This document shows positions 1-64,000 of a stretch of DNA of 64,000 nt, in pieces. Numbering within the stretch: position 1 is the first letter of the stretch; each line of letters begins with the position of its first letter. Source of the DNA: a virus; the IMG/VR virus record IMGVR_UViG_3300046464_000709, positions 1 to 64,000 of that record; one strand, written 5' to 3'. The notes under the pieces were generated by a model that was given only the letters and a program-made list of their open reading frames with translations, was not told the origin of the DNA and did no database searches. Position numbers and translations under genes: made by a program.

Positions 1-766
1 CTGCACCATCTAAAATGCCATCATCATCACTATCTGAATCGCTTGGGTCTGGATCGATAGCATCATCTAAACCATCACTGTCTGCATCAACTCCAGATTG
101 AGCTGGATCACTTGGATGAGAATCTGCGCCGTTTAAAATACCATCTCCATCCGAATCTTCACAAGCCCCGAACACATTAATAACGCCCCGCATATGAGAA
201 TGAGACTCGCACTGGTATTGGTATTTATCAACTTCCGTGTCGCACGGAACCTCCCACGTTAACGTATATGAGCCATCGCTGTTGTCTACTCTGACTACAT
301 CAGTCCGCTTTGTTCCGTGTTGACCCTGATCATTAAATTCAGTTATTTTTATAGGATGCGTTTGAAGATCTGCGGTGTGACCCACGACCGATATTGAAAG
401 CGTAGAACCACGAAGAGCGCTTATGCAACCAAACGCACTACCTGCTCCGCCAGAATCTCTTGTCGTGTACTTAAATCTTGAAGTGCTTGTCTCAACGTCA
501 TACTCAGAATCTACAACAATAGAAAGAGGTGAAGATACGCACGACCCACCAAGAGAAAGATCTGGCAATTTATATATTACGGCGTCGCTTTCGCCAGCAG
601 TTTCTGTGCAAACATAAAGAACGGGACTAGCGCCAGTAACCAGAAGCATCTCTCCGCAAATAGCATCGTTTTTAGCATTCTCTATATCTGAACCTGTACG
701 GATTTTAATTCTGTATTCAGTGTTATTTAAATACTGTCCACTGTAGTTTATTTCTTCTGGGTTCAT
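1..766 (-). CDS. Virion-associated protein (partial, runs off window) with cupredoxin-like domain and Asp-rich thrombospondin-type-3-like repeats
   Basis: Not in ORF track because no stop is reached. Own translation from ATG 766: MNPEEINYSGQYLNN...THPIKI...YQYQCESHSHMRGVINV...DSDGDGILNGAD...DADSDGLDD...DSDDDGILDGA; frame open to window edge. Confidence 0.8.
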   Translation of the reverse strand, partial: MNPEEINYSGQYLNNTEYRIKIRTGSDIENAKNDAICGEMLLVTGASPVLYVCTETAGESDAVIYKLPDLSLGGSCVSSPLSIVVDSEYDVETSTSRFKYTTRDSGGAGSAFGCISALRGSTLSISVVGHTADLQTHPIKITEFNDQGQHGTKRTDVVRVDNSDGSYTLTWEVPCDTEVDKYQYQCESHSHMRGVINVFGACEDSDGDGILNGADSHPSDPAQSGVDADSDGLDDAIDPDPSDSDSDDDGILDGA

Positions 767-767
767 G

Positions 768-3668
768 TTACAATCCTTTTCCTATGAGTGGTGAAGATGG
801 CCTGAGGCCGTAGTTTTTATTGTCTATATCTATGAAGTCTAAATTATTGAAATATTCAATGCCGCTTCGTTGGTTTGTGATATTCTCAGAAGCGCAACTT
901 ATTAAAACTGCACCGTGCCCAGGCATTATACAATCGGCCCTAGGATACTTTGCATAGAAAATAGTATTTTTTATTATGCCACTATTCGCATGAGTTAAGA
1001 AGCTTTGTGATGGAGCGCGATCATTATGGTCAGTAAAAATGCAGTTTCTTATATTTACTGGACCTGAGTTGTTGAAAATGGAAGTATTTTGCCCTGTTGC
1101 GACTTCAAATATAGAACCTGTAGCTGTAACTGAAAGGGCACCCACTTGTCTGTTGCACAGCAAATGGATAGAATCAAAAACATAGTGACACACTGGTACA
1201 TGCGTGAAATGATCTTTAGCTAAGAGTTTTATGTTTTTAAACCTAAGGGTAGGATCCTTCCCTGCAGAATTTATCCTCCCACTATCTGTAAAAATGGCTT
1301 GATGCATGTTTTCAGCTACCATGGTGATATTATTGCCCACATTATCATCTTGCAAAATGGCACTAGTCCATATATATGTACCATCTTTGAAAACCAATTG
1401 ATTGCTAGAGCTTTGCGCCGCAGCAAGAAAAGCTGCAGAGTACTCGTCCCAATAGAATGGATCATCTTCAGTTCCTGAGCCGGTGCCAGATCCTGTTTGC
1501 ATCCAGATCGCATCGGCTGGGTATTTACTTTGAGTAATTCCGCCAATAAGTGGGGAGTCTGGACGAAGCCTTAAGTCATTATCATGAGGCTCTGTAGCGA
1601 TAAATCTAGGATCCGTGATTGTTACTCCATCCGCCCATTTATTACTAACAGATACAGAAGCTGCTGTAGAATAAACAACAACATTTTTAACCTCTAAGTT
1701 ACTGCTGCTATAATTACTGCCGAACTGATTTGTGATATTGTTTTTTGAATAAATAATACAGTCCTTGATGTATGAGCCTGGGTATGAACCGAATGAAGTC
1801 TGTAAAAATGAGCTAGGCGATGATGATCCGCCTACCAAGGATGTAGTTCTATTTAAATCTACGAAAGTACAACTAGTGAATTGTTTTAAGCCCCCGCTAG
1901 AGCCTACCAAGGAGCTGGTGCCACTAGTATTGCTAGACATAGATACATTAATTGTACAACCAGTCATCTTTAAGTACTCCCCGCTATCATTAGAGCCTGA
2001 ACTTGTAGAATAATCAAAAAGTTGACTACTAATAGCACCGAGGTTGGGGCTTTGGGTTACATTTACATTGATATATTCCGCTCTGCGGGCACAAATCATG
2101 CCCCTATTGATAGAACCAGAATTATTAAGCAAAATATCAAAATCTTTAAAAAGAAAAGGGGTATTTCTACAGTTTGGGTTAGAATTACTTGACTGAGACC
2201 CAAAAGCACCGAAGGCTATAATGCCACTTGAAGATGAGTCGAATACAGATTCAGGCCCCATTCCTATAAATTTTATTCCATTTGAATATGCTTTAAGTAA
2301 ATCATTGCCTGGACTGAAAGATCCTGAACTATCTGGAGAGCCAGAAAAAAGTGTATGTTGACCCTCTTTTATTAAGATAACAGCCTCTTCACCAGTAAAA
2401 GAATTGATCGCTTCGCCGTAATTATTATATGGGGTGTCCCAAGCCCCATCACCATCATCAGCGGCGCCAGAATCAAACCACTTACCTTGAGGGTATTGGT
2501 TTTCTATTTTAGATCTTTTATCTTTGGATTCTATTCCCCCAATCAAGGGAGAACTTGGACGTAAGCGAAAATCGCCAGATTCCCGGTCAACAAAAAGAGG
2601 ATCTGCCACAATACATACCCCGTAAGTGGTACCATCATCTGGTGCAGGCGGCGGAACACTTGAATCGTAGCAGTAAATTAAATTGTTTTTGCTAGGATGG
2701 GGAGCTCCTAATCTGAAGCTATTCGAACCAGTGTATCCAGAGGTAATAAATGCAAAAATACATTCGCTAATTTCAAGGCCCGTACTTGTATTTAAGGTTA
2801 GTGGTGTATACTGGGCAGACGTCGCTCCCATATAAAAAGTAGAATTTTTAAATTGTGATAAACTTCCTCGATGAGTAGCTGATTGATAACCAACGAGTGT
2901 TAATGATGTATTTGGTAGGTTAAAAACCGTATTTTTGACATTAAGGTGGCTATTTACATTGCCAACTCTAAAAGTAGCAGGTGTATAGGCGGTTCCTTCA
3001 CCCTGGTCTGTAATAACGCAAGAATCAAAACCAAAAACTTGGTTACTCCCGTGAAAGTATTTCGTTCCAGATATTAAAAATTTAATCCCAGTCATCATTG
3101 AAACCTCTAGAGCATTTTTTTCGAGTTGTGTAGAGGCCTCATTGCCTTGAAAGATGTATTGATAATAGCCAGTGGTACTAACAGATACTTTTCCTTTGTT
3201 TTTAGCCGTAAAACTAAGTTTATCAATTGTGAAACCTTTTTGGTTGTCGTTGTATTCGCCGTCTGCGAAAATAAGCTCGCCATGCTCTGTACCTTGTGCA
3301 GTGGCTTGATTCCAAGTGAATCGATGAGATCCAATTCCAGCATACCTGCCAGCTTCATATTCTAAATAAACTTCATTACCAGCACTATTGCATATAGATC
3401 CATCTACAGCATAACAAGGGTACTCTTCGGATGAACCTGCTAATACCCAATTACTTGAATCATCAAATGGATATGTTGTTGAATTATTACCATTTACACA
3501 TACATATATCCTGTTATGAGAATTATCTATGGCTCCACCTCCCCCCACAAAAACAGAATCACTAAGTGATACTCTATCGCCAGGGGCATAGGTAGTAGTC
3601 CCTGAATCAGACCATGTTGTTATGGAATAAAGGTTTGATGGAATAGTTTCTATATAAACTTTAGCCAT
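768..3668 (-). CDS. Tail spike/fibre with three tandem beta-helix-like modules
   Basis: 966 aa; three modules end in DPLFVD..DFRLRPSSPLIGG, DPRFIA..DLRLRPDSPLIGG and DFID..NYGLRPSSPLIGKG; DUF1565-like starts (GDGAWDTPY, GSGTEDDPF); N-terminal W..TTYAPGDRV..IYVC resembles a carbohydrate-binding module. Confidence 0.7.
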   Translation of the reverse strand: MAKVYIETIPSNLYSITTWSDSGTTTYAPGDRVSLSDSVFVGGGGAIDNSHNRIYVCVNGNNSTTYPFDDSSNWVLAGSSEEYPCYAVDGSICNSAGNEVYLEYEAGRYAGIGSHRFTWNQATAQGTEHGELIFADGEYNDNQKGFTIDKLSFTAKNKGKVSVSTTGYYQYIFQGNEASTQLEKNALEVSMMTGIKFLISGTKYFHGSNQVFGFDSCVITDQGEGTAYTPATFRVGNVNSHLNVKNTVFNLPNTSLTLVGYQSATHRGSLSQFKNSTFYMGATSAQYTPLTLNTSTGLEISECIFAFITSGYTGSNSFRLGAPHPSKNNLIYCYDSSVPPPAPDDGTTYGVCIVADPLFVDRESGDFRLRPSSPLIGGIESKDKRSKIENQYPQGKWFDSGAADDGDGAWDTPYNNYGEAINSFTGEEAVILIKEGQHTLFSGSPDSSGSFSPGNDLLKAYSNGIKFIGMGPESVFDSSSSGIIAFGAFGSQSSNSNPNCRNTPFLFKDFDILLNNSGSINRGMICARRAEYINVNVTQSPNLGAISSQLFDYSTSSGSNDSGEYLKMTGCTINVSMSSNTSGTSSLVGSSGGLKQFTSCTFVDLNRTTSLVGGSSSPSSFLQTSFGSYPGSYIKDCIIYSKNNITNQFGSNYSSSNLEVKNVVVYSTAASVSVSNKWADGVTITDPRFIATEPHDNDLRLRPDSPLIGGITQSKYPADAIWMQTGSGTGSGTEDDPFYWDEYSAAFLAAAQSSSNQLVFKDGTYIWTSAILQDDNVGNNITMVAENMHQAIFTDSGRINSAGKDPTLRFKNIKLLAKDHFTHVPVCHYVFDSIHLLCNRQVGALSVTATGSIFEVATGQNTSIFNNSGPVNIRNCIFTDHNDRAPSQSFLTHANSGIIKNTIFYAKYPRADCIMPGHGAVLISCASENITNQRSGIEYFNNLDFIDIDNKNYGLRPSSPLIGKGL

Positions 3669-5242
3669 TAGAATGATCCTCCGTCAATTAGTAGCGGCGC
3701 GGGGTTAGCCCCCACAGAAGGGGACTGAAAGCCCTGCCTAACTGGTAGTCCGTTAGTTCCGATAGAATCGCTGTTACCATTAATTACAGAATAACTTTCT
3801 CCGTCAGTATGTACAAATTCAATATCTTCTGGGAACTCTGCGCTATCAACCTTCACTGCAATGCCTAGAGCTATAGCATTATTAGGAGAAACCTCTTCAT
3901 CTCCACCTATCAAGTGCGCCACTCGATTGCCAGCCGCGTCTATTTTAAATAAAATAAAAGAACTCTCATCAGAATAAATTCGCGTATCAACTGGATTAAT
4001 AGAGTGGTAACCTATATCTGTAGCGCCCTTTACCTTAAAATCGTTAAATCTATACCAGCCAGAAGCCAGCGAACCTTCTCCGGTTGTCCCTACTACGAAC
4101 CGCTGTTGATCTGTTAGTAATTTAAATTGAAGGTCTTGGTTTGAGTTCTCAAGCACCGCAGAAGTTCCTAGTCCTAACTTGTCGGCAGTAAGAATGGTTA
4201 CAGGGTTACCTTCTACATCTTGAACTTGCGGAGTTTTTGAGAAATACAAACTTTGCGGGTCGCCTGGATCGGGCTTTACCTCTGCAGCTCCAACCATAAT
4301 TCCACTAGCTGGAAAATGAATAATCCCCTGATCGTCGACCGATAAACTGGCTTCCCCTAGATTTATACCACTAGGAATTTGCAAGACTCCATTGCTATTC
4401 GATAGGGTTAAATCTCCCAAATGAAGGGAATTATTGTGCAAGTATAAATCTCGAACTTTTTTGCTTGCAGACCCAATATCAAACACCTCGCTTTCCGAAG
4501 GTAAAATATTACCACTAAAATTAATTCCGCCAGCCACCTCCAACTTCGCACTAGGAGTCGTAATACCAATACCTACGTTGCCACCAAGAACATTTAAATA
4601 TGAATTTCCATTATTTCTGAGTAAGCATTGGTATTCTCCATCTTTATCTCTTACAGATAAGAATGCAGAATCATCAGTTAAATGACCAATTTCAGATGTA
4701 ATATTTCCAAGAGAATTTCTAACAACAATTGCCTCTTGCTGGGAGGAGGTTTTAATATCCAATTTAGCAAGAGGACTCGTAGTACCAATACCTACGTTGC
4801 CTGCCTGAGTGATAATCATTCTTGCCTGATTAGCATTATCGTCAGCAAAGAAACCTAATTTTCCACCAGCGCCAGCATTCCAATGATCCGCAGTTGTATG
4901 AATGCCCCAGGTTCCTCCGTTAGTAGAAATATTTGACAGTCTAAGTTGCCCCGAAGCTGTTGCAGAACCATTTCCGTGATCATCAATTATATGTAACTTC
5001 GCGCCAGGACTCGTAGTACCAATACCTACATTGCCGCCTGTGTAAAAAACATCTCCTGTGGTCGCCGCATCTTCCCATTTGCCACCTAGGCCTCCTGAAT
5101 CCCCTGTGGAAACTGCAACTCCGCTAACGTATAAACCTTTATTGAAATGGCCGCTATCAAAATACGCATCTCCCCAGGTGACATCCTCTATTCCAATTCC
5201 TCCTTCTCCGCTTGCTTGTGGTATTAAATTTTTTGTAGCCAT
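3668..5242 (-). CDS. Tail fibre protein with GNVGIG repeats
   Basis: Three GNVGIG(T/I)T..P.AKL repeats typical of phage fibres; lies in structural operon. Confidence 0.75.
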   Translation of the reverse strand: MATKNLIPQASGEGGIGIEDVTWGDAYFDSGHFNKGLYVSGVAVSTGDSGGLGGKWEDAATTGDVFYTGGNVGIGTTSPGAKLHIIDDHGNGSATASGQLRLSNISTNGGTWGIHTTADHWNAGAGGKLGFFADDNANQARMIITQAGNVGIGTTSPLAKLDIKTSSQQEAIVVRNSLGNITSEIGHLTDDSAFLSVRDKDGEYQCLLRNNGNSYLNVLGGNVGIGITTPSAKLEVAGGINFSGNILPSESEVFDIGSASKKVRDLYLHNNSLHLGDLTLSNSNGVLQIPSGINLGEASLSVDDQGIIHFPASGIMVGAAEVKPDPGDPQSLYFSKTPQVQDVEGNPVTILTADKLGLGTSAVLENSNQDLQFKLLTDQQRFVVGTTGEGSLASGWYRFNDFKVKGATDIGYHSINPVDTRIYSDESSFILFKIDAAGNRVAHLIGGDEEVSPNNAIALGIAVKVDSAEFPEDIEFVHTDGESYSVINGNSDSIGTNGLPVRQGFQSPSVGANPAPLLIDGGSF

Positions 5243-5291
5243 AATATTAAGATTGTAATGTTATTATATATGCCTTATATATACACACATA

Positions 5292-6185
5292 TTAGACAGG
5301 AGAATCAGTCGGATATATATTTCCATCAGAACCCTCTTGAAAATATTGCGTAAATTCTGATTCGGATATAGCCCCTGATTCTCTTAACCTATAGCTATTC
5401 CCAGGAACCTCCTCCCATAATTCAATTGATGGATCCTTAGATTCAAAACTTGAGCTCCTTAATGATAGATTATTAGACCCATCATCCTCGAACCACTGAA
5501 CAGAAGATGACGTAGAAAGTTTATTTCCATTTATTATTAAATCCAAAAATAAATCATTCTCCTGAACCTCGGACGAAAAAGATACAGAAAACCCTGTGGT
5601 ATTTATTCCGTACGTCATAAGTGCATAGTGACCAACAGGAGGAGAATCAAGTCTTGATCCTAAAGAAATAGCTATTTTAGGTTTACTCTGAAAAACCTTA
5701 CCAACCCCTAAGCCTTCATAAGAAAACGAAAGATTATTTGTTCCAAGCGGCACATTAACAGAAGAAGAAAAAGAGCTTGAAGAAACATCTTCCAATTTAC
5801 CTGACAGTCCACTTAGTTCTTGTAATAAATTAGATACTCCTTCAGCAAGATCAGAAGAAGTTCCCGAAGAAATAATGTCTAAAGAATTTTGCAGCTCTCC
5901 AGAGAGGTTCACCAAATCTTGAGATATAGCAGAAATGCCGCTAGAGAAATCAGACGAAATATCAGAAGAGAATTCCCCAAGTGAGTCTCCTAACTTTCTA
6001 GTGAAAGCCCAATCTGTAGAATTATTTTCTCCAGTTTTTTCGTATAAAAAATTGTTTTCAAGGTCTATGTACTCAGACCCAACAATACCTGCGGCCTTAT
6101 CGCTATCAGAAGGAGGCCCAGAGTCGAGAATTAAAGGCTTCCTTATTCCTAGATTAGCGTTAACGAAAGTTTCGAAAGCGCCCAT
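5292..6185 (-). CDS. Putative structural protein
   Basis: 297 aa Ser-rich ORF directly downstream of portal in the same operon. Confidence 0.55.
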   Translation of the reverse strand: MGAFETFVNANLGIRKPLILDSGPPSDSDKAAGIVGSEYIDLENNFLYEKTGENNSTDWAFTRKLGDSLGEFSSDISSDFSSGISAISQDLVNLSGELQNSLDIISSGTSSDLAEGVSNLLQELSGLSGKLEDVSSSSFSSSVNVPLGTNNLSFSYEGLGVGKVFQSKPKIAISLGSRLDSPPVGHYALMTYGINTTGFSVSFSSEVQENDLFLDLIINGNKLSTSSSVQWFEDDGSNNLSLRSSSFESKDPSIELWEEVPGNSYRLRESGAISESEFTQYFQEGSDGNIYPTDSPV

Positions 6186-6187
6186 CT

Positions 6188-8173
6188 TTAATCCCTCCTA
6201 TCGCTGTGGTATAAAAGCGCGGCAGAATAAAGATCTAAGCCGTGACTAATAGATATAGACTGAACCTCGGACCGAGCAGATAAAGATTCAATTTTATCAG
6301 GATTAGTTAAGCATTCCTCCAGCATTGATTCCCATTTGCTGCTCGCTGATGAAACTATAACTGACTCGCAAAGATCATCAATCATTTTTTTCTCAAATGA
6401 CTTAAGACTTTTCTTCTTGAGCTTCTGCCGCATTTGCTTGTAGCCCAAATTTCGCAAAGCTTCGGTTTTGTAAACAGTTTCTTGAATCCCCTTCCTTGAA
6501 TACAAATCGCTAGAATCAGACGCTTGATCCTGCGGAATACCGGAGGTTCCAATCGGCCTACCTACTTCTTTTTTGCTTTGATCCAGCCCGGCTCCTTCTT
6601 CTGGCCCTGGACCAACCATAGGAACTCCGCCAACTATAGGGTTGTACATACCCTCCTTCCTTTGATCTATATATATTTTTTGCGCAGACTCCATACTCTC
6701 AGGCTTAGGGTAAGAGCCTTTTTCCAAAACATCCATTCCTTGCTCAGGAGTAATTATTCCCAGCTCCATTAATCTAGTAGCAACCCTTTGCAGCTGAACT
6801 TCGTCCTTTATGTCAGTTTGCTCAAATTTTACTGTAGGGTATTTCCTAAAACCTAAATTTTGACAAACCATTTTAACTTGAGGCTGAAGGAAATCATAAA
6901 TAAAAGCGTTCCTAGACTCCTCAAGCCGCTCCAGAAATATCTTTGCCTTGACCTGGGTGTTACTATATCTCTCATCACCGACTATTACATTCTGCAAGCC
7001 ATCACGAATGTCGTTATTTATTACTTCGTACTTTGCGGGGCCCACGACCTTACCTATGTCAGGTATAACGAATTGAGCCTTAGTTGTATAGTCGCTAACA
7101 AGAACCCTTCCAACGCTTTCGTTTTTAAAAAGGTTTTGCATCGCCTCCATGTTTCTAGGGTTTATACCTCCCTTATCGGGCTCGGCACCCATAGTTATAA
7201 GTAAGATTACATTTTCTATAGTTCTACATATAGCCTGATCAATTTGCTTCAGCTCTAGCTTAAAATTTATATCATCTAAAACAGGATACCCAAAAGGAAT
7301 AGCAAAAGGTTCATAATCTTGTTTCTTATAGAAGGAGTAAACCAAGTGAGAGGGATCTAACTTAACCTTAATTCCATCAGAGTTATAACCCCCTTTTAGT
7401 ATCTGCTCTTTAATATCTCCGTCGAGAGACTCAAAAACCTGTTGGTCATATTCTGTTTTAGGATTTTTAAGCCGCTCTATATCATATTGGCTTAATATTT
7501 TTTCATACAAACCGCTATCAAACGAAGATCCGTTCTTAGCGACAATATCGTACGGATTAAGCAAAATATATTTTACCGGAAGTTTCCCAGGCTTTAAAGA
7601 AAGAGAGGATCCATAGATTTTTGTTATTTTATCAAAATCGGTTTTGGAAAATTTTCCGTCAACCCTATAAAGAAATATATTCCCACTACGATAATATTCC
7701 CTAAAGTATTGATCCTTTAAGTTCCACAGATTGATTCTTTCAAACCACTTATAAACAAAGTCTCTAGAGCTCTTTGTTCCTCCTTCAAGGTATATTCCGG
7801 AGTTGGCAAATTCAGACATGACGTCGATAGCGTTCCGAAATACAGATATATTAGCGTAAGCCTTCTGACAAAGCTCTATAGAATCTCTAACATTAACTCC
7901 GTCTTGTCCGTATGAATAAGGAAGCATACCTCCAGCAATATTAGAAAACCTGTGCTTCTTATCAGATTTATGAGCTAAATTCCTTCTTGATGCAAATTCG
8001 TCTCCCGCAGATTTCGTTCTGTTATATGCGGCTTGAGACTCTATATAATAGGGCTCCCCAGAAGAAGATGGCTCCGAAGAAAAACTCTTGAGGACATCGC
8101 TTAGATCAGAATTTTCATCTTTCTTAAACTTCTCCCAGTAACTAGAGCTTTTAACATATTTCCTTTTACTCAT
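6188..8173 (-). CDS. Portal protein
   Basis: 661 aa; VFRNAIDVMSEF, FREYYRSGNIFLY and AIPFGYPVLDDI segments resemble phage portals; GTGTA motif 9 nt upstream. Confidence 0.75.
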   Translation of the reverse strand: MSKRKYVKSSSYWEKFKKDENSDLSDVLKSFSSEPSSSGEPYYIESQAAYNRTKSAGDEFASRRNLAHKSDKKHRFSNIAGGMLPYSYGQDGVNVRDSIELCQKAYANISVFRNAIDVMSEFANSGIYLEGGTKSSRDFVYKWFERINLWNLKDQYFREYYRSGNIFLYRVDGKFSKTDFDKITKIYGSSLSLKPGKLPVKYILLNPYDIVAKNGSSFDSGLYEKILSQYDIERLKNPKTEYDQQVFESLDGDIKEQILKGGYNSDGIKVKLDPSHLVYSFYKKQDYEPFAIPFGYPVLDDINFKLELKQIDQAICRTIENVILLITMGAEPDKGGINPRNMEAMQNLFKNESVGRVLVSDYTTKAQFVIPDIGKVVGPAKYEVINNDIRDGLQNVIVGDERYSNTQVKAKIFLERLEESRNAFIYDFLQPQVKMVCQNLGFRKYPTVKFEQTDIKDEVQLQRVATRLMELGIITPEQGMDVLEKGSYPKPESMESAQKIYIDQRKEGMYNPIVGGVPMVGPGPEEGAGLDQSKKEVGRPIGTSGIPQDQASDSSDLYSRKGIQETVYKTEALRNLGYKQMRQKLKKKSLKSFEKKMIDDLCESVIVSSASSKWESMLEECLTNPDKIESLSARSEVQSISISHGLDLYSAALLYHSDRRD

Positions 8174-8266
8174 TCATTATGGTACACAAAAGTTAAAGCA
8201 AAGTCTATTAAAAGTTAGAAGTTAACTTTTAACTTTTGTTTTTTGTAGCGTGTGTATACATTTATT

Positions 8267-8443
8267 ATGTCTAATAAAAAAAACAACCAATGTATAGTCA
8301 TAACTGATAGCGGAGAGATAAAAGGCTCGATTGTGAGCGAATATGAAGAAATAGGGGGCCCGGATGACGGAGCTGTCTTTGCGGTCATAGATCTTGACAA
8401 CGGACAAACCATTACTGTAAAAATGTCAGAAATATCAGAATAA
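8267..8443 (+). CDS. Small hypothetical protein
   Basis: MSNKKNNQCIVITD...; ATG 8267 lies 10 nt after GTGTA (8252-8256). Confidence 0.6.
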   Translation: MSNKKNNQCIVITDSGEIKGSIVSEYEEIGGPDDGAVFAVIDLDNGQTITVKMSEISE

Positions 8444-8464
8444 CAAAAGTGTACAATAACAACA

Positions 8465-8704
8465 ATGAGCAAACACACAGAAAATTCAAACTTTAGATAC
8501 AGCAACGATAATCGAAGACAAAACCCCTCTTCGACAGATTACCCCTCTCAAGACCAAGTTGCGACAAACTCAACAAAAGGCGACCGAAGTTATTACTCAA
8601 ATGACAACGGAGGGCATTACCCCAACTCGAACCGGCCGGACATCTCAACAATAGACCCCGCAAATAAAAAACAGCCGCCAAATTCAAACTATAAAATACC
8701 ATGA
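8465..8704 (+). CDS. Small, probably disordered hypothetical protein
   Basis: 79 aa, N/S/P-rich; GTGTA 11 nt upstream; stop overlaps next ATG (ATGA). Confidence 0.6.
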   Translation: MSKHTENSNFRYSNDNRRQNPSSTDYPSQDQVATNSTKGDRSYYSNDNGGHYPNSNRPDISTIDPANKKQPPNSNYKIP

Positions 8705-10689
8705 TCTTTGCAATATCAACCTTAGTTTCAGCATTAAGCATTTCGATCATTGCTGCGTATTTCAGCATTATCGGACTCGCAACAATTTTTCCAGGATCAA
8801 TCGAGGCCGTCGTTGCCATGGGTATAGCCCTTGAAGTCGGAAAAATCATTGCGGCAATATGGCTCCACAGGAACTGGAAAAGTGCGCCAAAAACCTTAAA
8901 AGCGTATCTATTTTCAGCAATCTTAATTCTTATGGGAATAACAAGCATGGGAATATTTGGCTTTTTAAGCAAATCCCATATTGAGCATGAACAAGATGCA
9001 GAGAAAGCTGCGGCGCTAGTCACTCAAGTAGAAGCAAAAATTGAAAGAGAGAAAGAGTATATTGCCAGACAAAAAGAATTGATTGAAAAAAATGAATATA
9101 AAAATCAAAACTTTAGCGATAAAAGCTCCGAAAACATTAATCTAGAGCAAAATAAAATTAAGCAACTTACCGAACAGCTAGAGAAAGATATAGCGCTAGA
9201 CCAAAAAATGCTTGAGCCTGTAGACCAAAGAATCAAGCAAATGAATAATGAAATTGAAGAGATTAAAAACAAATCAGGAGGATTATTCTCAAGCAAAAAG
9301 AAAGACCTTGAAAGAAAAACGGCAGAACAATCAATTGAACGTCAAGAGTTAAACTCAAAAAAGAAACTGATCGAATCGAGAATATCTAAATATCGAGACG
9401 AAACATCAGCGATTATATCAGATATAAGAAAACGCATACAAGACTACCAAAATATCGGATTCGAAAAGCCAGAAGATCTAGAGAAAAAAACAGAAGAGCT
9501 TAATAAAAACATAGCGAAAGCAAGAGACACTATAGACGAACTTGAGGTAAAAAAGTTTAGCCTAAACGACGGCTCGCGCCAACTAGAGGCGGAAATAGGT
9601 CCAGTAAAATATGTAGCAGAGTTGATCGCAGACTTGACGGGAGTAGAATTTGACACAGGTAAAGCCGTAAGAATAGTTATAATAATATTAATTTTTGTGT
9701 TTGATCCCTTAGCAATATTACTTGTTCTGGCGGCACACATCAGTCTAAGTAAAAAATTTCCAAAGATTGAGCTTGATGAAGCCGCCCTTTTTCTAAAAAT
9801 TGCAGAGATTGAAGATCAGCAAAAAAAACTAGAAGATGACGAATTAAAAATAGAAGAAAGAAAAAAAGATCTTGAGCAAGAGAATAAAATGCTAGAACTT
9901 CAAGAAGGCCAAGTAAAAAAATATAAACAAGAAATATCAGAAAACAAGGAAACTTTAAGGCAATTAAAACTAGAGTCCTGTCAAGAAATATTAAAAAAAG
10001 AAAACACATCTGAAATAACAAAAGAAATCGAAGAGTTGGCTCGACAAAAGGAAAGCGCATCGAGAGAAATAAAAGAAATAAAAATAAATAAAGGCAAGCT
10101 CTTAGACAAAGCTGATCGGGTCGTCAAAAGCGCAAAAGAAATAAAAAGCGTAATAGCCGCGCACGATAAAAATAAAGAGCAAATCAAAGACCTTAAGTCA
10201 GAAGTTTGCTTAAGTTTAAATAAAATAACCGAAATAAAAGCTGAAATTAACGATTTGAAGTTAAAAAATAAAAATCTAGAAAATCAAAACAAAAAATTAT
10301 TAGCTGATTCACTAACTCCAAACAAAGAGCTTGAAAGTAAAATAGCGGACCTAATAAGTCAAAAAAATAAAATCTTAGAAGAAAATCTAAATATAAAAAA
10401 CAAAAAAAGCTTACTAATAAAAATTGAAACCTCAGAAAAAGGAATTTGCTCACTAGAGATACCATCATCTCTCGGAGGAACACATAAATACATACGGCAA
10501 AGTAAATTCGATAAGGATATAATTAACACTCTTATAGGAGTCAGTTTAGAGATCGACGGAGAAGCTGGAACAAAATCCGCTGGAGAGATAAAAGAGATCT
10601 ACGAATCCAAAAGAAAAAAAATAATCGACGCACATCTCAGCAACAGAGAATACAAAAAACAAAACGTATCTTACGAATATATATCTTGA
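8701..10689 (+). CDS. Membrane-anchored long coiled-coil protein (conserved phage family)
   Basis: N-terminal TM helices (ALSISIIAAYFSIIGL; MGIALEVGKI; GITSMGIFGFLSK), coiled coil, TM IIFVFDPLAILLVLAA, then a second coiled coil. Confidence 0.7.
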   Translation: MIFAISTLVSALSISIIAAYFSIIGLATIFPGSIEAVVAMGIALEVGKIIAAIWLHRNWKSAPKTLKAYLFSAILILMGITSMGIFGFLSKSHIEHEQDAEKAAALVTQVEAKIEREKEYIARQKELIEKNEYKNQNFSDKSSENINLEQNKIKQLTEQLEKDIALDQKMLEPVDQRIKQMNNEIEEIKNKSGGLFSSKKKDLERKTAEQSIERQELNSKKKLIESRISKYRDETSAIISDIRKRIQDYQNIGFEKPEDLEKKTEELNKNIAKARDTIDELEVKKFSLNDGSRQLEAEIGPVKYVAELIADLTGVEFDTGKAVRIVIIILIFVFDPLAILLVLAAHISLSKKFPKIELDEAALFLKIAEIEDQQKKLEDDELKIEERKKDLEQENKMLELQEGQVKKYKQEISENKETLRQLKLESCQEILKKENTSEITKEIEELARQKESASREIKEIKINKGKLLDKADRVVKSAKEIKSVIAAHDKNKEQIKDLKSEVCLSLNKITEIKAEINDLKLKNKNLENQNKKLLADSLTPNKELESKIADLISQKNKILEENLNIKNKKSLLIKIETSEKGICSLEIPSSLGGTHKYIRQSKFDKDIINTLIGVSLEIDGEAGTKSAGEIKEIYESKRKKIIDAHLSNREYKKQNVSYEYIS

Positions 10690-10714
10690 CTTTAATGATA
10701 TTATAAACTATACT
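10686..10714 (+). promoter_or_regulatory. sigma70-type promoter (leaderless start)
   Basis: TTGACT-N17-TATACT, GTG start 6 nt later. Confidence 0.7.
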
Positions 10715-10720
10715 AGTTTA

Positions 10721-11053
10721 GTGAAAAAACTAAACAAGAAAGATTTAATTAAAAAAATAGTCGAAGAGCCAAGCAAAGGAAAGCGAATGTTTTGGGCTAG
10801 AGAGATGAAACTCTTGAATGACCTTATGAAAATGTTCCCGAATGAAAACTTCTGGCAAAGGATGACAATCAGCAAGGTACCTTCTCTGGCCATGCTTAGG
10901 TCTGAACACGGTCTATCTAAAATCAAAAAAAAATATTTAGACTTTAATTATAAAATTCCTTCTAAAAAAGAAATACCGCTTGGAGAAAAAACAGGAGAAG
11001 ACAAGATAATCTCGAAAAAAACAAAAACAATTAGACAATTTATAGATGAGTAA
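10721..11053 (+). CDS. Basic hypothetical protein
   Basis: 110 aa, Lys-rich, overlaps recA start. Confidence 0.65.
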   Translation: MKKLNKKDLIKKIVEEPSKGKRMFWAREMKLLNDLMKMFPNENFWQRMTISKVPSLAMLRSEHGLSKIKKKYLDFNYKIPSKKEIPLGEKTGEDKIISKKTKTIRQFIDE

Positions 11054-12152
11054 AACAAAAGAAGTTCAAACAACAGACCAAATAGCAAAATTCCTATCAG
11101 ATAAAGATAATAAAAAATATCATTATAATTTTCACGAGTCGGAAGAGTATAAAATTCCAAGCGGAAGCTTAAATCTAGACATCGCATTAGGAGGAGGCTT
11201 GCCAAGTGGAGCTCATAGATTCACAGGAATCAATGAGGGAGGAAAGACTAGCTGTGCAATGGCATTCGCAAGAAACTTTCAAAAGCATTTTGGAAAAAAA
11301 GGAATGGTAATCTACATAAAAAGCGAAGGTAGATTCAGTCCAGAAATGATAGAAAGAACAGGAATTGACACTGATCCTGAAAAATTCTTTTGCTTTGATT
11401 GTAATATATTTGAGAAAGTCTTCGAATTGGTTAGAGAGTTGGTATTTAATAATGAAGACGACAAGAAATATATGTTCATTATTGATAGCGTTGATGCGCT
11501 TTGCAGAGTTGGAGACATAGATAAGCCTTTCGCTGAATCAGAGCAAGTTGCGGGAGGAGCATTAATAACCTCTGTATTCTTAAAGAAAATGGTTTTACCT
11601 ATTAGCAAAATGGGGCATACATTAATACTAACAAGTCAAGTTAGAGTAGAAGTGGCCACAAATCCATATGCAGCGAGGGGAGGCCCTAAAGTCAAGCAGG
11701 CAGGAGGCAACGCCATAAAACATTATGCCAATTTTATACTCGAATTCGAGGAAAGGTACTCTTCGGATCTAATATTTAAAAACCCTACCGCAACAAGATT
11801 AGATGAAAAAGGGGAGCCTATAGGGCACTACTGTAAAGTAAAGTTCAGAAAAAGCGTAAATGAAAAAACTGGGTCTACGGCAAGGTACCCAATTAAATAC
11901 GGAGAGAAAAACGGCAAGTCAGTATGGAGAGCTAGAGAAATACTTGACATGTTATATCTATTTAATTTAATAACAAAAAAGGGGGCATGGATTTCCGTTT
12001 CAGAAGAATTAATAAAAGAAGTTTCAGATAAAAAATTAGAAATAAATGAAAAGTTTCAAGGAGAGCAGCGATTAATAGACTTCCTCGAAGAAAATGAAAA
12101 GCTCTCCGACTTTCTATATCAAGATTTTAAGAAATTAACAAATGCGCTTTAA
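11046..12152 (+). CDS. recA: RecA/UvsX-like recombinase
   Basis: IPSGSLNLDIALGGGLP, Walker A GINEGGKT, Walker B IIDSVDAL, AGGNAIKHYA, KKGAW. Confidence 0.9.
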   Translation: MSKTKEVQTTDQIAKFLSDKDNKKYHYNFHESEEYKIPSGSLNLDIALGGGLPSGAHRFTGINEGGKTSCAMAFARNFQKHFGKKGMVIYIKSEGRFSPEMIERTGIDTDPEKFFCFDCNIFEKVFELVRELVFNNEDDKKYMFIIDSVDALCRVGDIDKPFAESEQVAGGALITSVFLKKMVLPISKMGHTLILTSQVRVEVATNPYAARGGPKVKQAGGNAIKHYANFILEFEERYSSDLIFKNPTATRLDEKGEPIGHYCKVKFRKSVNEKTGSTARYPIKYGEKNGKSVWRAREILDMLYLFNLITKKGAWISVSEELIKEVSDKKLEINEKFQGEQRLIDFLEENEKLSDFLYQDFKKLTNAL

Positions 12153-12552
12153 CACTCTAACCGGAGCAAAAAGAGCTGTAAAAAAACCTAAAAAATTCTT
12201 AATAGATTGGGACGGAAAAAGCAGAAGTAAAATACAGTTTTCTGCGAAACAATTCCTTAAAAAATACTGGTCAAAGCATGTAGTTTTTGAAGAATTTCCG
12301 GTCGCAGGAACCAAACTCTCTTTAGATTTTTATAACGCCAACAAAAAGATAGCTGTGGAGGTTCAAGGTAAACAGCACACAAAATACGTACCTTTTTTTC
12401 ACGGCAAAAATAAAATTAATTATATTAACCAATTAAAAAGAGATCAAGACAAATTAAAGTTTTGCGAAATAAACGACATACAGCTTGTAGAAATCTACGA
12501 CGGAGAAGAAGTTAATGAAAAACTTTTCCAAAATTTTGGGGTTATTTTGTAG
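12142..12552 (+). CDS. PD-(D/E)XK / Vsr-like endonuclease
   Basis: EEFP..LSLDFY..KIAVEVQGKQH..RDQDKLKFC pattern. Confidence 0.75.
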   Translation: MRFNTLTGAKRAVKKPKKFLIDWDGKSRSKIQFSAKQFLKKYWSKHVVFEEFPVAGTKLSLDFYNANKKIAVEVQGKQHTKYVPFFHGKNKINYINQLKRDQDKLKFCEINDIQLVEIYDGEEVNEKLFQNFGVIL

Positions 12553-12569
12553 TTTGTGTAATATATAAT

Positions 12570-12851
12570 ATGAGCGACGAATTTATTGACCCAGAAAACC
12601 TTTCAAGATTTAATTTGCCAGAAAGTATGATATCCCAACTATTCGAATTCACTGGATCCTCTGGAGGAGACAGCGGTTTTATTTTATCATATGTCAACCA
12701 AGAGGGATTGCCCGCAGTAATAACAAAAGCAAACTCTCCTATAGTAGAAATGGGCTTAAGAAAAGCTCTTGAGCAATACTTAGAACAGGTTTCCTCCCAG
12801 GAAATTGAATTAAATTTCCCCCCAGATTTCGGAGACGAAGAAAGCCCTTGA
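12570..12851 (+). CDS. Acidic hypothetical protein
   Basis: 93 aa; GTGTA 9 nt upstream. Confidence 0.65.
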   Translation: MSDEFIDPENLSRFNLPESMISQLFEFTGSSGGDSGFILSYVNQEGLPAVITKANSPIVEMGLRKALEQYLEQVSSQEIELNFPPDFGDEESP

Positions 12852-12876
12852 CTTTTTAAGCTAGCTGTGATACCAT
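12848..12876 (+). promoter_or_regulatory. sigma70-type promoter of dnaB (leaderless)
   Basis: TTGACT-N17-TACCAT with extended -10 TG; ATG 6 nt later. Confidence 0.65.
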
Positions 12877-12882
12877 GTAATT

Positions 12883-14397
12883 ATGGTATATTCACATGAA
12901 CTAGAACAGCATTTGATAGCAGGGTTAATAAAATACCCAGAAAGCTATCCCCTAATCGCAGCCTTTATTGATCAAGAAGATTTTTACGATAAGAATACAA
13001 TAGTCAACAAAACAATTTTTTGCGTACTAAGGCAAGCTCTCGAAGCTAGCGATGCACTTGATGAAGTATTGCTTTCTCAAAGAGTTCAAGCATTAAACAT
13101 ATCATTCGAGGATAATATAAATATAGCAGACTACATCAAAGCTCTATCAATGAGGCAAATATCAAAAGAAGGAGTACTAAAGGCTGCGCAAGAGCTTAAA
13201 AAAATAACCGTAAGAAGAGAAATTCATAATGCGTCCGTGGAAGTCGCTAAAAATATGAAAAGCATGCCCCCTAGCGCCTCATTTGATGATATAGTAAGCG
13301 AAGCAGACAAGATATACAACGACAAGATCAACCTTTACGAGATGGGCTCGAGCAAGCCCGAAAATTTATTCGAAGACATGGAGGACTTTATTGAAGAAAG
13401 GGGAAACAATCCAATTGATGAATTTGGACTGATGGGCCCGCACGAAAGAGTTAACGATCTTTACGGCTCACTTTTCAGGCCTGGCAATATTGCTGTAGTA
13501 GTAGCGAGGGCTGGAGTAGGAAAAACTCAGTTTTGTATGGACTTTTGCACGAAAGTTTCAGCGCTCAATGATCATGTCCCAATTCTGCATTTTGACAACG
13601 GAGAGATGAGCAAAGAAGAACTTATAATTCGCCAGTGTTCTGCGCTTTCTGGCGTACCAATGCACCTGCTAGAAACTGGAAGATGGAGGCAGGCAGGAGA
13701 AGAGGTTATAGAAAAAGTAAGAAGCACATGGGTAAAAGTAAAAAACTTCAAATTCTACTATTACAATGTCGCAGGGCACAGTATAGATAGCATGTTGAAT
13801 ATTATTCGTAGGTTTTACTACTCAGAAGTAGGTAGAGGCAACCCCATGATTTTTAGCTTCGATTATATAAAAACAACATACGAGCGACAAAACGGAGCAA
13901 GTAGCTGGGAGACTGTAGGAAGAATGGTTGACAAGTTCAAACAGTTAATACAAAAAGAATTATGTTTCAACGGTAAGCCTGCAGTAGCAATGCTAACCAG
14001 TGTACAAAGTAATAGGTTAGGAATAACAAACAACAGGAGCGCCAATAATGTAGTTGACGACGAAAGTATAGTGTCTTTATCAGATCAAATTACACAATTC
14101 TGCTCGCACCTATTTCTACTGAGACAAAAAACAATGGACGAAATACAAGAGGAGCCCGATGATTTTGGAACTCATAAGTTGATATGTTTAAAATATAGAT
14201 GGTTAGGCAAAGATGTTCACAGAGCCCTTCAGCCTGTAGAAATGCCGGACGGAAGCAAAAAGAAAAATTACATAAACCTGCATATGGAAAATTTCTCTAT
14301 ATCAGAAAAAGGAGACCTTCAAGACATGGTCGAACACATGGATTCGGAAGGAGTTGGAGCTCTCAGGGGGGTTGCAGATGAAGTACCAAGCTTGTAA
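12883..14397 (+). CDS. dnaB: Replicative DNA helicase DnaB
   Basis: N-terminal LEQHLIAGLI, Walker A ARAGVGKT, GEMSKEEL, FDYI, SVQSNR. Confidence 0.9.
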   Translation: MVYSHELEQHLIAGLIKYPESYPLIAAFIDQEDFYDKNTIVNKTIFCVLRQALEASDALDEVLLSQRVQALNISFEDNINIADYIKALSMRQISKEGVLKAAQELKKITVRREIHNASVEVAKNMKSMPPSASFDDIVSEADKIYNDKINLYEMGSSKPENLFEDMEDFIEERGNNPIDEFGLMGPHERVNDLYGSLFRPGNIAVVVARAGVGKTQFCMDFCTKVSALNDHVPILHFDNGEMSKEELIIRQCSALSGVPMHLLETGRWRQAGEEVIEKVRSTWVKVKNFKFYYYNVAGHSIDSMLNIIRRFYYSEVGRGNPMIFSFDYIKTTYERQNGASSWETVGRMVDKFKQLIQKELCFNGKPAVAMLTSVQSNRLGITNNRSANNVVDDESIVSLSDQITQFCSHLFLLRQKTMDEIQEEPDDFGTHKLICLKYRWLGKDVHRALQPVEMPDGSKKKNYINLHMENFSISEKGDLQDMVEHMDSEGVGALRGVADEVPSL

Positions 14398-14398
14398 A

Positions 14399-15433
14399 AT
14401 GTCCCCCGAAAAAATAAAAGAGTCCTTAATGCAGCTAGGATATAAACTAGCTGATCGAGGGTCTTATTGGCAAACTAATGCGTTATTCAGGAATGGAGAT
14501 AATAAGACGGCCATACAAATTTATAAAAACACCGGAGTATGGAAGGATCACGTTCAAGATAGCTCTTTTTCTCCGTTTAAAAGGCTTATAGAAATAACCT
14601 TAGGAACTAATGATAAAAAGTCTATAGAACAATATATTGAAGAGGATAACATAGGATCAAATTACAATAAATTAACATTCCCAGAAAAACTAGAAATGGA
14701 AGAAATATATCCAGACAAATGCCTAGAAAGGCTACTACCGCATTATAAATTCTACAACGATAAAGGCATTTCCACTCAGCACCTGGAAAAACTTAAATCA
14801 GGCTACGCAACAAGTGGAAAATTAAATAATAGGTTCGTGTTTCCCATCTACAACGAGCACGAACAAATACACGGCTTCTCAGGTAGAGACATGAATAGCT
14901 TCGGCGACAGGCCCAAATGGAAACATGTTGGCAGAAAAAAAAGCTGGATATATCCACTTTATACAGACAAAGAGGTGAGAGACTCTATCGAAAAAACCAA
15001 GGAGCTGATTTTAGTTGAAAGTATCGGAGACTTGCTAAACCTAAACGAGAATGGTTACAAGAATGTTTTGGTAACCTTTGGTTTAGATATATCAACAAAG
15101 TTAATCTGCGCAACTTTATCTTTAAACATAGATAGATTAATCATAAGCTTAAACAATGACTCTCAGTCAGAAAGAAACAGGGGTCTAGAATCAAGCATTA
15201 AAAACTATTTAAAGTTATTAAACTATTATGACCCAGACAAGATAGTAATATGCCTACCAACTGCCAAAGATTTTGGAGAAATGTCTTCGGACAATTTTAA
15301 TTCTTGGAACAAAAAGCTATTATCTCTAGAACCAAAAACACAACAAAAATTCATCATTAAAAAAATAAATGAAATATATAAAACATTGCCTAAAACTTTA
15401 TTAAAAAATAAAAAAATAATAACCAATGAGTGA
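14399..15433 (+). CDS. dnaG: DnaG-like primase (TOPRIM)
   Basis: NRFVFPIYN..IHGFSGR, LVESIGDLL, LNND, KDFGE; ATG 14399 right after dnaB stop. Confidence 0.8.
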   Translation: MSPEKIKESLMQLGYKLADRGSYWQTNALFRNGDNKTAIQIYKNTGVWKDHVQDSSFSPFKRLIEITLGTNDKKSIEQYIEEDNIGSNYNKLTFPEKLEMEEIYPDKCLERLLPHYKFYNDKGISTQHLEKLKSGYATSGKLNNRFVFPIYNEHEQIHGFSGRDMNSFGDRPKWKHVGRKKSWIYPLYTDKEVRDSIEKTKELILVESIGDLLNLNENGYKNVLVTFGLDISTKLICATLSLNIDRLIISLNNDSQSERNRGLESSIKNYLKLLNYYDPDKIVICLPTAKDFGEMSSDNFNSWNKKLLSLEPKTQQKFIIKKINEIYKTLPKTLLKNKKIITNE

Positions 15434-16505
15434 ACTAACCAAATTATCCGCGAGTAGAATAAAAACAGCACAAACCTGCAGTTGGACTTATTGGTGCAAT
15501 TACAAGCTAAAACTTCCAGATTCAGGAAATGATGGATCAAGTCGAGGAACAATCTGCCATAACATATTTGAACTTTTAGGCGACAAGCATAAACGTGAAT
15601 ATAATAAAATAATAAAAGATGGAACAATCTGGAACACTGAAGTTGTGTCCGCGCAAGTAAAGAAAGAGGCTGAAGATCTTGCAGTGAGCGACCCTGAGAA
15701 CATGGAGCTTATTGATGAAATGATTGTAAATGGATTAAGATGCGACTTTTTTGGAGACGAAAACGAAAAACCTTTAATTGCAGAATCCGAAAGGTTCTTT
15801 GATTTGGAAATAAATAAACCTGAGCAAGGAATTAGATATGCAGTGAGGGGCTATATAGACAAACTTTTTGTATACAAAGATAATTCTGTAATAATTAGAG
15901 ACTTCAAAAGCAGCAAGCAAGTCTTTAAAGGTAAAGAAATTACCGACAATTTACAAAACTTAATATACTGCCTAGCAATAAAACATTTAATGCCAGAAAC
16001 AGAACCTCAAAGCGAATTCTTATTTCTTCGATTTGACCTAGATAGAGATCTTCTTGGCAATTCAGGAAAAGGGCGAATGAAGATGGATAAAATATCTACC
16101 GAAGAGCTAGAAGGGTTTGAGTACCAACTGACACAGTTTCAGGAATACCTAGATAACTTTGACGAAACATCAGCCAAAAGCAATCTTGCCGCAAAACAAG
16201 ATTACCCTAAAGACGGAACTTTTGGAGGTCCTCTTGCCTGTGGTAAAGACGGTTATAAAATGTCAAGAGGTCAACCGGTTTTAGATAAAAACGGAGAGCC
16301 CATCAAGGCATTCATTTGTCCATTTCGCAAGCCGCGAGAATATTGGGCTCTAAAAGATGCCGACGGAAACGTTAAGAAGACAGCCTTTCCGGAAAATAAG
16401 CACGAACTAAAGCTTGAAGATGGAGACGAAATTGTTAATATGAATTATGAAGGATGTCCCCACTGGGAAAATAAAGTTAAAATAGATGACTTCCTCGACG
16501 GATAA
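15426..16505 (+). CDS. PD-(D/E)XK (RecB/Cas4-like) exonuclease
   Basis: LSASRIKTAQTC, GTICHNIFE, RGYIDKL, IIRDFKS, QNLIY, C-terminal cysteines. Confidence 0.8.
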   Translation: MSELTKLSASRIKTAQTCSWTYWCNYKLKLPDSGNDGSSRGTICHNIFELLGDKHKREYNKIIKDGTIWNTEVVSAQVKKEAEDLAVSDPENMELIDEMIVNGLRCDFFGDENEKPLIAESERFFDLEINKPEQGIRYAVRGYIDKLFVYKDNSVIIRDFKSSKQVFKGKEITDNLQNLIYCLAIKHLMPETEPQSEFLFLRFDLDRDLLGNSGKGRMKMDKISTEELEGFEYQLTQFQEYLDNFDETSAKSNLAAKQDYPKDGTFGGPLACGKDGYKMSRGQPVLDKNGEPIKAFICPFRKPREYWALKDADGNVKKTAFPENKHELKLEDGDEIVNMNYEGCPHWENKVKIDDFLDG

Positions 16506-16896
16506 GTATGACGCAGCAGGGTTGCTTGCAAAACTAGACAATTTGGTACTACTGGGCAAAAGGTCTAAAATTTGCGCTAACCTCCCCGGATATTGGTCGC
16601 TACCCTGCGGAGCTGTAGAAAGGGGAGAGTCTCCATCTGAGGCCTGCATTAGAGAATTTAAAGAGGAAACAGGAATAAACGTCTCGAGCGAAATAAAATA
16701 CCTCAATTCATTCCCAATGGAAAACGGGGGCACTTTTTACGCATATTTCACGAACATAAAATCTTTAATCTTTCCAAGTAATGAGGCTATAGACTCAATA
16801 GAGCACGAAGAATGGGGCTTCTTTAAGATACAGGAAAATTCCCTGCCAGAGCCAATGACAACGGAAACAAAAGAAACAATTTTAAAACTAAAATGA
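16486..16896 (+). CDS. NUDIX hydrolase
   Basis: Nudix box GAVERGESPSEACIREFKEETGI. Confidence 0.85.
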   Translation: MTSSTDKYDAAGLLAKLDNLVLLGKRSKICANLPGYWSLPCGAVERGESPSEACIREFKEETGINVSSEIKYLNSFPMENGGTFYAYFTNIKSLIFPSNEAIDSIEHEEWGFFKIQENSLPEPMTTETKETILKLK

Positions 16897-17924
16897 AAAA
16901 AGTAATAGTAACAGGGGTAACGGGCCAAGACGGAAGTCATATGGTGGATTATTTATTAAAGAATACGGATCATGAAATATATGGTTCGGCGAGAAGGTTG
17001 AGTGTTAAAAATCACGAGAACATTTTGCATCTAGAAAATGAGCCGCGATTTCACTTGATTGACATGGATTTAAATGATGCTCACAGCATGCGCGACGTGA
17101 TACTTGATATCAAGCCCGACTACTTTATCAATTTTGCCGCGCAATCATTTGTTGCTGGCAGTTGGAATTACCCAATTCAAACATGGGACACTGACGCAGA
17201 TGCAGTGCTACATATTCTTGAATCAATTCGTAGATTTGTTCCTGATTGTAAATTTTATAATGCTGGATCAAGCGAAGAGTTTGGCGACGTCGTAACAAAC
17301 CCTCAAAACGAAGATCACCCCCTGCGACCACAAAGCCCTTATGGCGCAGCAAAATGCGCAGCTAGGCACCTTGTGCGCGTCTACAGAGAGTCTTACAACC
17401 TCTACGCTGTCCAAGGTTGGCTGTTTAATCATGAAGGAAGTCGTCGCGGCCTTGATTTTGTGACTCGTAAAATTTCTCACACAGTAGCAAGAATAAAAAT
17501 TGCTCTAGAATCAAACAAAACAATCCCTATTTTAAAACTTGGAAACATTGAAGCTCAACGCGACTGGAGTGACGCAGAAGACTTTATGGAAGGTGTTTGG
17601 TTAATGCTCAATCAAAAGGCTCCAAAAAATTATGTATTGGGTAGTGGCGAGATGCACACAGTACGCGAATTTCTTGAAGAAGCTCTAAAATGCGCAAACA
17701 TCGAATTTGAATCGCGAGGCACAGAAGCTGATGAAAAATATTACACTAAAGATGGTATATTAATTTTTGAAGTTGATCCTAAGTTTTATCGACCCGCAGA
17801 AGTGTACGAATTGTGCGGTGATTCAACGCTCGCAGAAAACGAAATGGGTTGGGTGCGCAAAACAGATTTTACCGGACTTGTTAGAAAAATGTATCAAAGT
17901 GATTATATGCTCCTAACAAGGTAA
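16893..17924 (+). CDS. gmd: GDP-mannose 4,6-dehydratase
   Basis: TGVTGQDGS, AAQSFV, SSEEFG, SPYGAAK, FNHE..RRG..FVTRK, RDW, YRPAEV. Confidence 0.92.
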   Translation: MKKVIVTGVTGQDGSHMVDYLLKNTDHEIYGSARRLSVKNHENILHLENEPRFHLIDMDLNDAHSMRDVILDIKPDYFINFAAQSFVAGSWNYPIQTWDTDADAVLHILESIRRFVPDCKFYNAGSSEEFGDVVTNPQNEDHPLRPQSPYGAAKCAARHLVRVYRESYNLYAVQGWLFNHEGSRRGLDFVTRKISHTVARIKIALESNKTIPILKLGNIEAQRDWSDAEDFMEGVWLMLNQKAPKNYVLGSGEMHTVREFLEEALKCANIEFESRGTEADEKYYTKDGILIFEVDPKFYRPAEVYELCGDSTLAENEMGWVRKTDFTGLVRKMYQSDYMLLTR

Positions 17925-17953
17925 AAATAAAAAAAATCGTGTAAATAATATTT

Positions 17954-18994
17954 ATGGAAAATCAAAACAACAACTTCTCAGATAGAGTATTAAATGCCTT
18001 GAAACAAAAAGTCGTTGCGCATAATGCAAAATATTCCCAAAAAGTAACACTTTCTCAGTTACAAAAAGTATATCGTCGCGGATCAGAAATGTTTAGCGAG
18101 TTTGGTCGCCCCGGTAAATCTCGAGGCCAATGGGCCATCGCCAGGGCAAATATGTTTTTAAAAATGATTCAAGGATCAAGCGTTAAGGATAGCTACCGCA
18201 AAGCAGATCAAGATATCGCTGAAGCCGGAATAATTGTTGACGACGGGATTCGCGAAGAATCTAAATTGTTTAACGAGGAAGATTTAATTCAAGCCAAACT
18301 TGACATTAAAAATTATCAACTCCAAGAAGACCCAAGCTTCACAAATGAAATGTGGAGCACTATATTCATTGAGACAGACGAACTTGGGTTTGAAGAGTAT
18401 ATCGACGAACAAAGCTGGGCTTCAGAAAAAAATAAAGGTAAAAAATTAAACAAACCATTCAGAACATCTAAAGGGCCTAAGAAATTTTCGGTTTATGTTA
18501 AGAATGAAAAAGGAAATGTTGTAAAAGTTAATTTTGGCGACCCCAACATGGAAATCAAACGGGATGATCCTGCTCGCAGAAAAAGTTTTAGAGCTAGACA
18601 TAATTGCGAAAACCCTGGACCCAAAACAAAAGCTCGCTATTGGAGTTGTAAAATGTGGTCCAAAAAAAGCGTTACCAAAATGACTAAGGGCGAAGAGGTA
18701 GAAAACGAAGTAGAAGAAGAAACAGAAGAGGTTATCGAAGCTAAAAACGGACTATGGGACAATATCAGAAAAAAGAAAAAAAGAATGGGCAAAAAATATA
18801 AAGCTGCAAAACCTGGAGATAAAGATCGCCCAAGTAAAAAAGCGTGGAAGAAAGCTCAGTCAGCGGACGAAGAGAAAGATTTCAAGCCTCACATGATGTA
18901 TGACAAAAAAACAGGCAAGCCAATCAAGGCTGAAACATACAAGCAACATCTAGAACTAAAAGAAAAAGGGTTCACTCATGAAAAGCCAAAATAA
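17954..18994 (+). CDS. Mosaic basic phage protein (possible internal virion protein)
   Basis: Concatenated short phage modules: LQKVYRRG..QWAIARAN; VKVNFGDPNMEIKRDDPARRKSFRARHNC..ARYWSC; GLWDNIRKK; FKPHMMYD; GTGTA 10 nt upstream. Confidence 0.65.
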   Translation: MENQNNNFSDRVLNALKQKVVAHNAKYSQKVTLSQLQKVYRRGSEMFSEFGRPGKSRGQWAIARANMFLKMIQGSSVKDSYRKADQDIAEAGIIVDDGIREESKLFNEEDLIQAKLDIKNYQLQEDPSFTNEMWSTIFIETDELGFEEYIDEQSWASEKNKGKKLNKPFRTSKGPKKFSVYVKNEKGNVVKVNFGDPNMEIKRDDPARRKSFRARHNCENPGPKTKARYWSCKMWSKKSVTKMTKGEEVENEVEEETEEVIEAKNGLWDNIRKKKKRMGKKYKAAKPGDKDRPSKKAWKKAQSADEEKDFKPHMMYDKKTGKPIKAETYKQHLELKEKGFTHEKPK

Positions 18995-19021
18995 CAAAAG
19001 GTAAACAATTTAACCCCCCCC

Positions 19022-19058
19022 AAAAAAAGCCCTACTAGACCCTGGTAGGGCTTTTTTT
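19022..19058. terminator. Intrinsic terminator (bidirectional)
   Basis: A7-GCCCTACTA-gaccc-TGGTAGGGC-T7. Confidence 0.85.
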
Positions 19059-19073
19059 GGCACGATTATAGCA
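19058..19073 (+). promoter_or_regulatory. Putative sigma54 (-24/-12) promoter for the Hsp20 gene
   Basis: TGGCACG-ATTA-TAGCA; GG-N10-GC spacing exact, one mismatch to TGGCACGNNNNTTGCW. Confidence 0.6.
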
Positions 19074-19161
19074 AATATAATATTGTAAATTCATTAATTC
19101 AATGTTTATTGAGACACATTTACACACCATATATAAACAACAATCAAAACAAGGAGACAAT

Positions 19162-19563
19162 ATGTCATATTATATTAAAAATAAAAAAACTAATTCTTTA
19201 GATTCTTTCTTAAATTCTTTATTAGATGATCTTTACCACGAAGACTTAAAAGCTCAAAGAAAATCTAACATTATAAATCAAGAAGACTCTATTGTTATAG
19301 AAATTGAAGCAACAGGCTTAAGCAAAAAAGAAATAGAGATACAGGCTATAGAAAACGTATTACATGTATCATACGAAAATAAAAAAGAAGATACAAAAAA
19401 ATACTCTCAACAACAAATATCATTCGATTCATTTGAAAATAAATATAAATTACAAAACGACATGGATTCAAAAAATATATCCGCCACAATGAACAACGGA
19501 TTATTGAATATAAAAATACCTAAAATTAAAAATAAAACAAGTTCAAGAATAAAAATAACTTGA
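19162..19563 (+). CDS. Small heat-shock protein (Hsp20)
   Basis: IEIEATGLSKKEIEI..LHVS..FENKYKL..ISATMNNGLLNIKIPK; SD AAGGAG before ATG 19162. Confidence 0.85.
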   Translation: MSYYIKNKKTNSLDSFLNSLLDDLYHEDLKAQRKSNIINQEDSIVIEIEATGLSKKEIEIQAIENVLHVSYENKKEDTKKYSQQQISFDSFENKYKLQNDMDSKNISATMNNGLLNIKIPKIKNKTSSRIKIT

Positions 19564-19588
19564 CATTTGATTGAATATAGTATATTAT
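19560..19588 (+). promoter_or_regulatory. sigma70-type promoter
   Basis: TTGACA-N17-TATTAT upstream of the porin gene. Confidence 0.65.
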
Positions 19589-19604
19589 ATAGCTCTTTAA
19601 CATT

Positions 19605-20258
19605 ATGAAGACAACAAAATTAATTATTACAACCCTTCTAGGGTTTTTCATTAACGCCGCATCTGCAGGAAATTTTTCTCTGGAGACAAAATACGCTTCT
19701 GATTATTTCTTTCGAGGAACGCTTCAGGCAGAAGAATCTGTGCAAGCTGGACTCGGAATTAGCGGGAAAGTTTCTGGAGTAGATTATTCCGCAAAAGCTT
19801 TCACAAATCAATCAGTTAATACTGGGACAGATTCTTATATTTTTGCAGGAGGCATCTCTAGCAGTTTTATGGAATCTCTAGCAGAGGTTTATCTCGGATT
19901 AAACCACGTAGAGAATGTTTCTGGAGAAGCTGCCTTAGAGGCAAACTTAGCAGTATCTCTTGACACGGTCTTAAGCCCAACGCTAAGCCTTTTCAGAGAT
20001 CTGGATGATTCTCTTTATACCTCTGAATTATCAATCTCTCACACCTTTAACTCGGAAATCTGTGATCTGACAGCTTCAGCATCTGCAGGGAATACCGACG
20101 TTTCAAACTCTGAGGATAACACATATTATACAGCGGGCCTTGAGGCTTCTAGGTCATTAGGAGAAAAATCTTCAGTGGGCCTCAGCCTATTAAGGGTAGA
20201 CTCGGAATCAATTGGCGACGAATACGTAGTTGGATTGGGAATCTCAACACAATTCTAA
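19605..20258 (+). CDS. Outer-membrane beta-barrel protein (TorF/Gcw_chp-like porin)
   Basis: Sec signal ending AASA, ASDYFFRG..Q..VQAG motif, amphipathic strands, C-terminal Phe. Confidence 0.75.
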   Translation: MKTTKLIITTLLGFFINAASAGNFSLETKYASDYFFRGTLQAEESVQAGLGISGKVSGVDYSAKAFTNQSVNTGTDSYIFAGGISSSFMESLAEVYLGLNHVENVSGEAALEANLAVSLDTVLSPTLSLFRDLDDSLYTSELSISHTFNSEICDLTASASAGNTDVSNSEDNTYYTAGLEASRSLGEKSSVGLSLLRVDSESIGDEYVVGLGISTQF

Positions 20259-20268
20259 TAAAAAAATT

Positions 20269-20508
20269 ATGAAAAACACAATCGATACGATTAAATCATA
20301 TGCAGGAGGCGTGACGAGCGTACTTCTGTCAGTAATCGGCCTTTTGGTCGTAGCTCAAGTCGTCTTTGGCGAAGGAGCTCCTATTAACGTAATCGGCAAC
20401 CTTCAGGATGTCGTAACAGGGTTTGTCGGTCAAGGCGCGTCTCTAGCAGGAGTAATTACATTACTACTACTTATTGCGCTATTAAAGCCTAGCTCTGAAA
20501 AAGGGTAG
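20269..20508 (+). CDS. Small inner-membrane protein
   Basis: MKNTIDTIK..., two hydrophobic helices; co-transcribed with porin. Confidence 0.7.
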   Translation: MKNTIDTIKSYAGGVTSVLLSVIGLLVVAQVVFGEGAPINVIGNLQDVVTGFVGQGASLAGVITLLLLIALLKPSSEKG

Positions 20509-20526
20509 ATAAATTCTACTCGAATG

Positions 20527-20552
20527 AAAAGCCGCCTTCGGGCGGCTTTTTT
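20527..20552. terminator. Intrinsic terminator
   Basis: AAAA-GCCGCC-TTCG-GGCGGC-T6 (UUCG tetraloop). Confidence 0.9.
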
Positions 20553-20586
20553 GTGTAAATACTTGTCCTTACAATTAATATCTAAT

Positions 20587-22314
20587 ATGAAAAATAAAAG
20601 ACTAAAAACAATATCCATAGCTAGCTTAATATTAGGATACTTAGCCTCTGGGGCTTTTATATCGCTAATAGCATTTAACTCAAACAATAGAATCATAAAA
20701 GAGCAACAAGTCTCAGAAAGTTCAAGCCTTAAGGTGATAGAACAAAACAAAACAAAAATCGCCTATGTAAACGTCTTACCTGAGGCGAGGCCCCGCCCAA
20801 CAAGAGAGTATTGGGAAGTCCCAACTCATGAAAATTTAAGAATAAATAAAAACAGTTCTCTAGAAATTTACCGCGAAGATAACTATGTAAATTTAGATCA
20901 AGGCAGAAATGATAGTTTCGATCTTGTTGGAGATAAAAAAATAAGCAATAGAAATAAAAAAAGACGAGAGCTAATCTCCAATTACAATAGTGTTGACCCT
21001 GGATTGCTTGATCGTCGACTTGCCGCGCTAGACGATGATAAACTGATTATTCTTGACAATGACGACGACCTAGTAGCTCGCTTAGATAGAAAAAACATTG
21101 GGTTAGATCGAGGCGGAAATGATAATGTAAATGTTGGTAATTTTGTTCCAGATGCCCGTCGTGGAGATTTTAATGATGATCAGCTTGGTGCTGTAGGAAA
21201 TTTCGATAAAGATGGAGCTGGTTTTGGAAAAGGCACAATGCCTGGAGTGGGAAAGGGAGCTGAAGTTTATGCTTATAACTTCCCATCGCAAGGTGTTGGT
21301 GCAGGAATAGGCAGTCCTGCAGTTGGTGCTGCCGCTGGATTTGCCGGACTTGGCGCTGGTATTGGACAAGCGGTTATGGATGGCCAAGCAGTTCCTGCGC
21401 TTGGCGGAATAGGTACATATTCTATGCCGACCAAAAGTGAAAGTTCGCCCAAGAATACTTCCGGCTCAGTAATTATGGTTGCTCCTGGAGTCGCTGGAGG
21501 TGTTGCAGGTTTAGTTGGTGGGGCTGGAGCGGGGGCAGCAGCAGGCTTGCCTTCGAATAGAGCTTCTCTACCAACAACTACAGCTAACGCCATAGGCTAT
21601 GGCGGAGGAGTAGGAATTGGTTACAACGAGGGAAACTACGACCATTTACCAAAAGACGGAAATCTCTACATAATGATGCATGTTGACGGAAGTGGTTCAA
21701 TTTTGAGTACAAGAAAAGCATTAGATGAAATGAAAAACACCCTTCTTAAAAATGCCCTACTTCCCTACTACAAAAATGACGAAGATCTTTACAACAGAAG
21801 GGTACTGGTAGTGGATGGGGAAGGAGAGCGAACTCTTAAATTCTTTGCAGACGCGACAAAGAAAGAAAATGTGTTAGCCCTCGTATTCCAAGACGAAGCT
21901 CAACCTGCCTATCATCTTCCTAATTTCAATCGCAAACCAGAAGATCACTACATGGATGATTTGAAAGACCTGAAGGAAGGTTTAAATGGATACGGCGGAC
22001 TTTACCGAGGAATTATGTTCCAAGTAGACCGCGGAAAGACATTCGCTAAATCATTTAAGGAATTTGTTGAGAATGCTTGGCGCGGTGACGGATATTTATC
22101 CGGAGCGGGTGAAAACTTAAAGCCATATTATTGGCAAGAAAACAGTGATAATATTCGTAACCGTGATGGTATTGTATTTAGCGATGAATATCATGTGAAC
22201 TCCGAAGGGGATCCAGCTTATTACATGAATCTGATTATGGATGCTTCCCGTAAAATTGGGCTAGACTTAAAGAGCTATAACGGAGAAAAACAAGATAGCT
22301 CAAGACAACATTAA
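20587..22314 (+). CDS. Membrane-anchored Gly-rich protein with vWA-like C-terminal domain
   Basis: N-terminal TM, long G/A-rich linker, MMHVDGSGS (DxSxS MIDAS-like); ATG 20587 preferred because 20524 precedes the terminator. Confidence 0.6.
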   Translation: MKNKRLKTISIASLILGYLASGAFISLIAFNSNNRIIKEQQVSESSSLKVIEQNKTKIAYVNVLPEARPRPTREYWEVPTHENLRINKNSSLEIYREDNYVNLDQGRNDSFDLVGDKKISNRNKKRRELISNYNSVDPGLLDRRLAALDDDKLIILDNDDDLVARLDRKNIGLDRGGNDNVNVGNFVPDARRGDFNDDQLGAVGNFDKDGAGFGKGTMPGVGKGAEVYAYNFPSQGVGAGIGSPAVGAAAGFAGLGAGIGQAVMDGQAVPALGGIGTYSMPTKSESSPKNTSGSVIMVAPGVAGGVAGLVGGAGAGAAAGLPSNRASLPTTTANAIGYGGGVGIGYNEGNYDHLPKDGNLYIMMHVDGSGSILSTRKALDEMKNTLLKNALLPYYKNDEDLYNRRVLVVDGEGERTLKFFADATKKENVLALVFQDEAQPAYHLPNFNRKPEDHYMDDLKDLKEGLNGYGGLYRGIMFQVDRGKTFAKSFKEFVENAWRGDGYLSGAGENLKPYYWQENSDNIRNRDGIVFSDEYHVNSEGDPAYYMNLIMDASRKIGLDLKSYNGEKQDSSRQH

Positions 22315-22341
22315 AAAGTTATTTACAATATCTGTTTTGCA

Positions 22342-22370
22342 TTGACAGATTAACCAAAAAATGATAATAT
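22342..22370 (+). promoter_or_regulatory. sigma70-type promoter of nrdA
   Basis: TTGACA-N17-TAATAT. Confidence 0.65.
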
Positions 22371-22383
22371 AGTTATCATAAAT

Positions 22384-24843
22384 ATGAATATAAAAGTAAA
22401 AAAACGAAACGGCAGACTTCAGGACTTTTTAGTAGAAAAAATTAACGCAAACGTAGAGCGGGCCTGCAAAGGAATAGAGGATACCTCGGTCAGCGAAGTT
22501 CTTCTCGACGCACAATTGCAGTTGTTCGATAAAATAACAACCAGCGAAATAGACACAGCCTTAATACTTTCGGCCAGAGAGAAAATTGAAAAAGAACCGA
22601 ATTACAGCTTCGTAGCAGCTAGATTATTATTAAATACCGTATATAAAGAAGTATTCAAAGAAGGAGTAGACTCAGATACATTCAAACTGCAATACAGAAA
22701 AAGCTTTATACAAAATATAAAAAAATTAGTAAAACTAGAAAAGCTTAATCCAAAAATGTTAGAATTCGATCTAACAAAACTATCAGAAGCAATAAAAATA
22801 AGAAGAGATCAAGATTTTAAATATCTAGGTATTCAGATTCTGTCTGACAGGTATTTCATTAGGAATGACGATAAAATAATGGAAGCTCCGCAATGTTTCT
22901 GGATGAGGGTTGCCATGGGACTAGCAATCAATGAAAAAAACAAAGAAGAGTGGGCGATTAAGTTTTATGATATGTTTAGCCAGTTTCTATATACATCCTC
23001 TACCCCAACATTGTTCAATAGTGGAACAACACACTCCCAATTAAGCTCGTGCTACCTAAACACTTTTGACGACAGTATCGATGGAATTTTTGATGGAGCA
23101 TGGCAAGAAGCACGAAAAAGTAAGTACGCTGGAGGTCTTGGTTTTGACGTAACCCCGTTTAGGTCTGCAGGTTCGCACATTAAAGGGACAAATGGAATAT
23201 CTGGAGGTTTAATTCCTTGGTTAAAAATTTACAATGATCTGCTAGTAGCTGTAAACCAAGGAGGAAAACGGCCAGGGGCAGGTTGTGCATACCTAGAGCC
23301 TTGGCATTTAGATTTCGAAGACTTTTTAAATCTTCGAAGGAATACAGGGGACGATAGGTTAAGATGTCACGACATGAATACGGCTTCGTGGATTCCCGAT
23401 GAATTTATGAGAAGGGTTCAGAATGAAGATGTTTGGTATTTTTTTGACCCAAAAGAAGCTGACTTACATGATTGCTTTGGCGCTGAGTTTGATAAAAAAT
23501 ACAACAAACTTTGTAACCAAGCAGAAGAAGGTTTAATTAAAAATTATAGGGTCACTCCTGCAAAAGAGCTATGGAAAAAAATGCTCAAAGTTTTATTTGA
23601 AACTTCTCACCCATGGAGCACATTCAAGGATCCGTGCAATATGCGATATACAAACCAGCATGAAGGAGTAGTTCATAGTAGTAATTTGTGTACAGAAATC
23701 ACACTTCACACAAAAGCTTCAAAGTACAACAAAGGATATAAAACCGAAATTGGAGAAACAGCAGTGTGCAACCTTGGCTCTGTAAATCTGTTAAATCATA
23801 TTAACGAAGATGAAACAAACATTGATTATATAAAGCTGGAAAAAACTATTCACACAGCAATTAGAGCTTTAGATAATGTGGTAGACCTTAACTTCTACCC
23901 AACAAAAGAAGCAGAAAATAGCAATTTAAGACATCGTCCTATCGGGCTAGGCATGATGGCCCTTCACGATGTACTTCACAAAGTTAATATAAACATAGAT
24001 AGCGACGAAGCTGCAGAGTTTAATGATAAATTATTTGAGTTTTATTCTATGCATGCGATTTATGCCAGCTCTTTATTAGCTGAAGAAAGAGGTCAATACA
24101 AAACCTACGAAGGTTCGCTCTGGAGTCAAGGAATATTTCCAATTGACTCTTATAACAACCTCATGGTTTATAGGGGCAAGCAAGAAGTGTCAAGCGAATC
24201 GGTCACGGGCAAACCTTTAACAGGAAAAGATCAAACTCTTAAAGATTGGTCAAAAGTGAGAATTCATGTAAATGAATTTGGAATGAGAAACTCGAATGTT
24301 ATGGCTATCGCTCCTACAGCAACAATAGGTTATATTAATGGAGTCGAGCAAAGCATAGAGCCGAATTTCTCCGTGCTGTTTGTTTACGAGAATAAGAGCG
24401 GTAATTTTTATATTACCAATCAACATTTTATAAACGACATGAAAAAAGAAGGTTTATGGAACCCTATCAATGCAAAACTAGTCAAAGACTCCGATGGGGA
24501 TTTATCTTCGCTAAGCGGAGAGATACCTGAGTGGATAAAACTAAAGTATAAAACAGCTTTCGATAGGGATATGTTTAAGTTGATAGATTGCAACGCGGTC
24601 AGGCAAAAATGGATTGATCAGGCTATAAGTTTTAATTTATATAACAAAGGAACGTCTTTAAAATATTTAAATGATATATATATAGCCTGCTGGGAAGCTG
24701 GATTAAAAACGACTTATTACCTTAGAAATAGGGCTGCATCAAAAGTTGAAAAATCGACAGGAGATTCGGGAAGCGAGTCAGAAGCTTCTGCATGTAGTAT
24801 CGAAGCTATGAAAAACGGAGAGTCTTGCGAGAGCTGTCAATAA
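22384..24843 (+). CDS. nrdA: Ribonucleotide reductase class I alpha subunit with ATP cone
   Basis: VKKRNG ATP cone, TPTLFNSG, LSSCYL, SSNLCTEI, CNLGS, AIAPTAT, KTTYYLR, C-terminal CESCQ. Confidence 0.95.
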   Translation: MNIKVKKRNGRLQDFLVEKINANVERACKGIEDTSVSEVLLDAQLQLFDKITTSEIDTALILSAREKIEKEPNYSFVAARLLLNTVYKEVFKEGVDSDTFKLQYRKSFIQNIKKLVKLEKLNPKMLEFDLTKLSEAIKIRRDQDFKYLGIQILSDRYFIRNDDKIMEAPQCFWMRVAMGLAINEKNKEEWAIKFYDMFSQFLYTSSTPTLFNSGTTHSQLSSCYLNTFDDSIDGIFDGAWQEARKSKYAGGLGFDVTPFRSAGSHIKGTNGISGGLIPWLKIYNDLLVAVNQGGKRPGAGCAYLEPWHLDFEDFLNLRRNTGDDRLRCHDMNTASWIPDEFMRRVQNEDVWYFFDPKEADLHDCFGAEFDKKYNKLCNQAEEGLIKNYRVTPAKELWKKMLKVLFETSHPWSTFKDPCNMRYTNQHEGVVHSSNLCTEITLHTKASKYNKGYKTEIGETAVCNLGSVNLLNHINEDETNIDYIKLEKTIHTAIRALDNVVDLNFYPTKEAENSNLRHRPIGLGMMALHDVLHKVNINIDSDEAAEFNDKLFEFYSMHAIYASSLLAEERGQYKTYEGSLWSQGIFPIDSYNNLMVYRGKQEVSSESVTGKPLTGKDQTLKDWSKVRIHVNEFGMRNSNVMAIAPTATIGYINGVEQSIEPNFSVLFVYENKSGNFYITNQHFINDMKKEGLWNPINAKLVKDSDGDLSSLSGEIPEWIKLKYKTAFDRDMFKLIDCNAVRQKWIDQAISFNLYNKGTSLKYLNDIYIACWEAGLKTTYYLRNRAASKVEKSTGDSGSESEASACSIEAMKNGESCESCQ

Positions 24844-24859
24844 TTGATCTTTTTAGGGG

Positions 24860-24888
24860 TTGACTTCGATATATTACTATGATATACT
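24860..24888 (+). promoter_or_regulatory. sigma70-type promoter of nrdB (leaderless)
   Basis: TTGACT-N17-TATACT with extended -10 TG; ATG 6 nt later. Confidence 0.7.
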
Positions 24889-24894
24889 ATAAAT

Positions 24895-25908
24895 ATGGAA
24901 AATAAAACAGGAAAACTTTTAACGAAAAATGTAGCGGGTGTAAATAGAATACTTCCGCATAAGCATAAATATGCTTGGGATTTATTTTTAAAAAGCTGCG
25001 CAAACAATTGGATGCCGACAGAAATCTCAATGCAAAATGACATCAAACAATGGAAAAACAATGAAATTACAGAGGATGAAAAACTACTTGTTAAACGCTG
25101 TCTTGGGTTTTTTGCTGGATCTGAGTCTCTGGTTGGTAATAATCTTTTGCTATCTGCCTTTCGCTATGTTACGGACGCTGAATGCCGCCAGTACATACTT
25201 AGGCAAGCTTTTGAAGAAAGCCTTCACAATCTTACGGTAGTTTACGTATGCGATAGCTTAGATTTAGATATCGAAGAAGTTTTTAACGCGTACGAGACAA
25301 TTCCAAGCATAAAAGCTAAAGATGACTTCTTAATGCAAATAACAAATGATATCGGAGCTCAGGATTTTGACGCAAATTCGACAAAAGGAAAGCAAGAAAT
25401 ATTAAGAAACTTTTTGACATATTGGATTGTCTGTGAAGGAACTTTCTTTTTTAGCGGCTTCGCAATGCTTCTTGCCCTAGGAAGACAGAATAAGCTTCAA
25501 GGAATTTCTGATCAAATAAAGTATACATTAAGGGATGAAAGTTCTCATATTGCATTTGGAACCTACTTGATTAATACGATTATAGAGCAGGAGCCAGGAA
25601 TATGGACAAAGAAAATGCAAGACGAGTTTGTTGAACATATGAAAAAAGCTGTAGAGCTAGAAATAGCTTACGCTCACGACGTCTTACCAACTGGCATATT
25701 AGGACTTAACGCAGAAATGTTTGTAGACTATATGCATTATATAGGTAATAGAAGGCTTGAAGCTATAGGTTTAGATTATAGGTTCCCGAGCGACAAAAAC
25801 CCGTTTCCTTGGTTAGGAGAAGTGGTAGATGTTCAAGCAATGGGAAACTTCTTTGAAAGAAGAGTAAGAGAGTATCAACAAAGCGGATCACTTGAAGACG
25901 ATTTTTAG
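24895..25908 (+). CDS. nrdB: Ribonucleotide reductase beta subunit, class Ic (R2c) type
   Basis: FFAGSESLVGNN, RQAFEESLHNLTV, EGTFFFSGF, RDESSH, NFFERRVREYQ; radical Tyr position is Val and first ligand is Glu. Confidence 0.93.
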   Translation: MENKTGKLLTKNVAGVNRILPHKHKYAWDLFLKSCANNWMPTEISMQNDIKQWKNNEITEDEKLLVKRCLGFFAGSESLVGNNLLLSAFRYVTDAECRQYILRQAFEESLHNLTVVYVCDSLDLDIEEVFNAYETIPSIKAKDDFLMQITNDIGAQDFDANSTKGKQEILRNFLTYWIVCEGTFFFSGFAMLLALGRQNKLQGISDQIKYTLRDESSHIAFGTYLINTIIEQEPGIWTKKMQDEFVEHMKKAVELEIAYAHDVLPTGILGLNAEMFVDYMHYIGNRRLEAIGLDYRFPSDKNPFPWLGEVVDVQAMGNFFERRVREYQQSGSLEDDF

Positions 25909-25957
25909 ACCGCCAGAAAAACATACAATAAATATAAATATAGTGTAATATATACAT

Positions 25958-26503
25958 ATGAAAAGTTTCTTATTGGTACTGCTAGCTTTATTTTCGCAAC
26001 AAGCATTAGCGGTCAATGAGATCCCTTCTCCCAAATATACTAGATCAGTTCACGATAGATATAATATATATGATGAACTAAAAGACAAGTTAGCAAAGGA
26101 ACATACTGCATTTACAAGTGATGCCAAATATACAAGCCTAACATTTAAATGTTTTAAAAAATATACTACTTGGTTTGTAAATTATCTCTCTCCTATTTAC
26201 GAAAAATCTATTAACACTAATCGTAAAATTCCAAAAGAATCTTTTGATTGCGATGACTTTGCATTTCTTTATAAAAGTTTATGGTCAGCATCTTCTTTAA
26301 AAGCGGATACTAAAACGATGGGGCTTGCGGTTGGAGTAATTATAGTAGACAATATAAAATCTTATTTTGACGTGCCTATGGGTGGAAAGCACGCCCTCAA
26401 TATTGTTCACACTAGTAGAGGCTGGTATGTCGTTGAACCTCAAAATGGTAAATATTGCTCAATAGACGATTATCACAATCCAATAGAGTGCTACATTTTT
26501 TAG
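25958..26503 (+). CDS. Secreted papain/transglutaminase-like cysteine protease (MOA agglutinin C-terminal-like)
   Basis: Signal peptide; FDCDDFA, HALN, WYVVEPQ (Cys-His-Glu). Confidence 0.65.
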   Translation: MKSFLLVLLALFSQQALAVNEIPSPKYTRSVHDRYNIYDELKDKLAKEHTAFTSDAKYTSLTFKCFKKYTTWFVNYLSPIYEKSINTNRKIPKESFDCDDFAFLYKSLWSASSLKADTKTMGLAVGVIIVDNIKSYFDVPMGGKHALNIVHTSRGWYVVEPQNGKYCSIDDYHNPIECYIF

Positions 26504-26514
26504 CGTTACATATA

Positions 26515-28542
26515 ATGAAATTAATATTTTTTTTAATATTCTGCGCAACTAGCTGCCTTGGATCCACCCTTTACTTTAAAGATGGGAACTCCGTTAATGC
26601 AAAAATATTAGAAGCAAACGAAACCCACATGACAGTGGCGAGAGAAAAAGATTTTCAGAGATTTCAATTTAAAATTGATCTGCTTACTTTAGATTCCCAA
26701 AAGCAAATAGAGCTATATCACTCGAAGGATAGATATAGCGCTGTCCCAACAGTCAAGACCCCTATAGACGACAAAGTATTAAAAAATTACACATCTTATA
26801 TCGACCAGTTAATTGACGATAATCTAAGATCCAAGCGGCTACAGAAAACAAAGACCCTGGATGACTACAGTTACGCGAGAAGAGTTTTTCTTACAGTCAT
26901 AGGAAGAATACCTACGCAAGAAGAAATATCATCCTTTTTAGGCGATAGAGATTCTAATAAAAAAGATAAGTTAATACAAAAATTATTACATTCTAATGGC
27001 TATGTAAATCATCAGTTAAACTGGTGGAGCGATATGCTTAGAATAAAAGATAGACCTCAAGGCACAAACATTAACGTTGGAGCAGTCTATAGGCAATGGC
27101 TCAGGCAATCCTTGCATGCCAAAAAAAAGTATGACGAGATAGTAAGAGATCTAGTTGGCAGCGCGGGAAAACTTCTAGATGGAGGGGCTGCGATTAGTTA
27201 CTATTTAAGGGACAGAGGCATGCAAGCAGATAATCTCTCGCACACAGTAAGAATTTTTCTTGGTACTCAGTTGGAGTGCGCCATGTGTCATGACCATCCC
27301 TTTGATCGCTGGACACAAAAAGAGTTTTATCAAATGACCGCCTTTACTTCTGGTATAGGAAACGTTAGGCTTAAAGATGGAGGAAAGGCTATTGGAGAAC
27401 TAAGCAAAGCTATTAACGCAGACGGAGATGTTAATGCTGGGCTCTTTAATGGCTGGAGAAACCAAGTAAGAGATTCCATACAATTCGGAATAGAAAACAA
27501 TGGCAGCGGAACAATAAAATTACCTGTGGATTTTGCAGAGTCCAACGGAAATCCAGGAGATATAGTTTCAGCTAAAGCCATTTTCTCTCCAAAGCCCATA
27601 GGTGAATTTAAATATAATAGTAGAAAAATTTTTGCAAACTGGATAACCAGCAAAGATAACCCTAGGTTCACAACAATGATATCGAATAGAATCTGGAAGC
27701 AAATTTTCGGGGCAGGCTTAATAGAGCCCATTGACTCTATGATGGACGACACCGTTGCAAGCAACCAACCCCTCATGAAGCACCTCGAAAGAATAATGGT
27801 TAGCGTGGACTACGATCTAAGGGAATTTCAGAGAATACTTTTAAATACAAAATTATTTCAGAGAGAAAGCAAAAAGCAAGACTTCAAAACGCTTGAGGAG
27901 TATAACTTTGAAGGTCCCATCTTAAGAAGAATGACTGGCGAACAATTGTGGGACTCATTAGTTACTTTAGCATACAATAATATTGACTCAAAAAATAGAA
28001 TCTACCTACACAATCAACAAGACTATTATCCTATATATAAAAGGTACAAAGATATGTCAGGGGAAGAAATTTACGCAGACTTCAAGATTCTCGCGCAAAC
28101 AAACAAAGGTAACAGAAATTTGTTGGAGATAATTAATCCAGAATATAACAATAACAGGAAATTTAAAGATAAAAACCTAGTTCGCAGTAGTTTCCTTCAA
28201 TACCCAGCTCCAGGGGGACACTTGATAAGGCAGTTTGGTGGCAGCGACAAAGAACAAATAGATAATAGTAATTTCGAACCAAACACAACTCAAGTTCTAA
28301 ATTTGCTAAACGGCTTCGTGGAGACTAATATTTTAAATAAAAAAGATGCAGATTTTATCAACTTAATGCAAAGAGAGAAAGTAAAAACTAAACAAGTACA
28401 AAATGCTTTCCTCTCAATTCTTTCAAGAAAACCTAAAATAAATGAAGTAAATATATTAAAAAAATTTGTTGATGAAAAAGATGGATTTAAGCATGTCTCC
28501 TGGATATTGTTGAACACACATGAATTTATATTTATTAAATAG
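26515..28542 (+). CDS. DUF1549/DUF1553 (PSCyt2/PSD1) planctomycete-type cytochrome c protein
   Basis: Signal peptide, SHD1-like N-domain, IDQLI..RRVFLTVIGRIPT..E, FLGTQLECAMCHDHPFD (CxxCH), NWITSKDNPRF..NRIWKQIFGAGL, RRMTGEQLWDS, WILLNTHEF. Confidence 0.9.
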   Translation: MKLIFFLIFCATSCLGSTLYFKDGNSVNAKILEANETHMTVAREKDFQRFQFKIDLLTLDSQKQIELYHSKDRYSAVPTVKTPIDDKVLKNYTSYIDQLIDDNLRSKRLQKTKTLDDYSYARRVFLTVIGRIPTQEEISSFLGDRDSNKKDKLIQKLLHSNGYVNHQLNWWSDMLRIKDRPQGTNINVGAVYRQWLRQSLHAKKKYDEIVRDLVGSAGKLLDGGAAISYYLRDRGMQADNLSHTVRIFLGTQLECAMCHDHPFDRWTQKEFYQMTAFTSGIGNVRLKDGGKAIGELSKAINADGDVNAGLFNGWRNQVRDSIQFGIENNGSGTIKLPVDFAESNGNPGDIVSAKAIFSPKPIGEFKYNSRKIFANWITSKDNPRFTTMISNRIWKQIFGAGLIEPIDSMMDDTVASNQPLMKHLERIMVSVDYDLREFQRILLNTKLFQRESKKQDFKTLEEYNFEGPILRRMTGEQLWDSLVTLAYNNIDSKNRIYLHNQQDYYPIYKRYKDMSGEEIYADFKILAQTNKGNRNLLEIINPEYNNNRKFKDKNLVRSSFLQYPAPGGHLIRQFGGSDKEQIDNSNFEPNTTQVLNLLNGFVETNILNKKDADFINLMQREKVKTKQVQNAFLSILSRKPKINEVNILKKFVDEKDGFKHVSWILLNTHEFIFIK

Positions 28543-28553
28543 AAAGAATTATT

Positions 28554-29825
28554 ATGAAAATGTTAGATGAATTATCTCGCAGAAACTTTGCGAAACAAAT
28601 AGCAAAAAGCTACCTTGGGGTCAACGCCCTTATATATGGATCTGAGTTAATAGCGAAAACAACAAGAGTCCCAACAGCTAGACACGTCATATTTTTAAAT
28701 ATGACTGGAGGCATGACTCACTTAGATACCTTTGACCCCAAGCCAGAAAACAAAGAAGTTATGGGTGAAACCTCAGCTATAAACACTTCTGCTGACGGTA
28801 TTCAGCTAGGGCATTGGCTGCCCAAGACAGCCAAACAAATGCATCTAGGTTCGTTAGTTAGATCGATTAATAGCAATCAAGGCGCCCATGACCAAGCAAA
28901 CTATTTACTTCATACCAGTTACCAAAAACGAGGAACAATTATACACCCCAGTATGGGAAGTTGGGTGAGTAAGCAATGCGGCACATTAAACGAAACACTT
29001 CCAGATAATGTAAAAATCAACGGAGGAAGCGGAATTATTGGTTCGGGCTATTTTGAAAGCAAACACGGTCCGCTTCCATTAGGCAACCCCAATGTTGGCA
29101 TACAGAATATTCAAAGGTCAAAATATGTAGGAGGAGACATGTACGAGCGACGCCTAGACGCATCACGAGTATTAAATAAAAGTTTCGGTGAGGATTTTCC
29201 ACAAAAACAAATTAGGGCTTACTCAGACCTTTATGATAACGCTATTAGCTTAATGAGAAGTAAAGATCTTGAGGCCTTTGATTTAACCAAAGAGCCACAG
29301 GAGCTTAGGGATAAGTACGGCGAAGATAATTTTGGACAAGGGTGTCTGCTAGCAAGAAGACTTGTAGAAAATAAAGTTCGCTTTATTGAAGTTTCGTATG
29401 GGGGCTGGGATATGCACAACGACGTGTTTGGGAACATGAATACAAGAGGGGCAGTCTTAGATGCGGGTTTAAGTTCTCTGCTCGAAGATTTAAACGTCAG
29501 AGGTCTACTGTCAGATACCATGGTTATTGTTGCGAGTGAGTTTGGGAGAAGTCCCGAAATTAAACCCGGAAGAATCGGCAGAGATCATCACCCATCTTCA
29601 TTTAGCGCTTTTTTTGCCGGAGGAGGGACAAAGCAAGGTTTCGTTTATGGTAAATCTGATGAACGAGCACACTATGTTGAAGAGAACGGCGTAGACATTG
29701 AGTCTATAAACGCTACAATTGCTTATGCAATGGGATTGAGTGTTGAAAAAATTACTTATTCGCCCAGCGGAAGACCCTTTAAAGTATCCAACGGGAAGCC
29801 TCCTATCTTAGATATACTTTCTTAA
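28554..29825 (+). CDS. DUF1501 family protein with Tat signal
   Basis: SRRNF twin-Arg; GGMTHLDTFDPKP, FGQGCLLARRLVE, GGWDMH, SEFGRSP, GRDHHP. Confidence 0.9.
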   Translation: MKMLDELSRRNFAKQIAKSYLGVNALIYGSELIAKTTRVPTARHVIFLNMTGGMTHLDTFDPKPENKEVMGETSAINTSADGIQLGHWLPKTAKQMHLGSLVRSINSNQGAHDQANYLLHTSYQKRGTIIHPSMGSWVSKQCGTLNETLPDNVKINGGSGIIGSGYFESKHGPLPLGNPNVGIQNIQRSKYVGGDMYERRLDASRVLNKSFGEDFPQKQIRAYSDLYDNAISLMRSKDLEAFDLTKEPQELRDKYGEDNFGQGCLLARRLVENKVRFIEVSYGGWDMHNDVFGNMNTRGAVLDAGLSSLLEDLNVRGLLSDTMVIVASEFGRSPEIKPGRIGRDHHPSSFSAFFAGGGTKQGFVYGKSDERAHYVEENGVDIESINATIAYAMGLSVEKITYSPSGRPFKVSNGKPPILDILS

Positions 29826-29891
29826 AAATAAGAAGCCCCCCCGCAAGCTAACTAGCTGCACGTTAAAGCTTGCGCCTCAAGCAATTTGTGC

Positions 29892-29920
29892 TTGACATAT
29901 TGGAATTATTTTGCTAAAAT
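29892..29920 (+). promoter_or_regulatory. sigma70-type promoter of the polymerase operon (leaderless)
   Basis: TTGACA-N17-TAAAAT with extended -10 TG; ATG 7 nt later. Confidence 0.7.
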
Positions 29921-29927
29921 AATAAGC

Positions 29928-30686
29928 ATGATACCATTATTTAAAAGTCATTTTTCTATAGGAAAAAGCATACTAACCTTAGAAAGTCCAGATAAAGATA
30001 AAGAAGGTGGAAGCGATAGCATCTTCTCTATAGCTAAAGAAAATTCTCTAAAAGAAGTTGTCCTAGTAGAAGATTCCTTGACAGGTTTCCTTCAGGCCAA
30101 AAAAAATGCAGATAATTTAAACTTAAAACTGATCTTCGGCTTAAGGATAGACATGAGAGAAGATGCATCAATAGACCCAAAAGAGGAATCCGTCAAGACT
30201 GTTCATAAAATTATTATCTTCGCAAAAAACTCAAAAGGGTGCAAGCTATTAAATGCAATTTCAAGTGAAGCATTTACAAAAAATCACAAATGCGTAGACG
30301 ATAAAATTTTAAAAAAACACTGGAACAATAAAGACTTGCTATTAGCCATACCTTTTTACGATAGTTTTATATTTAACAACTTGATGAAATTCTCAAGCTG
30401 TACCCCAAATTTTTCTTTCTGCGAGCCAACTTTTTTTATAGAAGACAACGACTTGCCTTTTGATAATTTTATATCTAAAAAGGTAAAAGAGTATACCTCT
30501 AAGAAAAAAATAAAAACAGAACTAACAAAAAGCATTTATTACAAAAATAGATCAGACTCAGCTGCCCTTCAGACATACAAATGTATAACTGGCAGAACTT
30601 TCGGAAACAAAACATTATCAAAACCAAACCTAGACCATTTTGGAAGCAGTGAGTTTTGCTTTCAAAGCTGGAAAGAATCAAAATGA
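29928..30686 (+). CDS. Stand-alone degenerate PHP domain of DNA polymerase III alpha
   Basis: KSHFSIGKS, AKENSLKEVVLVEDSLTGF, KLIFGL, IIIFAKNSKGCKLL match the DnaE N-terminal PHP layout with metal ligands lost. Confidence 0.8.
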   Translation: MIPLFKSHFSIGKSILTLESPDKDKEGGSDSIFSIAKENSLKEVVLVEDSLTGFLQAKKNADNLNLKLIFGLRIDMREDASIDPKEESVKTVHKIIIFAKNSKGCKLLNAISSEAFTKNHKCVDDKILKKHWNNKDLLLAIPFYDSFIFNNLMKFSSCTPNFSFCEPTFFIEDNDLPFDNFISKKVKEYTSKKKIKTELTKSIYYKNRSDSAALQTYKCITGRTFGNKTLSKPNLDHFGSSEFCFQSWKESK

Positions 30687-31327
30687 AAGAATCACTACTT
30701 AGATTTCAAAAAAATAAAAAATACTTATTGTTTGACTACGAGACATGCAATCTGAATCTCGTTTCCCACAACAAGCCGTGGCAACTAGCCTTCTTGGTTA
30801 TAGAAGACAATAAAGTTGTAGAGTCAAAAGATTATTGGTTAAAATGGGACGAGCTCAACGTCTCGCCAGAAGCAGCAAAGATCACGGGGTTCACAAAAGC
30901 AAAGTACAGCAAAAAAGCTTCTTGCCCAAAAAAAGCCTTGGACCACTTAGAGAAATATTTGTATGATGACTCATACTTAAAAATCGGCCATAACTTGCTT
31001 GGCTTTGATGTCTACATGCACAATATTCACAGAAAGCTTATTAATCCAAAATTAAAGTCCGACTTTAGTTATACAGAAAACCTAGTAGATACTTTATGTT
31101 TAGCAAAAGCCTTAAAGAAAAGAATAAGGCTCGATAAAGACGATGATTTTTTGGCTTGGCAATATAGATTAAATCACTTAATAGAAAGAGGATTATCCTG
31201 CAACTTAAAGCAGTGCTGCAAGGATTTTGATATAGATTTTGACGAAAGTAAGCTGCATGACGCACTTTACGACATAAAAGTCAACTTCGAAGTTTTTAAA
31301 AAAATGATATGGGAGATAGAAATATAA
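30683..31327 (+). CDS. DEDDh 3'-5' exonuclease (DnaQ/epsilon-like)
   Basis: FDYET, GHNLLGFD, DTL, HDALYD; ATGA overlap with PHP gene. Confidence 0.88.
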   Translation: MKESLLRFQKNKKYLLFDYETCNLNLVSHNKPWQLAFLVIEDNKVVESKDYWLKWDELNVSPEAAKITGFTKAKYSKKASCPKKALDHLEKYLYDDSYLKIGHNLLGFDVYMHNIHRKLINPKLKSDFSYTENLVDTLCLAKALKKRIRLDKDDDFLAWQYRLNHLIERGLSCNLKQCCKDFDIDFDESKLHDALYDIKVNFEVFKKMIWEIEI

Positions 31328-33885
31328 TGAATTTTACAGAAAAATTTTCACACTATGAAGATTGTACTCCTCCTGGAGTCAGACTACCAAATATTAAGAT
31401 CGAAAAAAAATACTATAAAATGCTGGACGCAAGCCCAGGCATATCAAACTTCGACTTTTTAAGGAAACTGTGCCACAAGGGCGTATATGACCGAGGAATC
31501 GACTCGCGAGAGAACAAGCAGGATTACTTCGAGAGAGCAAAGCAAGAGTTAAGTATTTTAGAAGAGCTTGGGTTTATAGATTATATTCTTTTAAACTGGG
31601 ATATATTAAATTATTGCCACGAAAATGACATTCCAACAGGCCCAGGAAGAGGAAGTGCTGCAGGCTCTCTGGTTTTATATTTAATAGGAGTTACAAATGT
31701 TGACCCCGTAAAATATAATTTATTTTTCGAGAGATTTGTCTCCAAGAGTAGGGCGAGAAAAATAAATAAAGACGGAATTACATATCTAGACGGAAGCCTT
31801 TTGGCAGACGTAGATAATGATATCGCCTACGAGCGCCGAGCCGAGGTTATAAACTACATAGAACAAAAGCATCCAGGGAGAACAGCTAAAATTTTAACCC
31901 TGAACACGCTAAGCGGTAAATTGTGCATAAAAGAATGCGGTAAAATCGTGGGAGAATTCTCAGAGCAAGAAGTCAATGAAATAAGCAATACTATTCCCAA
32001 GAAATTTGGAGTCGTAGTTCCACTAAAATTAGCCCTAGAAGAGAGTGAAAAATTTGTTGACTGGTCTTCAAGCAACGCAGAAGTTTTTAACATAGCTTTG
32101 AAGCTCGAAGGCTTAAATAAAAACACTGGAGTCCATCCAAGCGGAATAGCGATTTGTTTTGATAAAATTACAGACATATGCCCAATCCAAACTTCCAATG
32201 ATGGAGCTTTAGTTACTGGGTACGATATGAATTGGGTTTCAGAGCTAATGGTTAAGTTTGATATTCTTGGACTAAGAACATTGAGTGTTATTTATGATGT
32301 GTGCAAGAGTTTAAATATTAATTGCTCAGATATAGATTTAAGTGACGAAAAAATATATGAGCCGCTTCAATCCCTGACCGCGCCACACGGATTGTTTCAG
32401 TTGGAATCTGATACAAACTTTAGGGTTTGCAAAAAAGTAAAACCAAGAAACCTTGAAGAGCTCAGCGCTGTAGTTGCAATAGGAAGACCTGGAGCTCTTG
32501 ACTTTCTTGGGGATTATTCAACCTACCGAGATACAGGAGAAGCTCAAGTAATTCATGAGTTTTTCACAGATATCCTGGAGTACACAGGAGGAATACCGTT
32601 ATATCAAGAACAATTAATGCAAATGGCAGTTAAGGTAGGATTTACTCTTGATGAGTCTGAGCAATTAAGGAGAATTGTCGGAAAAAAGAAAATAGACCAA
32701 ATGCCTGAATGGAAAGCTAAAATTGAAGACAAGGTTAAAGAAAAAGATTTACCAAGAGAAGTTGGCGATATCCTGTGGAGAGTTGCAGAAGATAGTGCAA
32801 ATTACTCTTTTAACAAGTCTCACTCAATCAGCTATTCGGTTTTGGCTGCATGGACGACACACTTAAAGTTTAAGCACCCCCAGCAATTTTTTCTCTCTCT
32901 ATTGAAGATGACAAAATATGAACCCGCGCCTCAAGAAGAAATATCAAAAGTCTCTAAAGAGCTTTCTAGGTTTGGTTTAAAATTATTATCGCCGGACCTC
33001 GCAAAATCTGGAATGGATTTTTCCATAGAGGGCAAAAATATAAGATTTGGACTTAACAGTATAAAAGGAGTTAGTGAAAAGTCTCTAAAATCTCTTAAAG
33101 ATTTTAGGTCAAGCGATACACCAACGAAGTATGATATATTCTTAGCCGCAAAACAGGCAGGATTAAATATTGGAGTGTTAAGCGCATTGATTCAAGCGGG
33201 AGCGCTTGAAAGTAAAGGCTCGAACAGATCGCTCATGGTGCTAGAAGCTCAGGCATTCAATCAATTGACAGATAGAGAAAAAAGAAATTTTATATTGCTC
33301 GGAGAAGAATATAAATTCAAACTCTTAAATTGCATAGCTGATGCAAAAAAGGGTGAACTAGTAGGAGATGACGGAAAACCATTAATGAAGGAATCGAGAT
33401 TTCAAACCTTTAAAAAAAAGTATGATGTATATAAATCAATCTATGATAAAAATAAAGAATACGAAGATTTCGCTAACTGGTATTTTGAAACAGAGCTCCT
33501 CGGCTATAGTCATAGCTCTAATCTAAAAAGTTGCTTTGTGGATAGTTACAACTCTTTAAAAGATTCTAGAGACTTAAGAGTTATGGATTCAGATGAAAAA
33601 GGAAAATTCATAGGCGTCGTAGAAGATTGCATAAAAAGAACCTCAAGAAACGGAAATAAATATATGAAGCTTTCAATAGCGGATGAGTTTGGAAGATACG
33701 ACGCAATGCTTTTAAATTCAAGAAGAGGGAATTTTTATGACAGATATTTTGATTCAAAAAATAAAACCCCGCTTAAAAAGAGCATAGTTGTGGCCTTTGG
33801 AAGGAAAGGAGAAGATATAGTCTTCCTTGATTCGTTAAATATAATGAATGAAAAGATATATATGAAAATGTCGGACGTTAAATAA
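31327..33885 (+). CDS. dnaE: DNA polymerase III alpha catalytic core (no PHP domain)
   Basis: GPGRGSAAGSLV, LFFERF, ADVDND, GVHPSG, KFDILGL, YQEQLM, YSFNKSH, C-terminal OB fold; TAATG overlap. Confidence 0.92.
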   Translation: MNFTEKFSHYEDCTPPGVRLPNIKIEKKYYKMLDASPGISNFDFLRKLCHKGVYDRGIDSRENKQDYFERAKQELSILEELGFIDYILLNWDILNYCHENDIPTGPGRGSAAGSLVLYLIGVTNVDPVKYNLFFERFVSKSRARKINKDGITYLDGSLLADVDNDIAYERRAEVINYIEQKHPGRTAKILTLNTLSGKLCIKECGKIVGEFSEQEVNEISNTIPKKFGVVVPLKLALEESEKFVDWSSSNAEVFNIALKLEGLNKNTGVHPSGIAICFDKITDICPIQTSNDGALVTGYDMNWVSELMVKFDILGLRTLSVIYDVCKSLNINCSDIDLSDEKIYEPLQSLTAPHGLFQLESDTNFRVCKKVKPRNLEELSAVVAIGRPGALDFLGDYSTYRDTGEAQVIHEFFTDILEYTGGIPLYQEQLMQMAVKVGFTLDESEQLRRIVGKKKIDQMPEWKAKIEDKVKEKDLPREVGDILWRVAEDSANYSFNKSHSISYSVLAAWTTHLKFKHPQQFFLSLLKMTKYEPAPQEEISKVSKELSRFGLKLLSPDLAKSGMDFSIEGKNIRFGLNSIKGVSEKSLKSLKDFRSSDTPTKYDIFLAAKQAGLNIGVLSALIQAGALESKGSNRSLMVLEAQAFNQLTDREKRNFILLGEEYKFKLLNCIADAKKGELVGDDGKPLMKESRFQTFKKKYDVYKSIYDKNKEYEDFANWYFETELLGYSHSSNLKSCFVDSYNSLKDSRDLRVMDSDEKGKFIGVVEDCIKRTSRNGNKYMKLSIADEFGRYDAMLLNSRRGNFYDRYFDSKNKTPLKKSIVVAFGRKGEDIVFLDSLNIMNEKIYMKMSDVK

Positions 33886-33907
33886 TTTAGAGTGTAAATC
33901 AATGAAG

Positions 33908-36388
33908 ATGACGCCAAAACCAAACTTTACGCCGCGAGCACAACAGGCAATTAATGAAGCTAAAAAAGTTGCCCAAAAGTACGGAAATGAGTATGTGACC
34001 CTAGATCATTTATTTTTCGGAATGGTCAGCCTGAACGCTGGAATTCTTAGCGAGATACTATTTTTATTACAAATTGATGACGAAAAACTAAAAGAAAAAA
34101 TAGAAAAATCTCTGTACATTGTTTCAGAAAACGAAAGCATTCAGTCTTTTTCGCCGGAGGATATAGACTCAGTGTACGACGAACACTTTCACTTAGTGCT
34201 AAAAGTATCAGCTTCTATAGCCGAGAAGCTAGGACATGAATATGTCGGAATAGAGCATATACTACTAGCTTTATTGAAGTACGAAGAATCTAATATATCC
34301 GAATACTTTGAATCATTTAACGCTTCAGAAAATGATATAATATCTCAAGTAAGAGAATATCTTCATATATCAAAAGACTCCGCTGCAGAAAGACACAAAA
34401 AAACAAGACCTATAAAAACCAAAATAGCCCCAAAAGAACCAAAAATTCAAAACCTAGAAAAATTTGCAACAAACTTAAACGCAATGGCTTTGCAGGGAAA
34501 GTTCGATAGTATTATAGGGAAAGAGTCTGAGATATATGACGTATGTGAAATACTTTGCAGGAGAACAAAAAATAATCCCGTACTATTAGGAGAGCCTGGG
34601 GTGGGGAAAACAGCCATAGTTGAAGGGTTAGCGCAGAATATAACGAAAGGAGAATGTTCTGATTTTCTTATTAGTAAAATTATATATTCCTTGGACCTAG
34701 GATCCCTTATAGCTGGAACTAAATACAGGGGGCAGTTTGAAGAAAGGTTGAAATTAATCATTGAAGAAGTGAAAAAGAATAAAGATATTATTCTTTTTGT
34801 TGATGAAATTCATACCTTAGTTGGGGCGGGAAGTGCAGAAGGAAGTATGGATGCCGCGAATTTACTAAAGCCCTTGCTCGCAAGAGGAGAAATAAAGTGC
34901 ATAGGAGCCACTACGCAAGATGAATACAAGAAATCAATATTAAAAGACGGAGCTCTAGACAGAAGATTTCAAGCTGTAAAGGTCATCGAGCCAACAAAAG
35001 AAGAAGCCAGGGAAATAATAAAAGGAATCAAGCATAAATACGAAGAATTTCATAGTATTCATTACCCAGAAGAGGTGTTAGATTTAGTGATAGACTTGAC
35101 CTCTAGATATGTACTCGACAAACAATTCCCAGATAAAGCAATAGATATACTCGATCAAGCTGGATCAAAAGTTAAAATAAAAAATATCGAAAGACCTCAG
35201 GCTGCAAAAGATATTGAACAGAGGTTAGAAGACCTAGCTTTAAAAGAATCAAGCTTAAGTTCTGAAGATTTTAGCTCTCACTACTCGATACTGCAAGACG
35301 AACAGCTTGATTTGCTAGAAAAGTATGACGAGATTATATCCAAATGGGCGAAGAAAACAATGAAGTATAAAATATCTGTAAAGAAAAAAGATATATATGA
35401 GGTAGTATCCTCTCGAACCGGAGTCCCTATTTCAGATATCTCAAAGAAAGATTCAGAAAAAATGCTCGGGCTATTCAACAAACTAAATAAAAAAATCGTA
35501 GGTCAGAGAGAAGCGCTGCAAGAAATTTCAGAATGCATACTTAGATCCAAGTCAGGACTTCAAGACAGCAACAAGCCAGTAGGAAGCTTTCTTCTTGTTG
35601 GAGCCAGCGGAACCGGAAAAACTTATACCGCAAAGTGTATAGCGGAATTTATATACGGAGATAAAAATAAGCTTATACAAATAGATATGAGTGAATTTTC
35701 TGAAAAAATATCGGCAAGTAGGCTAATTGGCGCGTCTCCAGGATATGTCGGCTATGAAGAAGGAGGAGAGTTGACAGAGAAAGTCAGAAGAAATCCTTAC
35801 AGCGTTGTTCTATTTGACGAAGTCGAAAAGGCTCACCCAGAAGTTTTAAACATATTACTGCAAATTTTAGAAGAAGGATCGGTAACAGATAACTCGGGAA
35901 GAAAAATCAACTTCGCTAATTGCACAATTATATTAACAGGTAATATTGGTAGTGAAAAAGTCGCAAAACCATATATCGGGTTTGGAGAAAAATCGAGCCC
36001 CACGAAAGACATGGAAAAGCTTAAAGAAGAACTAAAGACTTTCTTTAGGCCTGAATTCCTAAATAGATTAAATGAGATAATTTTATTTAAAAACTTCTCC
36101 ACAAAGGATATTCAAGACATAACCAAAATAGAAATCAATCACTTATCAAGCAAACTTTCTTGCAAGAAAATAAAGCTTTCTATTACCCCTAAGGTATGCA
36201 AACTTATAGCAGAGAAAGCTGAAGAAGAAAAAATGGGAGCAAGACCAATAAAAAGATTAATTCAGAAGAATATAGAAAATAAACTATCTAAACTAATTTT
36301 AAGTAAAGAATTAAAAGAAAATCAAGAAATAAAATTTTCAGTCTTGAAAGATTCTATTGTATATAATATTACGGAAGGATTGGCTTAA
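33908..36388 (+). CDS. clpC: ClpC/ClpA-like AAA+ chaperone
   Basis: Two Clp-N repeats, GEPGVGKT, FVDEIH, GASGTGKT, LFDEVEKAHP, IGF loop; start 33908 (11 nt after GTGTA) or 33902. Confidence 0.9.
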   Translation: MTPKPNFTPRAQQAINEAKKVAQKYGNEYVTLDHLFFGMVSLNAGILSEILFLLQIDDEKLKEKIEKSLYIVSENESIQSFSPEDIDSVYDEHFHLVLKVSASIAEKLGHEYVGIEHILLALLKYEESNISEYFESFNASENDIISQVREYLHISKDSAAERHKKTRPIKTKIAPKEPKIQNLEKFATNLNAMALQGKFDSIIGKESEIYDVCEILCRRTKNNPVLLGEPGVGKTAIVEGLAQNITKGECSDFLISKIIYSLDLGSLIAGTKYRGQFEERLKLIIEEVKKNKDIILFVDEIHTLVGAGSAEGSMDAANLLKPLLARGEIKCIGATTQDEYKKSILKDGALDRRFQAVKVIEPTKEEAREIIKGIKHKYEEFHSIHYPEEVLDLVIDLTSRYVLDKQFPDKAIDILDQAGSKVKIKNIERPQAAKDIEQRLEDLALKESSLSSEDFSSHYSILQDEQLDLLEKYDEIISKWAKKTMKYKISVKKKDIYEVVSSRTGVPISDISKKDSEKMLGLFNKLNKKIVGQREALQEISECILRSKSGLQDSNKPVGSFLLVGASGTGKTYTAKCIAEFIYGDKNKLIQIDMSEFSEKISASRLIGASPGYVGYEEGGELTEKVRRNPYSVVLFDEVEKAHPEVLNILLQILEEGSVTDNSGRKINFANCTIILTGNIGSEKVAKPYIGFGEKSSPTKDMEKLKEELKTFFRPEFLNRLNEIILFKNFSTKDIQDITKIEINHLSSKLSCKKIKLSITPKVCKLIAEKAEEEKMGARPIKRLIQKNIENKLSKLILSKELKENQEIKFSVLKDSIVYNITEGLA

Positions 36389-36863
36389 CAGGGTCAGGTA
36401 GCTCTGGTTCCTTAACCTCCATGGGGTCTTCAAATTTTTCTCCTGGATTCTGTTGGTCGGCGGAGTCTTTTTGATTATCATTATAAATTGACATGCAAGC
36501 TCCAAAACGATCGGCCTGAACAGGATACCTCTTTTTCATGTTGGCATCAAGTATACAACGCGTAACAAATTGATCTCCCCCTTCTTGAGCTACAGGAACT
36601 GGAAACCTTTTATCTTGATTGGATAAGAAATTATTCTTTTCATTCTCAGGAGTTTCTTCTTTTTTATTGGGAAATATTTCCTCGTATTCAATAAATCGCA
36701 TAGCTTCGTCAATTAATTCGTAAGCTTGAGTTATATTTTTCTTTACCCAATCGTCGAGAGAAGGCTTTTCCTTCAAAGACTCATACATGATTCTTGCTTT
36801 TTTCCAAATATGAAATAATTCGGATTTCACTTTTTTAGTGTCATTTTCAGATAATTCGCTCAT
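36369..36863 (-). CDS. Conserved phage hypothetical protein
   Basis: LDDWVKKNITQA and PVP..EGGDQFVTRC..RFGAC modules; GTGTA 9 nt upstream. Confidence 0.65.
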   Translation of the reverse strand: MSELSENDTKKVKSELFHIWKKARIMYESLKEKPSLDDWVKKNITQAYELIDEAMRFIEYEEIFPNKKEETPENEKNNFLSNQDKRFPVPVAQEGGDQFVTRCILDANMKKRYPVQADRFGACMSIYNDNQKDSADQQNPGEKFEDPMEVKEPELPDPVKPILP

Positions 36864-36880
36864 AATTACATTTACACCTA

Positions 36881-37399
36881 TTAATTAGAATATTCGTCAA
36901 GGCTTGATCCTTGATTAGTTGAAGGAGAGTCCTTGCCTACTACTTGACTTGGCTTGGCGCCATACAAGTTATATGCATAAACAAGGTCTTTGATTCTTTC
37001 TTGAGATTTAGCATATGCGTCAAGATACGATTTAGCAGTAACATTTTTATTGGTTCTTTGAATCATAGAGTCTCCCTCTCGGATTACCTGAAAGTCAGAA
37101 TCTCCATTGCTGCCATCTATCCCCCTAAGAACTCTCCTGTGGGCCTTCCTGTTATATTCAGAGATATACATCTCTTTAAGTATTGACTGTTCCTCCAGAT
37201 TTAAACCTTCGGGGCTTTCTCCGCTAAAGCAAGTAAATATTAAATTGTTTAGCTCGCCCAAATGACCTTCTAGCCAACCAGATATTAAACCTACTTCTGC
37301 GTTTCTAACTTCCCCATGAGAATGAAATCCAATCTCTTGGTCGTAGATATTTACAGCCAATTTGCCTAGGTTTGTATCTGGGAACAGATCGTGTGCCAT
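36881..37399 (-). CDS. Putative head-completion/virion protein
   Basis: 172 aa, downstream of capsid gene; function from position only. Confidence 0.5.
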   Translation of the reverse strand: MAHDLFPDTNLGKLAVNIYDQEIGFHSHGEVRNAEVGLISGWLEGHLGELNNLIFTCFSGESPEGLNLEEQSILKEMYISEYNRKAHRRVLRGIDGSNGDSDFQVIREGDSMIQRTNKNVTAKSYLDAYAKSQERIKDLVYAYNLYGAKPSQVVGKDSPSTNQGSSLDEYSN

Positions 37400-37400
37400 T

Positions 37401-37820
37401 TTAATTATTCAAGAAATCTATAACCTTTGAATGCTGTGGGTTAGAAGGGTCAAGCTTAACTGGTTCTCCCATAACTTGAACACTACCTTTTCCGTGAAGG
37501 CTAGAATCAAATGCTCTTTTTATTTTATTTTTTAATACCGTTTTATTTCCAGAAGGGAAAACTCCAACTTTCACAGCAAAGGATTGAAGATCTGTAAGAT
37601 TCATGTCTTGCAACATGTCAGCGAATACGCGTTTATCATTTGTCTTGAATGGATTGATCTTTGCAATCCCTAAAATGTCCTCAAGTTCGCGTGCCTTAGC
37701 GACTTGATCTTCATAGCTTTTACCGTTTGTTTGTTGAAGATTGTCAAGTTTACTTTTCTTTTCTGTAGAAGTTTTTTTCGAAGAAGTAGACCTGCTCGAT
37801 TTTGTTTTTTTGTTTGCCAT
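37401..37820 (-). CDS. Hypothetical head-associated protein
   Basis: 139 aa immediately after major capsid gene; SD and GTGTA upstream. Confidence 0.55.
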   Translation of the reverse strand: MANKKTKSSRSTSSKKTSTEKKSKLDNLQQTNGKSYEDQVAKARELEDILGIAKINPFKTNDKRVFADMLQDMNLTDLQSFAVKVGVFPSGNKTVLKNKIKRAFDSSLHGKGSVQVMGEPVKLDPSNPQHSKVIDFLNN

Positions 37821-37877
37821 AATTTATACCTTTTTCCTTATAGGGTTATACACTAATATATAGTAAATTGATAAAAT

Positions 37878-37907
37878 AAAAAATCCACCCCAGTTTCCTG
37901 AGGTGGA
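37878..37907 (-). terminator. Intrinsic terminator after capsid gene
   Basis: Minus strand TCCACCTCAG-GAAA-CTGGGGTGGA followed by T run. Confidence 0.85.
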
Positions 37908-37935
37908 CATTTTATAAAACGTTAATTTGTTTAAA

Positions 37936-39084
37936 TTAAACGATAAGACCAAGTAACACACGGTCATCGATGATCATTCGGCCTTCTTCAATAGAGCCAT
38001 AATAACCAATCTTTGATTGACGTGTTACAAATTGATCGTCGGATACAAGACTAAACTCATCTCCGGACTCGGAATCGGTAGCTACTGCACGAATCATTGA
38101 TTCACGACTAAGGTCGACACCAACAAGAATTTGTTCTTTGTCTGTACCTCCGTCAAACACTTTTGGAGTAGATGTTCCGCTAGCGTAGTGATCAGCATAC
38201 TGTGTGGTGTCTGCAGCGACGTCAAATACGTCGTTCCATTTTTGACCAGCGCCCATTTCGTTATATTCCTGAATGGATACGCCATAGAACTCAGGAATGC
38301 CAGCGCTATTAAAAATAGCGTCACGCATACTGTCTGTTCCTGCAATGCCATCTCCACCAGTAGGTGCGCCACCAGCGCCTCCACGACTATTAATCGGATT
38401 GTAAGCTAGCCCACGAATTTCTTCTACAATTTCAGGAGAAACAAGAAGATCTGTAATTCCACGTCCACGACGCTCAGCAGGAGTTCCTCCGGTCCAAGAA
38501 GTATTAATTCTTTTCGCTTTGGTGAACAACTTGTTAAGGTCGGAAAGTAAGAACCGTCCTGATTGAGCAGAACGCATAACGTGTTTTTCGCTATTTGTTG
38601 TAGCGCTAGCCAATGCAGTCATGATCATGCTGGCAGAAGTTTTCTCTTGCTTGAGAAGAATTTCTTGAGCCATGCGTGTGAATGTCTTGCTGACTACATC
38701 AAGTCTAGAACGAGAAGCATAACGCTTGTCGAAACTCAATGCGCTATCGAGAGTATAAGTTGTGAACTTAAGCTCGCTTTGTGATGGAGCGACTTGGTTG
38801 GTAGGAAGTCCGCCAGGAACTGATTGACTCCAAACTTGAATGTAATCTTCGTCAGTCATATCGTGATAAAGATCCAATGGAATACTTGGACTCTCTTCGC
38901 TGTTAAACTGAAGACTAGTAAACATGTTACTTACAGTAGGAGCTGTGTTAACAACTTCTGCTAAAACTGGACCAATAAATTCAGCCAATGCAGTTTGAGC
39001 TTCGTAAGCTACGTCTCTATTCTTTGAAGCCATAGCTTTAATAAGCTCGACTTGCTCGGGTGTTCTATCTAAAGTAATTTTCAT
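37936..39084 (-). CDS. Major capsid protein
   Basis: 382 aa, last in terminase-protease-decoration-capsid order; AAAGGA SD, own terminator, HK97-like features (ITDLLVSPE; IGYYGSIEEG). Confidence 0.8.
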   Translation of the reverse strand: MKITLDRTPEQVELIKAMASKNRDVAYEAQTALAEFIGPVLAEVVNTAPTVSNMFTSLQFNSEESPSIPLDLYHDMTDEDYIQVWSQSVPGGLPTNQVAPSQSELKFTTYTLDSALSFDKRYASRSRLDVVSKTFTRMAQEILLKQEKTSASMIMTALASATTNSEKHVMRSAQSGRFLLSDLNKLFTKAKRINTSWTGGTPAERRGRGITDLLVSPEIVEEIRGLAYNPINSRGGAGGAPTGGDGIAGTDSMRDAIFNSAGIPEFYGVSIQEYNEMGAGQKWNDVFDVAADTTQYADHYASGTSTPKVFDGGTDKEQILVGVDLSRESMIRAVATDSESGDEFSLVSDDQFVTRQSKIGYYGSIEEGRMIIDDRVLLGLIV

Positions 39085-39102
39085 TTTTTTAAATTTCCTT
39101 TC

Positions 39103-39732
39103 TTAGAAGCTGACTTTGCAGAGATATTTCTTAGTTGTATTATCATCGCTTTCTTCTCCGATTGCGATAACAGTTCCAACTGCTGCACCAGAACTCTTCA
39201 CAGTAAGCTTTCCTCCGGTTGCGACTTCAAGTTCATCTCCAAGTGCGACAGTGCCACTTATAGCTCCTGCAGCGAGAAGAACGAGACCCTTTGTCAAAAC
39301 AGGAACTGTTTGACCAGGAAGAACTCCTTGAGCTTCATCAAGTTTTTGTTTGTAATAGAGCATTTTCTCTCCATTCTCGTCGAAAGCCAAGGTTTCACGT
39401 AATGTGATTCCAAGTCCACGACTGCCAGCAGCAGCAGGAGCAACGGTCATACCTGTGTTAGCGGGGTATCCGTTGAATCCAATATGCGCTCCGCTAAAAC
39501 TAGCGCCTAGATAGCCTCGGAGGGCATCGCTAGATTCAGCACGCAATTCGGAAACCTCACCAGGTAGAGCTCCCGCACTTACAGAAACGACAACGCCTGC
39601 ATCGAAATCTCCTGATCCATTAGAAACCATTCCAGCCAACGTTGTAGCTGTTGCGGATGATAAATCAAGAGAAAACAAATTAACAACATCGTGTTCACTG
39701 TAGTCTCGGTATGGTAGTATTCTTTTTGCCAT
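39103..39732 (-). CDS. Head decoration/cement protein
   Basis: 209 aa, G/A/V-rich (GQTVPVLTKG, AVGTVIA), between protease and capsid. Confidence 0.65.
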   Translation of the reverse strand: MAKRILPYRDYSEHDVVNLFSLDLSSATATTLAGMVSNGSGDFDAGVVVSVSAGALPGEVSELRAESSDALRGYLGASFSGAHIGFNGYPANTGMTVAPAAAGSRGLGITLRETLAFDENGEKMLYYKQKLDEAQGVLPGQTVPVLTKGLVLLAAGAISGTVALGDELEVATGGKLTVKSSGAAVGTVIAIGEESDDNTTKKYLCKVSF

Positions 39733-39751
39733 AATTTTTTTCTTCTATTTT

Positions 39752-41350
39752 TTAGTATGAAATTTTAACAGATTCTTTAAAAGTTTTTGCGAATCTATCT
39801 TTAAGGGAAACTTGGTCAGAAGAGCTTTCGTTGTTATTAACAACAGCAGCCTCTTCAACTTCGAGAGAGTCAAGAGCTTCAGAAACTTCGTCTGAACTTT
39901 CTTCTTGAGCTTCTGATGCTTGAGAAACCTCAACTTGTGTTTCTTCTTTTGTTGCGGCTTCGACTGTTTCGAGTCGTTTTGCAACTTCTGAAGCTACTCG
40001 ATCTTCAAATGCTTTTTGTTCAGCAGCGATGAAATCTTTATTTTTATGTTTCCAAACCTTGGCTAGTTTTTCTTGGTATCCAGCGAAACTCTCTTCAGTT
40101 TCGTCGAGACTAGAAAGCTCAGACGCCACAATTTTGGAATCTTCTTCATCAAGCTCATAAACTTCATTCAAGAGCTCCATGCGTGAATTAAATCTAACCT
40201 CAGCTTCGCGAGCTGCATTTTCTTCTTCAAGAGAAGTCAACTTTTCTTTTGTTGACTGTAGCTGTTGTTCAACTTCGCCCATTTTCTCTTGAAGAGAATT
40301 TTGAGCCAGAACAGCTTCTTCTTTTTCAGCTTTAGCTTTTTCGAGATCGGCGACATATTGTTCACCTTTCTCTCGGATAGCTTCGATAAAAACTTTGGAG
40401 ATGCTTGCGACACTCTCTTCAGAAAAATCTTGGCTGCCAAGCTTTTCGTCTAAAGCTGCTCGGAATTCATTTATAATTTGATCTTTATCCATAATAGTAT
40501 TATTAGGTTCTTTGTTTAGTACATTTTCTTTGGGTGAATGGGAAGTTTTTTTACTTCTTGTAATTAATTGGTCGATCGGCTTATTACTGCTTGACACTTC
40601 AGGCGTGGATTTTCCTTGGTCTGCGATAAGACCTTTTACATCTGCAGCAGGGTTAGAAGTAAAGCCTATACCTAAGGGGTAAATTTCTCCTACGATAAGT
40701 CGGTTAACTTTTCTTCCGTCTTTTAAAAGCCCTTTTCCTCCTAAAGATTTTAAATAAGGAGAATAAGCCTCGACTTCTTGAGGGTCGGAGATAATTGTCG
40801 AATCGCACAAATCATCACCTCCTACAGAAATAACGTAATCATTAAAACCTACCTCCCAGCTAGCAGAAACAGTTGAGTAGTAATCGCTGTCTTCATCAGT
40901 AGAACTTAAAACAAGGTCGGAAAACTCCTTGCTTGCTGTTTTATAAACTACAGCTGCGAGCGCAATATTGTAAGCATTCTCTTCAATTAAAGCTTCATCG
41001 TCACTCATCAAAGAGGAGGAATCATCATACTTTGAAAAGCCTGCGGAAACAATATGGCCAACAATCTTATCTCGATCATGTTCTATATTCGTAGGCTTAT
41101 GAATAAAAAAATCTTTAATTTTTACCGCCGCTTCACTATCTATACCATCTCCATTTTTATTAAATTTATTTACCACTGCAGCATTAAAAGCAACTCCAAG
41201 AAGGTCAATATTTTTTTCCAAGTTTATATCTTGAGGAATTAAAGGTCTAAGAGATTCCAATGAAGCTTTACTAATTGAGGACTTCTCTATGTCGCTTGAA
41301 GCGAAAACTACATTATCAAAAGTTGCGGTGTATTTATATTTTTTAGACAT
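39752..41350 (-). CDS. Prohead protease fused to scaffold
   Basis: NKNGDG, KPTNIEH..IVGH, SASWEV, GIGFTSNPAA, then acidic coiled coil; ATG 41350 is 12 nt after GTGTA. Confidence 0.75.
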   Translation of the reverse strand: MSKKYKYTATFDNVVFASSDIEKSSISKASLESLRPLIPQDINLEKNIDLLGVAFNAAVVNKFNKNGDGIDSEAAVKIKDFFIHKPTNIEHDRDKIVGHIVSAGFSKYDDSSSLMSDDEALIEENAYNIALAAVVYKTASKEFSDLVLSSTDEDSDYYSTVSASWEVGFNDYVISVGGDDLCDSTIISDPQEVEAYSPYLKSLGGKGLLKDGRKVNRLIVGEIYPLGIGFTSNPAADVKGLIADQGKSTPEVSSSNKPIDQLITRSKKTSHSPKENVLNKEPNNTIMDKDQIINEFRAALDEKLGSQDFSEESVASISKVFIEAIREKGEQYVADLEKAKAEKEEAVLAQNSLQEKMGEVEQQLQSTKEKLTSLEEENAAREAEVRFNSRMELLNEVYELDEEDSKIVASELSSLDETEESFAGYQEKLAKVWKHKNKDFIAAEQKAFEDRVASEVAKRLETVEAATKEETQVEVSQASEAQEESSDEVSEALDSLEVEEAAVVNNNESSSDQVSLKDRFAKTFKESVKISY

Positions 41351-41367
41351 ATACAAAAATCTTACAC

Positions 41368-43239
41368 TTAGTTTATAAACATGGGAGTAAAAGTATAATT
41401 CACGTTATTAACTTTAGAGTTCATTATATCATAGTAAAGTTTAATCATCCAATTGCCAAGTATTAATGCAGAATAACTATCTTTTCTCGCTTTTTCTGGG
41501 CCGGTTTGACGCTTTAAACTAGGAGGAAGATCAAATGTTTGAGTTCCTCCTGCAGAAGTAGATATCTGAATTAAAGAACATTGAGTTTTAATAAGATTCA
41601 TCATATCAAATTGATGCTCAACAAAGTCAATCATTTTCGCTGCATTTGTTTGGCGCTCTAAACTTTGAGATGTTCTTAAAAATTTTAAATCCTGAATTGG
41701 TATTTTTTTATTTCTTTGTTCGTTATAAGCATCATCAATTGCTCTTGCCCCAAAGAATATCCGATGATGATCAAAGTTGGCCTGAAGCAACTCGTTCGCC
41801 AACCTAATCCACTGACTAGTAGGTTTGCGCAAATAACAAATCGTTTTATCTTCTAAATTATATTCTTTTTTCCCTTCTATTATTTTTTCTTGATAATGTT
41901 CTAAGTCATCAAAGTTAGTATTTAAACATTTTATATTCATTTTATTTTTCTTGAACAAACTACTTTCATTACAAGCATTAATAAACTGCACTCCTCCATT
42001 ATAATCTCCAACAATAGATACAATATTAAAATGAGTAAGTAAATAATAAAAATAAAAAATATGTTGTTTTAAATTTGTGCCGCTTAAAGCGTAGCTATGC
42101 ACGACAGTCCCAATCTTCTTGTCGTCGTTAAGCTTGAGCACCATCATAGCAAAGTCATCACTACTTTCACTTTCTGCCCAACTCGGATCAAATGCCAAAA
42201 TATATTTTTGCCCAACCTCCCCGCGCACTTCAATAGTTGGAGTCTCTCCATCTTTCAAAGTGCACGAAGCCATCTTGGAGGTCTTAAAATATCCGCTGCT
42301 ATCGTCAGTAAAAATTGAACCAAACTCTCTGTCGAACTGGCTCTGACTCATTGTAGACTTCGCCTGATCCAAAAGATTTTGGTCGTACAACTGCTTTGGG
42401 GCGCAGTCATAACTAAACTGCATGATAACCCTGTGCGCATCACTTTGTTTTGAGCTGCCTTGGCGAATCAAATCTTCAAATTGCTCGTAAGCTTTGTACA
42501 TGTACTCAAACTTATAACTTGCTGAAGAAAGAGCTATTAGCTTATTGTTGCGCCAAACGTGCCGCTCGTCTTCGTTCATCTTTCCTTGCTCAATTAAATT
42601 CGTCTCAAGGTTAAATAAAGCCTCCCTTTGAGTCGGGTTTTCGACCACACTCAAGAACGGTATTATAACCTCATTATAAATACGCTCGGGCATAAGGGCA
42701 AACTCGTCTATAATAATTCTATGAAAACGAAATCCTCGAAGCTTCTCTCCATCTCCAAGAGGTAGAGCTCGGATCCTACTGCTACCGATCTCAAGTAGCC
42801 ATTCATCGTTGCTTTTTGATTTATGCGTTATGCATTGAGCTAGATATGTTGCCCCAGGCTTCGAGGCAATATCTTCAATTTTTTTGAATATCATCTTGGC
42901 TTGCCGGAAGGATTTTGAGAGTATCCCTATCTCGACTCCTTGATTCATTATAGCGTCTAAATATGCATATATGGCAGTAGTGAATGACTTACTCATTCCT
43001 CGAGACCATACCCCCATGAAATAATCTGTTTCAAACATAGCCTTTATCGCCATATGCTGAAAAGGAAAAAGCTGAACTCCGCTAACTAAATCTGCAGTAA
43101 ATGTGATATTCTCCCTCAAGAACTTGTATAGTAAAATCTTAGCTTCTTTTTCTTCTATAAACCCTTTCATTTCTTCAAGTTGTTCATTGAAGTTTTTTTC
43201 TTCAGCCCTAGATAATTGATTTCCTGTTTCCCAAGTCAT
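41368..43239 (-). CDS. terL: Terminase large subunit
   Basis: LFPFQ, SRGMSKS (Walker A-like), LRGFR..IIIDE, LSSA, nuclease LAFDP..SDD..KDSYSA. Confidence 0.88.
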   Translation of the reverse strand: MTWETGNQLSRAEEKNFNEQLEEMKGFIEEKEAKILLYKFLRENITFTADLVSGVQLFPFQHMAIKAMFETDYFMGVWSRGMSKSFTTAIYAYLDAIMNQGVEIGILSKSFRQAKMIFKKIEDIASKPGATYLAQCITHKSKSNDEWLLEIGSSRIRALPLGDGEKLRGFRFHRIIIDEFALMPERIYNEVIIPFLSVVENPTQREALFNLETNLIEQGKMNEDERHVWRNNKLIALSSASYKFEYMYKAYEQFEDLIRQGSSKQSDAHRVIMQFSYDCAPKQLYDQNLLDQAKSTMSQSQFDREFGSIFTDDSSGYFKTSKMASCTLKDGETPTIEVRGEVGQKYILAFDPSWAESESSDDFAMMVLKLNDDKKIGTVVHSYALSGTNLKQHIFYFYYLLTHFNIVSIVGDYNGGVQFINACNESSLFKKNKMNIKCLNTNFDDLEHYQEKIIEGKKEYNLEDKTICYLRKPTSQWIRLANELLQANFDHHRIFFGARAIDDAYNEQRNKKIPIQDLKFLRTSQSLERQTNAAKMIDFVEHQFDMMNLIKTQCSLIQISTSAGGTQTFDLPPSLKRQTGPEKARKDSYSALILGNWMIKLYYDIMNSKVNNVNYTFTPMFIN

Positions 43240-44162
43240 TATATTAGTTTTCGATCAAGATAGTACTGAAGGTCTACGTCCCAAAGCTGTTTTCCTAAAG
43301 TCAATATTTTTGGAATTAAATGTTCAGACTCCTCCCTGCTTCCCGTAAAAATGAACTGGCAGCTACCTTTGAATTTATGCGCTAGAGTACGCATGTTATG
43401 ATAAATATACTTCATGTTTGACATGTGTGGGGCCCATCGATTATTTTTTTCTATGCTGTTTATGCTTCCTTCAGTTACCACGAACAAATAACTATCAAAG
43501 TCTTTCGTTCGTTGAAGTTCGTACTCGAATCTATTTAAATTATTTTTGCTCAATGTGGATTTAAAATCTTGCTCGCTTTTTCTATCCGCGTAAGTATAAT
43601 CATAATGTTCTTTGCCTACAGCATAATCTCCAAAATCTAGCTTAAGAAACTCTGAATTAGGAAACTCTAAAGGCTGCTGCTCTCTTGTGTCTATAAAAAT
43701 TTTAACCGAATCATCAACCTTTCTTCCCCATTCTTTTGGCAATCGAGACCCAAACATTGGAAGAACCCCTGCGGCCTTACAAGCTTCGGTATAAGAGCCG
43801 AAATGTTTTTGATATAGTTCTATGGTAGGCATTTCATTTACCTCTAGCTCTATATGGGAAGGTCCGAACTTTAAGTTTTTATCTTCAACCCTATGCTTGA
43901 GCATTTTTAATATATATTCCCTAACAGTTTCATCTGATTGCGCGTTGCACCATTTTAATAACTGATCCCTGTTTGAAAAATCTCGCCCGAAGTATTGTTC
44001 TTTATTTTTAAATGGCAATAAATCTCCTGTATATAGATTATGACGCGGATAGTATTTTATGTAATATTCTGCGAGAGTAACCTTGTGAGACCTCAAGTGC
44101 ATATGAAGTTTTTTTTCGCTTTCAAATTCCAGCGAACATATCTTACAAACATTAAATGACAT
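43239..44162 (-). CDS. ERCC4-type nuclease with N-terminal C2H2 zinc finger
   Basis: CKIC..HLRSH; IDTREQQP, GDY, DRKS..DF, VVTEG. Confidence 0.75.
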   Translation of the reverse strand: MSFNVCKICSLEFESEKKLHMHLRSHKVTLAEYYIKYYPRHNLYTGDLLPFKNKEQYFGRDFSNRDQLLKWCNAQSDETVREYILKMLKHRVEDKNLKFGPSHIELEVNEMPTIELYQKHFGSYTEACKAAGVLPMFGSRLPKEWGRKVDDSVKIFIDTREQQPLEFPNSEFLKLDFGDYAVGKEHYDYTYADRKSEQDFKSTLSKNNLNRFEYELQRTKDFDSYLFVVTEGSINSIEKNNRWAPHMSNMKYIYHNMRTLAHKFKGSCQFIFTGSREESEHLIPKILTLGKQLWDVDLQYYLDRKLI

Positions 44163-45204
44163 CTTCTTTAGAAATGCCCAAAACCCTAGCTTTCCAGTCA
44201 GGCATCGATTCGAGTCTTCCAGCTTCTTCTTTTGCCGCCTCTCTTTGCAATCTCGCGATTTTTATCATAACCTCTCGCTCTTCCTCTTCCTGAAATAGTT
44301 GGACAAGCGACAACAAACTTGCATTTTGCTGGTGCTTGCTGGATATTCTTTTTGATCGGTCTCCCTGAAGTTTTTGAATCAATGACTCCATTCTTTTTTC
44401 GCACTGATTGTATTCTTCGCTTTTAGTTTTAAGCAATTCTGCTAATCTTACAGTTAAATCCTGTTGGTCTTCCGCTTCATCGAACATTCTATTTAACTTA
44501 TTAATTGCGCTTTGAATGTTTTTCAAATGAATGTAATCCATACACACGTTGATGTATAAATTAATCTCGTCACTTGTTAAGTCAGGCTTATCCCAGGTAG
44601 CCCTAACAAACTCTGCCTCAAATAAGTCTCTATCCGCCTGACTATCGTAAGTGTTGATTACCTGAATAAATCTAGGTGACGCTAAAAAGCCTCCCAAGGA
44701 TTCGATGCCCTTTCTCTCGGACATGGTGAGCTTTTCTTCGTTTATACTTGTTTGGGCATAGTCATTTATCTTTTTTATTATTTTACTAGAAGCCTTTGGA
44801 GGGGAGTATCTTTTATTTATTGCATCCTCAGATGCGGGAGTCTTTATTTCATCATTTTTATCAACGTATTCAAATACAGCTTGATATTCTTTTGAAGTAT
44901 GCGTTACTCGGATTTCCGGGAAAAGCACTGCTGCTGCTTGAGCGCAGGTCATACCATCTGAGACAGATTGGTCTACAAAGTCTTTTTGCTCCTGGGTTAA
45001 TATAATATCATCCTTCGGGTAGATGTGTTTTGTTTCATACTCTATCTCGTTATTCAATAAAAATTTCCTAACGGCCCTACCCTGTTTACTTCTTCCGTCA
45101 ACTTTATCAGAGTCGGGAAAAGCTAACTTGGTTAATTCGGTTAAATCAGAGACTTCATTTGCGTTAGACCTGATAACGTTTTTCTGTTCGTCGTTTAGCT
45201 CCAT
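44152..45204 (-). CDS. Hypothetical coiled-coil protein (possible terminase small subunit)
   Basis: 350 aa, upstream of terL; function by position only. Confidence 0.5.
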   Translation of the reverse strand: MELNDEQKNVIRSNANEVSDLTELTKLAFPDSDKVDGRSKQGRAVRKFLLNNEIEYETKHIYPKDDIILTQEQKDFVDQSVSDGMTCAQAAAVLFPEIRVTHTSKEYQAVFEYVDKNDEIKTPASEDAINKRYSPPKASSKIIKKINDYAQTSINEEKLTMSERKGIESLGGFLASPRFIQVINTYDSQADRDLFEAEFVRATWDKPDLTSDEINLYINVCMDYIHLKNIQSAINKLNRMFDEAEDQQDLTVRLAELLKTKSEEYNQCEKRMESLIQKLQGDRSKRISSKHQQNASLLSLVQLFQEEEEREVMIKIARLQREAAKEEAGRLESMPDWKARVLGISKEDVI

Positions 45205-45938
45205 GGAGGTACAGCCCTAACGGCGATAATGTCTTCTCTTTTCAAAATGTCTTGAGCTTTTTCTTTAAAAATTTTCTTTAAATTTTTTATCTGCTTATAT
45301 CCAGCTTTTCTTCCTTTTTCACTAGTTTTATACCCCATTTGTTCGGCAACCTCTTCTTCGTCAATATTATCAATAAAAAGCAACTTGTAAACTTGATACT
45401 GCTTGCTAGAAAGCTCTTTTTTCATATGCTTGTTTAATTTCTGCTGAGACTCGATTATATTGAAATTATGATCCTGCATAGCTCCGACCTCGTAAGAATG
45501 ATTCTCAAGAGCGAGCGCCATTTTTATTCCGTAAGCAGGCTTTTTTGTTCTTTCCCATTTTGCATAAAGAGGGCAAGAGGAGTCCTGTAATCCGCTTTTT
45601 GTAAAACCACATAAAGAAGCTTCTCCTCCGTCCTTTGTGGCGCATGATTGATTAAAAGGGCAGTTTAAACATGGTCTGACAAAGTTGCTGTAATTATTTC
45701 GCAATATATTTTTCATTTGATTGGTAATAATCTTATTGATCCAAGGCTTCAATGATCTAGATTGGTCCCATTGATGCCATTTTTTGTGAATGTGAGCCTT
45801 TATAATTTGCTCAACATCTTCAAAGTCAAACCAAGCGAGAGAATCAAGGAACCATTTACCCTTTCTTTTTCTTACTTCTAAGTCGATTTCGTCCGACTTG
45901 TCCTCGTATTTAAATTCAGGCTTTTTTTGGTCGTCCAC
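45195..45938 (-). CDS. ECF-like RNA polymerase sigma factor with Cys-rich insert
   Basis: Region 2 DFEDVEQ..WDQSRSLKPWINKIITNQMKNILR; region 4 LSSKQYQVYKLLFIDNIDEEEVAEQMG; probable GTG start 45938. Confidence 0.75.
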   Translation of the reverse strand: MDDQKKPEFKYEDKSDEIDLEVRKRKGKWFLDSLAWFDFEDVEQIIKAHIHKKWHQWDQSRSLKPWINKIITNQMKNILRNNYSNFVRPCLNCPFNQSCATKDGGEASLCGFTKSGLQDSSCPLYAKWERTKKPAYGIKMALALENHSYEVGAMQDHNFNIIESQQKLNKHMKKELSSKQYQVYKLLFIDNIDEEEVAEQMGYKTSEKGRKAGYKQIKNLKKIFKEKAQDILKREDIIAVRAVPPWS

Positions 45939-46287
45939 GTTTTTTTGGTTTTTTTGGAGCAACTTTTTCTGGGTCTAGATCTTCAAGTGGAATTAGATCT
46001 TTTAGGTTAAATTTATTTTTATCCTGTTCTACGCTGTACGATAGTTTAGATATTGACGGAACCTCATATACATCGCTTCCATCTGGGTCATAAGACTCGT
46101 CAAGCAACTCAGGAGATCTTCTAACCCTACGAGCGGGATTGGGCGTGAGAGTTTTTTTTGAAACGCTTGAGGTTGTTTTTGCTGCAGATAATATACTCAA
46201 ACCCTGCCCACAGCCACCACAAAATTTTGGAGCCTGGATAGAGTACATGTTCTTGAAGCCACAGTGAGGACAGTAAGAAAAAGCCAT
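45916..46287 (-). CDS. Zinc-ribbon protein
   Basis: YCPHCG..KFCGGCG; TTGATA-N16-TATAAT upstream. Confidence 0.75.
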   Translation of the reverse strand: MAFSYCPHCGFKNMYSIQAPKFCGGCGQGLSILSAAKTTSSVSKKTLTPNPARRVRRSPELLDESYDPDGSDVYEVPSISKLSYSVEQDKNKFNLKDLIPLEDLDPEKVAPKKPKKRGRPKKA

Positions 46288-46314
46288 AATAATATATTAT
46301 AGCTTAAAAAAAAA

Positions 46315-46905
46315 TTATATCAAATAACCGCTTATTATTCTACTTTGCTTTCTCGAGAACTCTTCTGCTTCCTCGCTCCACTTTCTGTTTTCTTTTACAT
46401 ACTCAAAGCAAAGAACTCCCAAGATTTTTCCGTTTAAAGTTTTTACTGGCCGCGCAAAAAAACTTTTCACGCCTTTTTGCTCCAGAAAAGACTTGAATCC
46501 GATATCATCATTGTACTCTTCTAGATTAGGACACTTGAATGTTTTTTCCTGAGATACTGAATGCGTAAGTCCGTGAAAATTAGAAGTTCTTATATTTTGA
46601 AGGGTCTGACATTCGGAACTTATTCCTTCGCTAACGACCTCATAAGTGCAACTTAATTTTTGCTGACTTCTTCCGGAAAAATAATGCTCTCCATTATGAA
46701 ACTCTAAAATATATACTCTATCTGCATCAGCTTCATCGAGAACATAATTTAAGGCAGAAATTACATTGCTATGGCAATTAGGGTCGTAAACAAATTGTTT
46801 ACTTTTCTTTTCATCATATTTTATTTTCAACCACATACCGATAACCGCAGTTGCGGCAGAAACTACACCAGTAAGCACGCTTAATATATCTAGACCATTA
46901 TTCAT
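46315..46905 (-). CDS. Single-TM protein with GAF-like domain (T4 T-holin-like architecture)
   Basis: N-terminal TM; ADRVYILEFHNG..CTYE..FLEQKGVKSFFARPV..ILGVLCFEY. Confidence 0.6.
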   Translation of the reverse strand: MNNGLDILSVLTGVVSAATAVIGMWLKIKYDEKKSKQFVYDPNCHSNVISALNYVLDEADADRVYILEFHNGEHYFSGRSQQKLSCTYEVVSEGISSECQTLQNIRTSNFHGLTHSVSQEKTFKCPNLEEYNDDIGFKSFLEQKGVKSFFARPVKTLNGKILGVLCFEYVKENRKWSEEAEEFSRKQSRIISGYLI

Positions 46906-47129
46906 TTTTTAAAAATTAAAGAAAAGAGCGAAATAAAAAAAACTAAACCTATTACCATTCCAAACCATATCCACGGCCCAGTATGATCATAATTCTGAGG
47001 ATCGCTCACTATAGATAGTACATTCGATTCGTCGCCAGGAGAATCTAATTTAGCAATTTCTTTTGGTTTCTGTATGATTTTTCTCGAACAAGAGAAGAAA
47101 AATAAAATTATCAGCCAGCAACCCCTCAT
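46902..47129 (-). CDS. Lipoprotein with C-terminal TM (candidate unimolecular spanin)
   Basis: MRGCWLIILFFFSC lipobox-like; C-terminal WIWFGMVIGLVFFISLFSLIFKK. Confidence 0.5.
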   Translation of the reverse strand: MRGCWLIILFFFSCSRKIIQKPKEIAKLDSPGDESNVLSIVSDPQNYDHTGPWIWFGMVIGLVFFISLFSLIFKK

Positions 47130-47560
47130 CGACGCTTACTGGGAATCGCATAAAATCCAACAACCATGAAACACAAATCCATAAACGATGCAAGCATCAA
47201 GCCTCCTGTCATTTGAACTACTTCCCAGTCTTTTGCTCCGAATATCCAACTAAAAAACCCCCACTTTGTGCCTTCCCCTTTAGGGACAATTAAATTGTAT
47301 GTAATATGAGGATTCATTGCATAATAAATCATCAAGAAACACATGGTAAACGTGATACTCATAAAAAGTATTCTTCGGCTAACCTTCACAAAAGGATCTT
47401 TAGCATTTTCCGACTGACTAGAAATTAAAGCTTCTAGCATTTTTTCGTCTCGCGCGGCTAAAGCTAGCTGATCTTGCCTCTTTTGCTCTAGCCATGCGTT
47501 TATTAGATTGCAGGCCAATTTTATTCCCGCTCCTATAATAGTATTCAATATTGGGCCCAT
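47126..47560 (-). CDS. Membrane protein (holin-like)
   Basis: N-terminal amphipathic helix and two TM segments ending VVGFY..KRR; GTGTA 9 nt upstream. Confidence 0.55.
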   Translation of the reverse strand: MGPILNTIIGAGIKLACNLINAWLEQKRQDQLALAARDEKMLEALISSQSENAKDPFVKVSRRILFMSITFTMCFLMIYYAMNPHITYNLIVPKGEGTKWGFFSWIFGAKDWEVVQMTGGLMLASFMDLCFMVVGFYAIPSKRR

Positions 47561-47618
47561 ATAAATATATACACAAAAATAATTTTACAAAAAAATAAAT
47601 ATGTGTAATATATAGTAT

Positions 47619-47816
47619 ATGTCACAAAAATCTATCCTGGAAATGCTTAGTAAAAATTTAAACTCATACCAGTCTACATGTTGGTTAAAAACTGAAAATG
47701 CAAAATTAAATGGATCCACTCCTGCAGAATTGATGATGGAAAATCAAACAGACAAAGTATCAAGAATATTGCCAGAAGAAATAAAAAGAATAAAAAGTAA
47801 AAAAAATACTAATTAG
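47619..47816 (+). CDS. Orphan Xre/MbcA/ParS (DUF2384) antitoxin C-terminal domain
   Basis: WLKTENAKLNGSTPAELM..DKVSRIL matches WL..pn..L.G.tP.dll..V..L; GTGTA 11 nt upstream. Confidence 0.7.
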   Translation: MSQKSILEMLSKNLNSYQSTCWLKTENAKLNGSTPAELMMENQTDKVSRILPEEIKRIKSKKNTN

Positions 47817-48424
47817 AAGGCCCAGGCGTACACCCAAAACTCTTGACTCTGCGCATCAGAAATAGGACAACGGAATAGAGCGTGATTGTCTTCGCTCAAA
47901 AAATGGGATTCATTTGACCTAGGAATTTTATTTGCCACATCAATATCATCATATTTAAATACATTCATTATGGGGTATTGCATATTCTCGAACACATAGT
48001 TTTTTTGGTCAGAAGGAAATCTCGACCATCCTCTCTCGTCTAGAAATTCTAAATTTGTTTGGTTCATTGTGAGAATAATGTTTTTGGCCTCTGGCGGAAC
48101 TAATTTTCCATCCTTGGCTATAAAATCAGCGACCCTTACGCTAATATAGGCATAATTATCTATTGCTATCTCATTAGGGTCCAAGGGAAGCTTCAAGCCT
48201 TCGTTCGTCAGCCTTTTCGGCGCAAAAGAAGGCTTTTGGTCAGGAGCAACATAATTCCACTCGTTTAATTCGCCGATATAATAAAAGTTAGCCACATCAA
48301 GCAATAAGTTGAAGCTTATAGTTCTCAATTGAAAATTTTCCTTTTGGATCAAAAATAAATCCTCCTCTGGAGAAAATTCACTTGGATTTAAGTCAGGCAA
48401 GGTCGATAGACTTTTACTTCTCAT
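47813..48424 (-). CDS. Putative fibre/virion protein (paralogue 3)
   Basis: Shared N-terminus KSLSTLP..F.P..D.FLIQK and VPPEAKNIIL. Confidence 0.55.
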   Translation of the reverse strand: MRSKSLSTLPDLNPSEFSPEEDLFLIQKENFQLRTISFNLLLDVANFYYIGELNEWNYVAPDQKPSFAPKRLTNEGLKLPLDPNEIAIDNYAYISVRVADFIAKDGKLVPPEAKNIILTMNQTNLEFLDERGWSRFPSDQKNYVFENMQYPIMNVFKYDDIDVANKIPRSNESHFLSEDNHALFRCPISDAQSQEFWVYAWAF

Positions 48425-48430
48425 GTCAAA

Positions 48431-49276
48431 TCACCCAAAATTAGAGTAAGCTATAACCTGAAAAGAATATATTTTACCAATATTATTGGAGGGAAAAGGA
48501 GAAAGTGAGACCGAGGTATTATCAATAGAATCTAGATTCGAGCTTTCGGGCCCTGTTGGGGTAAGACCTGTCAGTGTTAACGGGCCGACCTCTTTATGTC
48601 TATTTGGGTCTCGAGAAAAAAGATCGTTCATCGCAAAAGTTGCAGCAGGCGAAACGTTGGAGGTTGAATTTCCGAAAACCTGGTTCTCGTAAGGCAGATC
48701 TACGTCAGCCATGCTCGACCAAGGCCCTGTATTAAGATTACCTGGAATATTGTGTGAGTTATACTGCCATATGGTAGTCTCTTTTGTTGTAGGAATATTT
48801 TGAATATTTTCCATTGGAAAAATTGAAACATGCTTTTCGCCTCCAGGAATATCAAGAGAAAACTCGAACGATTGCCTCCATTTTATTTGAATTCTTACAT
48901 TCTCTGCAATTAACTTTATGAGGACCCTTCTAACCCCAGCAGGAACCCCAGATTGAAGGTCTGCAATTTTTACATTAAAACTTCCTTGACTATTTATTTC
49001 TAACGGATCGCTTAACGACATAGTTTCTGGTTGCCCGACGCTTGTAAGATACTTATCGCTTAAAGAAATCTTTGAAATCGGGCTTTCGATCACATTATTT
49101 TTTTCAAGAAACTTCCAGGATGTTTTTTCGCTAGGGCGCGCCCGAGTATTTAGAATAGACTGTATATCAAACAAAGTCGTGTAAAAAGTTTTTCCGTTTT
49201 GCTCGACCAGTATTTTATCATTAACTGGGTCAAAGTCTGAAGAGCTTAAAATTTCCGGTAAAGAGTCTATTTTCAT
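48431..49276 (-). CDS. Putative fibre/virion protein (paralogue 2)
   Basis: MKIDSLP..DFDPVNDKILVEQ and VPAGVRRVLI. Confidence 0.55.
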   Translation of the reverse strand: MKIDSLPEILSSSDFDPVNDKILVEQNGKTFYTTLFDIQSILNTRARPSEKTSWKFLEKNNVIESPISKISLSDKYLTSVGQPETMSLSDPLEINSQGSFNVKIADLQSGVPAGVRRVLIKLIAENVRIQIKWRQSFEFSLDIPGGEKHVSIFPMENIQNIPTTKETTIWQYNSHNIPGNLNTGPWSSMADVDLPYENQVFGNSTSNVSPAATFAMNDLFSRDPNRHKEVGPLTLTGLTPTGPESSNLDSIDNTSVSLSPFPSNNIGKIYSFQVIAYSNFG

Positions 49277-49277
49277 A

Positions 49278-50054
49278 TCAGGCCCAAGCAAGCATTTTTA
49301 CGTAAAATAATTCAGAGTGATAATACGAATCTGAGACACTTGAGCTAAGTCCATCCCTCCCAGACCTGCGGCGATCCGAGCGTGCGGTTAAAAAATAAGC
49401 CTGAGTATCAATTTCAAAAGTAACACGAGAGCCGTCGTCAATAGCAATCTTGTTTCCGTGGCCCAGAGTTCGATCTTGCGGAATTCCGACGTGATCTACA
49501 ATAAACAAAGACTCAAGAGGCATTCCGTCTCCCGTTACAGAAGGTCCATGCTTATGCCAAGCTAGACGCATATGATCGTTTTTAGACCCTGTGAATTCGG
49601 AAAGTATTTTAATGTTGCTGACGGGTGTTGATCTTGCCCTAAAACACTTAAAGTTGCAGTCTCTCGTAAAGGCGGACATCAATACAGATCTAGCTGAAGA
49701 GGGAATGCTTGAAGCCTCTTTTTTTCCGTCGACTTCTTTTTGCAGCCAAGAAGCGCTGATCTTTTCTTTATGGCTGTTTGCCGGTGCCCGAGCTCCTCCA
49801 GTCGCTTCCGTAGCGAGGTTACCGGCCTTTCGCACAAAAGTGCCTCGATACCCAATCAAATCCTCTGGCTCATCTAGCCAGTTCCACGCCCAACTTTTCG
49901 TTCCCGGTAAATTGGCGCTAGGAGAGTCAATTAGGTGTGTTATGCTAGATTTATAAGTTCCCCCGCCTTTTTTCTGAACCAAAAAATTGTCTGTTGTGGG
50001 ATTAAAGTCCAACTTGTCTAATTTGCGGAGCTCATGTATTTGCTTGTTTGACAT
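49278..50054 (-). CDS. Putative fibre/virion protein (paralogue 1)
   Basis: KQIHEL..DFNPTTDNFLVQK and IPSSARSVLM; GTGTA 10 nt upstream. Confidence 0.55.
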   Translation of the reverse strand: MSNKQIHELRKLDKLDFNPTTDNFLVQKKGGGTYKSSITHLIDSPSANLPGTKSWAWNWLDEPEDLIGYRGTFVRKAGNLATEATGGARAPANSHKEKISASWLQKEVDGKKEASSIPSSARSVLMSAFTRDCNFKCFRARSTPVSNIKILSEFTGSKNDHMRLAWHKHGPSVTGDGMPLESLFIVDHVGIPQDRTLGHGNKIAIDDGSRVTFEIDTQAYFLTARSDRRRSGRDGLSSSVSDSYYHSELFYVKMLAWA

Positions 50055-50242
50055 TTATTCTATATACACTATTTTATACTTAAAAGATGCTTGCAGATAT
50101 CTTCTGCACATTATTATAATATTTTATTTTATATTTTATACTCAAACTATATTTAAACTATATTCAAATCATAAATTAATTGTTTTTATTTTTAGCTGTA
50201 TTTATTGAAAAACAAAAAAACAAAAGCTAGTATATAACATAC

Positions 50243-50440
50243 ATGAAAGATTCATTGAGCGTGGTTAGTGTTTTATTGGTTATATTTTATATGGGGTGGT
50301 TTATGTGGAAGCAGAGAGAGCTAATACAGTCGCAGAACGACTATATCGATCAACTCGAACATGACGCAATAATTCAAAATATATTATTACAGCAAGTAAT
50401 TCAAGAAAAAGAAAGTCCAATATATAAAAGAGCTATATAA
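50243..50440 (+). CDS. Small single-TM protein
   Basis: N-terminal TM and short coil; TTGAAA-N17-TAGTAT at 50205-50233. Confidence 0.6.
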   Translation: MKDSLSVVSVLLVIFYMGWFMWKQRELIQSQNDYIDQLEHDAIIQNILLQQVIQEKESPIYKRAI

Positions 50441-50503
50441 TTGCCGCGAAAACTAATCAATATTTTAGTTTAATTTTTTATATACTTTTATATAATAGTA
50501 CAT

Positions 50504-50824
50504 ATGACAGACGCAACACTAGAAAATCCAGAAGAAACTGAAAAGAAAAACGCCGAATCAACAGAAAACAAAGAGTTGACTGATGAGCAAAAACTAGATT
50601 ACGATATGGCTATTGCTGCTATAGCGAATCAATTTCTTGATAAAACTAATTTGGCAGAAGCTTTCAGCACTGTACCATTAAGTACGTTAATTCAATCGGT
50701 TCAAAGCCAGGCAGTCACACAAGCTAAAGAAACAATCAAGCAAATGCCCGCCGAAGACTATAACGGACTTGTTAATGACCTCAAAAATCAGTCAGAGAAC
50801 CAAGAAAGCGAAAAAACAGAATAA
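50504..50824 (+). CDS. Acidic hypothetical protein
   Basis: 106 aa, followed by terminator. Confidence 0.65.
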   Translation: MTDATLENPEETEKKNAESTENKELTDEQKLDYDMAIAAIANQFLDKTNLAEAFSTVPLSTLIQSVQSQAVTQAKETIKQMPAEDYNGLVNDLKNQSENQESEKTE

Positions 50825-50851
50825 ACTTTTAAAAATCTATATTCCATGAAG

Positions 50852-50882
50852 ACCAACGGTGATCATTTGCCGTTGGTTTTTT
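50852..50882 (+). terminator. Intrinsic terminator between convergent genes
   Basis: ACCAACGGT-gatcattt-GCCGTTGGT followed by T run. Confidence 0.75.
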
Positions 50883-51183
50883 ATTTTAATTTACTTATAA
50901 TGTAATTTAAATTGTCGCAAGTTATTTTATCGACCGAAATATCTGCACACTTATCAGTTTTTAAAGTAAATCCAGATTCTCTCTCAGTGTCTATTATTAG
51001 ATAGCTTATAAAGTCATGCGCGCCAAACCCTTTGAGCCAGCTCCAATACATACTACGAGTGCCTGGCGGGCATTCTAGAAGCACATCCTCGAACTTGTAT
51101 GTTCGAGCATATAATGTAACATCTCGAAAACAAGAAATTTCACTGGGAGGCTCACTCAAGCAGGACTCGATAATTAATTTCAT
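50881..51183 (-). CDS. Hypothetical protein
   Basis: 100 aa, ATGA-coupled to upstream gene. Confidence 0.55.
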   Translation of the reverse strand: MKLIIESCLSEPPSEISCFRDVTLYARTYKFEDVLLECPPGTRSMYWSWLKGFGAHDFISYLIIDTERESGFTLKTDKCADISVDKITCDNLNYIISKLK

Positions 51184-51413
51184 TTTTCTAATTTTTCGAA
51201 GAGTCGAACAACATCATTTCTTCTATCCTCCAAAAGTCTTTGAGTTTGTTCCCATCGTTCTGCATCTCTAGCTCCGTTTTTAGCTAAATCAACTTCCATT
51301 CTTCTTAGTTTCGATCCTAGTTTTTCGATTTTTAAGCTTTCTCTTTTTAAATAGAAGGCAATAATCGACACTAATATGCCAACTCCTATTATCAATATTT
51401 CTTGCATTTCCAT
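51180..51413 (-). CDS. Small single-TM coiled-coil protein
   Basis: MEMQEILIIGVGILVSIIAFYLK..; ATG 51413 is 9 nt after GTGTA. Confidence 0.6.
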   Translation of the reverse strand: MEMQEILIIGVGILVSIIAFYLKRESLKIEKLGSKLRRMEVDLAKNGARDAERWEQTQRLLEDRRNDVVRLFEKLEK

Positions 51414-51497
51414 ATACATAAATACACGCAAGACGGGGGAACCCTTAATACGAATTTTCTATAAATTAGTTTATGTAATTATTCTTAACAAAAAGAA

Positions 51498-51890
51498 TTA
51501 ATTAGAATTTTGCTGTTTTTGCTTATAAATTTTTCCCCTAATGATTGCGGGTTGACATAGAAAATCTCTACATATTCTTGGTCTATCTTTATATATTGAG
51601 CAAGACTTGATACCTTTATCTCCATCACCCTTTAATTGCTTGCATTTTAAGCAATGAGAACCACGCTTTAGTTTAGACTTGTCTTCGAATACGGCATCAT
51701 AAAGATCTTGAGCTTCTTTGTTCTTTGGGTCGTAAAAAAATAACTTGCAGCAATAATTCTTCTTCAAGCATCCTGACCAATTCGAGCTAGTACCATGTTC
51801 TTTGATATAAAGGTCGACCTCTCGCTTGGCCCCTTGCAATGAAATCTTTTTAGATGGCGAATAAAAAAAATATTGATCATCTTTGCTCAT
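51498..51890 (-). CDS. YkgJ-like cysteine-cluster protein
   Basis: GC..CC, C..L, CSIYKDRPRICRDFLC. Confidence 0.75.
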   Translation of the reverse strand: MSKDDQYFFYSPSKKISLQGAKREVDLYIKEHGTSSNWSGCLKKNYCCKLFFYDPKNKEAQDLYDAVFEDKSKLKRGSHCLKCKQLKGDGDKGIKSCSIYKDRPRICRDFLCQPAIIRGKIYKQKQQNSN

Positions 51891-52630
51891 ACAAAATCTT
51901 TAAAAGTATATCGAGAAAAAGAGTCCAGCTCTTTCAAACTCATTGATGTCCTGCAGGAGCTTAGGGCAGCCGCCATAGAAGGAGCGTCCTCTTTAACCTC
52001 GGAGTGCCACTGATTGAATGTTGGTCCAAACGTAACAAAGAATACATTTCTTTCAGTATTTTCGCTAGTATTGGGCGTACCTTGATGCAACACTGCCGTA
52101 TCATAACAAAAAACAGAGCCAGCCTTTAATGAAATTTTTTTAATATTTGAATTTGAAAAATATTTTCTATAAAAATTATGTTCTCTTTGACTCTGAAAAT
52201 ACAAATCCTCAATACTTTTATTATTTTGATTTCGAAATATTCTCTGGCTTCCTGGAATATAATTGAAAGTTCCAGTTGAATAATTTATATCCGAAAGACA
52301 AATGCCAACAGTATACCATCTCATCAAATCATTTGGCGCATAATTATCTGCATGAATTGGCTGTCCCTGCTCTCCAGGCACAGTGGTCATCAAAATAGAC
52401 TCGCAGATATGATCATGAGTTAAACAGCAGGAAATTTGGTCTTTTATTTGCCTTATTGCCTTTTTTATAAATACAATAATATCTTGATTCAATTCAATAT
52501 TCTTCCAGAATCTAGTTCCAAATTTATGGGCACGCGGCTTTTTGGAAACAAGTAAAAGAAAATTTTTGATTTCCTCTGGTTTAAAAACTTGCTTCGAGTA
52601 TATTAATCCCTCATCAAGCAAATCAACCAT
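51887..52630 (-). CDS. 2-oxoglutarate/Fe(II) dioxygenase (PhyH-like)
   Basis: QPIHAD, GTFNYIPGSQ, LKAGSVFCYD..LHQG..N...ER. Confidence 0.8.
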   Translation of the reverse strand: MVDLLDEGLIYSKQVFKPEEIKNFLLLVSKKPRAHKFGTRFWKNIELNQDIIVFIKKAIRQIKDQISCCLTHDHICESILMTTVPGEQGQPIHADNYAPNDLMRWYTVGICLSDINYSTGTFNYIPGSQRIFRNQNNKSIEDLYFQSQREHNFYRKYFSNSNIKKISLKAGSVFCYDTAVLHQGTPNTSENTERNVFFVTFGPTFNQWHSEVKEDAPSMAAALSSCRTSMSLKELDSFSRYTFKDFV

Positions 52631-53651
52631 ACACGTCAGCGATATAAATCTGACTATTGGTAGGCGCTCCAATATCAGTCCATATATTTGTTAAATCTGC
52701 ATGATTCGTGAACAATTCATCTGCCGTATAACCGCCTAGATCACTTAAGATTGATGCCTCGGAGTATATGCTTGAATATTGGTTTCCTTTTGCATTGCTA
52801 TCACTTGTTATCATCAGCCCAAATCCAGCTTGCGGTTCTACCAGGCAAAAATAAAGTCTATCTATATTGGAATTATCGACTGCAGACCCAAGAAGTTGGG
52901 GCTGATTACCTCCATAGGATGAGTTTATTGAATTGAGACTGACCTTATAGTAATCTGATGGAACCCAAGCGCTAGACATCGTCATCTGAAGTATAGCATA
53001 AGAGCTAGTATTATTTTTAAATGTCGCAAATGAATACGAATAGTAACTACTTATATCAGATCGGCCCATGAATGGAAAATTTTTAGGGTCAGAACATATT
53101 TGGGTATAGGCAGTGCTAGCGCCTAAACCCGTTGCTTCTGGGCCTTTCGCCCGCATTGTTGCAACAATATTTCCTGAGCCACTACCGCTTCCTCCAGCAG
53201 ATGCAACAACTTTGATATATGGGTAAGTCGTAAAATTAGAGTTGCTTACATTATATGTGGCTCCAATATTTGGAATGAGCAATCCCTGACTACCTAGTAC
53301 AACTTGTATTGTGTTGCTAGTAATTAATGCTTGGCTTCCATAATCAGCTCTAGGAGCATCTGTCTGAGATATTTCATGATTTGATATATCTATAGCATCA
53401 GTTCCAGAGTTATCTTTTGCAGCATAAACATTGTAAACTAAATCTGTCGTTCCCAAATTGTGATCAAATTGCATTTTAGCTCCGTTCGCAACATCTGTTC
53501 CGCTTGCATCTTGATTTATCCATCCAGTGCTAAAATTTCCGCTTGTTCCTGCTACGCTTGCAATATCATAAATATTGTTTGCGCCTCGTTTTATGAATTT
53601 TTTACCTTTTATAGTAAAACTGTTTTCTCCGTTGTATGATGATAATGACAT
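52623..53651 (-). CDS. Tail fibre/receptor-binding protein
   Basis: FSTGW..HNLGTTD module shared with neighbouring gene, Gly linker, unique tip. Confidence 0.65.
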   Translation of the reverse strand: MSLSSYNGENSFTIKGKKFIKRGANNIYDIASVAGTSGNFSTGWINQDASGTDVANGAKMQFDHNLGTTDLVYNVYAAKDNSGTDAIDISNHEISQTDAPRADYGSQALITSNTIQVVLGSQGLLIPNIGATYNVSNSNFTTYPYIKVVASAGGSGSGSGNIVATMRAKGPEATGLGASTAYTQICSDPKNFPFMGRSDISSYYSYSFATFKNNTSSYAILQMTMSSAWVPSDYYKVSLNSINSSYGGNQPQLLGSAVDNSNIDRLYFCLVEPQAGFGLMITSDSNAKGNQYSSIYSEASILSDLGGYTADELFTNHADLTNIWTDIGAPTNSQIYIADVYG

Positions 53652-53663
53652 GATATTTTAAAA

Positions 53664-55139
53664 TTAAAAAACTATAAGTGAAATATAAGCGGAATCATAC
53701 CAGAGATTATTAGACCCCAGCCCAATTTTAATAGAATTGTTTCCCACATTATAGAGATCAGAATACAAAATAGGATGCCCATCTGATCTTTCTGAATTAT
53801 CATGAAACGCAACCGGATTCGGTACTGGACTAGTAAAAGTAACAGTATACTGACCAGCCTGATGGTCGGTAATACTTGACACATTAAAGCTATTAGAAGC
53901 ACTTAATTCTGTGGTCATATTTGATGCAGTTCCATCAAATTCTACATATGCGCGTGGGCCTGAGCCGCCACCGCCACCAGACGCAATGATTTTGATACGA
54001 TATGCTGTGTTCCCAACTATATTTAAGTAATTTAATTCTCCAGGTGTCGCGGCACTCTCTCCAAGAATTTTTTCAAATATACGTATTGTGCCAGTATTTG
54101 AATCAATAGGATTGTAATGCACTCCTGAGTCTGTACTCACACTCCATTCGTCTGACTGCAGGCCAATATTCTGCTCTTTTCCGGTAGATACATCTTGTAT
54201 GTAAACTTGTACTACAGGATATTTATTGCCAAGCATATGTGATATTGATAAGTCTGCGTAATTATCGCTAGAGCCGGCAGCATAATTTGGCACCTCCAGC
54301 CAACCACTATCAAAATTCCCTCCGCTGCTTCCGCCGCCACCACCGCCAGCCAATAAATTGGTTCCTACTACATCAGCGCATTCAGTTAAATCGAGGTATG
54401 CACCCCTAAAAGGCGAGGCGCCTTCAAAAAATCTTAATCGATTTTCACATTGATCAAAATGTACATAACTTCCTCCGAGCGTAGAATTCGGAGCTTTTTC
54501 GAAAGCCATTTCTCCACCTTCGTTTCCAGATACAATTCCAGAACCAACTATCATTCCTGGAGCAAAAAGATTGCTGCCATCAAATTTTAAATTTACATTG
54601 GCGCCAAATGCTCCATTGTCATTGAATTGAAGTTGACGATCTGATCCGGCAGGCGTTCCTCCTCCACCACCAGATCCCATTTTTGCAGATACAACAACTT
54701 TTACATATTTTGAAGCCCAGCTTTCTTTACTCCAGGTTCCAGAGCTGGAAACATTAAAAAATCCTCCAGCACCTAATTGAAGAGAAAGCTGGGTTTCGGA
54801 TATGTTATCAATAATAGCTCCATCCATTTTTGAGCCGGCACTAGATGCAGCGCTATCAGTAAATATTTGATACGCGTTGCTTCCCAACGAATCATGTGAT
54901 ACCCAAATTTGAATCACAAAATCTGTCGTTCCTAAATTATGATTAAAAGTCAAAGTCGCACCATCTGCAACTGCTGTGGTTCCATCTGTGTTGACCCATC
55001 CAGTACTAAATGCAGAACCATCTGTTCCTGCTGAGATATCATAAACCACTGCGCCGTTATCAACTCTTCGAGTATAAGTTTTTCCTCCAAATGAAAATGA
55101 ATTCATGGAGTTGTTGGTTAATGTATCTTTAATTGACAT
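53664..55139 (-). CDS. Modular tail fibre protein
   Basis: FSTGW..HNLGTTD, GSDRQLQFNDNGAFG, FDSGW and RAYVEFDG..SFNVSSITD modules separated by poly-Gly. Confidence 0.7.
   Translation of the reverse strand: MSIKDTLTNNSMNSFSFGGKTYTRRVDNGAVVYDISAGTDGSAFSTGWVNTDGTTAVADGATLTFNHNLGTTDFVIQIWVSHDSLGSNAYQIFTDSAASSAGSKMDGAIIDNISETQLSLQLGAGGFFNVSSSGTWSKESWASKYVKVVVSAKMGSGGGGGTPAGSDRQLQFNDNGAFGANVNLKFDGSNLFAPGMIVGSGIVSGNEGGEMAFEKAPNSTLGGSYVHFDQCENRLRFFEGASPFRGAYLDLTECADVVGTNLLAGGGGGGSSGGNFDSGWLEVPNYAAGSSDNYADLSISHMLGNKYPVVQVYIQDVSTGKEQNIGLQSDEWSVSTDSGVHYNPIDSNTGTIRIFEKILGESAATPGELNYLNIVGNTAYRIKIIASGGGGGSGPRAYVEFDGTASNMTTELSASNSFNVSSITDHQAGQYTVTFTSPVPNPVAFHDNSERSDGHPILYSDLYNVGNNSIKIGLGSNNLWYDSAYISLIVF
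53875..53951. repeat. 77-bp exact repeat, copy A
   Basis: Identical to 56456-56532. Confidence 0.9.
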
Positions 55140-55142
55140 GAT

Positions 55143-55379
55143 TTATAGATTTTGTAATTTTTCTTTTAATTGCTCGGCATCTGTGCAAGCATCAATTTCG
55201 TCCTGCATGGTAGTATATTTTGCGCGAATTTTAACGCGCTCAGCTTCTGCATCATCGAAATCATTGCCTGGAATTTGTTTCATAATAATTTCGTCATACG
55301 ACTTAAATTCTTCGGCTCTAGCTTCACGACGAGCAGAATGTACAATTTCTTTTGCTTTTGGTAAATTAATTTTGATCAT
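55143..55379 (-). CDS. Tail fibre assembly-type protein
   Basis: MIKINLPKAKEIVHSARREARAEEF..IDAC..EQLK motif typical of fibre-adjacent genes. Confidence 0.6.
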   Translation of the reverse strand: MIKINLPKAKEIVHSARREARAEEFKSYDEIIMKQIPGNDFDDAEAERVKIRAKYTTMQDEIDACTDAEQLKEKLQNL

Positions 55380-56208
55380 CTTGATTTTCCTCGGGTTGTG
55401 GCTCAGATTCAACTTCTGGCTCGGGTTCTGGTTGAGGTTCTTCGTATCCTCTGCGACTTTCCAAAGGAAGCTTGGTTAATAATTCTTGTAATTTGCTTTC
55501 GCATTCAGCAACATCTGCTTGATATTGTTCAACCATAGCTTCAATTTCAGAAACTGCAGATTCAATAGATTCTGCAACACCTTTAAGGCTTTCAAGATCA
55601 GCTTTTTTCGAATCAAGTTCTGTAGTTGCTTCTGCAGCTGCTCGCTTTTTGGCAAACAAATCATCTTGAACTTTAAATGCTTCATCTGCAACCTTACGCA
55701 ATTCAATGGCGCTATTTTTTTGCTCTTCGGTTGGTTCTTCAGAATCTGCTACAACAGCTTCTGCAGCAGATAATTTGGTTTCCCAGTCTGTTTTTTTCTC
55801 GAAAGCTTCTGCTTTTACAACTTCCCATGCAGCAAGTAATTCTTCTTGTTTAGGTTCAAGCTCAGCAATTTCTTGCTTAAGCGATTCGATGCTTTCATTG
55901 TTTTTGGATAAATTTTCTTTTTCTTCGCTCAAACGTGATTCTACATATTTAAGGTTAGATTTGCAGTTTTCAAGTTTTGCTTGAGCTTCTACTTCGCCGC
56001 CAATTCCATCATTCAAATCGGCGTCATCAATATCCCAGGCGTCGCGAAATGTTCGGTCAGCAGGAACTTCGTCGGTTGTGCCGATTCTGTATAGTGTTCC
56101 GAATTTGAGCATTTTTTGCGCCTGCTCGTGAACTTTGTCAACCGATAAATTGTCCACAAAATGTGTGACGGCTACGGTTGGATCATTATATATTAATATA
56201 TTTTTCAT
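55366..56208 (-). CDS. Fibre-associated protein with coiled-coil extension
   Basis: VPADRTFRDAW N-domain, long acidic coiled coil, EP-rich tail. Confidence 0.6.
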   Translation of the reverse strand: MKNILIYNDPTVAVTHFVDNLSVDKVHEQAQKMLKFGTLYRIGTTDEVPADRTFRDAWDIDDADLNDGIGGEVEAQAKLENCKSNLKYVESRLSEEKENLSKNNESIESLKQEIAELEPKQEELLAAWEVVKAEAFEKKTDWETKLSAAEAVVADSEEPTEEQKNSAIELRKVADEAFKVQDDLFAKKRAAAEATTELDSKKADLESLKGVAESIESAVSEIEAMVEQYQADVAECESKLQELLTKLPLESRRGYEEPQPEPEPEVESEPQPEENQDDQN

Positions 56209-56217
56209 GATTAAAAA

Positions 56218-57822
56218 TTAGTGAACTATAAGCGAAACATAACTGGGATTATGGTGACTACCAAGGTTACCACCGCTATCTATTTCATTGATTCTGAGTA
56301 CTACAGCCGAGCTTGAAACGCTAGATATTCTGGCAAGAACATGATTATCGCTGCCAACGGAGGTGTTCGGGTTGAGGGCGTGCGCATTGACTACCGGGTT
56401 AGTTACTGGGCTTGTAAATGTGATAGTATAGATTCCAGTTCCACCATCTGTGATGCTTGACACATTAAAGCTATTAGAAGCACTTAATTCTGTGGTCATA
56501 TTTGATGCAGTTCCATCAAATTCTACATATGCACGCGGACCAGTTCCGCCACCACCGCCGCCATTTGCTTGAATCCATCCGCCAATTGAATCGGTATAAA
56601 CATAAAGTGCAGCGCTACTTTCGTCGTACCATAAATCTCCATCAGATGCGCTAGCTGGAACAGTCTCATCAGTACTAACACTTGCTCCGCCGCCTCCGCC
56701 GCCTCCGCCGCCTCCGCCGCCACCACCAGCATTAATTTTGAATATTGAAAGCCTACCTTTTAACGTGGGAACGTTATCGGAGCTACAGGTGTATTCAAAG
56801 TAAAGCTTATTCCCTGCATTTAAATATCTTGCGCCTGAAAAGTTTAAAGTTTCTTGGTTTTCTCCTGCTACTTGGCCTGCTGCAGCTAAATTTTCAGGAG
56901 AACCATTCGGAATGGTGTCTCCTGTGTGCAGTCGTAAGGAGATTGATGTAGAAGTATTTACATTAAGTTGAATTGACGCATTAAGTTGATAAAATCCACT
57001 ATCCGGCACGGTAAATACTGCGGCTCGATCAGTGCCCGTACCGCTTCCATTTCCTGTTGATAAACTGCTTGTATCATCTGTATGAATTGTTGCGGTAATA
57101 TTTGCAGCGCTATCGTCAAAGCAAAACCATCCTCCGCCTCCAGACATGTGGGCTGCATTTGCCGTAAATTCAGCATCAATATTTACCGCAGCACTTGATC
57201 CACCAACAGCTCCATTGGTTTGAATCCATGCATCTCTATCTGCAAAGTATACATACAATGAAGCAGTATCTGAATCCCACCATAAATCGCCATCGCTTGG
57301 CGAGCCAGGAGCATCTGTCGAAACAGAAATTGAACCACCGCCTGTACCGGGTGTGCCTCCAACACCTCCTTTTGTTATGATTTCATTTATTTTTGTACGA
57401 ATTTGATCAACAGAAACTGATGCTCGAGCTCCACCAAGATTATTTCCGGGCAATAAACCAGTACCGTATCCATCTTCAGGGCCACCATTTACGACTGGAT
57501 GAGAGACTTTTATCTTTCCATTCATTACAGGATGAGAACTACAAACATATGTATACGAACCTTCTCCAAGTAAATTTGCATCAGATATTAAAGCAATTTG
57601 TCCGTTCGATTCGGTCACTTGCCACGAAACATAATCTGCGCTCAAATTCATTACATGACCGCCGCTAGCATTGGTTATGGTTATATCGTCATCGCTGCGA
57701 ATATAAATTGTCGGATTTGGAGCATCTTCTAAACCGTGTCCGTTCCATAAATATGCAGAGTTGTCAGATGCAGCAGTAACAGTATAATTATACGATTTAG
57801 ATAAATTGGTTCGATTACTCAT
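56218..57822 (-). CDS. Modular fibre protein (cupredoxin-like, GDLW repeats, C1q-like, tip)
   Basis: GGHVM..YVCSSHPVMNG; two DGDLW.D..LYVY..WIQ repeats; FTVPDSGFYQLNA..YLNAG; Gly14; GTGTA 10 nt upstream. Confidence 0.7.
   Translation of the reverse strand: MSNRTNLSKSYNYTVTAASDNSAYLWNGHGLEDAPNPTIYIRSDDDITITNASGGHVMNLSADYVSWQVTESNGQIALISDANLLGEGSYTYVCSSHPVMNGKIKVSHPVVNGGPEDGYGTGLLPGNNLGGARASVSVDQIRTKINEIITKGGVGGTPGTGGGSISVSTDAPGSPSDGDLWWDSDTASLYVYFADRDAWIQTNGAVGGSSAAVNIDAEFTANAAHMSGGGGWFCFDDSAANITATIHTDDTSSLSTGNGSGTGTDRAAVFTVPDSGFYQLNASIQLNVNTSTSISLRLHTGDTIPNGSPENLAAAGQVAGENQETLNFSGARYLNAGNKLYFEYTCSSDNVPTLKGRLSIFKINAGGGGGGGGGGGGGGASVSTDETVPASASDGDLWYDESSAALYVYTDSIGGWIQANGGGGGGTGPRAYVEFDGTASNMTTELSASNSFNVSSITDGGTGIYTITFTSPVTNPVVNAHALNPNTSVGSDNHVLARISSVSSSAVVLRINEIDSGGNLGSHHNPSYVSLIVH
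56456..56532. repeat. 77-bp exact repeat, copy B
   Basis: Identical to 53875-53951. Confidence 0.9.
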
Positions 57823-57843
57823 TCTATTTGATTACACTATAGT

Positions 57844-58575
57844 CTATTTTTTGCTTTGAATTTTTGTTATTACAAATTTTAGTATTTCACTTCGCATGAT
57901 ATCTTCTGCGCCAAAGTGAAAAGTATGAACTCCTTGAGCTTTACTTTCTTCGTCATTAAATAATCGATACATATCTGCAAATCCACTTTTGCCATTAATG
58001 TCGCTCTGCATAGGATCACCGCAAATGATCAATTTGCTGCCCTCGCCAAGTCGAGTCATTAATGTTGTCAATTCTTTGAATGTGAAATTTTGAGATTCAT
58101 CCGCGATTACTATCTCATCACGCCAACTAGCTCCGCGCAAATAATTGACAGGCATACCTTTAACAATGTCTTTCTCTTTGACAATACTTGCTTGCCCAGG
58201 AATCAATAACTCGTCGAGCTTTTCATTCATTGGCATCATATATGGATTGATTTTCTCGGCCATTTCTCCGGGTAATGCGCCAAGACTTTTTTCGCCACTT
58301 TCAGCAATCGTGCGAACATATGTAATGCCGCGCTCATTTTTCATATTGTATAATTGTAATGCGCCGTAAATCGCGACATACGTTTTACTCGTTCCGGCGG
58401 GCCCACTTATAAATATTATCTTTGATTCACTGTCAAATATTATTTTTAATAATTGGTTTTGTTTTTCAGTTAAATTTATTTTCTTTAACTTGATGTTTAT
58501 TTTTGTTAATGATTTACGAATTTTTTCGATTTCGTCTTCATTCACGATTTCTGGTTTTTTCTTGCGTCGAGGCAT
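57844..58575 (-). CDS. phoH: PhoH family ATPase
   Basis: GPAGTSKT, LGALPG..EK..PY, YLRG, ADESQN, LMTRLG, GDPMQSD. Confidence 0.92.
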   Translation of the reverse strand: MPRRKKKPEIVNEDEIEKIRKSLTKINIKLKKINLTEKQNQLLKIIFDSESKIIFISGPAGTSKTYVAIYGALQLYNMKNERGITYVRTIAESGEKSLGALPGEMAEKINPYMMPMNEKLDELLIPGQASIVKEKDIVKGMPVNYLRGASWRDEIVIADESQNFTFKELTTLMTRLGEGSKLIICGDPMQSDINGKSGFADMYRLFNDEESKAQGVHTFHFGAEDIMRSEILKFVITKIQSKK

Positions 58576-58741
58576 GATATATATTATTGTATAATAAAGT
58601 ACACCTTTTTTAAGTTTTTTTAAAAGGCGGGCCGGATGTTTAATAATTATAAATAGGTTATTTTATAAAGGGCCGCCGATTTTTTTCGAATCGAACATAT
58701 ATATTGTAATTTATAATATGAAATTCATATTGAAAAAAGGC

Positions 58742-58826
58742 ACCCCCCGCCGGTATTGCACAATTCAATTGAAAAATTAATCCATTTAATGGGTAGGGTC
58801 AGCCGGTGGGGGGGTATAGTGCAATA
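58742..58826. other. GC-rich interleaved inverted repeats at the late/early divergence point
   Basis: CCCCCCGCCGG (58743-53) pairs with CCGGTGGGGGG (58803-13); TATTGCAC (58754-61) pairs with GTGCAATA (58819-26). Confidence 0.6.
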
Positions 58827-58913
58827 AAATAGTTTAATCTTTTTTCACTTTTTTCTTGCGTTTTGGTCAGAATATGTTAGATTGTATATATAGTAAGTTA
58901 AACAATAAAAAAT

Positions 58914-59129
58914 ATGAAATTATCAAAACCACAATTCGCATCCAACCCTAACGCCGACATGATCCTTCATGCTCTTACACTTGAAGAGTTGAACGAAGAG
59001 TTTACTCTCGCTCGGTTGTCATTAATGGATCTTGAGGAAGGGTCTGAAGAATACGAAGAACGCGAAGCGTACCTCGAAACCCTTAACGATTTCAGAATCG
59101 AAGCAATCGGCATTTCTGAATTCGCTTAA
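58914..59129 (+). CDS. Small acidic early protein
   Basis: 71 aa; TTGCGT-N16-TAGATT upstream. Confidence 0.7.
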   Translation: MKLSKPQFASNPNADMILHALTLEELNEEFTLARLSLMDLEEGSEEYEEREAYLETLNDFRIEAIGISEFA

Positions 59130-59132
59130 AGC

Positions 59133-59161
59133 TTGACACATTCACACAAACCCTTTATTCT
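59133..59161 (+). promoter_or_regulatory. sigma70 promoter (leaderless)
   Basis: TTGACA-N17-TATTCT, ATG 7 nt later. Confidence 0.75.
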
Positions 59162-59168
59162 CTATACT

Positions 59169-59390
59169 ATGACAGAAACAATTAAAACAATAAAAAAATA
59201 TCCAACTCTCGAATGCTCGCTTGCAATGGCTAAAGCCGAAGGCAATTTAAAGTTTCTTGCATCTGCTAACATGGCGACCTTTACGCAAGGCGAGGCAGTG
59301 CTTGACGCATTGCACGCATTACAACAAGCTCGCAAAGAGTTTGCCAAGGTAACCAAGGAAGTCGCTGAATTAAGAGACGGCTTAATTTAA
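59169..59390 (+). CDS. Small early protein, paralogue family A
   Basis: LAMAKAEGNLKFLA..TQG..LDAL..ARKEF. Confidence 0.75.
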   Translation: MTETIKTIKKYPTLECSLAMAKAEGNLKFLASANMATFTQGEAVLDALHALQQARKEFAKVTKEVAELRDGLI

Positions 59391-59461
59391 TGCTTGAAAT
59401 AATAATAATCTCATTCATGATAGGAATCATAACAGCACTAAAAGAATTATGCGAAAAGTAA
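59390..59461 (+). CDS. 23-aa hydrophobic micropeptide
   Basis: MLEIIIISFMIGIITALKELCEK; TAATG overlap with upstream stop. Confidence 0.45.
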   Translation: MLEIIIISFMIGIITALKELCEK

Positions 59462-59757
59462 CACAACAAATTAAACAAGCATTTGAACGCGGCGAAGCCA
59501 AGACAGTTGGCAATACCACCACAGACGGCAACACCGTTTGGTTACATGGCAACGCGATTGTCAAGCGTGACCCTGACGGCTTGGTTAGATGGTCGCTTGC
59601 AGGATGGAACACACCCACCACACGCGAACGCGTCAATGGCATAGCCAATGCAGATGTCTGTCAATTCAAATTCGAGCCTGTACTAAACGGGCAAGTGATT
59701 GACTCATCCGATTGGTTCGCATCGCCACCCAAGTTGCCCGACCTTCTAGTGTTCTAA
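59449..59757 (+). CDS. Conserved phage hypothetical early protein
   Basis: GNT..LHGNAI..GWNTPTTRERVN motif. Confidence 0.75.
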   Translation: MRKVTQQIKQAFERGEAKTVGNTTTDGNTVWLHGNAIVKRDPDGLVRWSLAGWNTPTTRERVNGIANADVCQFKFEPVLNGQVIDSSDWFASPPKLPDLLVF

Positions 59758-59840
59758 GTAGCACAAGATCAACGACTTAGGGCAAATCGCCCTAGCCGTT
59801 TTCTCGTAACTCGTTGAATACCAACGGCTTACAACAAAAT
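59755..59840. repeat. Palindrome-array element, copy 1
   Basis: 25-bp units at 59755 and 59807 with TAGGGCAAATCGCCCTA hairpin between. Confidence 0.85.
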
Positions 59841-59871
59841 AAAAAAAAGTTAAAATAAATCAAAATAATGC

Positions 59872-59900
59872 TTGACTTTTGCCGTTTTGTCTGATACATT
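59872..59900 (+). promoter_or_regulatory. sigma70 promoter (leaderless)
   Basis: TTGACT-N17-TACATT, ATG 6 nt later. Confidence 0.7.
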
Positions 59901-59906
59901 GTATAT

Positions 59907-60137
59907 ATGATTAAGAATAATAAAGTTGAAGAAATAAGAAAAGAATTGGATTTGGATCTCGACCTTGGCTTGGCATTGGCTGAAGCAGAAGGCAACTTGA
60001 ACCACTTGGCACGAGAATCAAATTCTGCTAATTGGAAAGGTTCGATCACTCAAGGCATGACTATCCTTGACGCATTGAACGCAGTACAAAAAGCAAGAAA
60101 AGCTTTTCAACAAATAAAGCAAAATAAAACAAAATAA
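59907..60137 (+). CDS. Small early protein, paralogue family A
   Basis: LALAEAEGNLNHLA..TQG..LDAL..ARKAF. Confidence 0.75.
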   Translation: MIKNNKVEEIRKELDLDLDLGLALAEAEGNLNHLARESNSANWKGSITQGMTILDALNAVQKARKAFQQIKQNKTK

Positions 60138-60206
60138 AGTTTGCAATTACGCCCCAACTGTGTTACCTTTAGGTATAAGATAAATTAAATAATAACAATA
60201 AAAATT

Positions 60207-60392
60207 ATGAACTCAACATTAATAAAATTCCGAATCAGCGAGACTGAAAGAAATCTCCGAAACGCTACCGACTCGCAAGAGATCGCTCAACTTGAGAAGG
60301 ATCTCAAGGGGTGGAAGACTCATTTGCACAACACCGAAATGATTGAATTCGAAGAGCGTGTCGGCTTCAAGTCAATGGAGCGTAACGCTTAA
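60207..60392 (+). CDS. Small early protein
   Basis: 61 aa; TTGCAA-N17-TACCTT upstream. Confidence 0.7.
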   Translation: MNSTLIKFRISETERNLRNATDSQEIAQLEKDLKGWKTHLHNTEMIEFEERVGFKSMERNA

Positions 60393-60443
60393 ATAAATAA
60401 AAATAAAGCTCGACTTTTACAAATAAATACATTAGATTAAGAT

Positions 60444-60638
60444 ATGATTAAAAATAAAATACAAGTAAGAATCAAAGAGTGGTCAACTCATTGGTCAGTA
60501 AAAATCTTCGATCAAGGTATCGACTCAGATGGCAATGATCGCCCACGAGTAAGGACTGCATCAAGTCAATCGCATCTTGATAAGATCATGCGAGACGAAG
60601 GCCTTAATCAGTTTCGTTTTAATGTTGTTTTTCAATAA
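60444..60638 (+). CDS. Small early protein
   Basis: 64 aa; TCGACT-N17-TAGATT ends 5 nt before ATG. Confidence 0.7.
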   Translation: MIKNKIQVRIKEWSTHWSVKIFDQGIDSDGNDRPRVRTASSQSHLDKIMRDEGLNQFRFNVVFQ

Positions 60639-60679
60639 TAAAGCTTGACTTGCCAAAATAAACTCATTAGTATAGTAAA

Positions 60680-60961
60680 ATGTTAAAGAATAAAAAATTC
60701 ATCGCAAATGTTCATGTTTCTTCTATAGAGGGAAGACAAAAGCTTCCTTTGTGGAATACGAACACAAATTCGTTCATTGATACGCACATGACAAATAACA
60801 TCTTTGAAATCGAAGCTGAAGACAAGCACGAAGTAAGAAGAAAAGTTAAGGCTCTCGTGAATAAGCTTCAAACCAAAGTTCAATTCAAGCGTGGTCTTGT
60901 GGGCAAAGAAGGCGATAATGCTATGTGGTACATCAACAGAATAACAGAAAAAAACTCTTGA
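60680..60961 (+). CDS. Small early protein
   Basis: 93 aa; TTGACT-N17-TAGTAT ends 6 nt before ATG. Confidence 0.7.
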   Translation: MLKNKKFIANVHVSSIEGRQKLPLWNTNTNSFIDTHMTNNIFEIEAEDKHEVRRKVKALVNKLQTKVQFKRGLVGKEGDNAMWYINRITEKNS

Positions 60962-60992
60962 CTCTATCGCAAAAATTTGCTTTAATAATAAA

Positions 60993-61148
60993 ATGATAAA
61001 CGTATTCAGAAATCCGAATTTCTCAAATTGGTTTAATGTCGCCTTTAATGGCAAGCTAATTGACGGAGCAAGAACTCATGCACAAGCTATTGAAATAGCT
61101 AATCGTTTAAGCGTAAAGTACAAGTCACCTATTCTCTCGAGTAAGTAA
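60993..61148 (+). CDS. Small early protein (51 aa, below ORF-track cutoff)
   Basis: MINVFRNPNFSNWFNVAFNGKLIDGARTHAQAIEIA..; TTGACT-N17-TTTAAT ends 6 nt before ATG. Confidence 0.7.
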   Translation: MINVFRNPNFSNWFNVAFNGKLIDGARTHAQAIEIANRLSVKYKSPILSSK

Positions 61149-61167
61149 ACAAAACTGCAGTTTTCCC

Positions 61168-61343
61168 CAAGTCGCTAAGTATCAACGACTTAGGGCAAAC
61201 CGCCCTCCGGAGTTTTCCGTAACTCGTTGAGCGGCAACGACTTACAACAAAATCGATACAGATTCCGTGCCAATCTTCCAAGAAAATCGCAGCCAAATCG
61301 TGCAATAAAATAGTCGAAAGGTAAGTGAAAAAACCTCTTGACT
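61168..61343. repeat. Palindrome-array element, copy 2
   Basis: Units at 61168 and 61220; 61183-61273 matches 62386-62476 with one mismatch. Confidence 0.9.
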
Positions 61344-61403
61344 TTGCTCCATTTTCTGATACATTGTATATATAACATTAAATTAATATAACAAAAATAA
61401 ATT

Positions 61404-61529
61404 ATGAATTACGACATCTTGCTTCTTTTAACTTTTATTCCTGCTTTCTTCTTTATGTACAAATCTATGACAGAAAAGAAAATTGATCTTTTTTCAGATG
61501 TGAGTAAAGAAAAGCTTGACACAAAATAA
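61404..61529 (+). CDS. 41-aa single-TM peptide
   Basis: MNYDILLLLTFIPAFFFMYKSMTEKK..; TTGACT-N16-TACATT upstream. Confidence 0.55.
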   Translation: MNYDILLLLTFIPAFFFMYKSMTEKKIDLFSDVSKEKLDTK

Positions 61530-61579
61530 AATTACTATAATATAAAATACTATAAAGTTAATTGCTAAAAATAAAAAAT

Positions 61580-62125
61580 ATGAAAATTAAAATATCTGAA
61601 GCTTGGAATAAACATCATGGAAAAAACTCTGTAAAGAGTAACCGAACAGATCTCGATCTCGGAGATATGCTGAAAATTTCAGAACAAATTCAAATCCAAT
61701 CAGAGCTTGAGGGAATCGAAAAATTGCAAAAGATGATCGAAGCAAAAAAGAAAGAGATTGCAAACATCAAAGAAAAATACAAAAAAATAAGAAACAAAAT
61801 TGCTCACGACCCAAAAGTGGAAATGTTGACAGAATCACAAGAAAGACACTGCTTTCTTAAATCAATTTCAAATCTTGGAGTAAGAAAAAAGAGTCTTGGA
61901 TGCTCGCTCGATCAATTCAGAATATTCTTAGATGTTCAACTCGAAGACGGCAAGTCTTGGTCTAATTGGACAAATAAAAATGTAGACAACGCTTGGAACA
62001 TTGATCACATACAAGAGCGACAAAGTGGAGGAGGAAATCATTGGTCAAACTTCGTACCTCGTGACAGAAAAGAAAATCTTAATAAAGGCAAACTCGAAAG
62101 TGCATTTAATCATTTCTTAAAATAA
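61580..62125 (+). CDS. HNH endonuclease
   Basis: LGCS..SWSNW..WNIDHI..NHWSNFVP..ENLNKG. Confidence 0.8.
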   Translation: MKIKISEAWNKHHGKNSVKSNRTDLDLGDMLKISEQIQIQSELEGIEKLQKMIEAKKKEIANIKEKYKKIRNKIAHDPKVEMLTESQERHCFLKSISNLGVRKKSLGCSLDQFRIFLDVQLEDGKSWSNWTNKNVDNAWNIDHIQERQSGGGNHWSNFVPRDRKENLNKGKLESAFNHFLK

Positions 62126-62173
62126 TTCACATTCACGCTTGACAGAAACAAAAAAATAGATTAGATTATACTT

Positions 62174-62368
62174 ATGAACGAAAAACAAAGACTACAAAAA
62201 ATAATTGACGAAAATCTCGAAGATGCAGAAAATGGCTCTTCATCGGCTAGGATGTGCGTAATCGCAGCTCAGGCAGATCTTGACAGAATCGCACAAGCAG
62301 AGGTTAGCGAGTTAGAGGCGTACATTGCTAGCACTCCACTGCCTGACCCGTTAATTTTGGTTGACTAG
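62174..62368 (+). CDS. Small early protein
   Basis: 64 aa; TTGACA-N17-TAGATT ends 6 nt before ATG. Confidence 0.75.
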   Translation: MNEKQRLQKIIDENLEDAENGSSSARMCVIAAQADLDRIAQAEVSELEAYIASTPLPDPLILVD

Positions 62369-62370
62369 CG

Positions 62371-62545
62371 TAAAGCGTTAGTAACCAACGACTTAGGGCA
62401 AACCGCCCTCCGGAGTTTTCCGTAACTCGTTGAGCGGCAACGACTTACAACAAAATCAATACAGATTCCGTGCCAACTTCGCAAGAAAACCGCAGTCGAA
62501 TTGTGCAAAAACATAGTTGAAAGGTAAGTGAGAAAAAGCTTGCAA
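62371..62545. repeat. Palindrome-array element, copy 3
   Basis: Units at 62371 and 62423; near-identical to copy 2. Confidence 0.9.
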
Positions 62546-62576
62546 TTCACTAAAAAATAGATTAGATTACTTGTAT

Positions 62577-62780
62577 ATGATTAAGACAAAAGAAACACTA
62601 ATAAAAGAAATAGACTTCGGAACTAAGCTTGCACAAATGGAGGGAGCAATAGACTTTCTTCATTATATGCAAACAGAGAAAAAGGATTCCGACAGAACCT
62701 TGAGCGAAGAAATGACCACCAAAGGACTTCTTGAAAAGGTTCAAGAGCTTAGAAAAATATTCAAAGAATTACAAAAATAA
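62577..62780 (+). CDS. Small early protein, distant member of family A
   Basis: LAQMEGAIDFL..LLEKVQELRKIF; TTGCAA-N17-TAGATT upstream. Confidence 0.7.
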   Translation: MIKTKETLIKEIDFGTKLAQMEGAIDFLHYMQTEKKDSDRTLSEEMTTKGLLEKVQELRKIFKELQK

Positions 62781-62829
62781 TTCACTTTGTGCTTGCAATT
62801 TACGAAAAAATAGATTAAATTAAATACAT

Positions 62830-63018
62830 ATGATTAAGAAAATTAAATTCAAAAAAGGCGATGTTCTCATCTCACGAGATAATAAAGTCTTTCAATTTAT
62901 TCAAGCTACCAAGCACGACACGCTTGGAATTATCGCAATGGTTCGCCCATACAGAACCAATCGCAAGGTTGGCATCCGATTTGAGGATGTAAAAATTCAC
63001 CCACTTTTTGCAAAATAA
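62830..63018 (+). CDS. Small early protein
   Basis: 62 aa, FKKGDV start; TTGCAA-N17-TAAATT upstream. Confidence 0.7.
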   Translation: MIKKIKFKKGDVLISRDNKVFQFIQATKHDTLGIIAMVRPYRTNRKVGIRFEDVKIHPLFAK

Positions 63019-63057
63019 GTTTGACAAACTCACATAATTAATCCATAATACTGAAAT

Positions 63058-63345
63058 ATGAATAACATTGATCTCATTCGCCAAGCAATCGAAAACGCAA
63101 AAGATGCTCCTATCTCAAAGGATGTTTCTAACTTTATACAAGACATGAAAGCCGAAATTATGGCTGAAGAGTTAGTTGTAGAGCATGGACTTCTTCAAGT
63201 CTCAAAAGAAGAAGTCCAAGACCAAGTCTCAGAATTCGCTTCTTCAGAAGATAAAGCTGACGAGGATGACGACTTTGACAATGACGAAAATCTCCACGAT
63301 ATGGATTCAGTCAGTCCATCCATGCGAGCAATCTTTGAAGATTGA
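63058..63345 (+). CDS. Small acidic early protein
   Basis: 95 aa, D/E-rich tail; TTGACA-N17-CATAAT upstream. Confidence 0.75.
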   Translation: MNNIDLIRQAIENAKDAPISKDVSNFIQDMKAEIMAEELVVEHGLLQVSKEEVQDQVSEFASSEDKADEDDDFDNDENLHDMDSVSPSMRAIFED

Positions 63346-63382
63346 TCTCGACAAGTCGCCCTTAATATGGTATAATACAAGC

Positions 63383-63556
63383 ATGAATAAAGCAATAATA
63401 GAAAAAATCGAAACACTAATCAGCACACTTCAGGCTCTAACAATTCAAAGAGTTAAAGCCTTGAGTCTCGGCAAGCAAGAAAAAGCAAGCCAAATTCAAG
63501 CCGTGCAAATAGACATTGATAATAAAATCCAAGAATTGGAAAGGTCAATGTCCTAG
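63383..63556 (+). CDS. Small coiled-coil early protein
   Basis: MNKAIIEKIETL..; TCGACA-N17-TATAAT ends 6 nt before ATG 63383. Confidence 0.75.
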   Translation: MNKAIIEKIETLISTLQALTIQRVKALSLGKQEKASQIQAVQIDIDNKIQELERSMS

Positions 63557-63561
63557 TGGAT

Positions 63562-63630
63562 ATGTTAACAATTATGATAATCGCATCGTTAATTGGAATC
63601 TTTAGAGGCTTAACAGATTGTGCTTTTTAA
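63562..63630 (+). CDS. 22-aa hydrophobic micropeptide
   Basis: MLTIMIIASLIGIFRGLTDCAF; in-frame GTG at 63556 overlaps upstream TAG. Confidence 0.45.
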   Translation: MLTIMIIASLIGIFRGLTDCAF

Positions 63631-63674
63631 TTGCACGATGTCCTTGTAGGAAAATAAAAAAGTTCAGTTTTCTC

Positions 63675-63802
63675 TAAGTTGTTGAACATCAATGGCTTAG
63701 GGAAAACCGCCCAAGGCGTTTTCTTGTAACTCGTTGAACATTAACCACTTAGGGAAAACCGCCCTAGGCTTTTTTCGCAAGTCGTTGATTGTCAACAAGT
63801 TC
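63675..63802. repeat. Palindrome-array element, copy 4 (three units)
   Basis: Units at 63675, 63727 and 63778, each pair joined by GGGAAAACCGCCC. Confidence 0.88.
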
Positions 63803-64000
63803 GGATTTCTTAGTTTAAATCATTATTTATGTATTTGTATTTACCAATTAAATATTTGATATTTCAATATTTGGTATTTGCTGCCTACAGAATTGTATTT
63901 GATGTTTACATTCTTGCCGTTCGTTTGACCAATGCAATTGTATAAGGTGAATGTTCAGTCGCTCGATCAAGATTTGATTCAAGGTTGCGAATGGCATTTA

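Follow-up and report, generated by a model that had tools for sequence, protein, structure and literature searches.

Late promoters of phage T4 consist of TATAAATA and are read by gp55 with the help of gp33 and the sliding clamp, and T4 late mRNAs carry leaders with Shine-Dalgarno sequences. ECF sigma factors use bipartite promoters with a strong -35 box.

Other relevant promoter systems have been described in phages and bacteria. In phiEco32, the middle and late promoters are served by the phage sigma gp36 together with gp79 (PMC12276001; PMC8948821); their element is AATGTA at -14 to -9 (tAATGTAtA), with no conserved -35 box (PMC12276001), and transcription reportedly begins 6-8 bp past this element (PMC12276001; PMC8948821). 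Thermus phage P23-45 has extended -10 middle and late promoters that are used when gp39 displaces sigma4, with gp76 also involved (PMC7403470). In Deinococcus-Thermus, leaderless expression proceeds from a -10 element adjoining the ORF (PMC12340547), and leaderless genes have been inferred genome-wide in bacteria (PMC3160421).

GTGTA lies at a fixed distance upstream of start codons

The stretch of DNA analysed here (the window) comprises positions 1-64,000 of IMGVR_UViG_3300046464_000709, an uncultured marine phage. An earlier note on it had pointed to 18 copies of GTGTA upstream of genes, and at all 18 coordinates the word is present on the strand claimed. Fourteen had been placed 9-12 nt before the start codon. 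With the spacer defined as the nucleotides between the A of GTGTA and the first ATG opening an ORF of 40 aa or more, twelve are as written, whereas 33892 and 51423 reach that distance only via a second ATG; in the ClpC-like gene behind 33892 this second ATG (33908) is the start kept in relatives. The other four boxes are indeed farther off. The close boxes are:

8183..8187, minus strand: 9 nt to ATG 8173 (661-aa gene, 6188-8173); divergent-pair head; flank score 5.8
8252..8256, plus strand: 10 nt to ATG 8267 (58-aa ORF, 8267-8443); divergent-pair head
8449..8453, plus strand: 11 nt to ATG 8465 (79 aa)
12556..12560, plus strand: 9 nt to ATG 12570 (93 aa); stop of the upstream gene 4 nt before the box
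17939..17943, plus strand: 10 nt to ATG 17954 (346 aa, DUF5824 match)
25943..25947, plus strand: 10 nt to ATG 25958; head of a lectin-like / DUF1549-DUF1553 / DUF1501 run; best flank score, 6.5
33892..33896, plus strand: ClpC-like gene; 5 nt to ATG 33902, 11 nt to ATG 33908
36873..36877, minus strand: 9 nt to ATG 36863 (164 aa)
41363..41367, minus strand: adjoins the terminase stop (41368-41370); 12 nt to ATG 41350; head of a strongly expressed run from 41350 to 37936
47570..47574, minus strand: 9 nt to ATG 47560 (144 aa)
47603..47607, plus strand: 11 nt to ATG 47619 (65 aa, weak Xre/MbcA/ParS_C match); diverges from 47570
50065..50069, minus strand: 10 nt to ATG 50054 (258 aa); divergent-junction head
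51423..51427, minus strand: 3 nt to ATG 51419, or 9 nt to ATG 51413
57833..57837, minus strand: 10 nt to ATG 57822 (534 aa, tail-fibre-like PHROG matches)

The distant boxes, and the terminator that precedes one of them, are:

5282..5286, minus strand: 39 nt to ATG 5242 (524 aa, tail-fibre-like)
20553..20557, plus strand: 29 nt to ATG 20587; strong hairpin (about 20527-20552, -26 kcal/mol) with its T-run directly before the box
37849..37853, minus strand: 28 nt to ATG 37820; purine-rich, Shine-Dalgarno-like leader; about 30 nt 3' of the terminator at 37908-37883
58600..58604, minus strand: 24 nt to ATG 58575 (PhoH-like gene)
37883..37908, minus strand: intrinsic-terminator-like hairpin, 11 pairs and T-run, between gene 37936-39084 and box 37849

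Three gene names attached to the boxes in the earlier note were not confirmed: neither the 'portal' (6188-8173) nor the 'protease' (39752-41350) has a Pfam or PHROG match, and the Pfam match of the 'antitoxin' (47619-47816) falls short of the cut-off (21.6 versus 24.5 bits).

GTGTA as such is not enriched in the window (49 copies versus 59.3 +/- 8.5 in shuffles); its position is. The note had proposed a check against shuffled background: 13 of 79 greedy-ORF starts carry the word within -30 to -1, as against an average of 2.16, and never more than 9, in 2000 dinucleotide shuffles of these regions. Among upstream 5-mers that are not pure A/T, GTGTA ranks first (13 observed, 0.79 expected). Its 5' G falls at -16 to -14 in 10 window starts, and antisense copies within -30 to -1 number 0. 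Outside the early region, four junctions are divergent (8173/8267, 47560/47619, 50054/50243 and 58575/58914), and six of their eight head genes have a box; the two without, 50243 and 58914, face sigma70-like matches. Since a further 31 copies are not near starts, specificity beyond the 5-bp core has to come from flanks or a cofactor. A flank score does separate start-linked from other copies (P = 2e-6), and it mostly reflects A/T richness.

The positional pattern is conserved in relatives

We collected 155 IMG/VR loci with 1570 distinct upstream regions. Many are orthologous copies and therefore not independent samples, and with that proviso 211 of the 1570 have GTGTA in a peak at -17 to -14, compared with 2 in antisense. 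In G001, a complete relative genome, it stands at these offsets before 21 of 236 ORF starts. Orthologous upstream regions (70-99% protein identity) keep GTGTA invariant and the spacer length constant while the spacer letters drift, and in such regions GTGTA is found directly 3' of the upstream gene's stop codon. Words that differ in a single letter are not used in its place: at -17 to -14 GTGTA occurs 206 times, each one-mismatch variant 0-21 times and ATGTA 3 times. In 63 loci found via a homologue 43% identical to the sigma-like protein of the window (see below), GTGTA once more ranks first among positional 5-mers, with 39 copies at -18 to -13 versus 22 over 36 control offsets. A possible objection is that the host itself may use the word; three Verrucomicrobial MAGs show the GTGTA pattern at 1.5-2.3 times a reversed control.

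One could take GTGTA for an accident of A/T-rich intergenic DNA and start-codon choice: the word is short and not enriched overall, and two of the 14 close sites fit 9-12 nt only through a second ATG. The probability we give this is close to nil, because the 13 occurrences compare with 2.16 in shuffles of the very same stretches, and because the word is strand-specific, invariant in orthologues and recovered in distant relatives. Chance and composition are thus ruled out by the shuffles, the peak in relatives, the orthologue conservation and the one-mismatch counts.

A single box with the geometry of the sigma70-like promoters

Upstream of GTGTA we found no second conserved box: information content there stays below 0.8 bit, and no k-mer of the -35 zone survives multiple-test correction (best P = 4e-3 over 1024 5-mers). 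As claimed, Shine-Dalgarno-like words are missing from the close-box genes of the window (10 of 10); in the relatives they accompany 5% of close-box, 17% of box-less and 42% of distant-box genes.

The box also avoids genes with a sigma70-like promoter, again as the earlier note had it: 0 of 11 such genes in the window carry GTGTA, and 1 of 30 in G001. For 5 of these 11 sigma70-like promoters in the window, and 15 of the 30 in G001, exactly 6 nt separate the promoter end from the start codon. Given the usual distance from -10 element to start, their +1 would fall on the A of ATG, so that promoters in this phage keep a fixed distance to ATG, the geometry that GTGTA shares.

Two phage-encoded sigma-like proteins

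One sigma-like gene lies within the window, in an operon behind a sigma70-like promoter:

46296..46323, minus strand: sigma70-like promoter of the sigma-gene operon, TTGATA-16-TATAAT, with its end 8 nt short of ATG 46287; kept in relatives
45916..46287, minus strand: Zn-ribbon and AT-hook ORF, first gene of the sigma operon, overlapping the sigma start
45195..45938, minus strand: sigma-like gene, ECF-like, candidate reader of the box; four invariant cysteines between the sigma2 and sigma4 parts

In line with the proposal of a sigma factor at 45195-45938, this ORF is sigma-like. Sigma70_r2 scores 23.6 bits, just under the cut-off of 24, and 27.4 bits in the G001 orthologue. For both domains, the best Foldseek matches are the ECF (group 4) sigmas SigH, SigL, SigE and SigW, with 6jcx_F at E = 8.9e-3 and probability 0.99 (all Foldseek E-values exceed 1e-3); the region 2 sequence resembles SigR, and one source labels homologues 'sigma24 family'. 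There are 1149 homologues, and in an alignment of 30 the four cysteines are invariant and the sigma4-like helix is very conserved. Such conservation of this helix is odd for the reader of a promoter without a -35 box.

G001 encodes a second sigma-like protein, outside the region matched by the window: 197 aa long, with a group 1-3 look, Sigma70_r2 scores of 23.6 and 21.6 bits in two comparisons and best PDB sequence matches to WhiG, SigA, FliA and RpoS. Its gene is part of an early operon with a dNMP kinase and SSB, behind a TTGACA-17-TATACT promoter. Relatives occur in 31 IMG/VR loci, and in two cases the contig carries the four-cysteine sigma as well. We found no RNAP beta or beta' family match in G001.

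Since the two sigma-like genes co-occur, co-occurrence cannot say which of them reads GTGTA. The same single-box promoter might be read by the small sigma, with the four-cysteine protein doing something else, and here the existence of a second Sigma70_r2 gene with these PDB matches, its spread over 31 loci (two beside the four-cysteine sigma) and its own sigma70-type promoter count, as does the fact that GTGTA is the one non-sigma70 promoter class seen for two phage sigmas; a search for further classes found none. We think this rather unlikely. Two weak lines argue against it. Short -10 elements containing GT are typical of ECF-type sigmas, and of the two proteins the four-cysteine one is ECF-like, the small one resembling readers of TATAAT-like or FliA-type boxes; and loci chosen by distant homologues of the four-cysteine sigma keep GTGTA.

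Alternatively, the box could be read by a host sigma remodelled by phage proteins. GTGTA does sit at the -10 place with a TG followed by TA, the P23-45 middle and late promoters likewise lack -35 boxes (PMC7403470), and the sigma70-like promoters of the phage show host-type recognition in use. Against such appropriation, which we judge to be very unlikely, TG abuts TA with zero spacer bases, the T-7 equivalent has no preference for T (A 0.44, T 0.47), the first G is invariant, and the phage has two sigma-like genes of its own. We infer that the reader would be the four-cysteine sigma 45195-45938.

RNA contigs and a possible role in RNA

The RNA data are assembled metatranscriptome contigs (runs X5 and X6, from two studies), from which starts, strand and level are not readable. 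Contigs identical to the window span 36643-41333 at depths of 12-121 and stop at 41333 (X5) and 41332 (X6), 17-18 nt into the gene that box 41363 precedes, with no unaligned tail; the terminase gene just upstream of that box has a depth of 0-2. This boundary is a weak hint of a promoter at 41363: the beginning of another X6 contig (50460-50826) lies 44 nt before a start codon, which makes contig ends unreliable as transcription start sites.

The contigs also bear on the idea that GTGTA works in RNA, as a translation enhancer, operator or processing site whose partner is a phage translational regulator, an endonuclease or rRNA. RNA-level initiation signals typically keep a fixed distance to the start codon, many boxes are squeezed, like Shine-Dalgarno sequences, into very short gaps between genes on one strand, and UACAC, the complement of the box, is present in the universally conserved region of 16S rRNA around position 1390. 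We nonetheless find a role in RNA highly improbable: boxes mark the heads of units and are present at no more than about one gene in six, and box 41363 is missing from the contigs of both studies, whose ends lie downstream of it. Moreover, four boxes lie 24-39 nt off with Shine-Dalgarno-like words in between, terminator-like hairpins directly precede the boxes at 20553 and 37849, and the canonical -10 hexamers of the phage keep the same fixed distance.

A probable promoter class of non-early genes

We consider it likely that GTGTA is a single-box, -10-like promoter of non-early genes, used by core RNAP with a phage sigma and yielding leaderless or near-leaderless mRNA. This supports the suggestion of the earlier note in part, since its late class may be middle plus late. 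The single-box reading fits the position, strand and conservation of the box, the lack of a -35 box and of Shine-Dalgarno words, the exclusion from sigma70-driven genes, the terminator-box layout and the contig boundary; promoter status itself is what we infer from these. The core in its A/T-rich flanks would form the one-element promoter, and the host RNAP core would read it with a phage-made sigma, most likely the ECF-like four-cysteine protein, itself expressed from a sigma70-type promoter. A close box would lie at about -14 to -10 from the A of the start codon. Transcription would then start at the AUG itself or no more than about 3 nt away, and a Shine-Dalgarno sequence would play no part in translating the first gene of each unit. 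Boxes 24-39 nt upstream would give short leaders, often with a Shine-Dalgarno-like word. The genes served would include structural genes, the ClpC-like gene, the DUF1549/1553/1501 run, PhoH and several small ORFs; the ClpC-like gene, the DUF operon and the small Xre-like gene are assigned to the GTGTA class by box position.

Comparison with known systems

The window sigma resembles ECF sigmas, yet ECF promoters have a -35 box and none was found for GTGTA, and the window protein has a four-cysteine segment inserted between its domains. With P23-45 the phage shares non-early promoters lacking a -35 box; there, however, host sigma A reads a TG-n-TATAAT-like element, unlike GTGTA with its directly joined TG and TA and its unconserved T-7 equivalent. 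Leaderless bacterial genes similarly keep a -10-type element close to the start codon, at a set distance and without Shine-Dalgarno sequence. Their box is of the host TATAAT type, while GTGTA is a phage-specific second box in the same geometry.

The comparison with T4 TATAAATA made in the earlier note stands as an analogy: a single box in the -10 zone without a -35 box, late genes and a phage-made sigma-like protein. The box itself differs, no gp55-like protein was identified, and T4 leaders have Shine-Dalgarno sequences.

From phiEco32 the window departs in several respects. The first base of the element is A there and G here (ATGTA 3 versus GTGTA 206 at the same offsets). A PDB sequence comparison of the window sigma at E up to 10 does not find gp36, and the 45 Foldseek matches listed for its model (to rank 50) include ECF sigmas but nothing from phiEco32; four invariant cysteines are a further difference. 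Boxes here abut start codons, so the phage mRNAs would be leaderless, of which we found no mention for phiEco32 (the word 'leaderless' is absent from PMC8948821). Still, both phages have a single -10-zone element with a common TGTA core and a phage-made sigma that redirects the host core polymerase (as proposed here), and in both the sigma gene belongs to an earlier class than its target promoters. The AATGTA promoter of phiEco32 gp36 is the closest known system, and a better analogue than T4.

Position of GTGTA in the window

All 18 coordinates listed in the earlier note carry GTGTA on the strand claimed. The overall count of the word is not raised (49 copies versus 59.3 ± 8.5 in shuffles). 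What is raised is its number before start codons: GTGTA lies in -30..-1 at 13 of 79 starts called by a simple greedy longest-ORF rule, which sets some starts wrongly and calls some spurious small ORFs. The whole-window frequency predicts 0.79, and dinucleotide shuffles of the same stretches give 2.16 (maximum 9 in 2000), so the positional enrichment proposed from inspection of the sequence holds against a shuffled background. At 10 of the 13 box-bearing starts the G falls at -16..-14, and the reverse complement is absent from -30..-1 of all 79.

The spacing of 9–12 nt claimed for 14 close boxes stands at 12 of them; the boxes at 33892 and 51423 take it only if a second ATG (33908 and 51413, respectively) is used, and behind box 33892 this second ATG is the one conserved among relatives. 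The four far boxes (5282, 20553, 37849 and 58600) have spacers of 39, 29, 28 and 24 nt, as described. One further GTGTA, at 17742-17746 on the minus strand, ranks third of the 49 for promoter-like A/T flanks (flank score 5.3). It lies antisense within the GDP-mannose 4,6-dehydratase gene and may be either an antisense start or a chance occurrence.

Conservation of the box in relatives

Across 155 related loci, which are phylogenetically related copies, GTGTA is found at -17..-14 in 211 of 1570 distinct upstream regions, and in antisense orientation there in 2. When orthologues encoded at loci of 70–99% protein identity are compared, the five box letters stay constant and the spacer letters drift, with 12 to 58 distinct sequences per gene. 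In front of gene 41350 the box sits immediately 3' of the terminase stop codon in all relatives listed. The core is strict: at -17..-14 of 1214 distinct regions upstream of an ATG, GTGTA is seen 206 times, any one of its one-mismatch words 0–21 times, and ATGTA 3 times.

We also analysed the whole of G001, a complete relative genome (184,324 bp, CheckV 100%), where the G lies at -17..-14 before 21 of 236 ORF starts and at -35..-19 before 11 more. More distant loci were reached through homologues of the sigma-like ORF 45195-45938. In 63 loci found via a 43%-identical homologue GTGTA is again the top positional 5-mer, with 39 copies at -18..-13 versus 22 across 36 control offsets, and 26 of the 63 have at least one such site. 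A 30%-identical homologue (P0202) yielded two loci only, both weak.

Two probable promoter classes and their architecture

GTGTA is probably a promoter from which, at the close boxes, leaderless or near-leaderless messages start. The boxes head putative transcription units. Because the greedy ORF caller is noisy in the early region of small genes, divergent junctions were counted by hand: at the four outside that region, six of the eight heads have a box and the remaining two face sigma70-like matches. Box 20553 directly adjoins a strong hairpin and its T-run, and some 30 nt ahead of box 37849 there is a terminator of 11 pairs. General scans for sigma70 promoters and terminators gave no excess over shuffles in two of three segments and a modest one in the third (81 versus 61 ± 8); only individual strong sites were used.

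The GTGTA class and the sigma70-like class exclude each other. None of the 11 sigma70-like genes in the window has the box, in agreement with the earlier note, and in G001 only 1 of 30 does. The early small-gene region (58.9–64 kb) contains a single GTGTA, which precedes no called start. No third promoter class is visible among the 48 G001 genes that have neither box and a gap of 20 nt or more; CTTGAC...CATAMT promoters, missed by the sigma70 pattern used, precede many of them.

The box is a lone conserved element; a conserved -35 is absent. Information content upstream of it stays below 0.8 bit (227 sites), the -35 zone examined at 21 G001 promoters shows no k-mer enriched after correction, and the positions 3' of GTGTA are A/T-rich only. 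An extended -10 element (TGnTATAAT) was considered and rejected: here TG directly adjoins TA, and the position equivalent to T-7, the final T of that hexamer, is not conserved (A 0.44, T 0.47).

Predicted leaderless geometry

As the earlier note had observed, Shine-Dalgarno-like words are missing before close-box genes (0 of 10 in the window). In relatives they precede 11 of 219 close-box, 212 of 1271 box-less and 34 of 80 distant-box genes, counts that include orthologous, non-independent copies. Orthologues of gene 47560 that lie inside an operon and have lost the box have a purine-rich stretch in its place.

The sigma70-like promoters offer a yardstick for the spacing. Those with the 6-nt distance described below occur throughout G001, and examples in the window are:

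10686-10714, sigma70-like promoter
12848-12876, sigma70-like promoter
24860-24888, sigma70-like promoter
62130-62170, sigma70-like promoter

For 5 of 11 sigma70-like promoters in the window and 15 of 30 in G001, the -10 hexamer ends precisely 6 nt ahead of the start codon; given the established distance from -10 to transcription start, this places +1 on the A of ATG. It follows that a fixed distance to ATG is promoter behaviour in this phage, and that its early mRNAs look leaderless too. GTGTA occupies the same zone as the sigma70-like -10, at about -14..-10; it is an element at a fixed short distance whose predicted +1 falls on the start codon. Genes inside operons (39084-37936 and 39732-39103 on the minus strand, and their orthologues) have purine-rich AAGGA-type words at about -14..-8. 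Since such words are found within operons and not at unit heads, host ribosomes seemingly use weak Shine-Dalgarno sequences for the internal genes.

RNA contigs

All 23 metatranscriptome runs available were assembled contigs, from which starts, strand and level cannot be read. Contigs from two runs of different studies (X5 and X6) are identical to the window and cover 36643-41333 at depths of 12–121. Without any unaligned tail they stop at 41333 and 41332, which is 17–18 nt into the ORF beginning at 41350, and in the terminase gene beyond box 41363-41367 RNA depth is 0–2. This boundary is compatible with the predicted transcription start behind the box, a weak hint. That contig ends do not mark transcription starts is clear from another X6 contig, 50460-50826 (depth 14.7), as it begins 44 nt ahead of a start codon. 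At its other end it stops shortly before 50848-50881 on the plus strand, a very strong hairpin of terminator type (15 pairs and a T-run) behind gene 50504-50824. Contigs from two runs of one study (X1 and X3), which stem from a 98% relative, cover 36000-47257 at flat depth and bridge box 41363; they tell nothing about transcription. Uncovered parts elsewhere in 47–56 kb were not counted as evidence.

Candidate readers of the box

Three genes bear on the question of the reader:

45195-45938, minus strand, ECF-like sigma with four invariant cysteines
45916-46287, minus strand, first ORF of the same operon, overlapping the sigma start codon, with an N-terminal Zn-ribbon (CPHC..CGGC) and a C-terminal AT-hook (KKRGRPKK)
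G001 locus L156:3746-4339, minus strand, second sigma-like gene, 197 aa

The earlier note had called the first of these a sigma factor, and it is indeed sigma-like: Pfam Sigma70_r2 gives 23.6 bits (cut-off 24), and 27.4 bits for the G001 orthologue. Precomputed PF04542 assignments exist for many of its homologues, and one source labels them 'sigma24 family'. Clustering at 90% leaves 1149 homologues, and at 50% identity the family falls into 493 clusters. The AlphaFold (AF2) model has a mean pLDDT of 74 and two confident helical domains. Its best Foldseek matches are the ECF sigmas SigH, SigL, SigE and SigW (E at least 9e-3, probability up to 0.99), and 214–226 columns align with two-domain ECF sigmas at E-values of 9e-3 or worse. 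Region 4 has no Pfam hit; the C-terminal helical domain (residues 171-240) is modelled at pLDDT 81–96. Between the two domains lie the four invariant cysteines, C98, C101, C118 and C130 (CxxC...C...C). AF2 confidence is low in this linker between the sigma2-like and sigma4-like parts, and a zinc site within a sigma linker would be unusual.

The operon of this sigma is preceded by a conserved sigma70-like promoter, TTGATA-16-TATAAT, that ends 8 nt before ATG 46287. The R-G-R codons of the AT-hook ORF are conserved in 46 of 55 distinct relatives. Its product could act as a partner of the sigma on A/T-rich flanks, which we offer as an idea. G001 has no detectable RNA polymerase beta or beta' family.

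The second sigma-like gene scores 21.6–23.6 bits with Sigma70_r2, and its best PDB sequence matches are WhiG, SigA, FliA and RpoS. Its operon, of early type, also encodes a dNMP kinase and SSB and has TTGACA-17-TATACT 6 nt ahead of the first ATG. Relatives of this sigma-like gene are found in 31 IMG/VR loci, some on contigs that also carry the first sigma; the 64-kb window has no copy. The presence of this gene in G001 means that either sigma could read GTGTA. We favour the ECF-like sigma as the putative reader because short GT-containing -10 elements are typical of ECF-type sigmas.

Gene content, relatives and possible host

The window belongs to a marine phage that is uncultured. Pfam and PHROG assign to it a T4-type terminase large subunit, RecA-like and DnaB-like proteins, a primase and a class I ribonucleotide reductase, as well as a split PolIII alpha, a ClpC-like ATPase, PhoH, tail-fibre-like proteins and a DUF1549/DUF1553 plus DUF1501 pair. 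The replicative polymerase is apparently divided over three adjoining ORFs:

29886-30686, plus strand, PHP domain
30656-31327, plus strand, RNase T-like exonuclease
31309-33885, plus strand, PolIII alpha core

Megablast with 22.7 kb found no match among 50,697 phage records, and the best terminase matches among deposited phages are only about 24% identical (Clostridium and Bacillus phages). Relatives in IMG/VR number in the hundreds, on contigs of up to about 184 kb. The nearest cellular homologues of the DUF1501 protein (28554-29825, plus strand) are in Verrucomicrobiota MAGs, with identities of 56% in Opitutia and 44–49% in other Verrucomicrobiota; those in Planctomycetes follow at 31–37%. 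As a sequence-based hint, this may point to Verrucomicrobiota as the host lineage.

A broader reading, and what the promoter reading would imply

Taken at their broadest, these observations would describe a very large uncultured marine phage clade, probably of Verrucomicrobiota, that runs its whole programme on leaderless messages; as a whole, we regard this reading as doubtful. Early genes would be transcribed from promoters of the host type, with a -10 that ends precisely 6 nt ahead of the AUG, and later genes from the strict 5-bp GTGTA, read by a new ECF-like branch of sigmas with a four-cysteine insert. No -35 would be needed because the Zn-ribbon/AT-hook protein, encoded just upstream, holds the A/T-rich flanks, and the small second sigma would take over TATAAT-type promoters.

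If the narrower and more probable reading, of GTGTA as a promoter of the non-early genes, is right, one five-base word would mark their transcription units across uncultured marine phages that form a very large group. It would then be possible to set start codons and operon heads of such genomes more reliably, and auxiliary genes (ClpC, the DUF1549/1553/1501 run, PhoH) could be assigned to an expression class. The phage would be a clear case of leaderless mRNA as the default, from host-type and phage-type promoters alike, and a compact orthogonal sigma/promoter pair would be on offer.

Comparison with known systems

The earlier note had likened the box to the T4 late promoter TATAAATA. As an analogy the comparison with TATAAATA and gp55 stands; the sequence does not carry over. 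A T4-type late box TATAAATA at -10 was rejected since the conserved word here is GTGTA, followed by A/T-rich positions only. General Pfam and PHROG scans of the window proteins named neither a gp55-like sigma nor a gp33 co-activator. Extended -10 promoters of the P23-45 type (PMC7403470) differ from GTGTA in motif and in the putative reader. Leaderless units with a -10 box adjoining the ORF are known in bacteria (PMC12340547, PMC3160421). A full-text literature search, thin on subscription journals, found no description of a GTGTA phage promoter.

In three Verrucomicrobial MAGs the pattern occurs 35–40 times per Mb versus 15–24 for the reversed control, and in a phage relative 157 versus 49 times per Mb. 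The MAGs were picked via a DUF1501 homologue and are not known hosts, so host-wide use of the box is not settled by these counts.

ECF (group 4) sigmas have the sigma2 domain in common with the sigma of the window; unlike in their bipartite promoters, a conserved -35 is missing here, provided that this sigma is the reader. A phmmer search of PDB chains with this sigma (E up to 10) gave four matches, SigR region 2 and three ribosomal proteins, and the Foldseek matches listed down to rank 50 are bacterial sigmas with no phiEco32 entry. As searches for gp36, both comparisons assume that its chain from the 2025 cryo-EM entries was among the structures searched.

The nearest described case is phiEco32. 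There, middle and late promoters share a single conserved element, AATGTA at -14..-9 (tAATGTAtA), which is read by the phage sigma gp36 with gp79, with starts 6–8 bp downstream (PMC12276001, PMC8948821). AATGTA itself was rejected as a consensus for the window, as at -17..-14 GTGTA outnumbers ATGTA 206 to 3 and only the TGTA core is common. The two systems share that core, its position, the single element and a phage sigma, which is the putative reader here; the window differs in the invariant first G of its box, in having a sigma whose sequence shows no detectable kinship with gp36, in the cysteine insert of that sigma and in the systematic abutment of the box on start codons.
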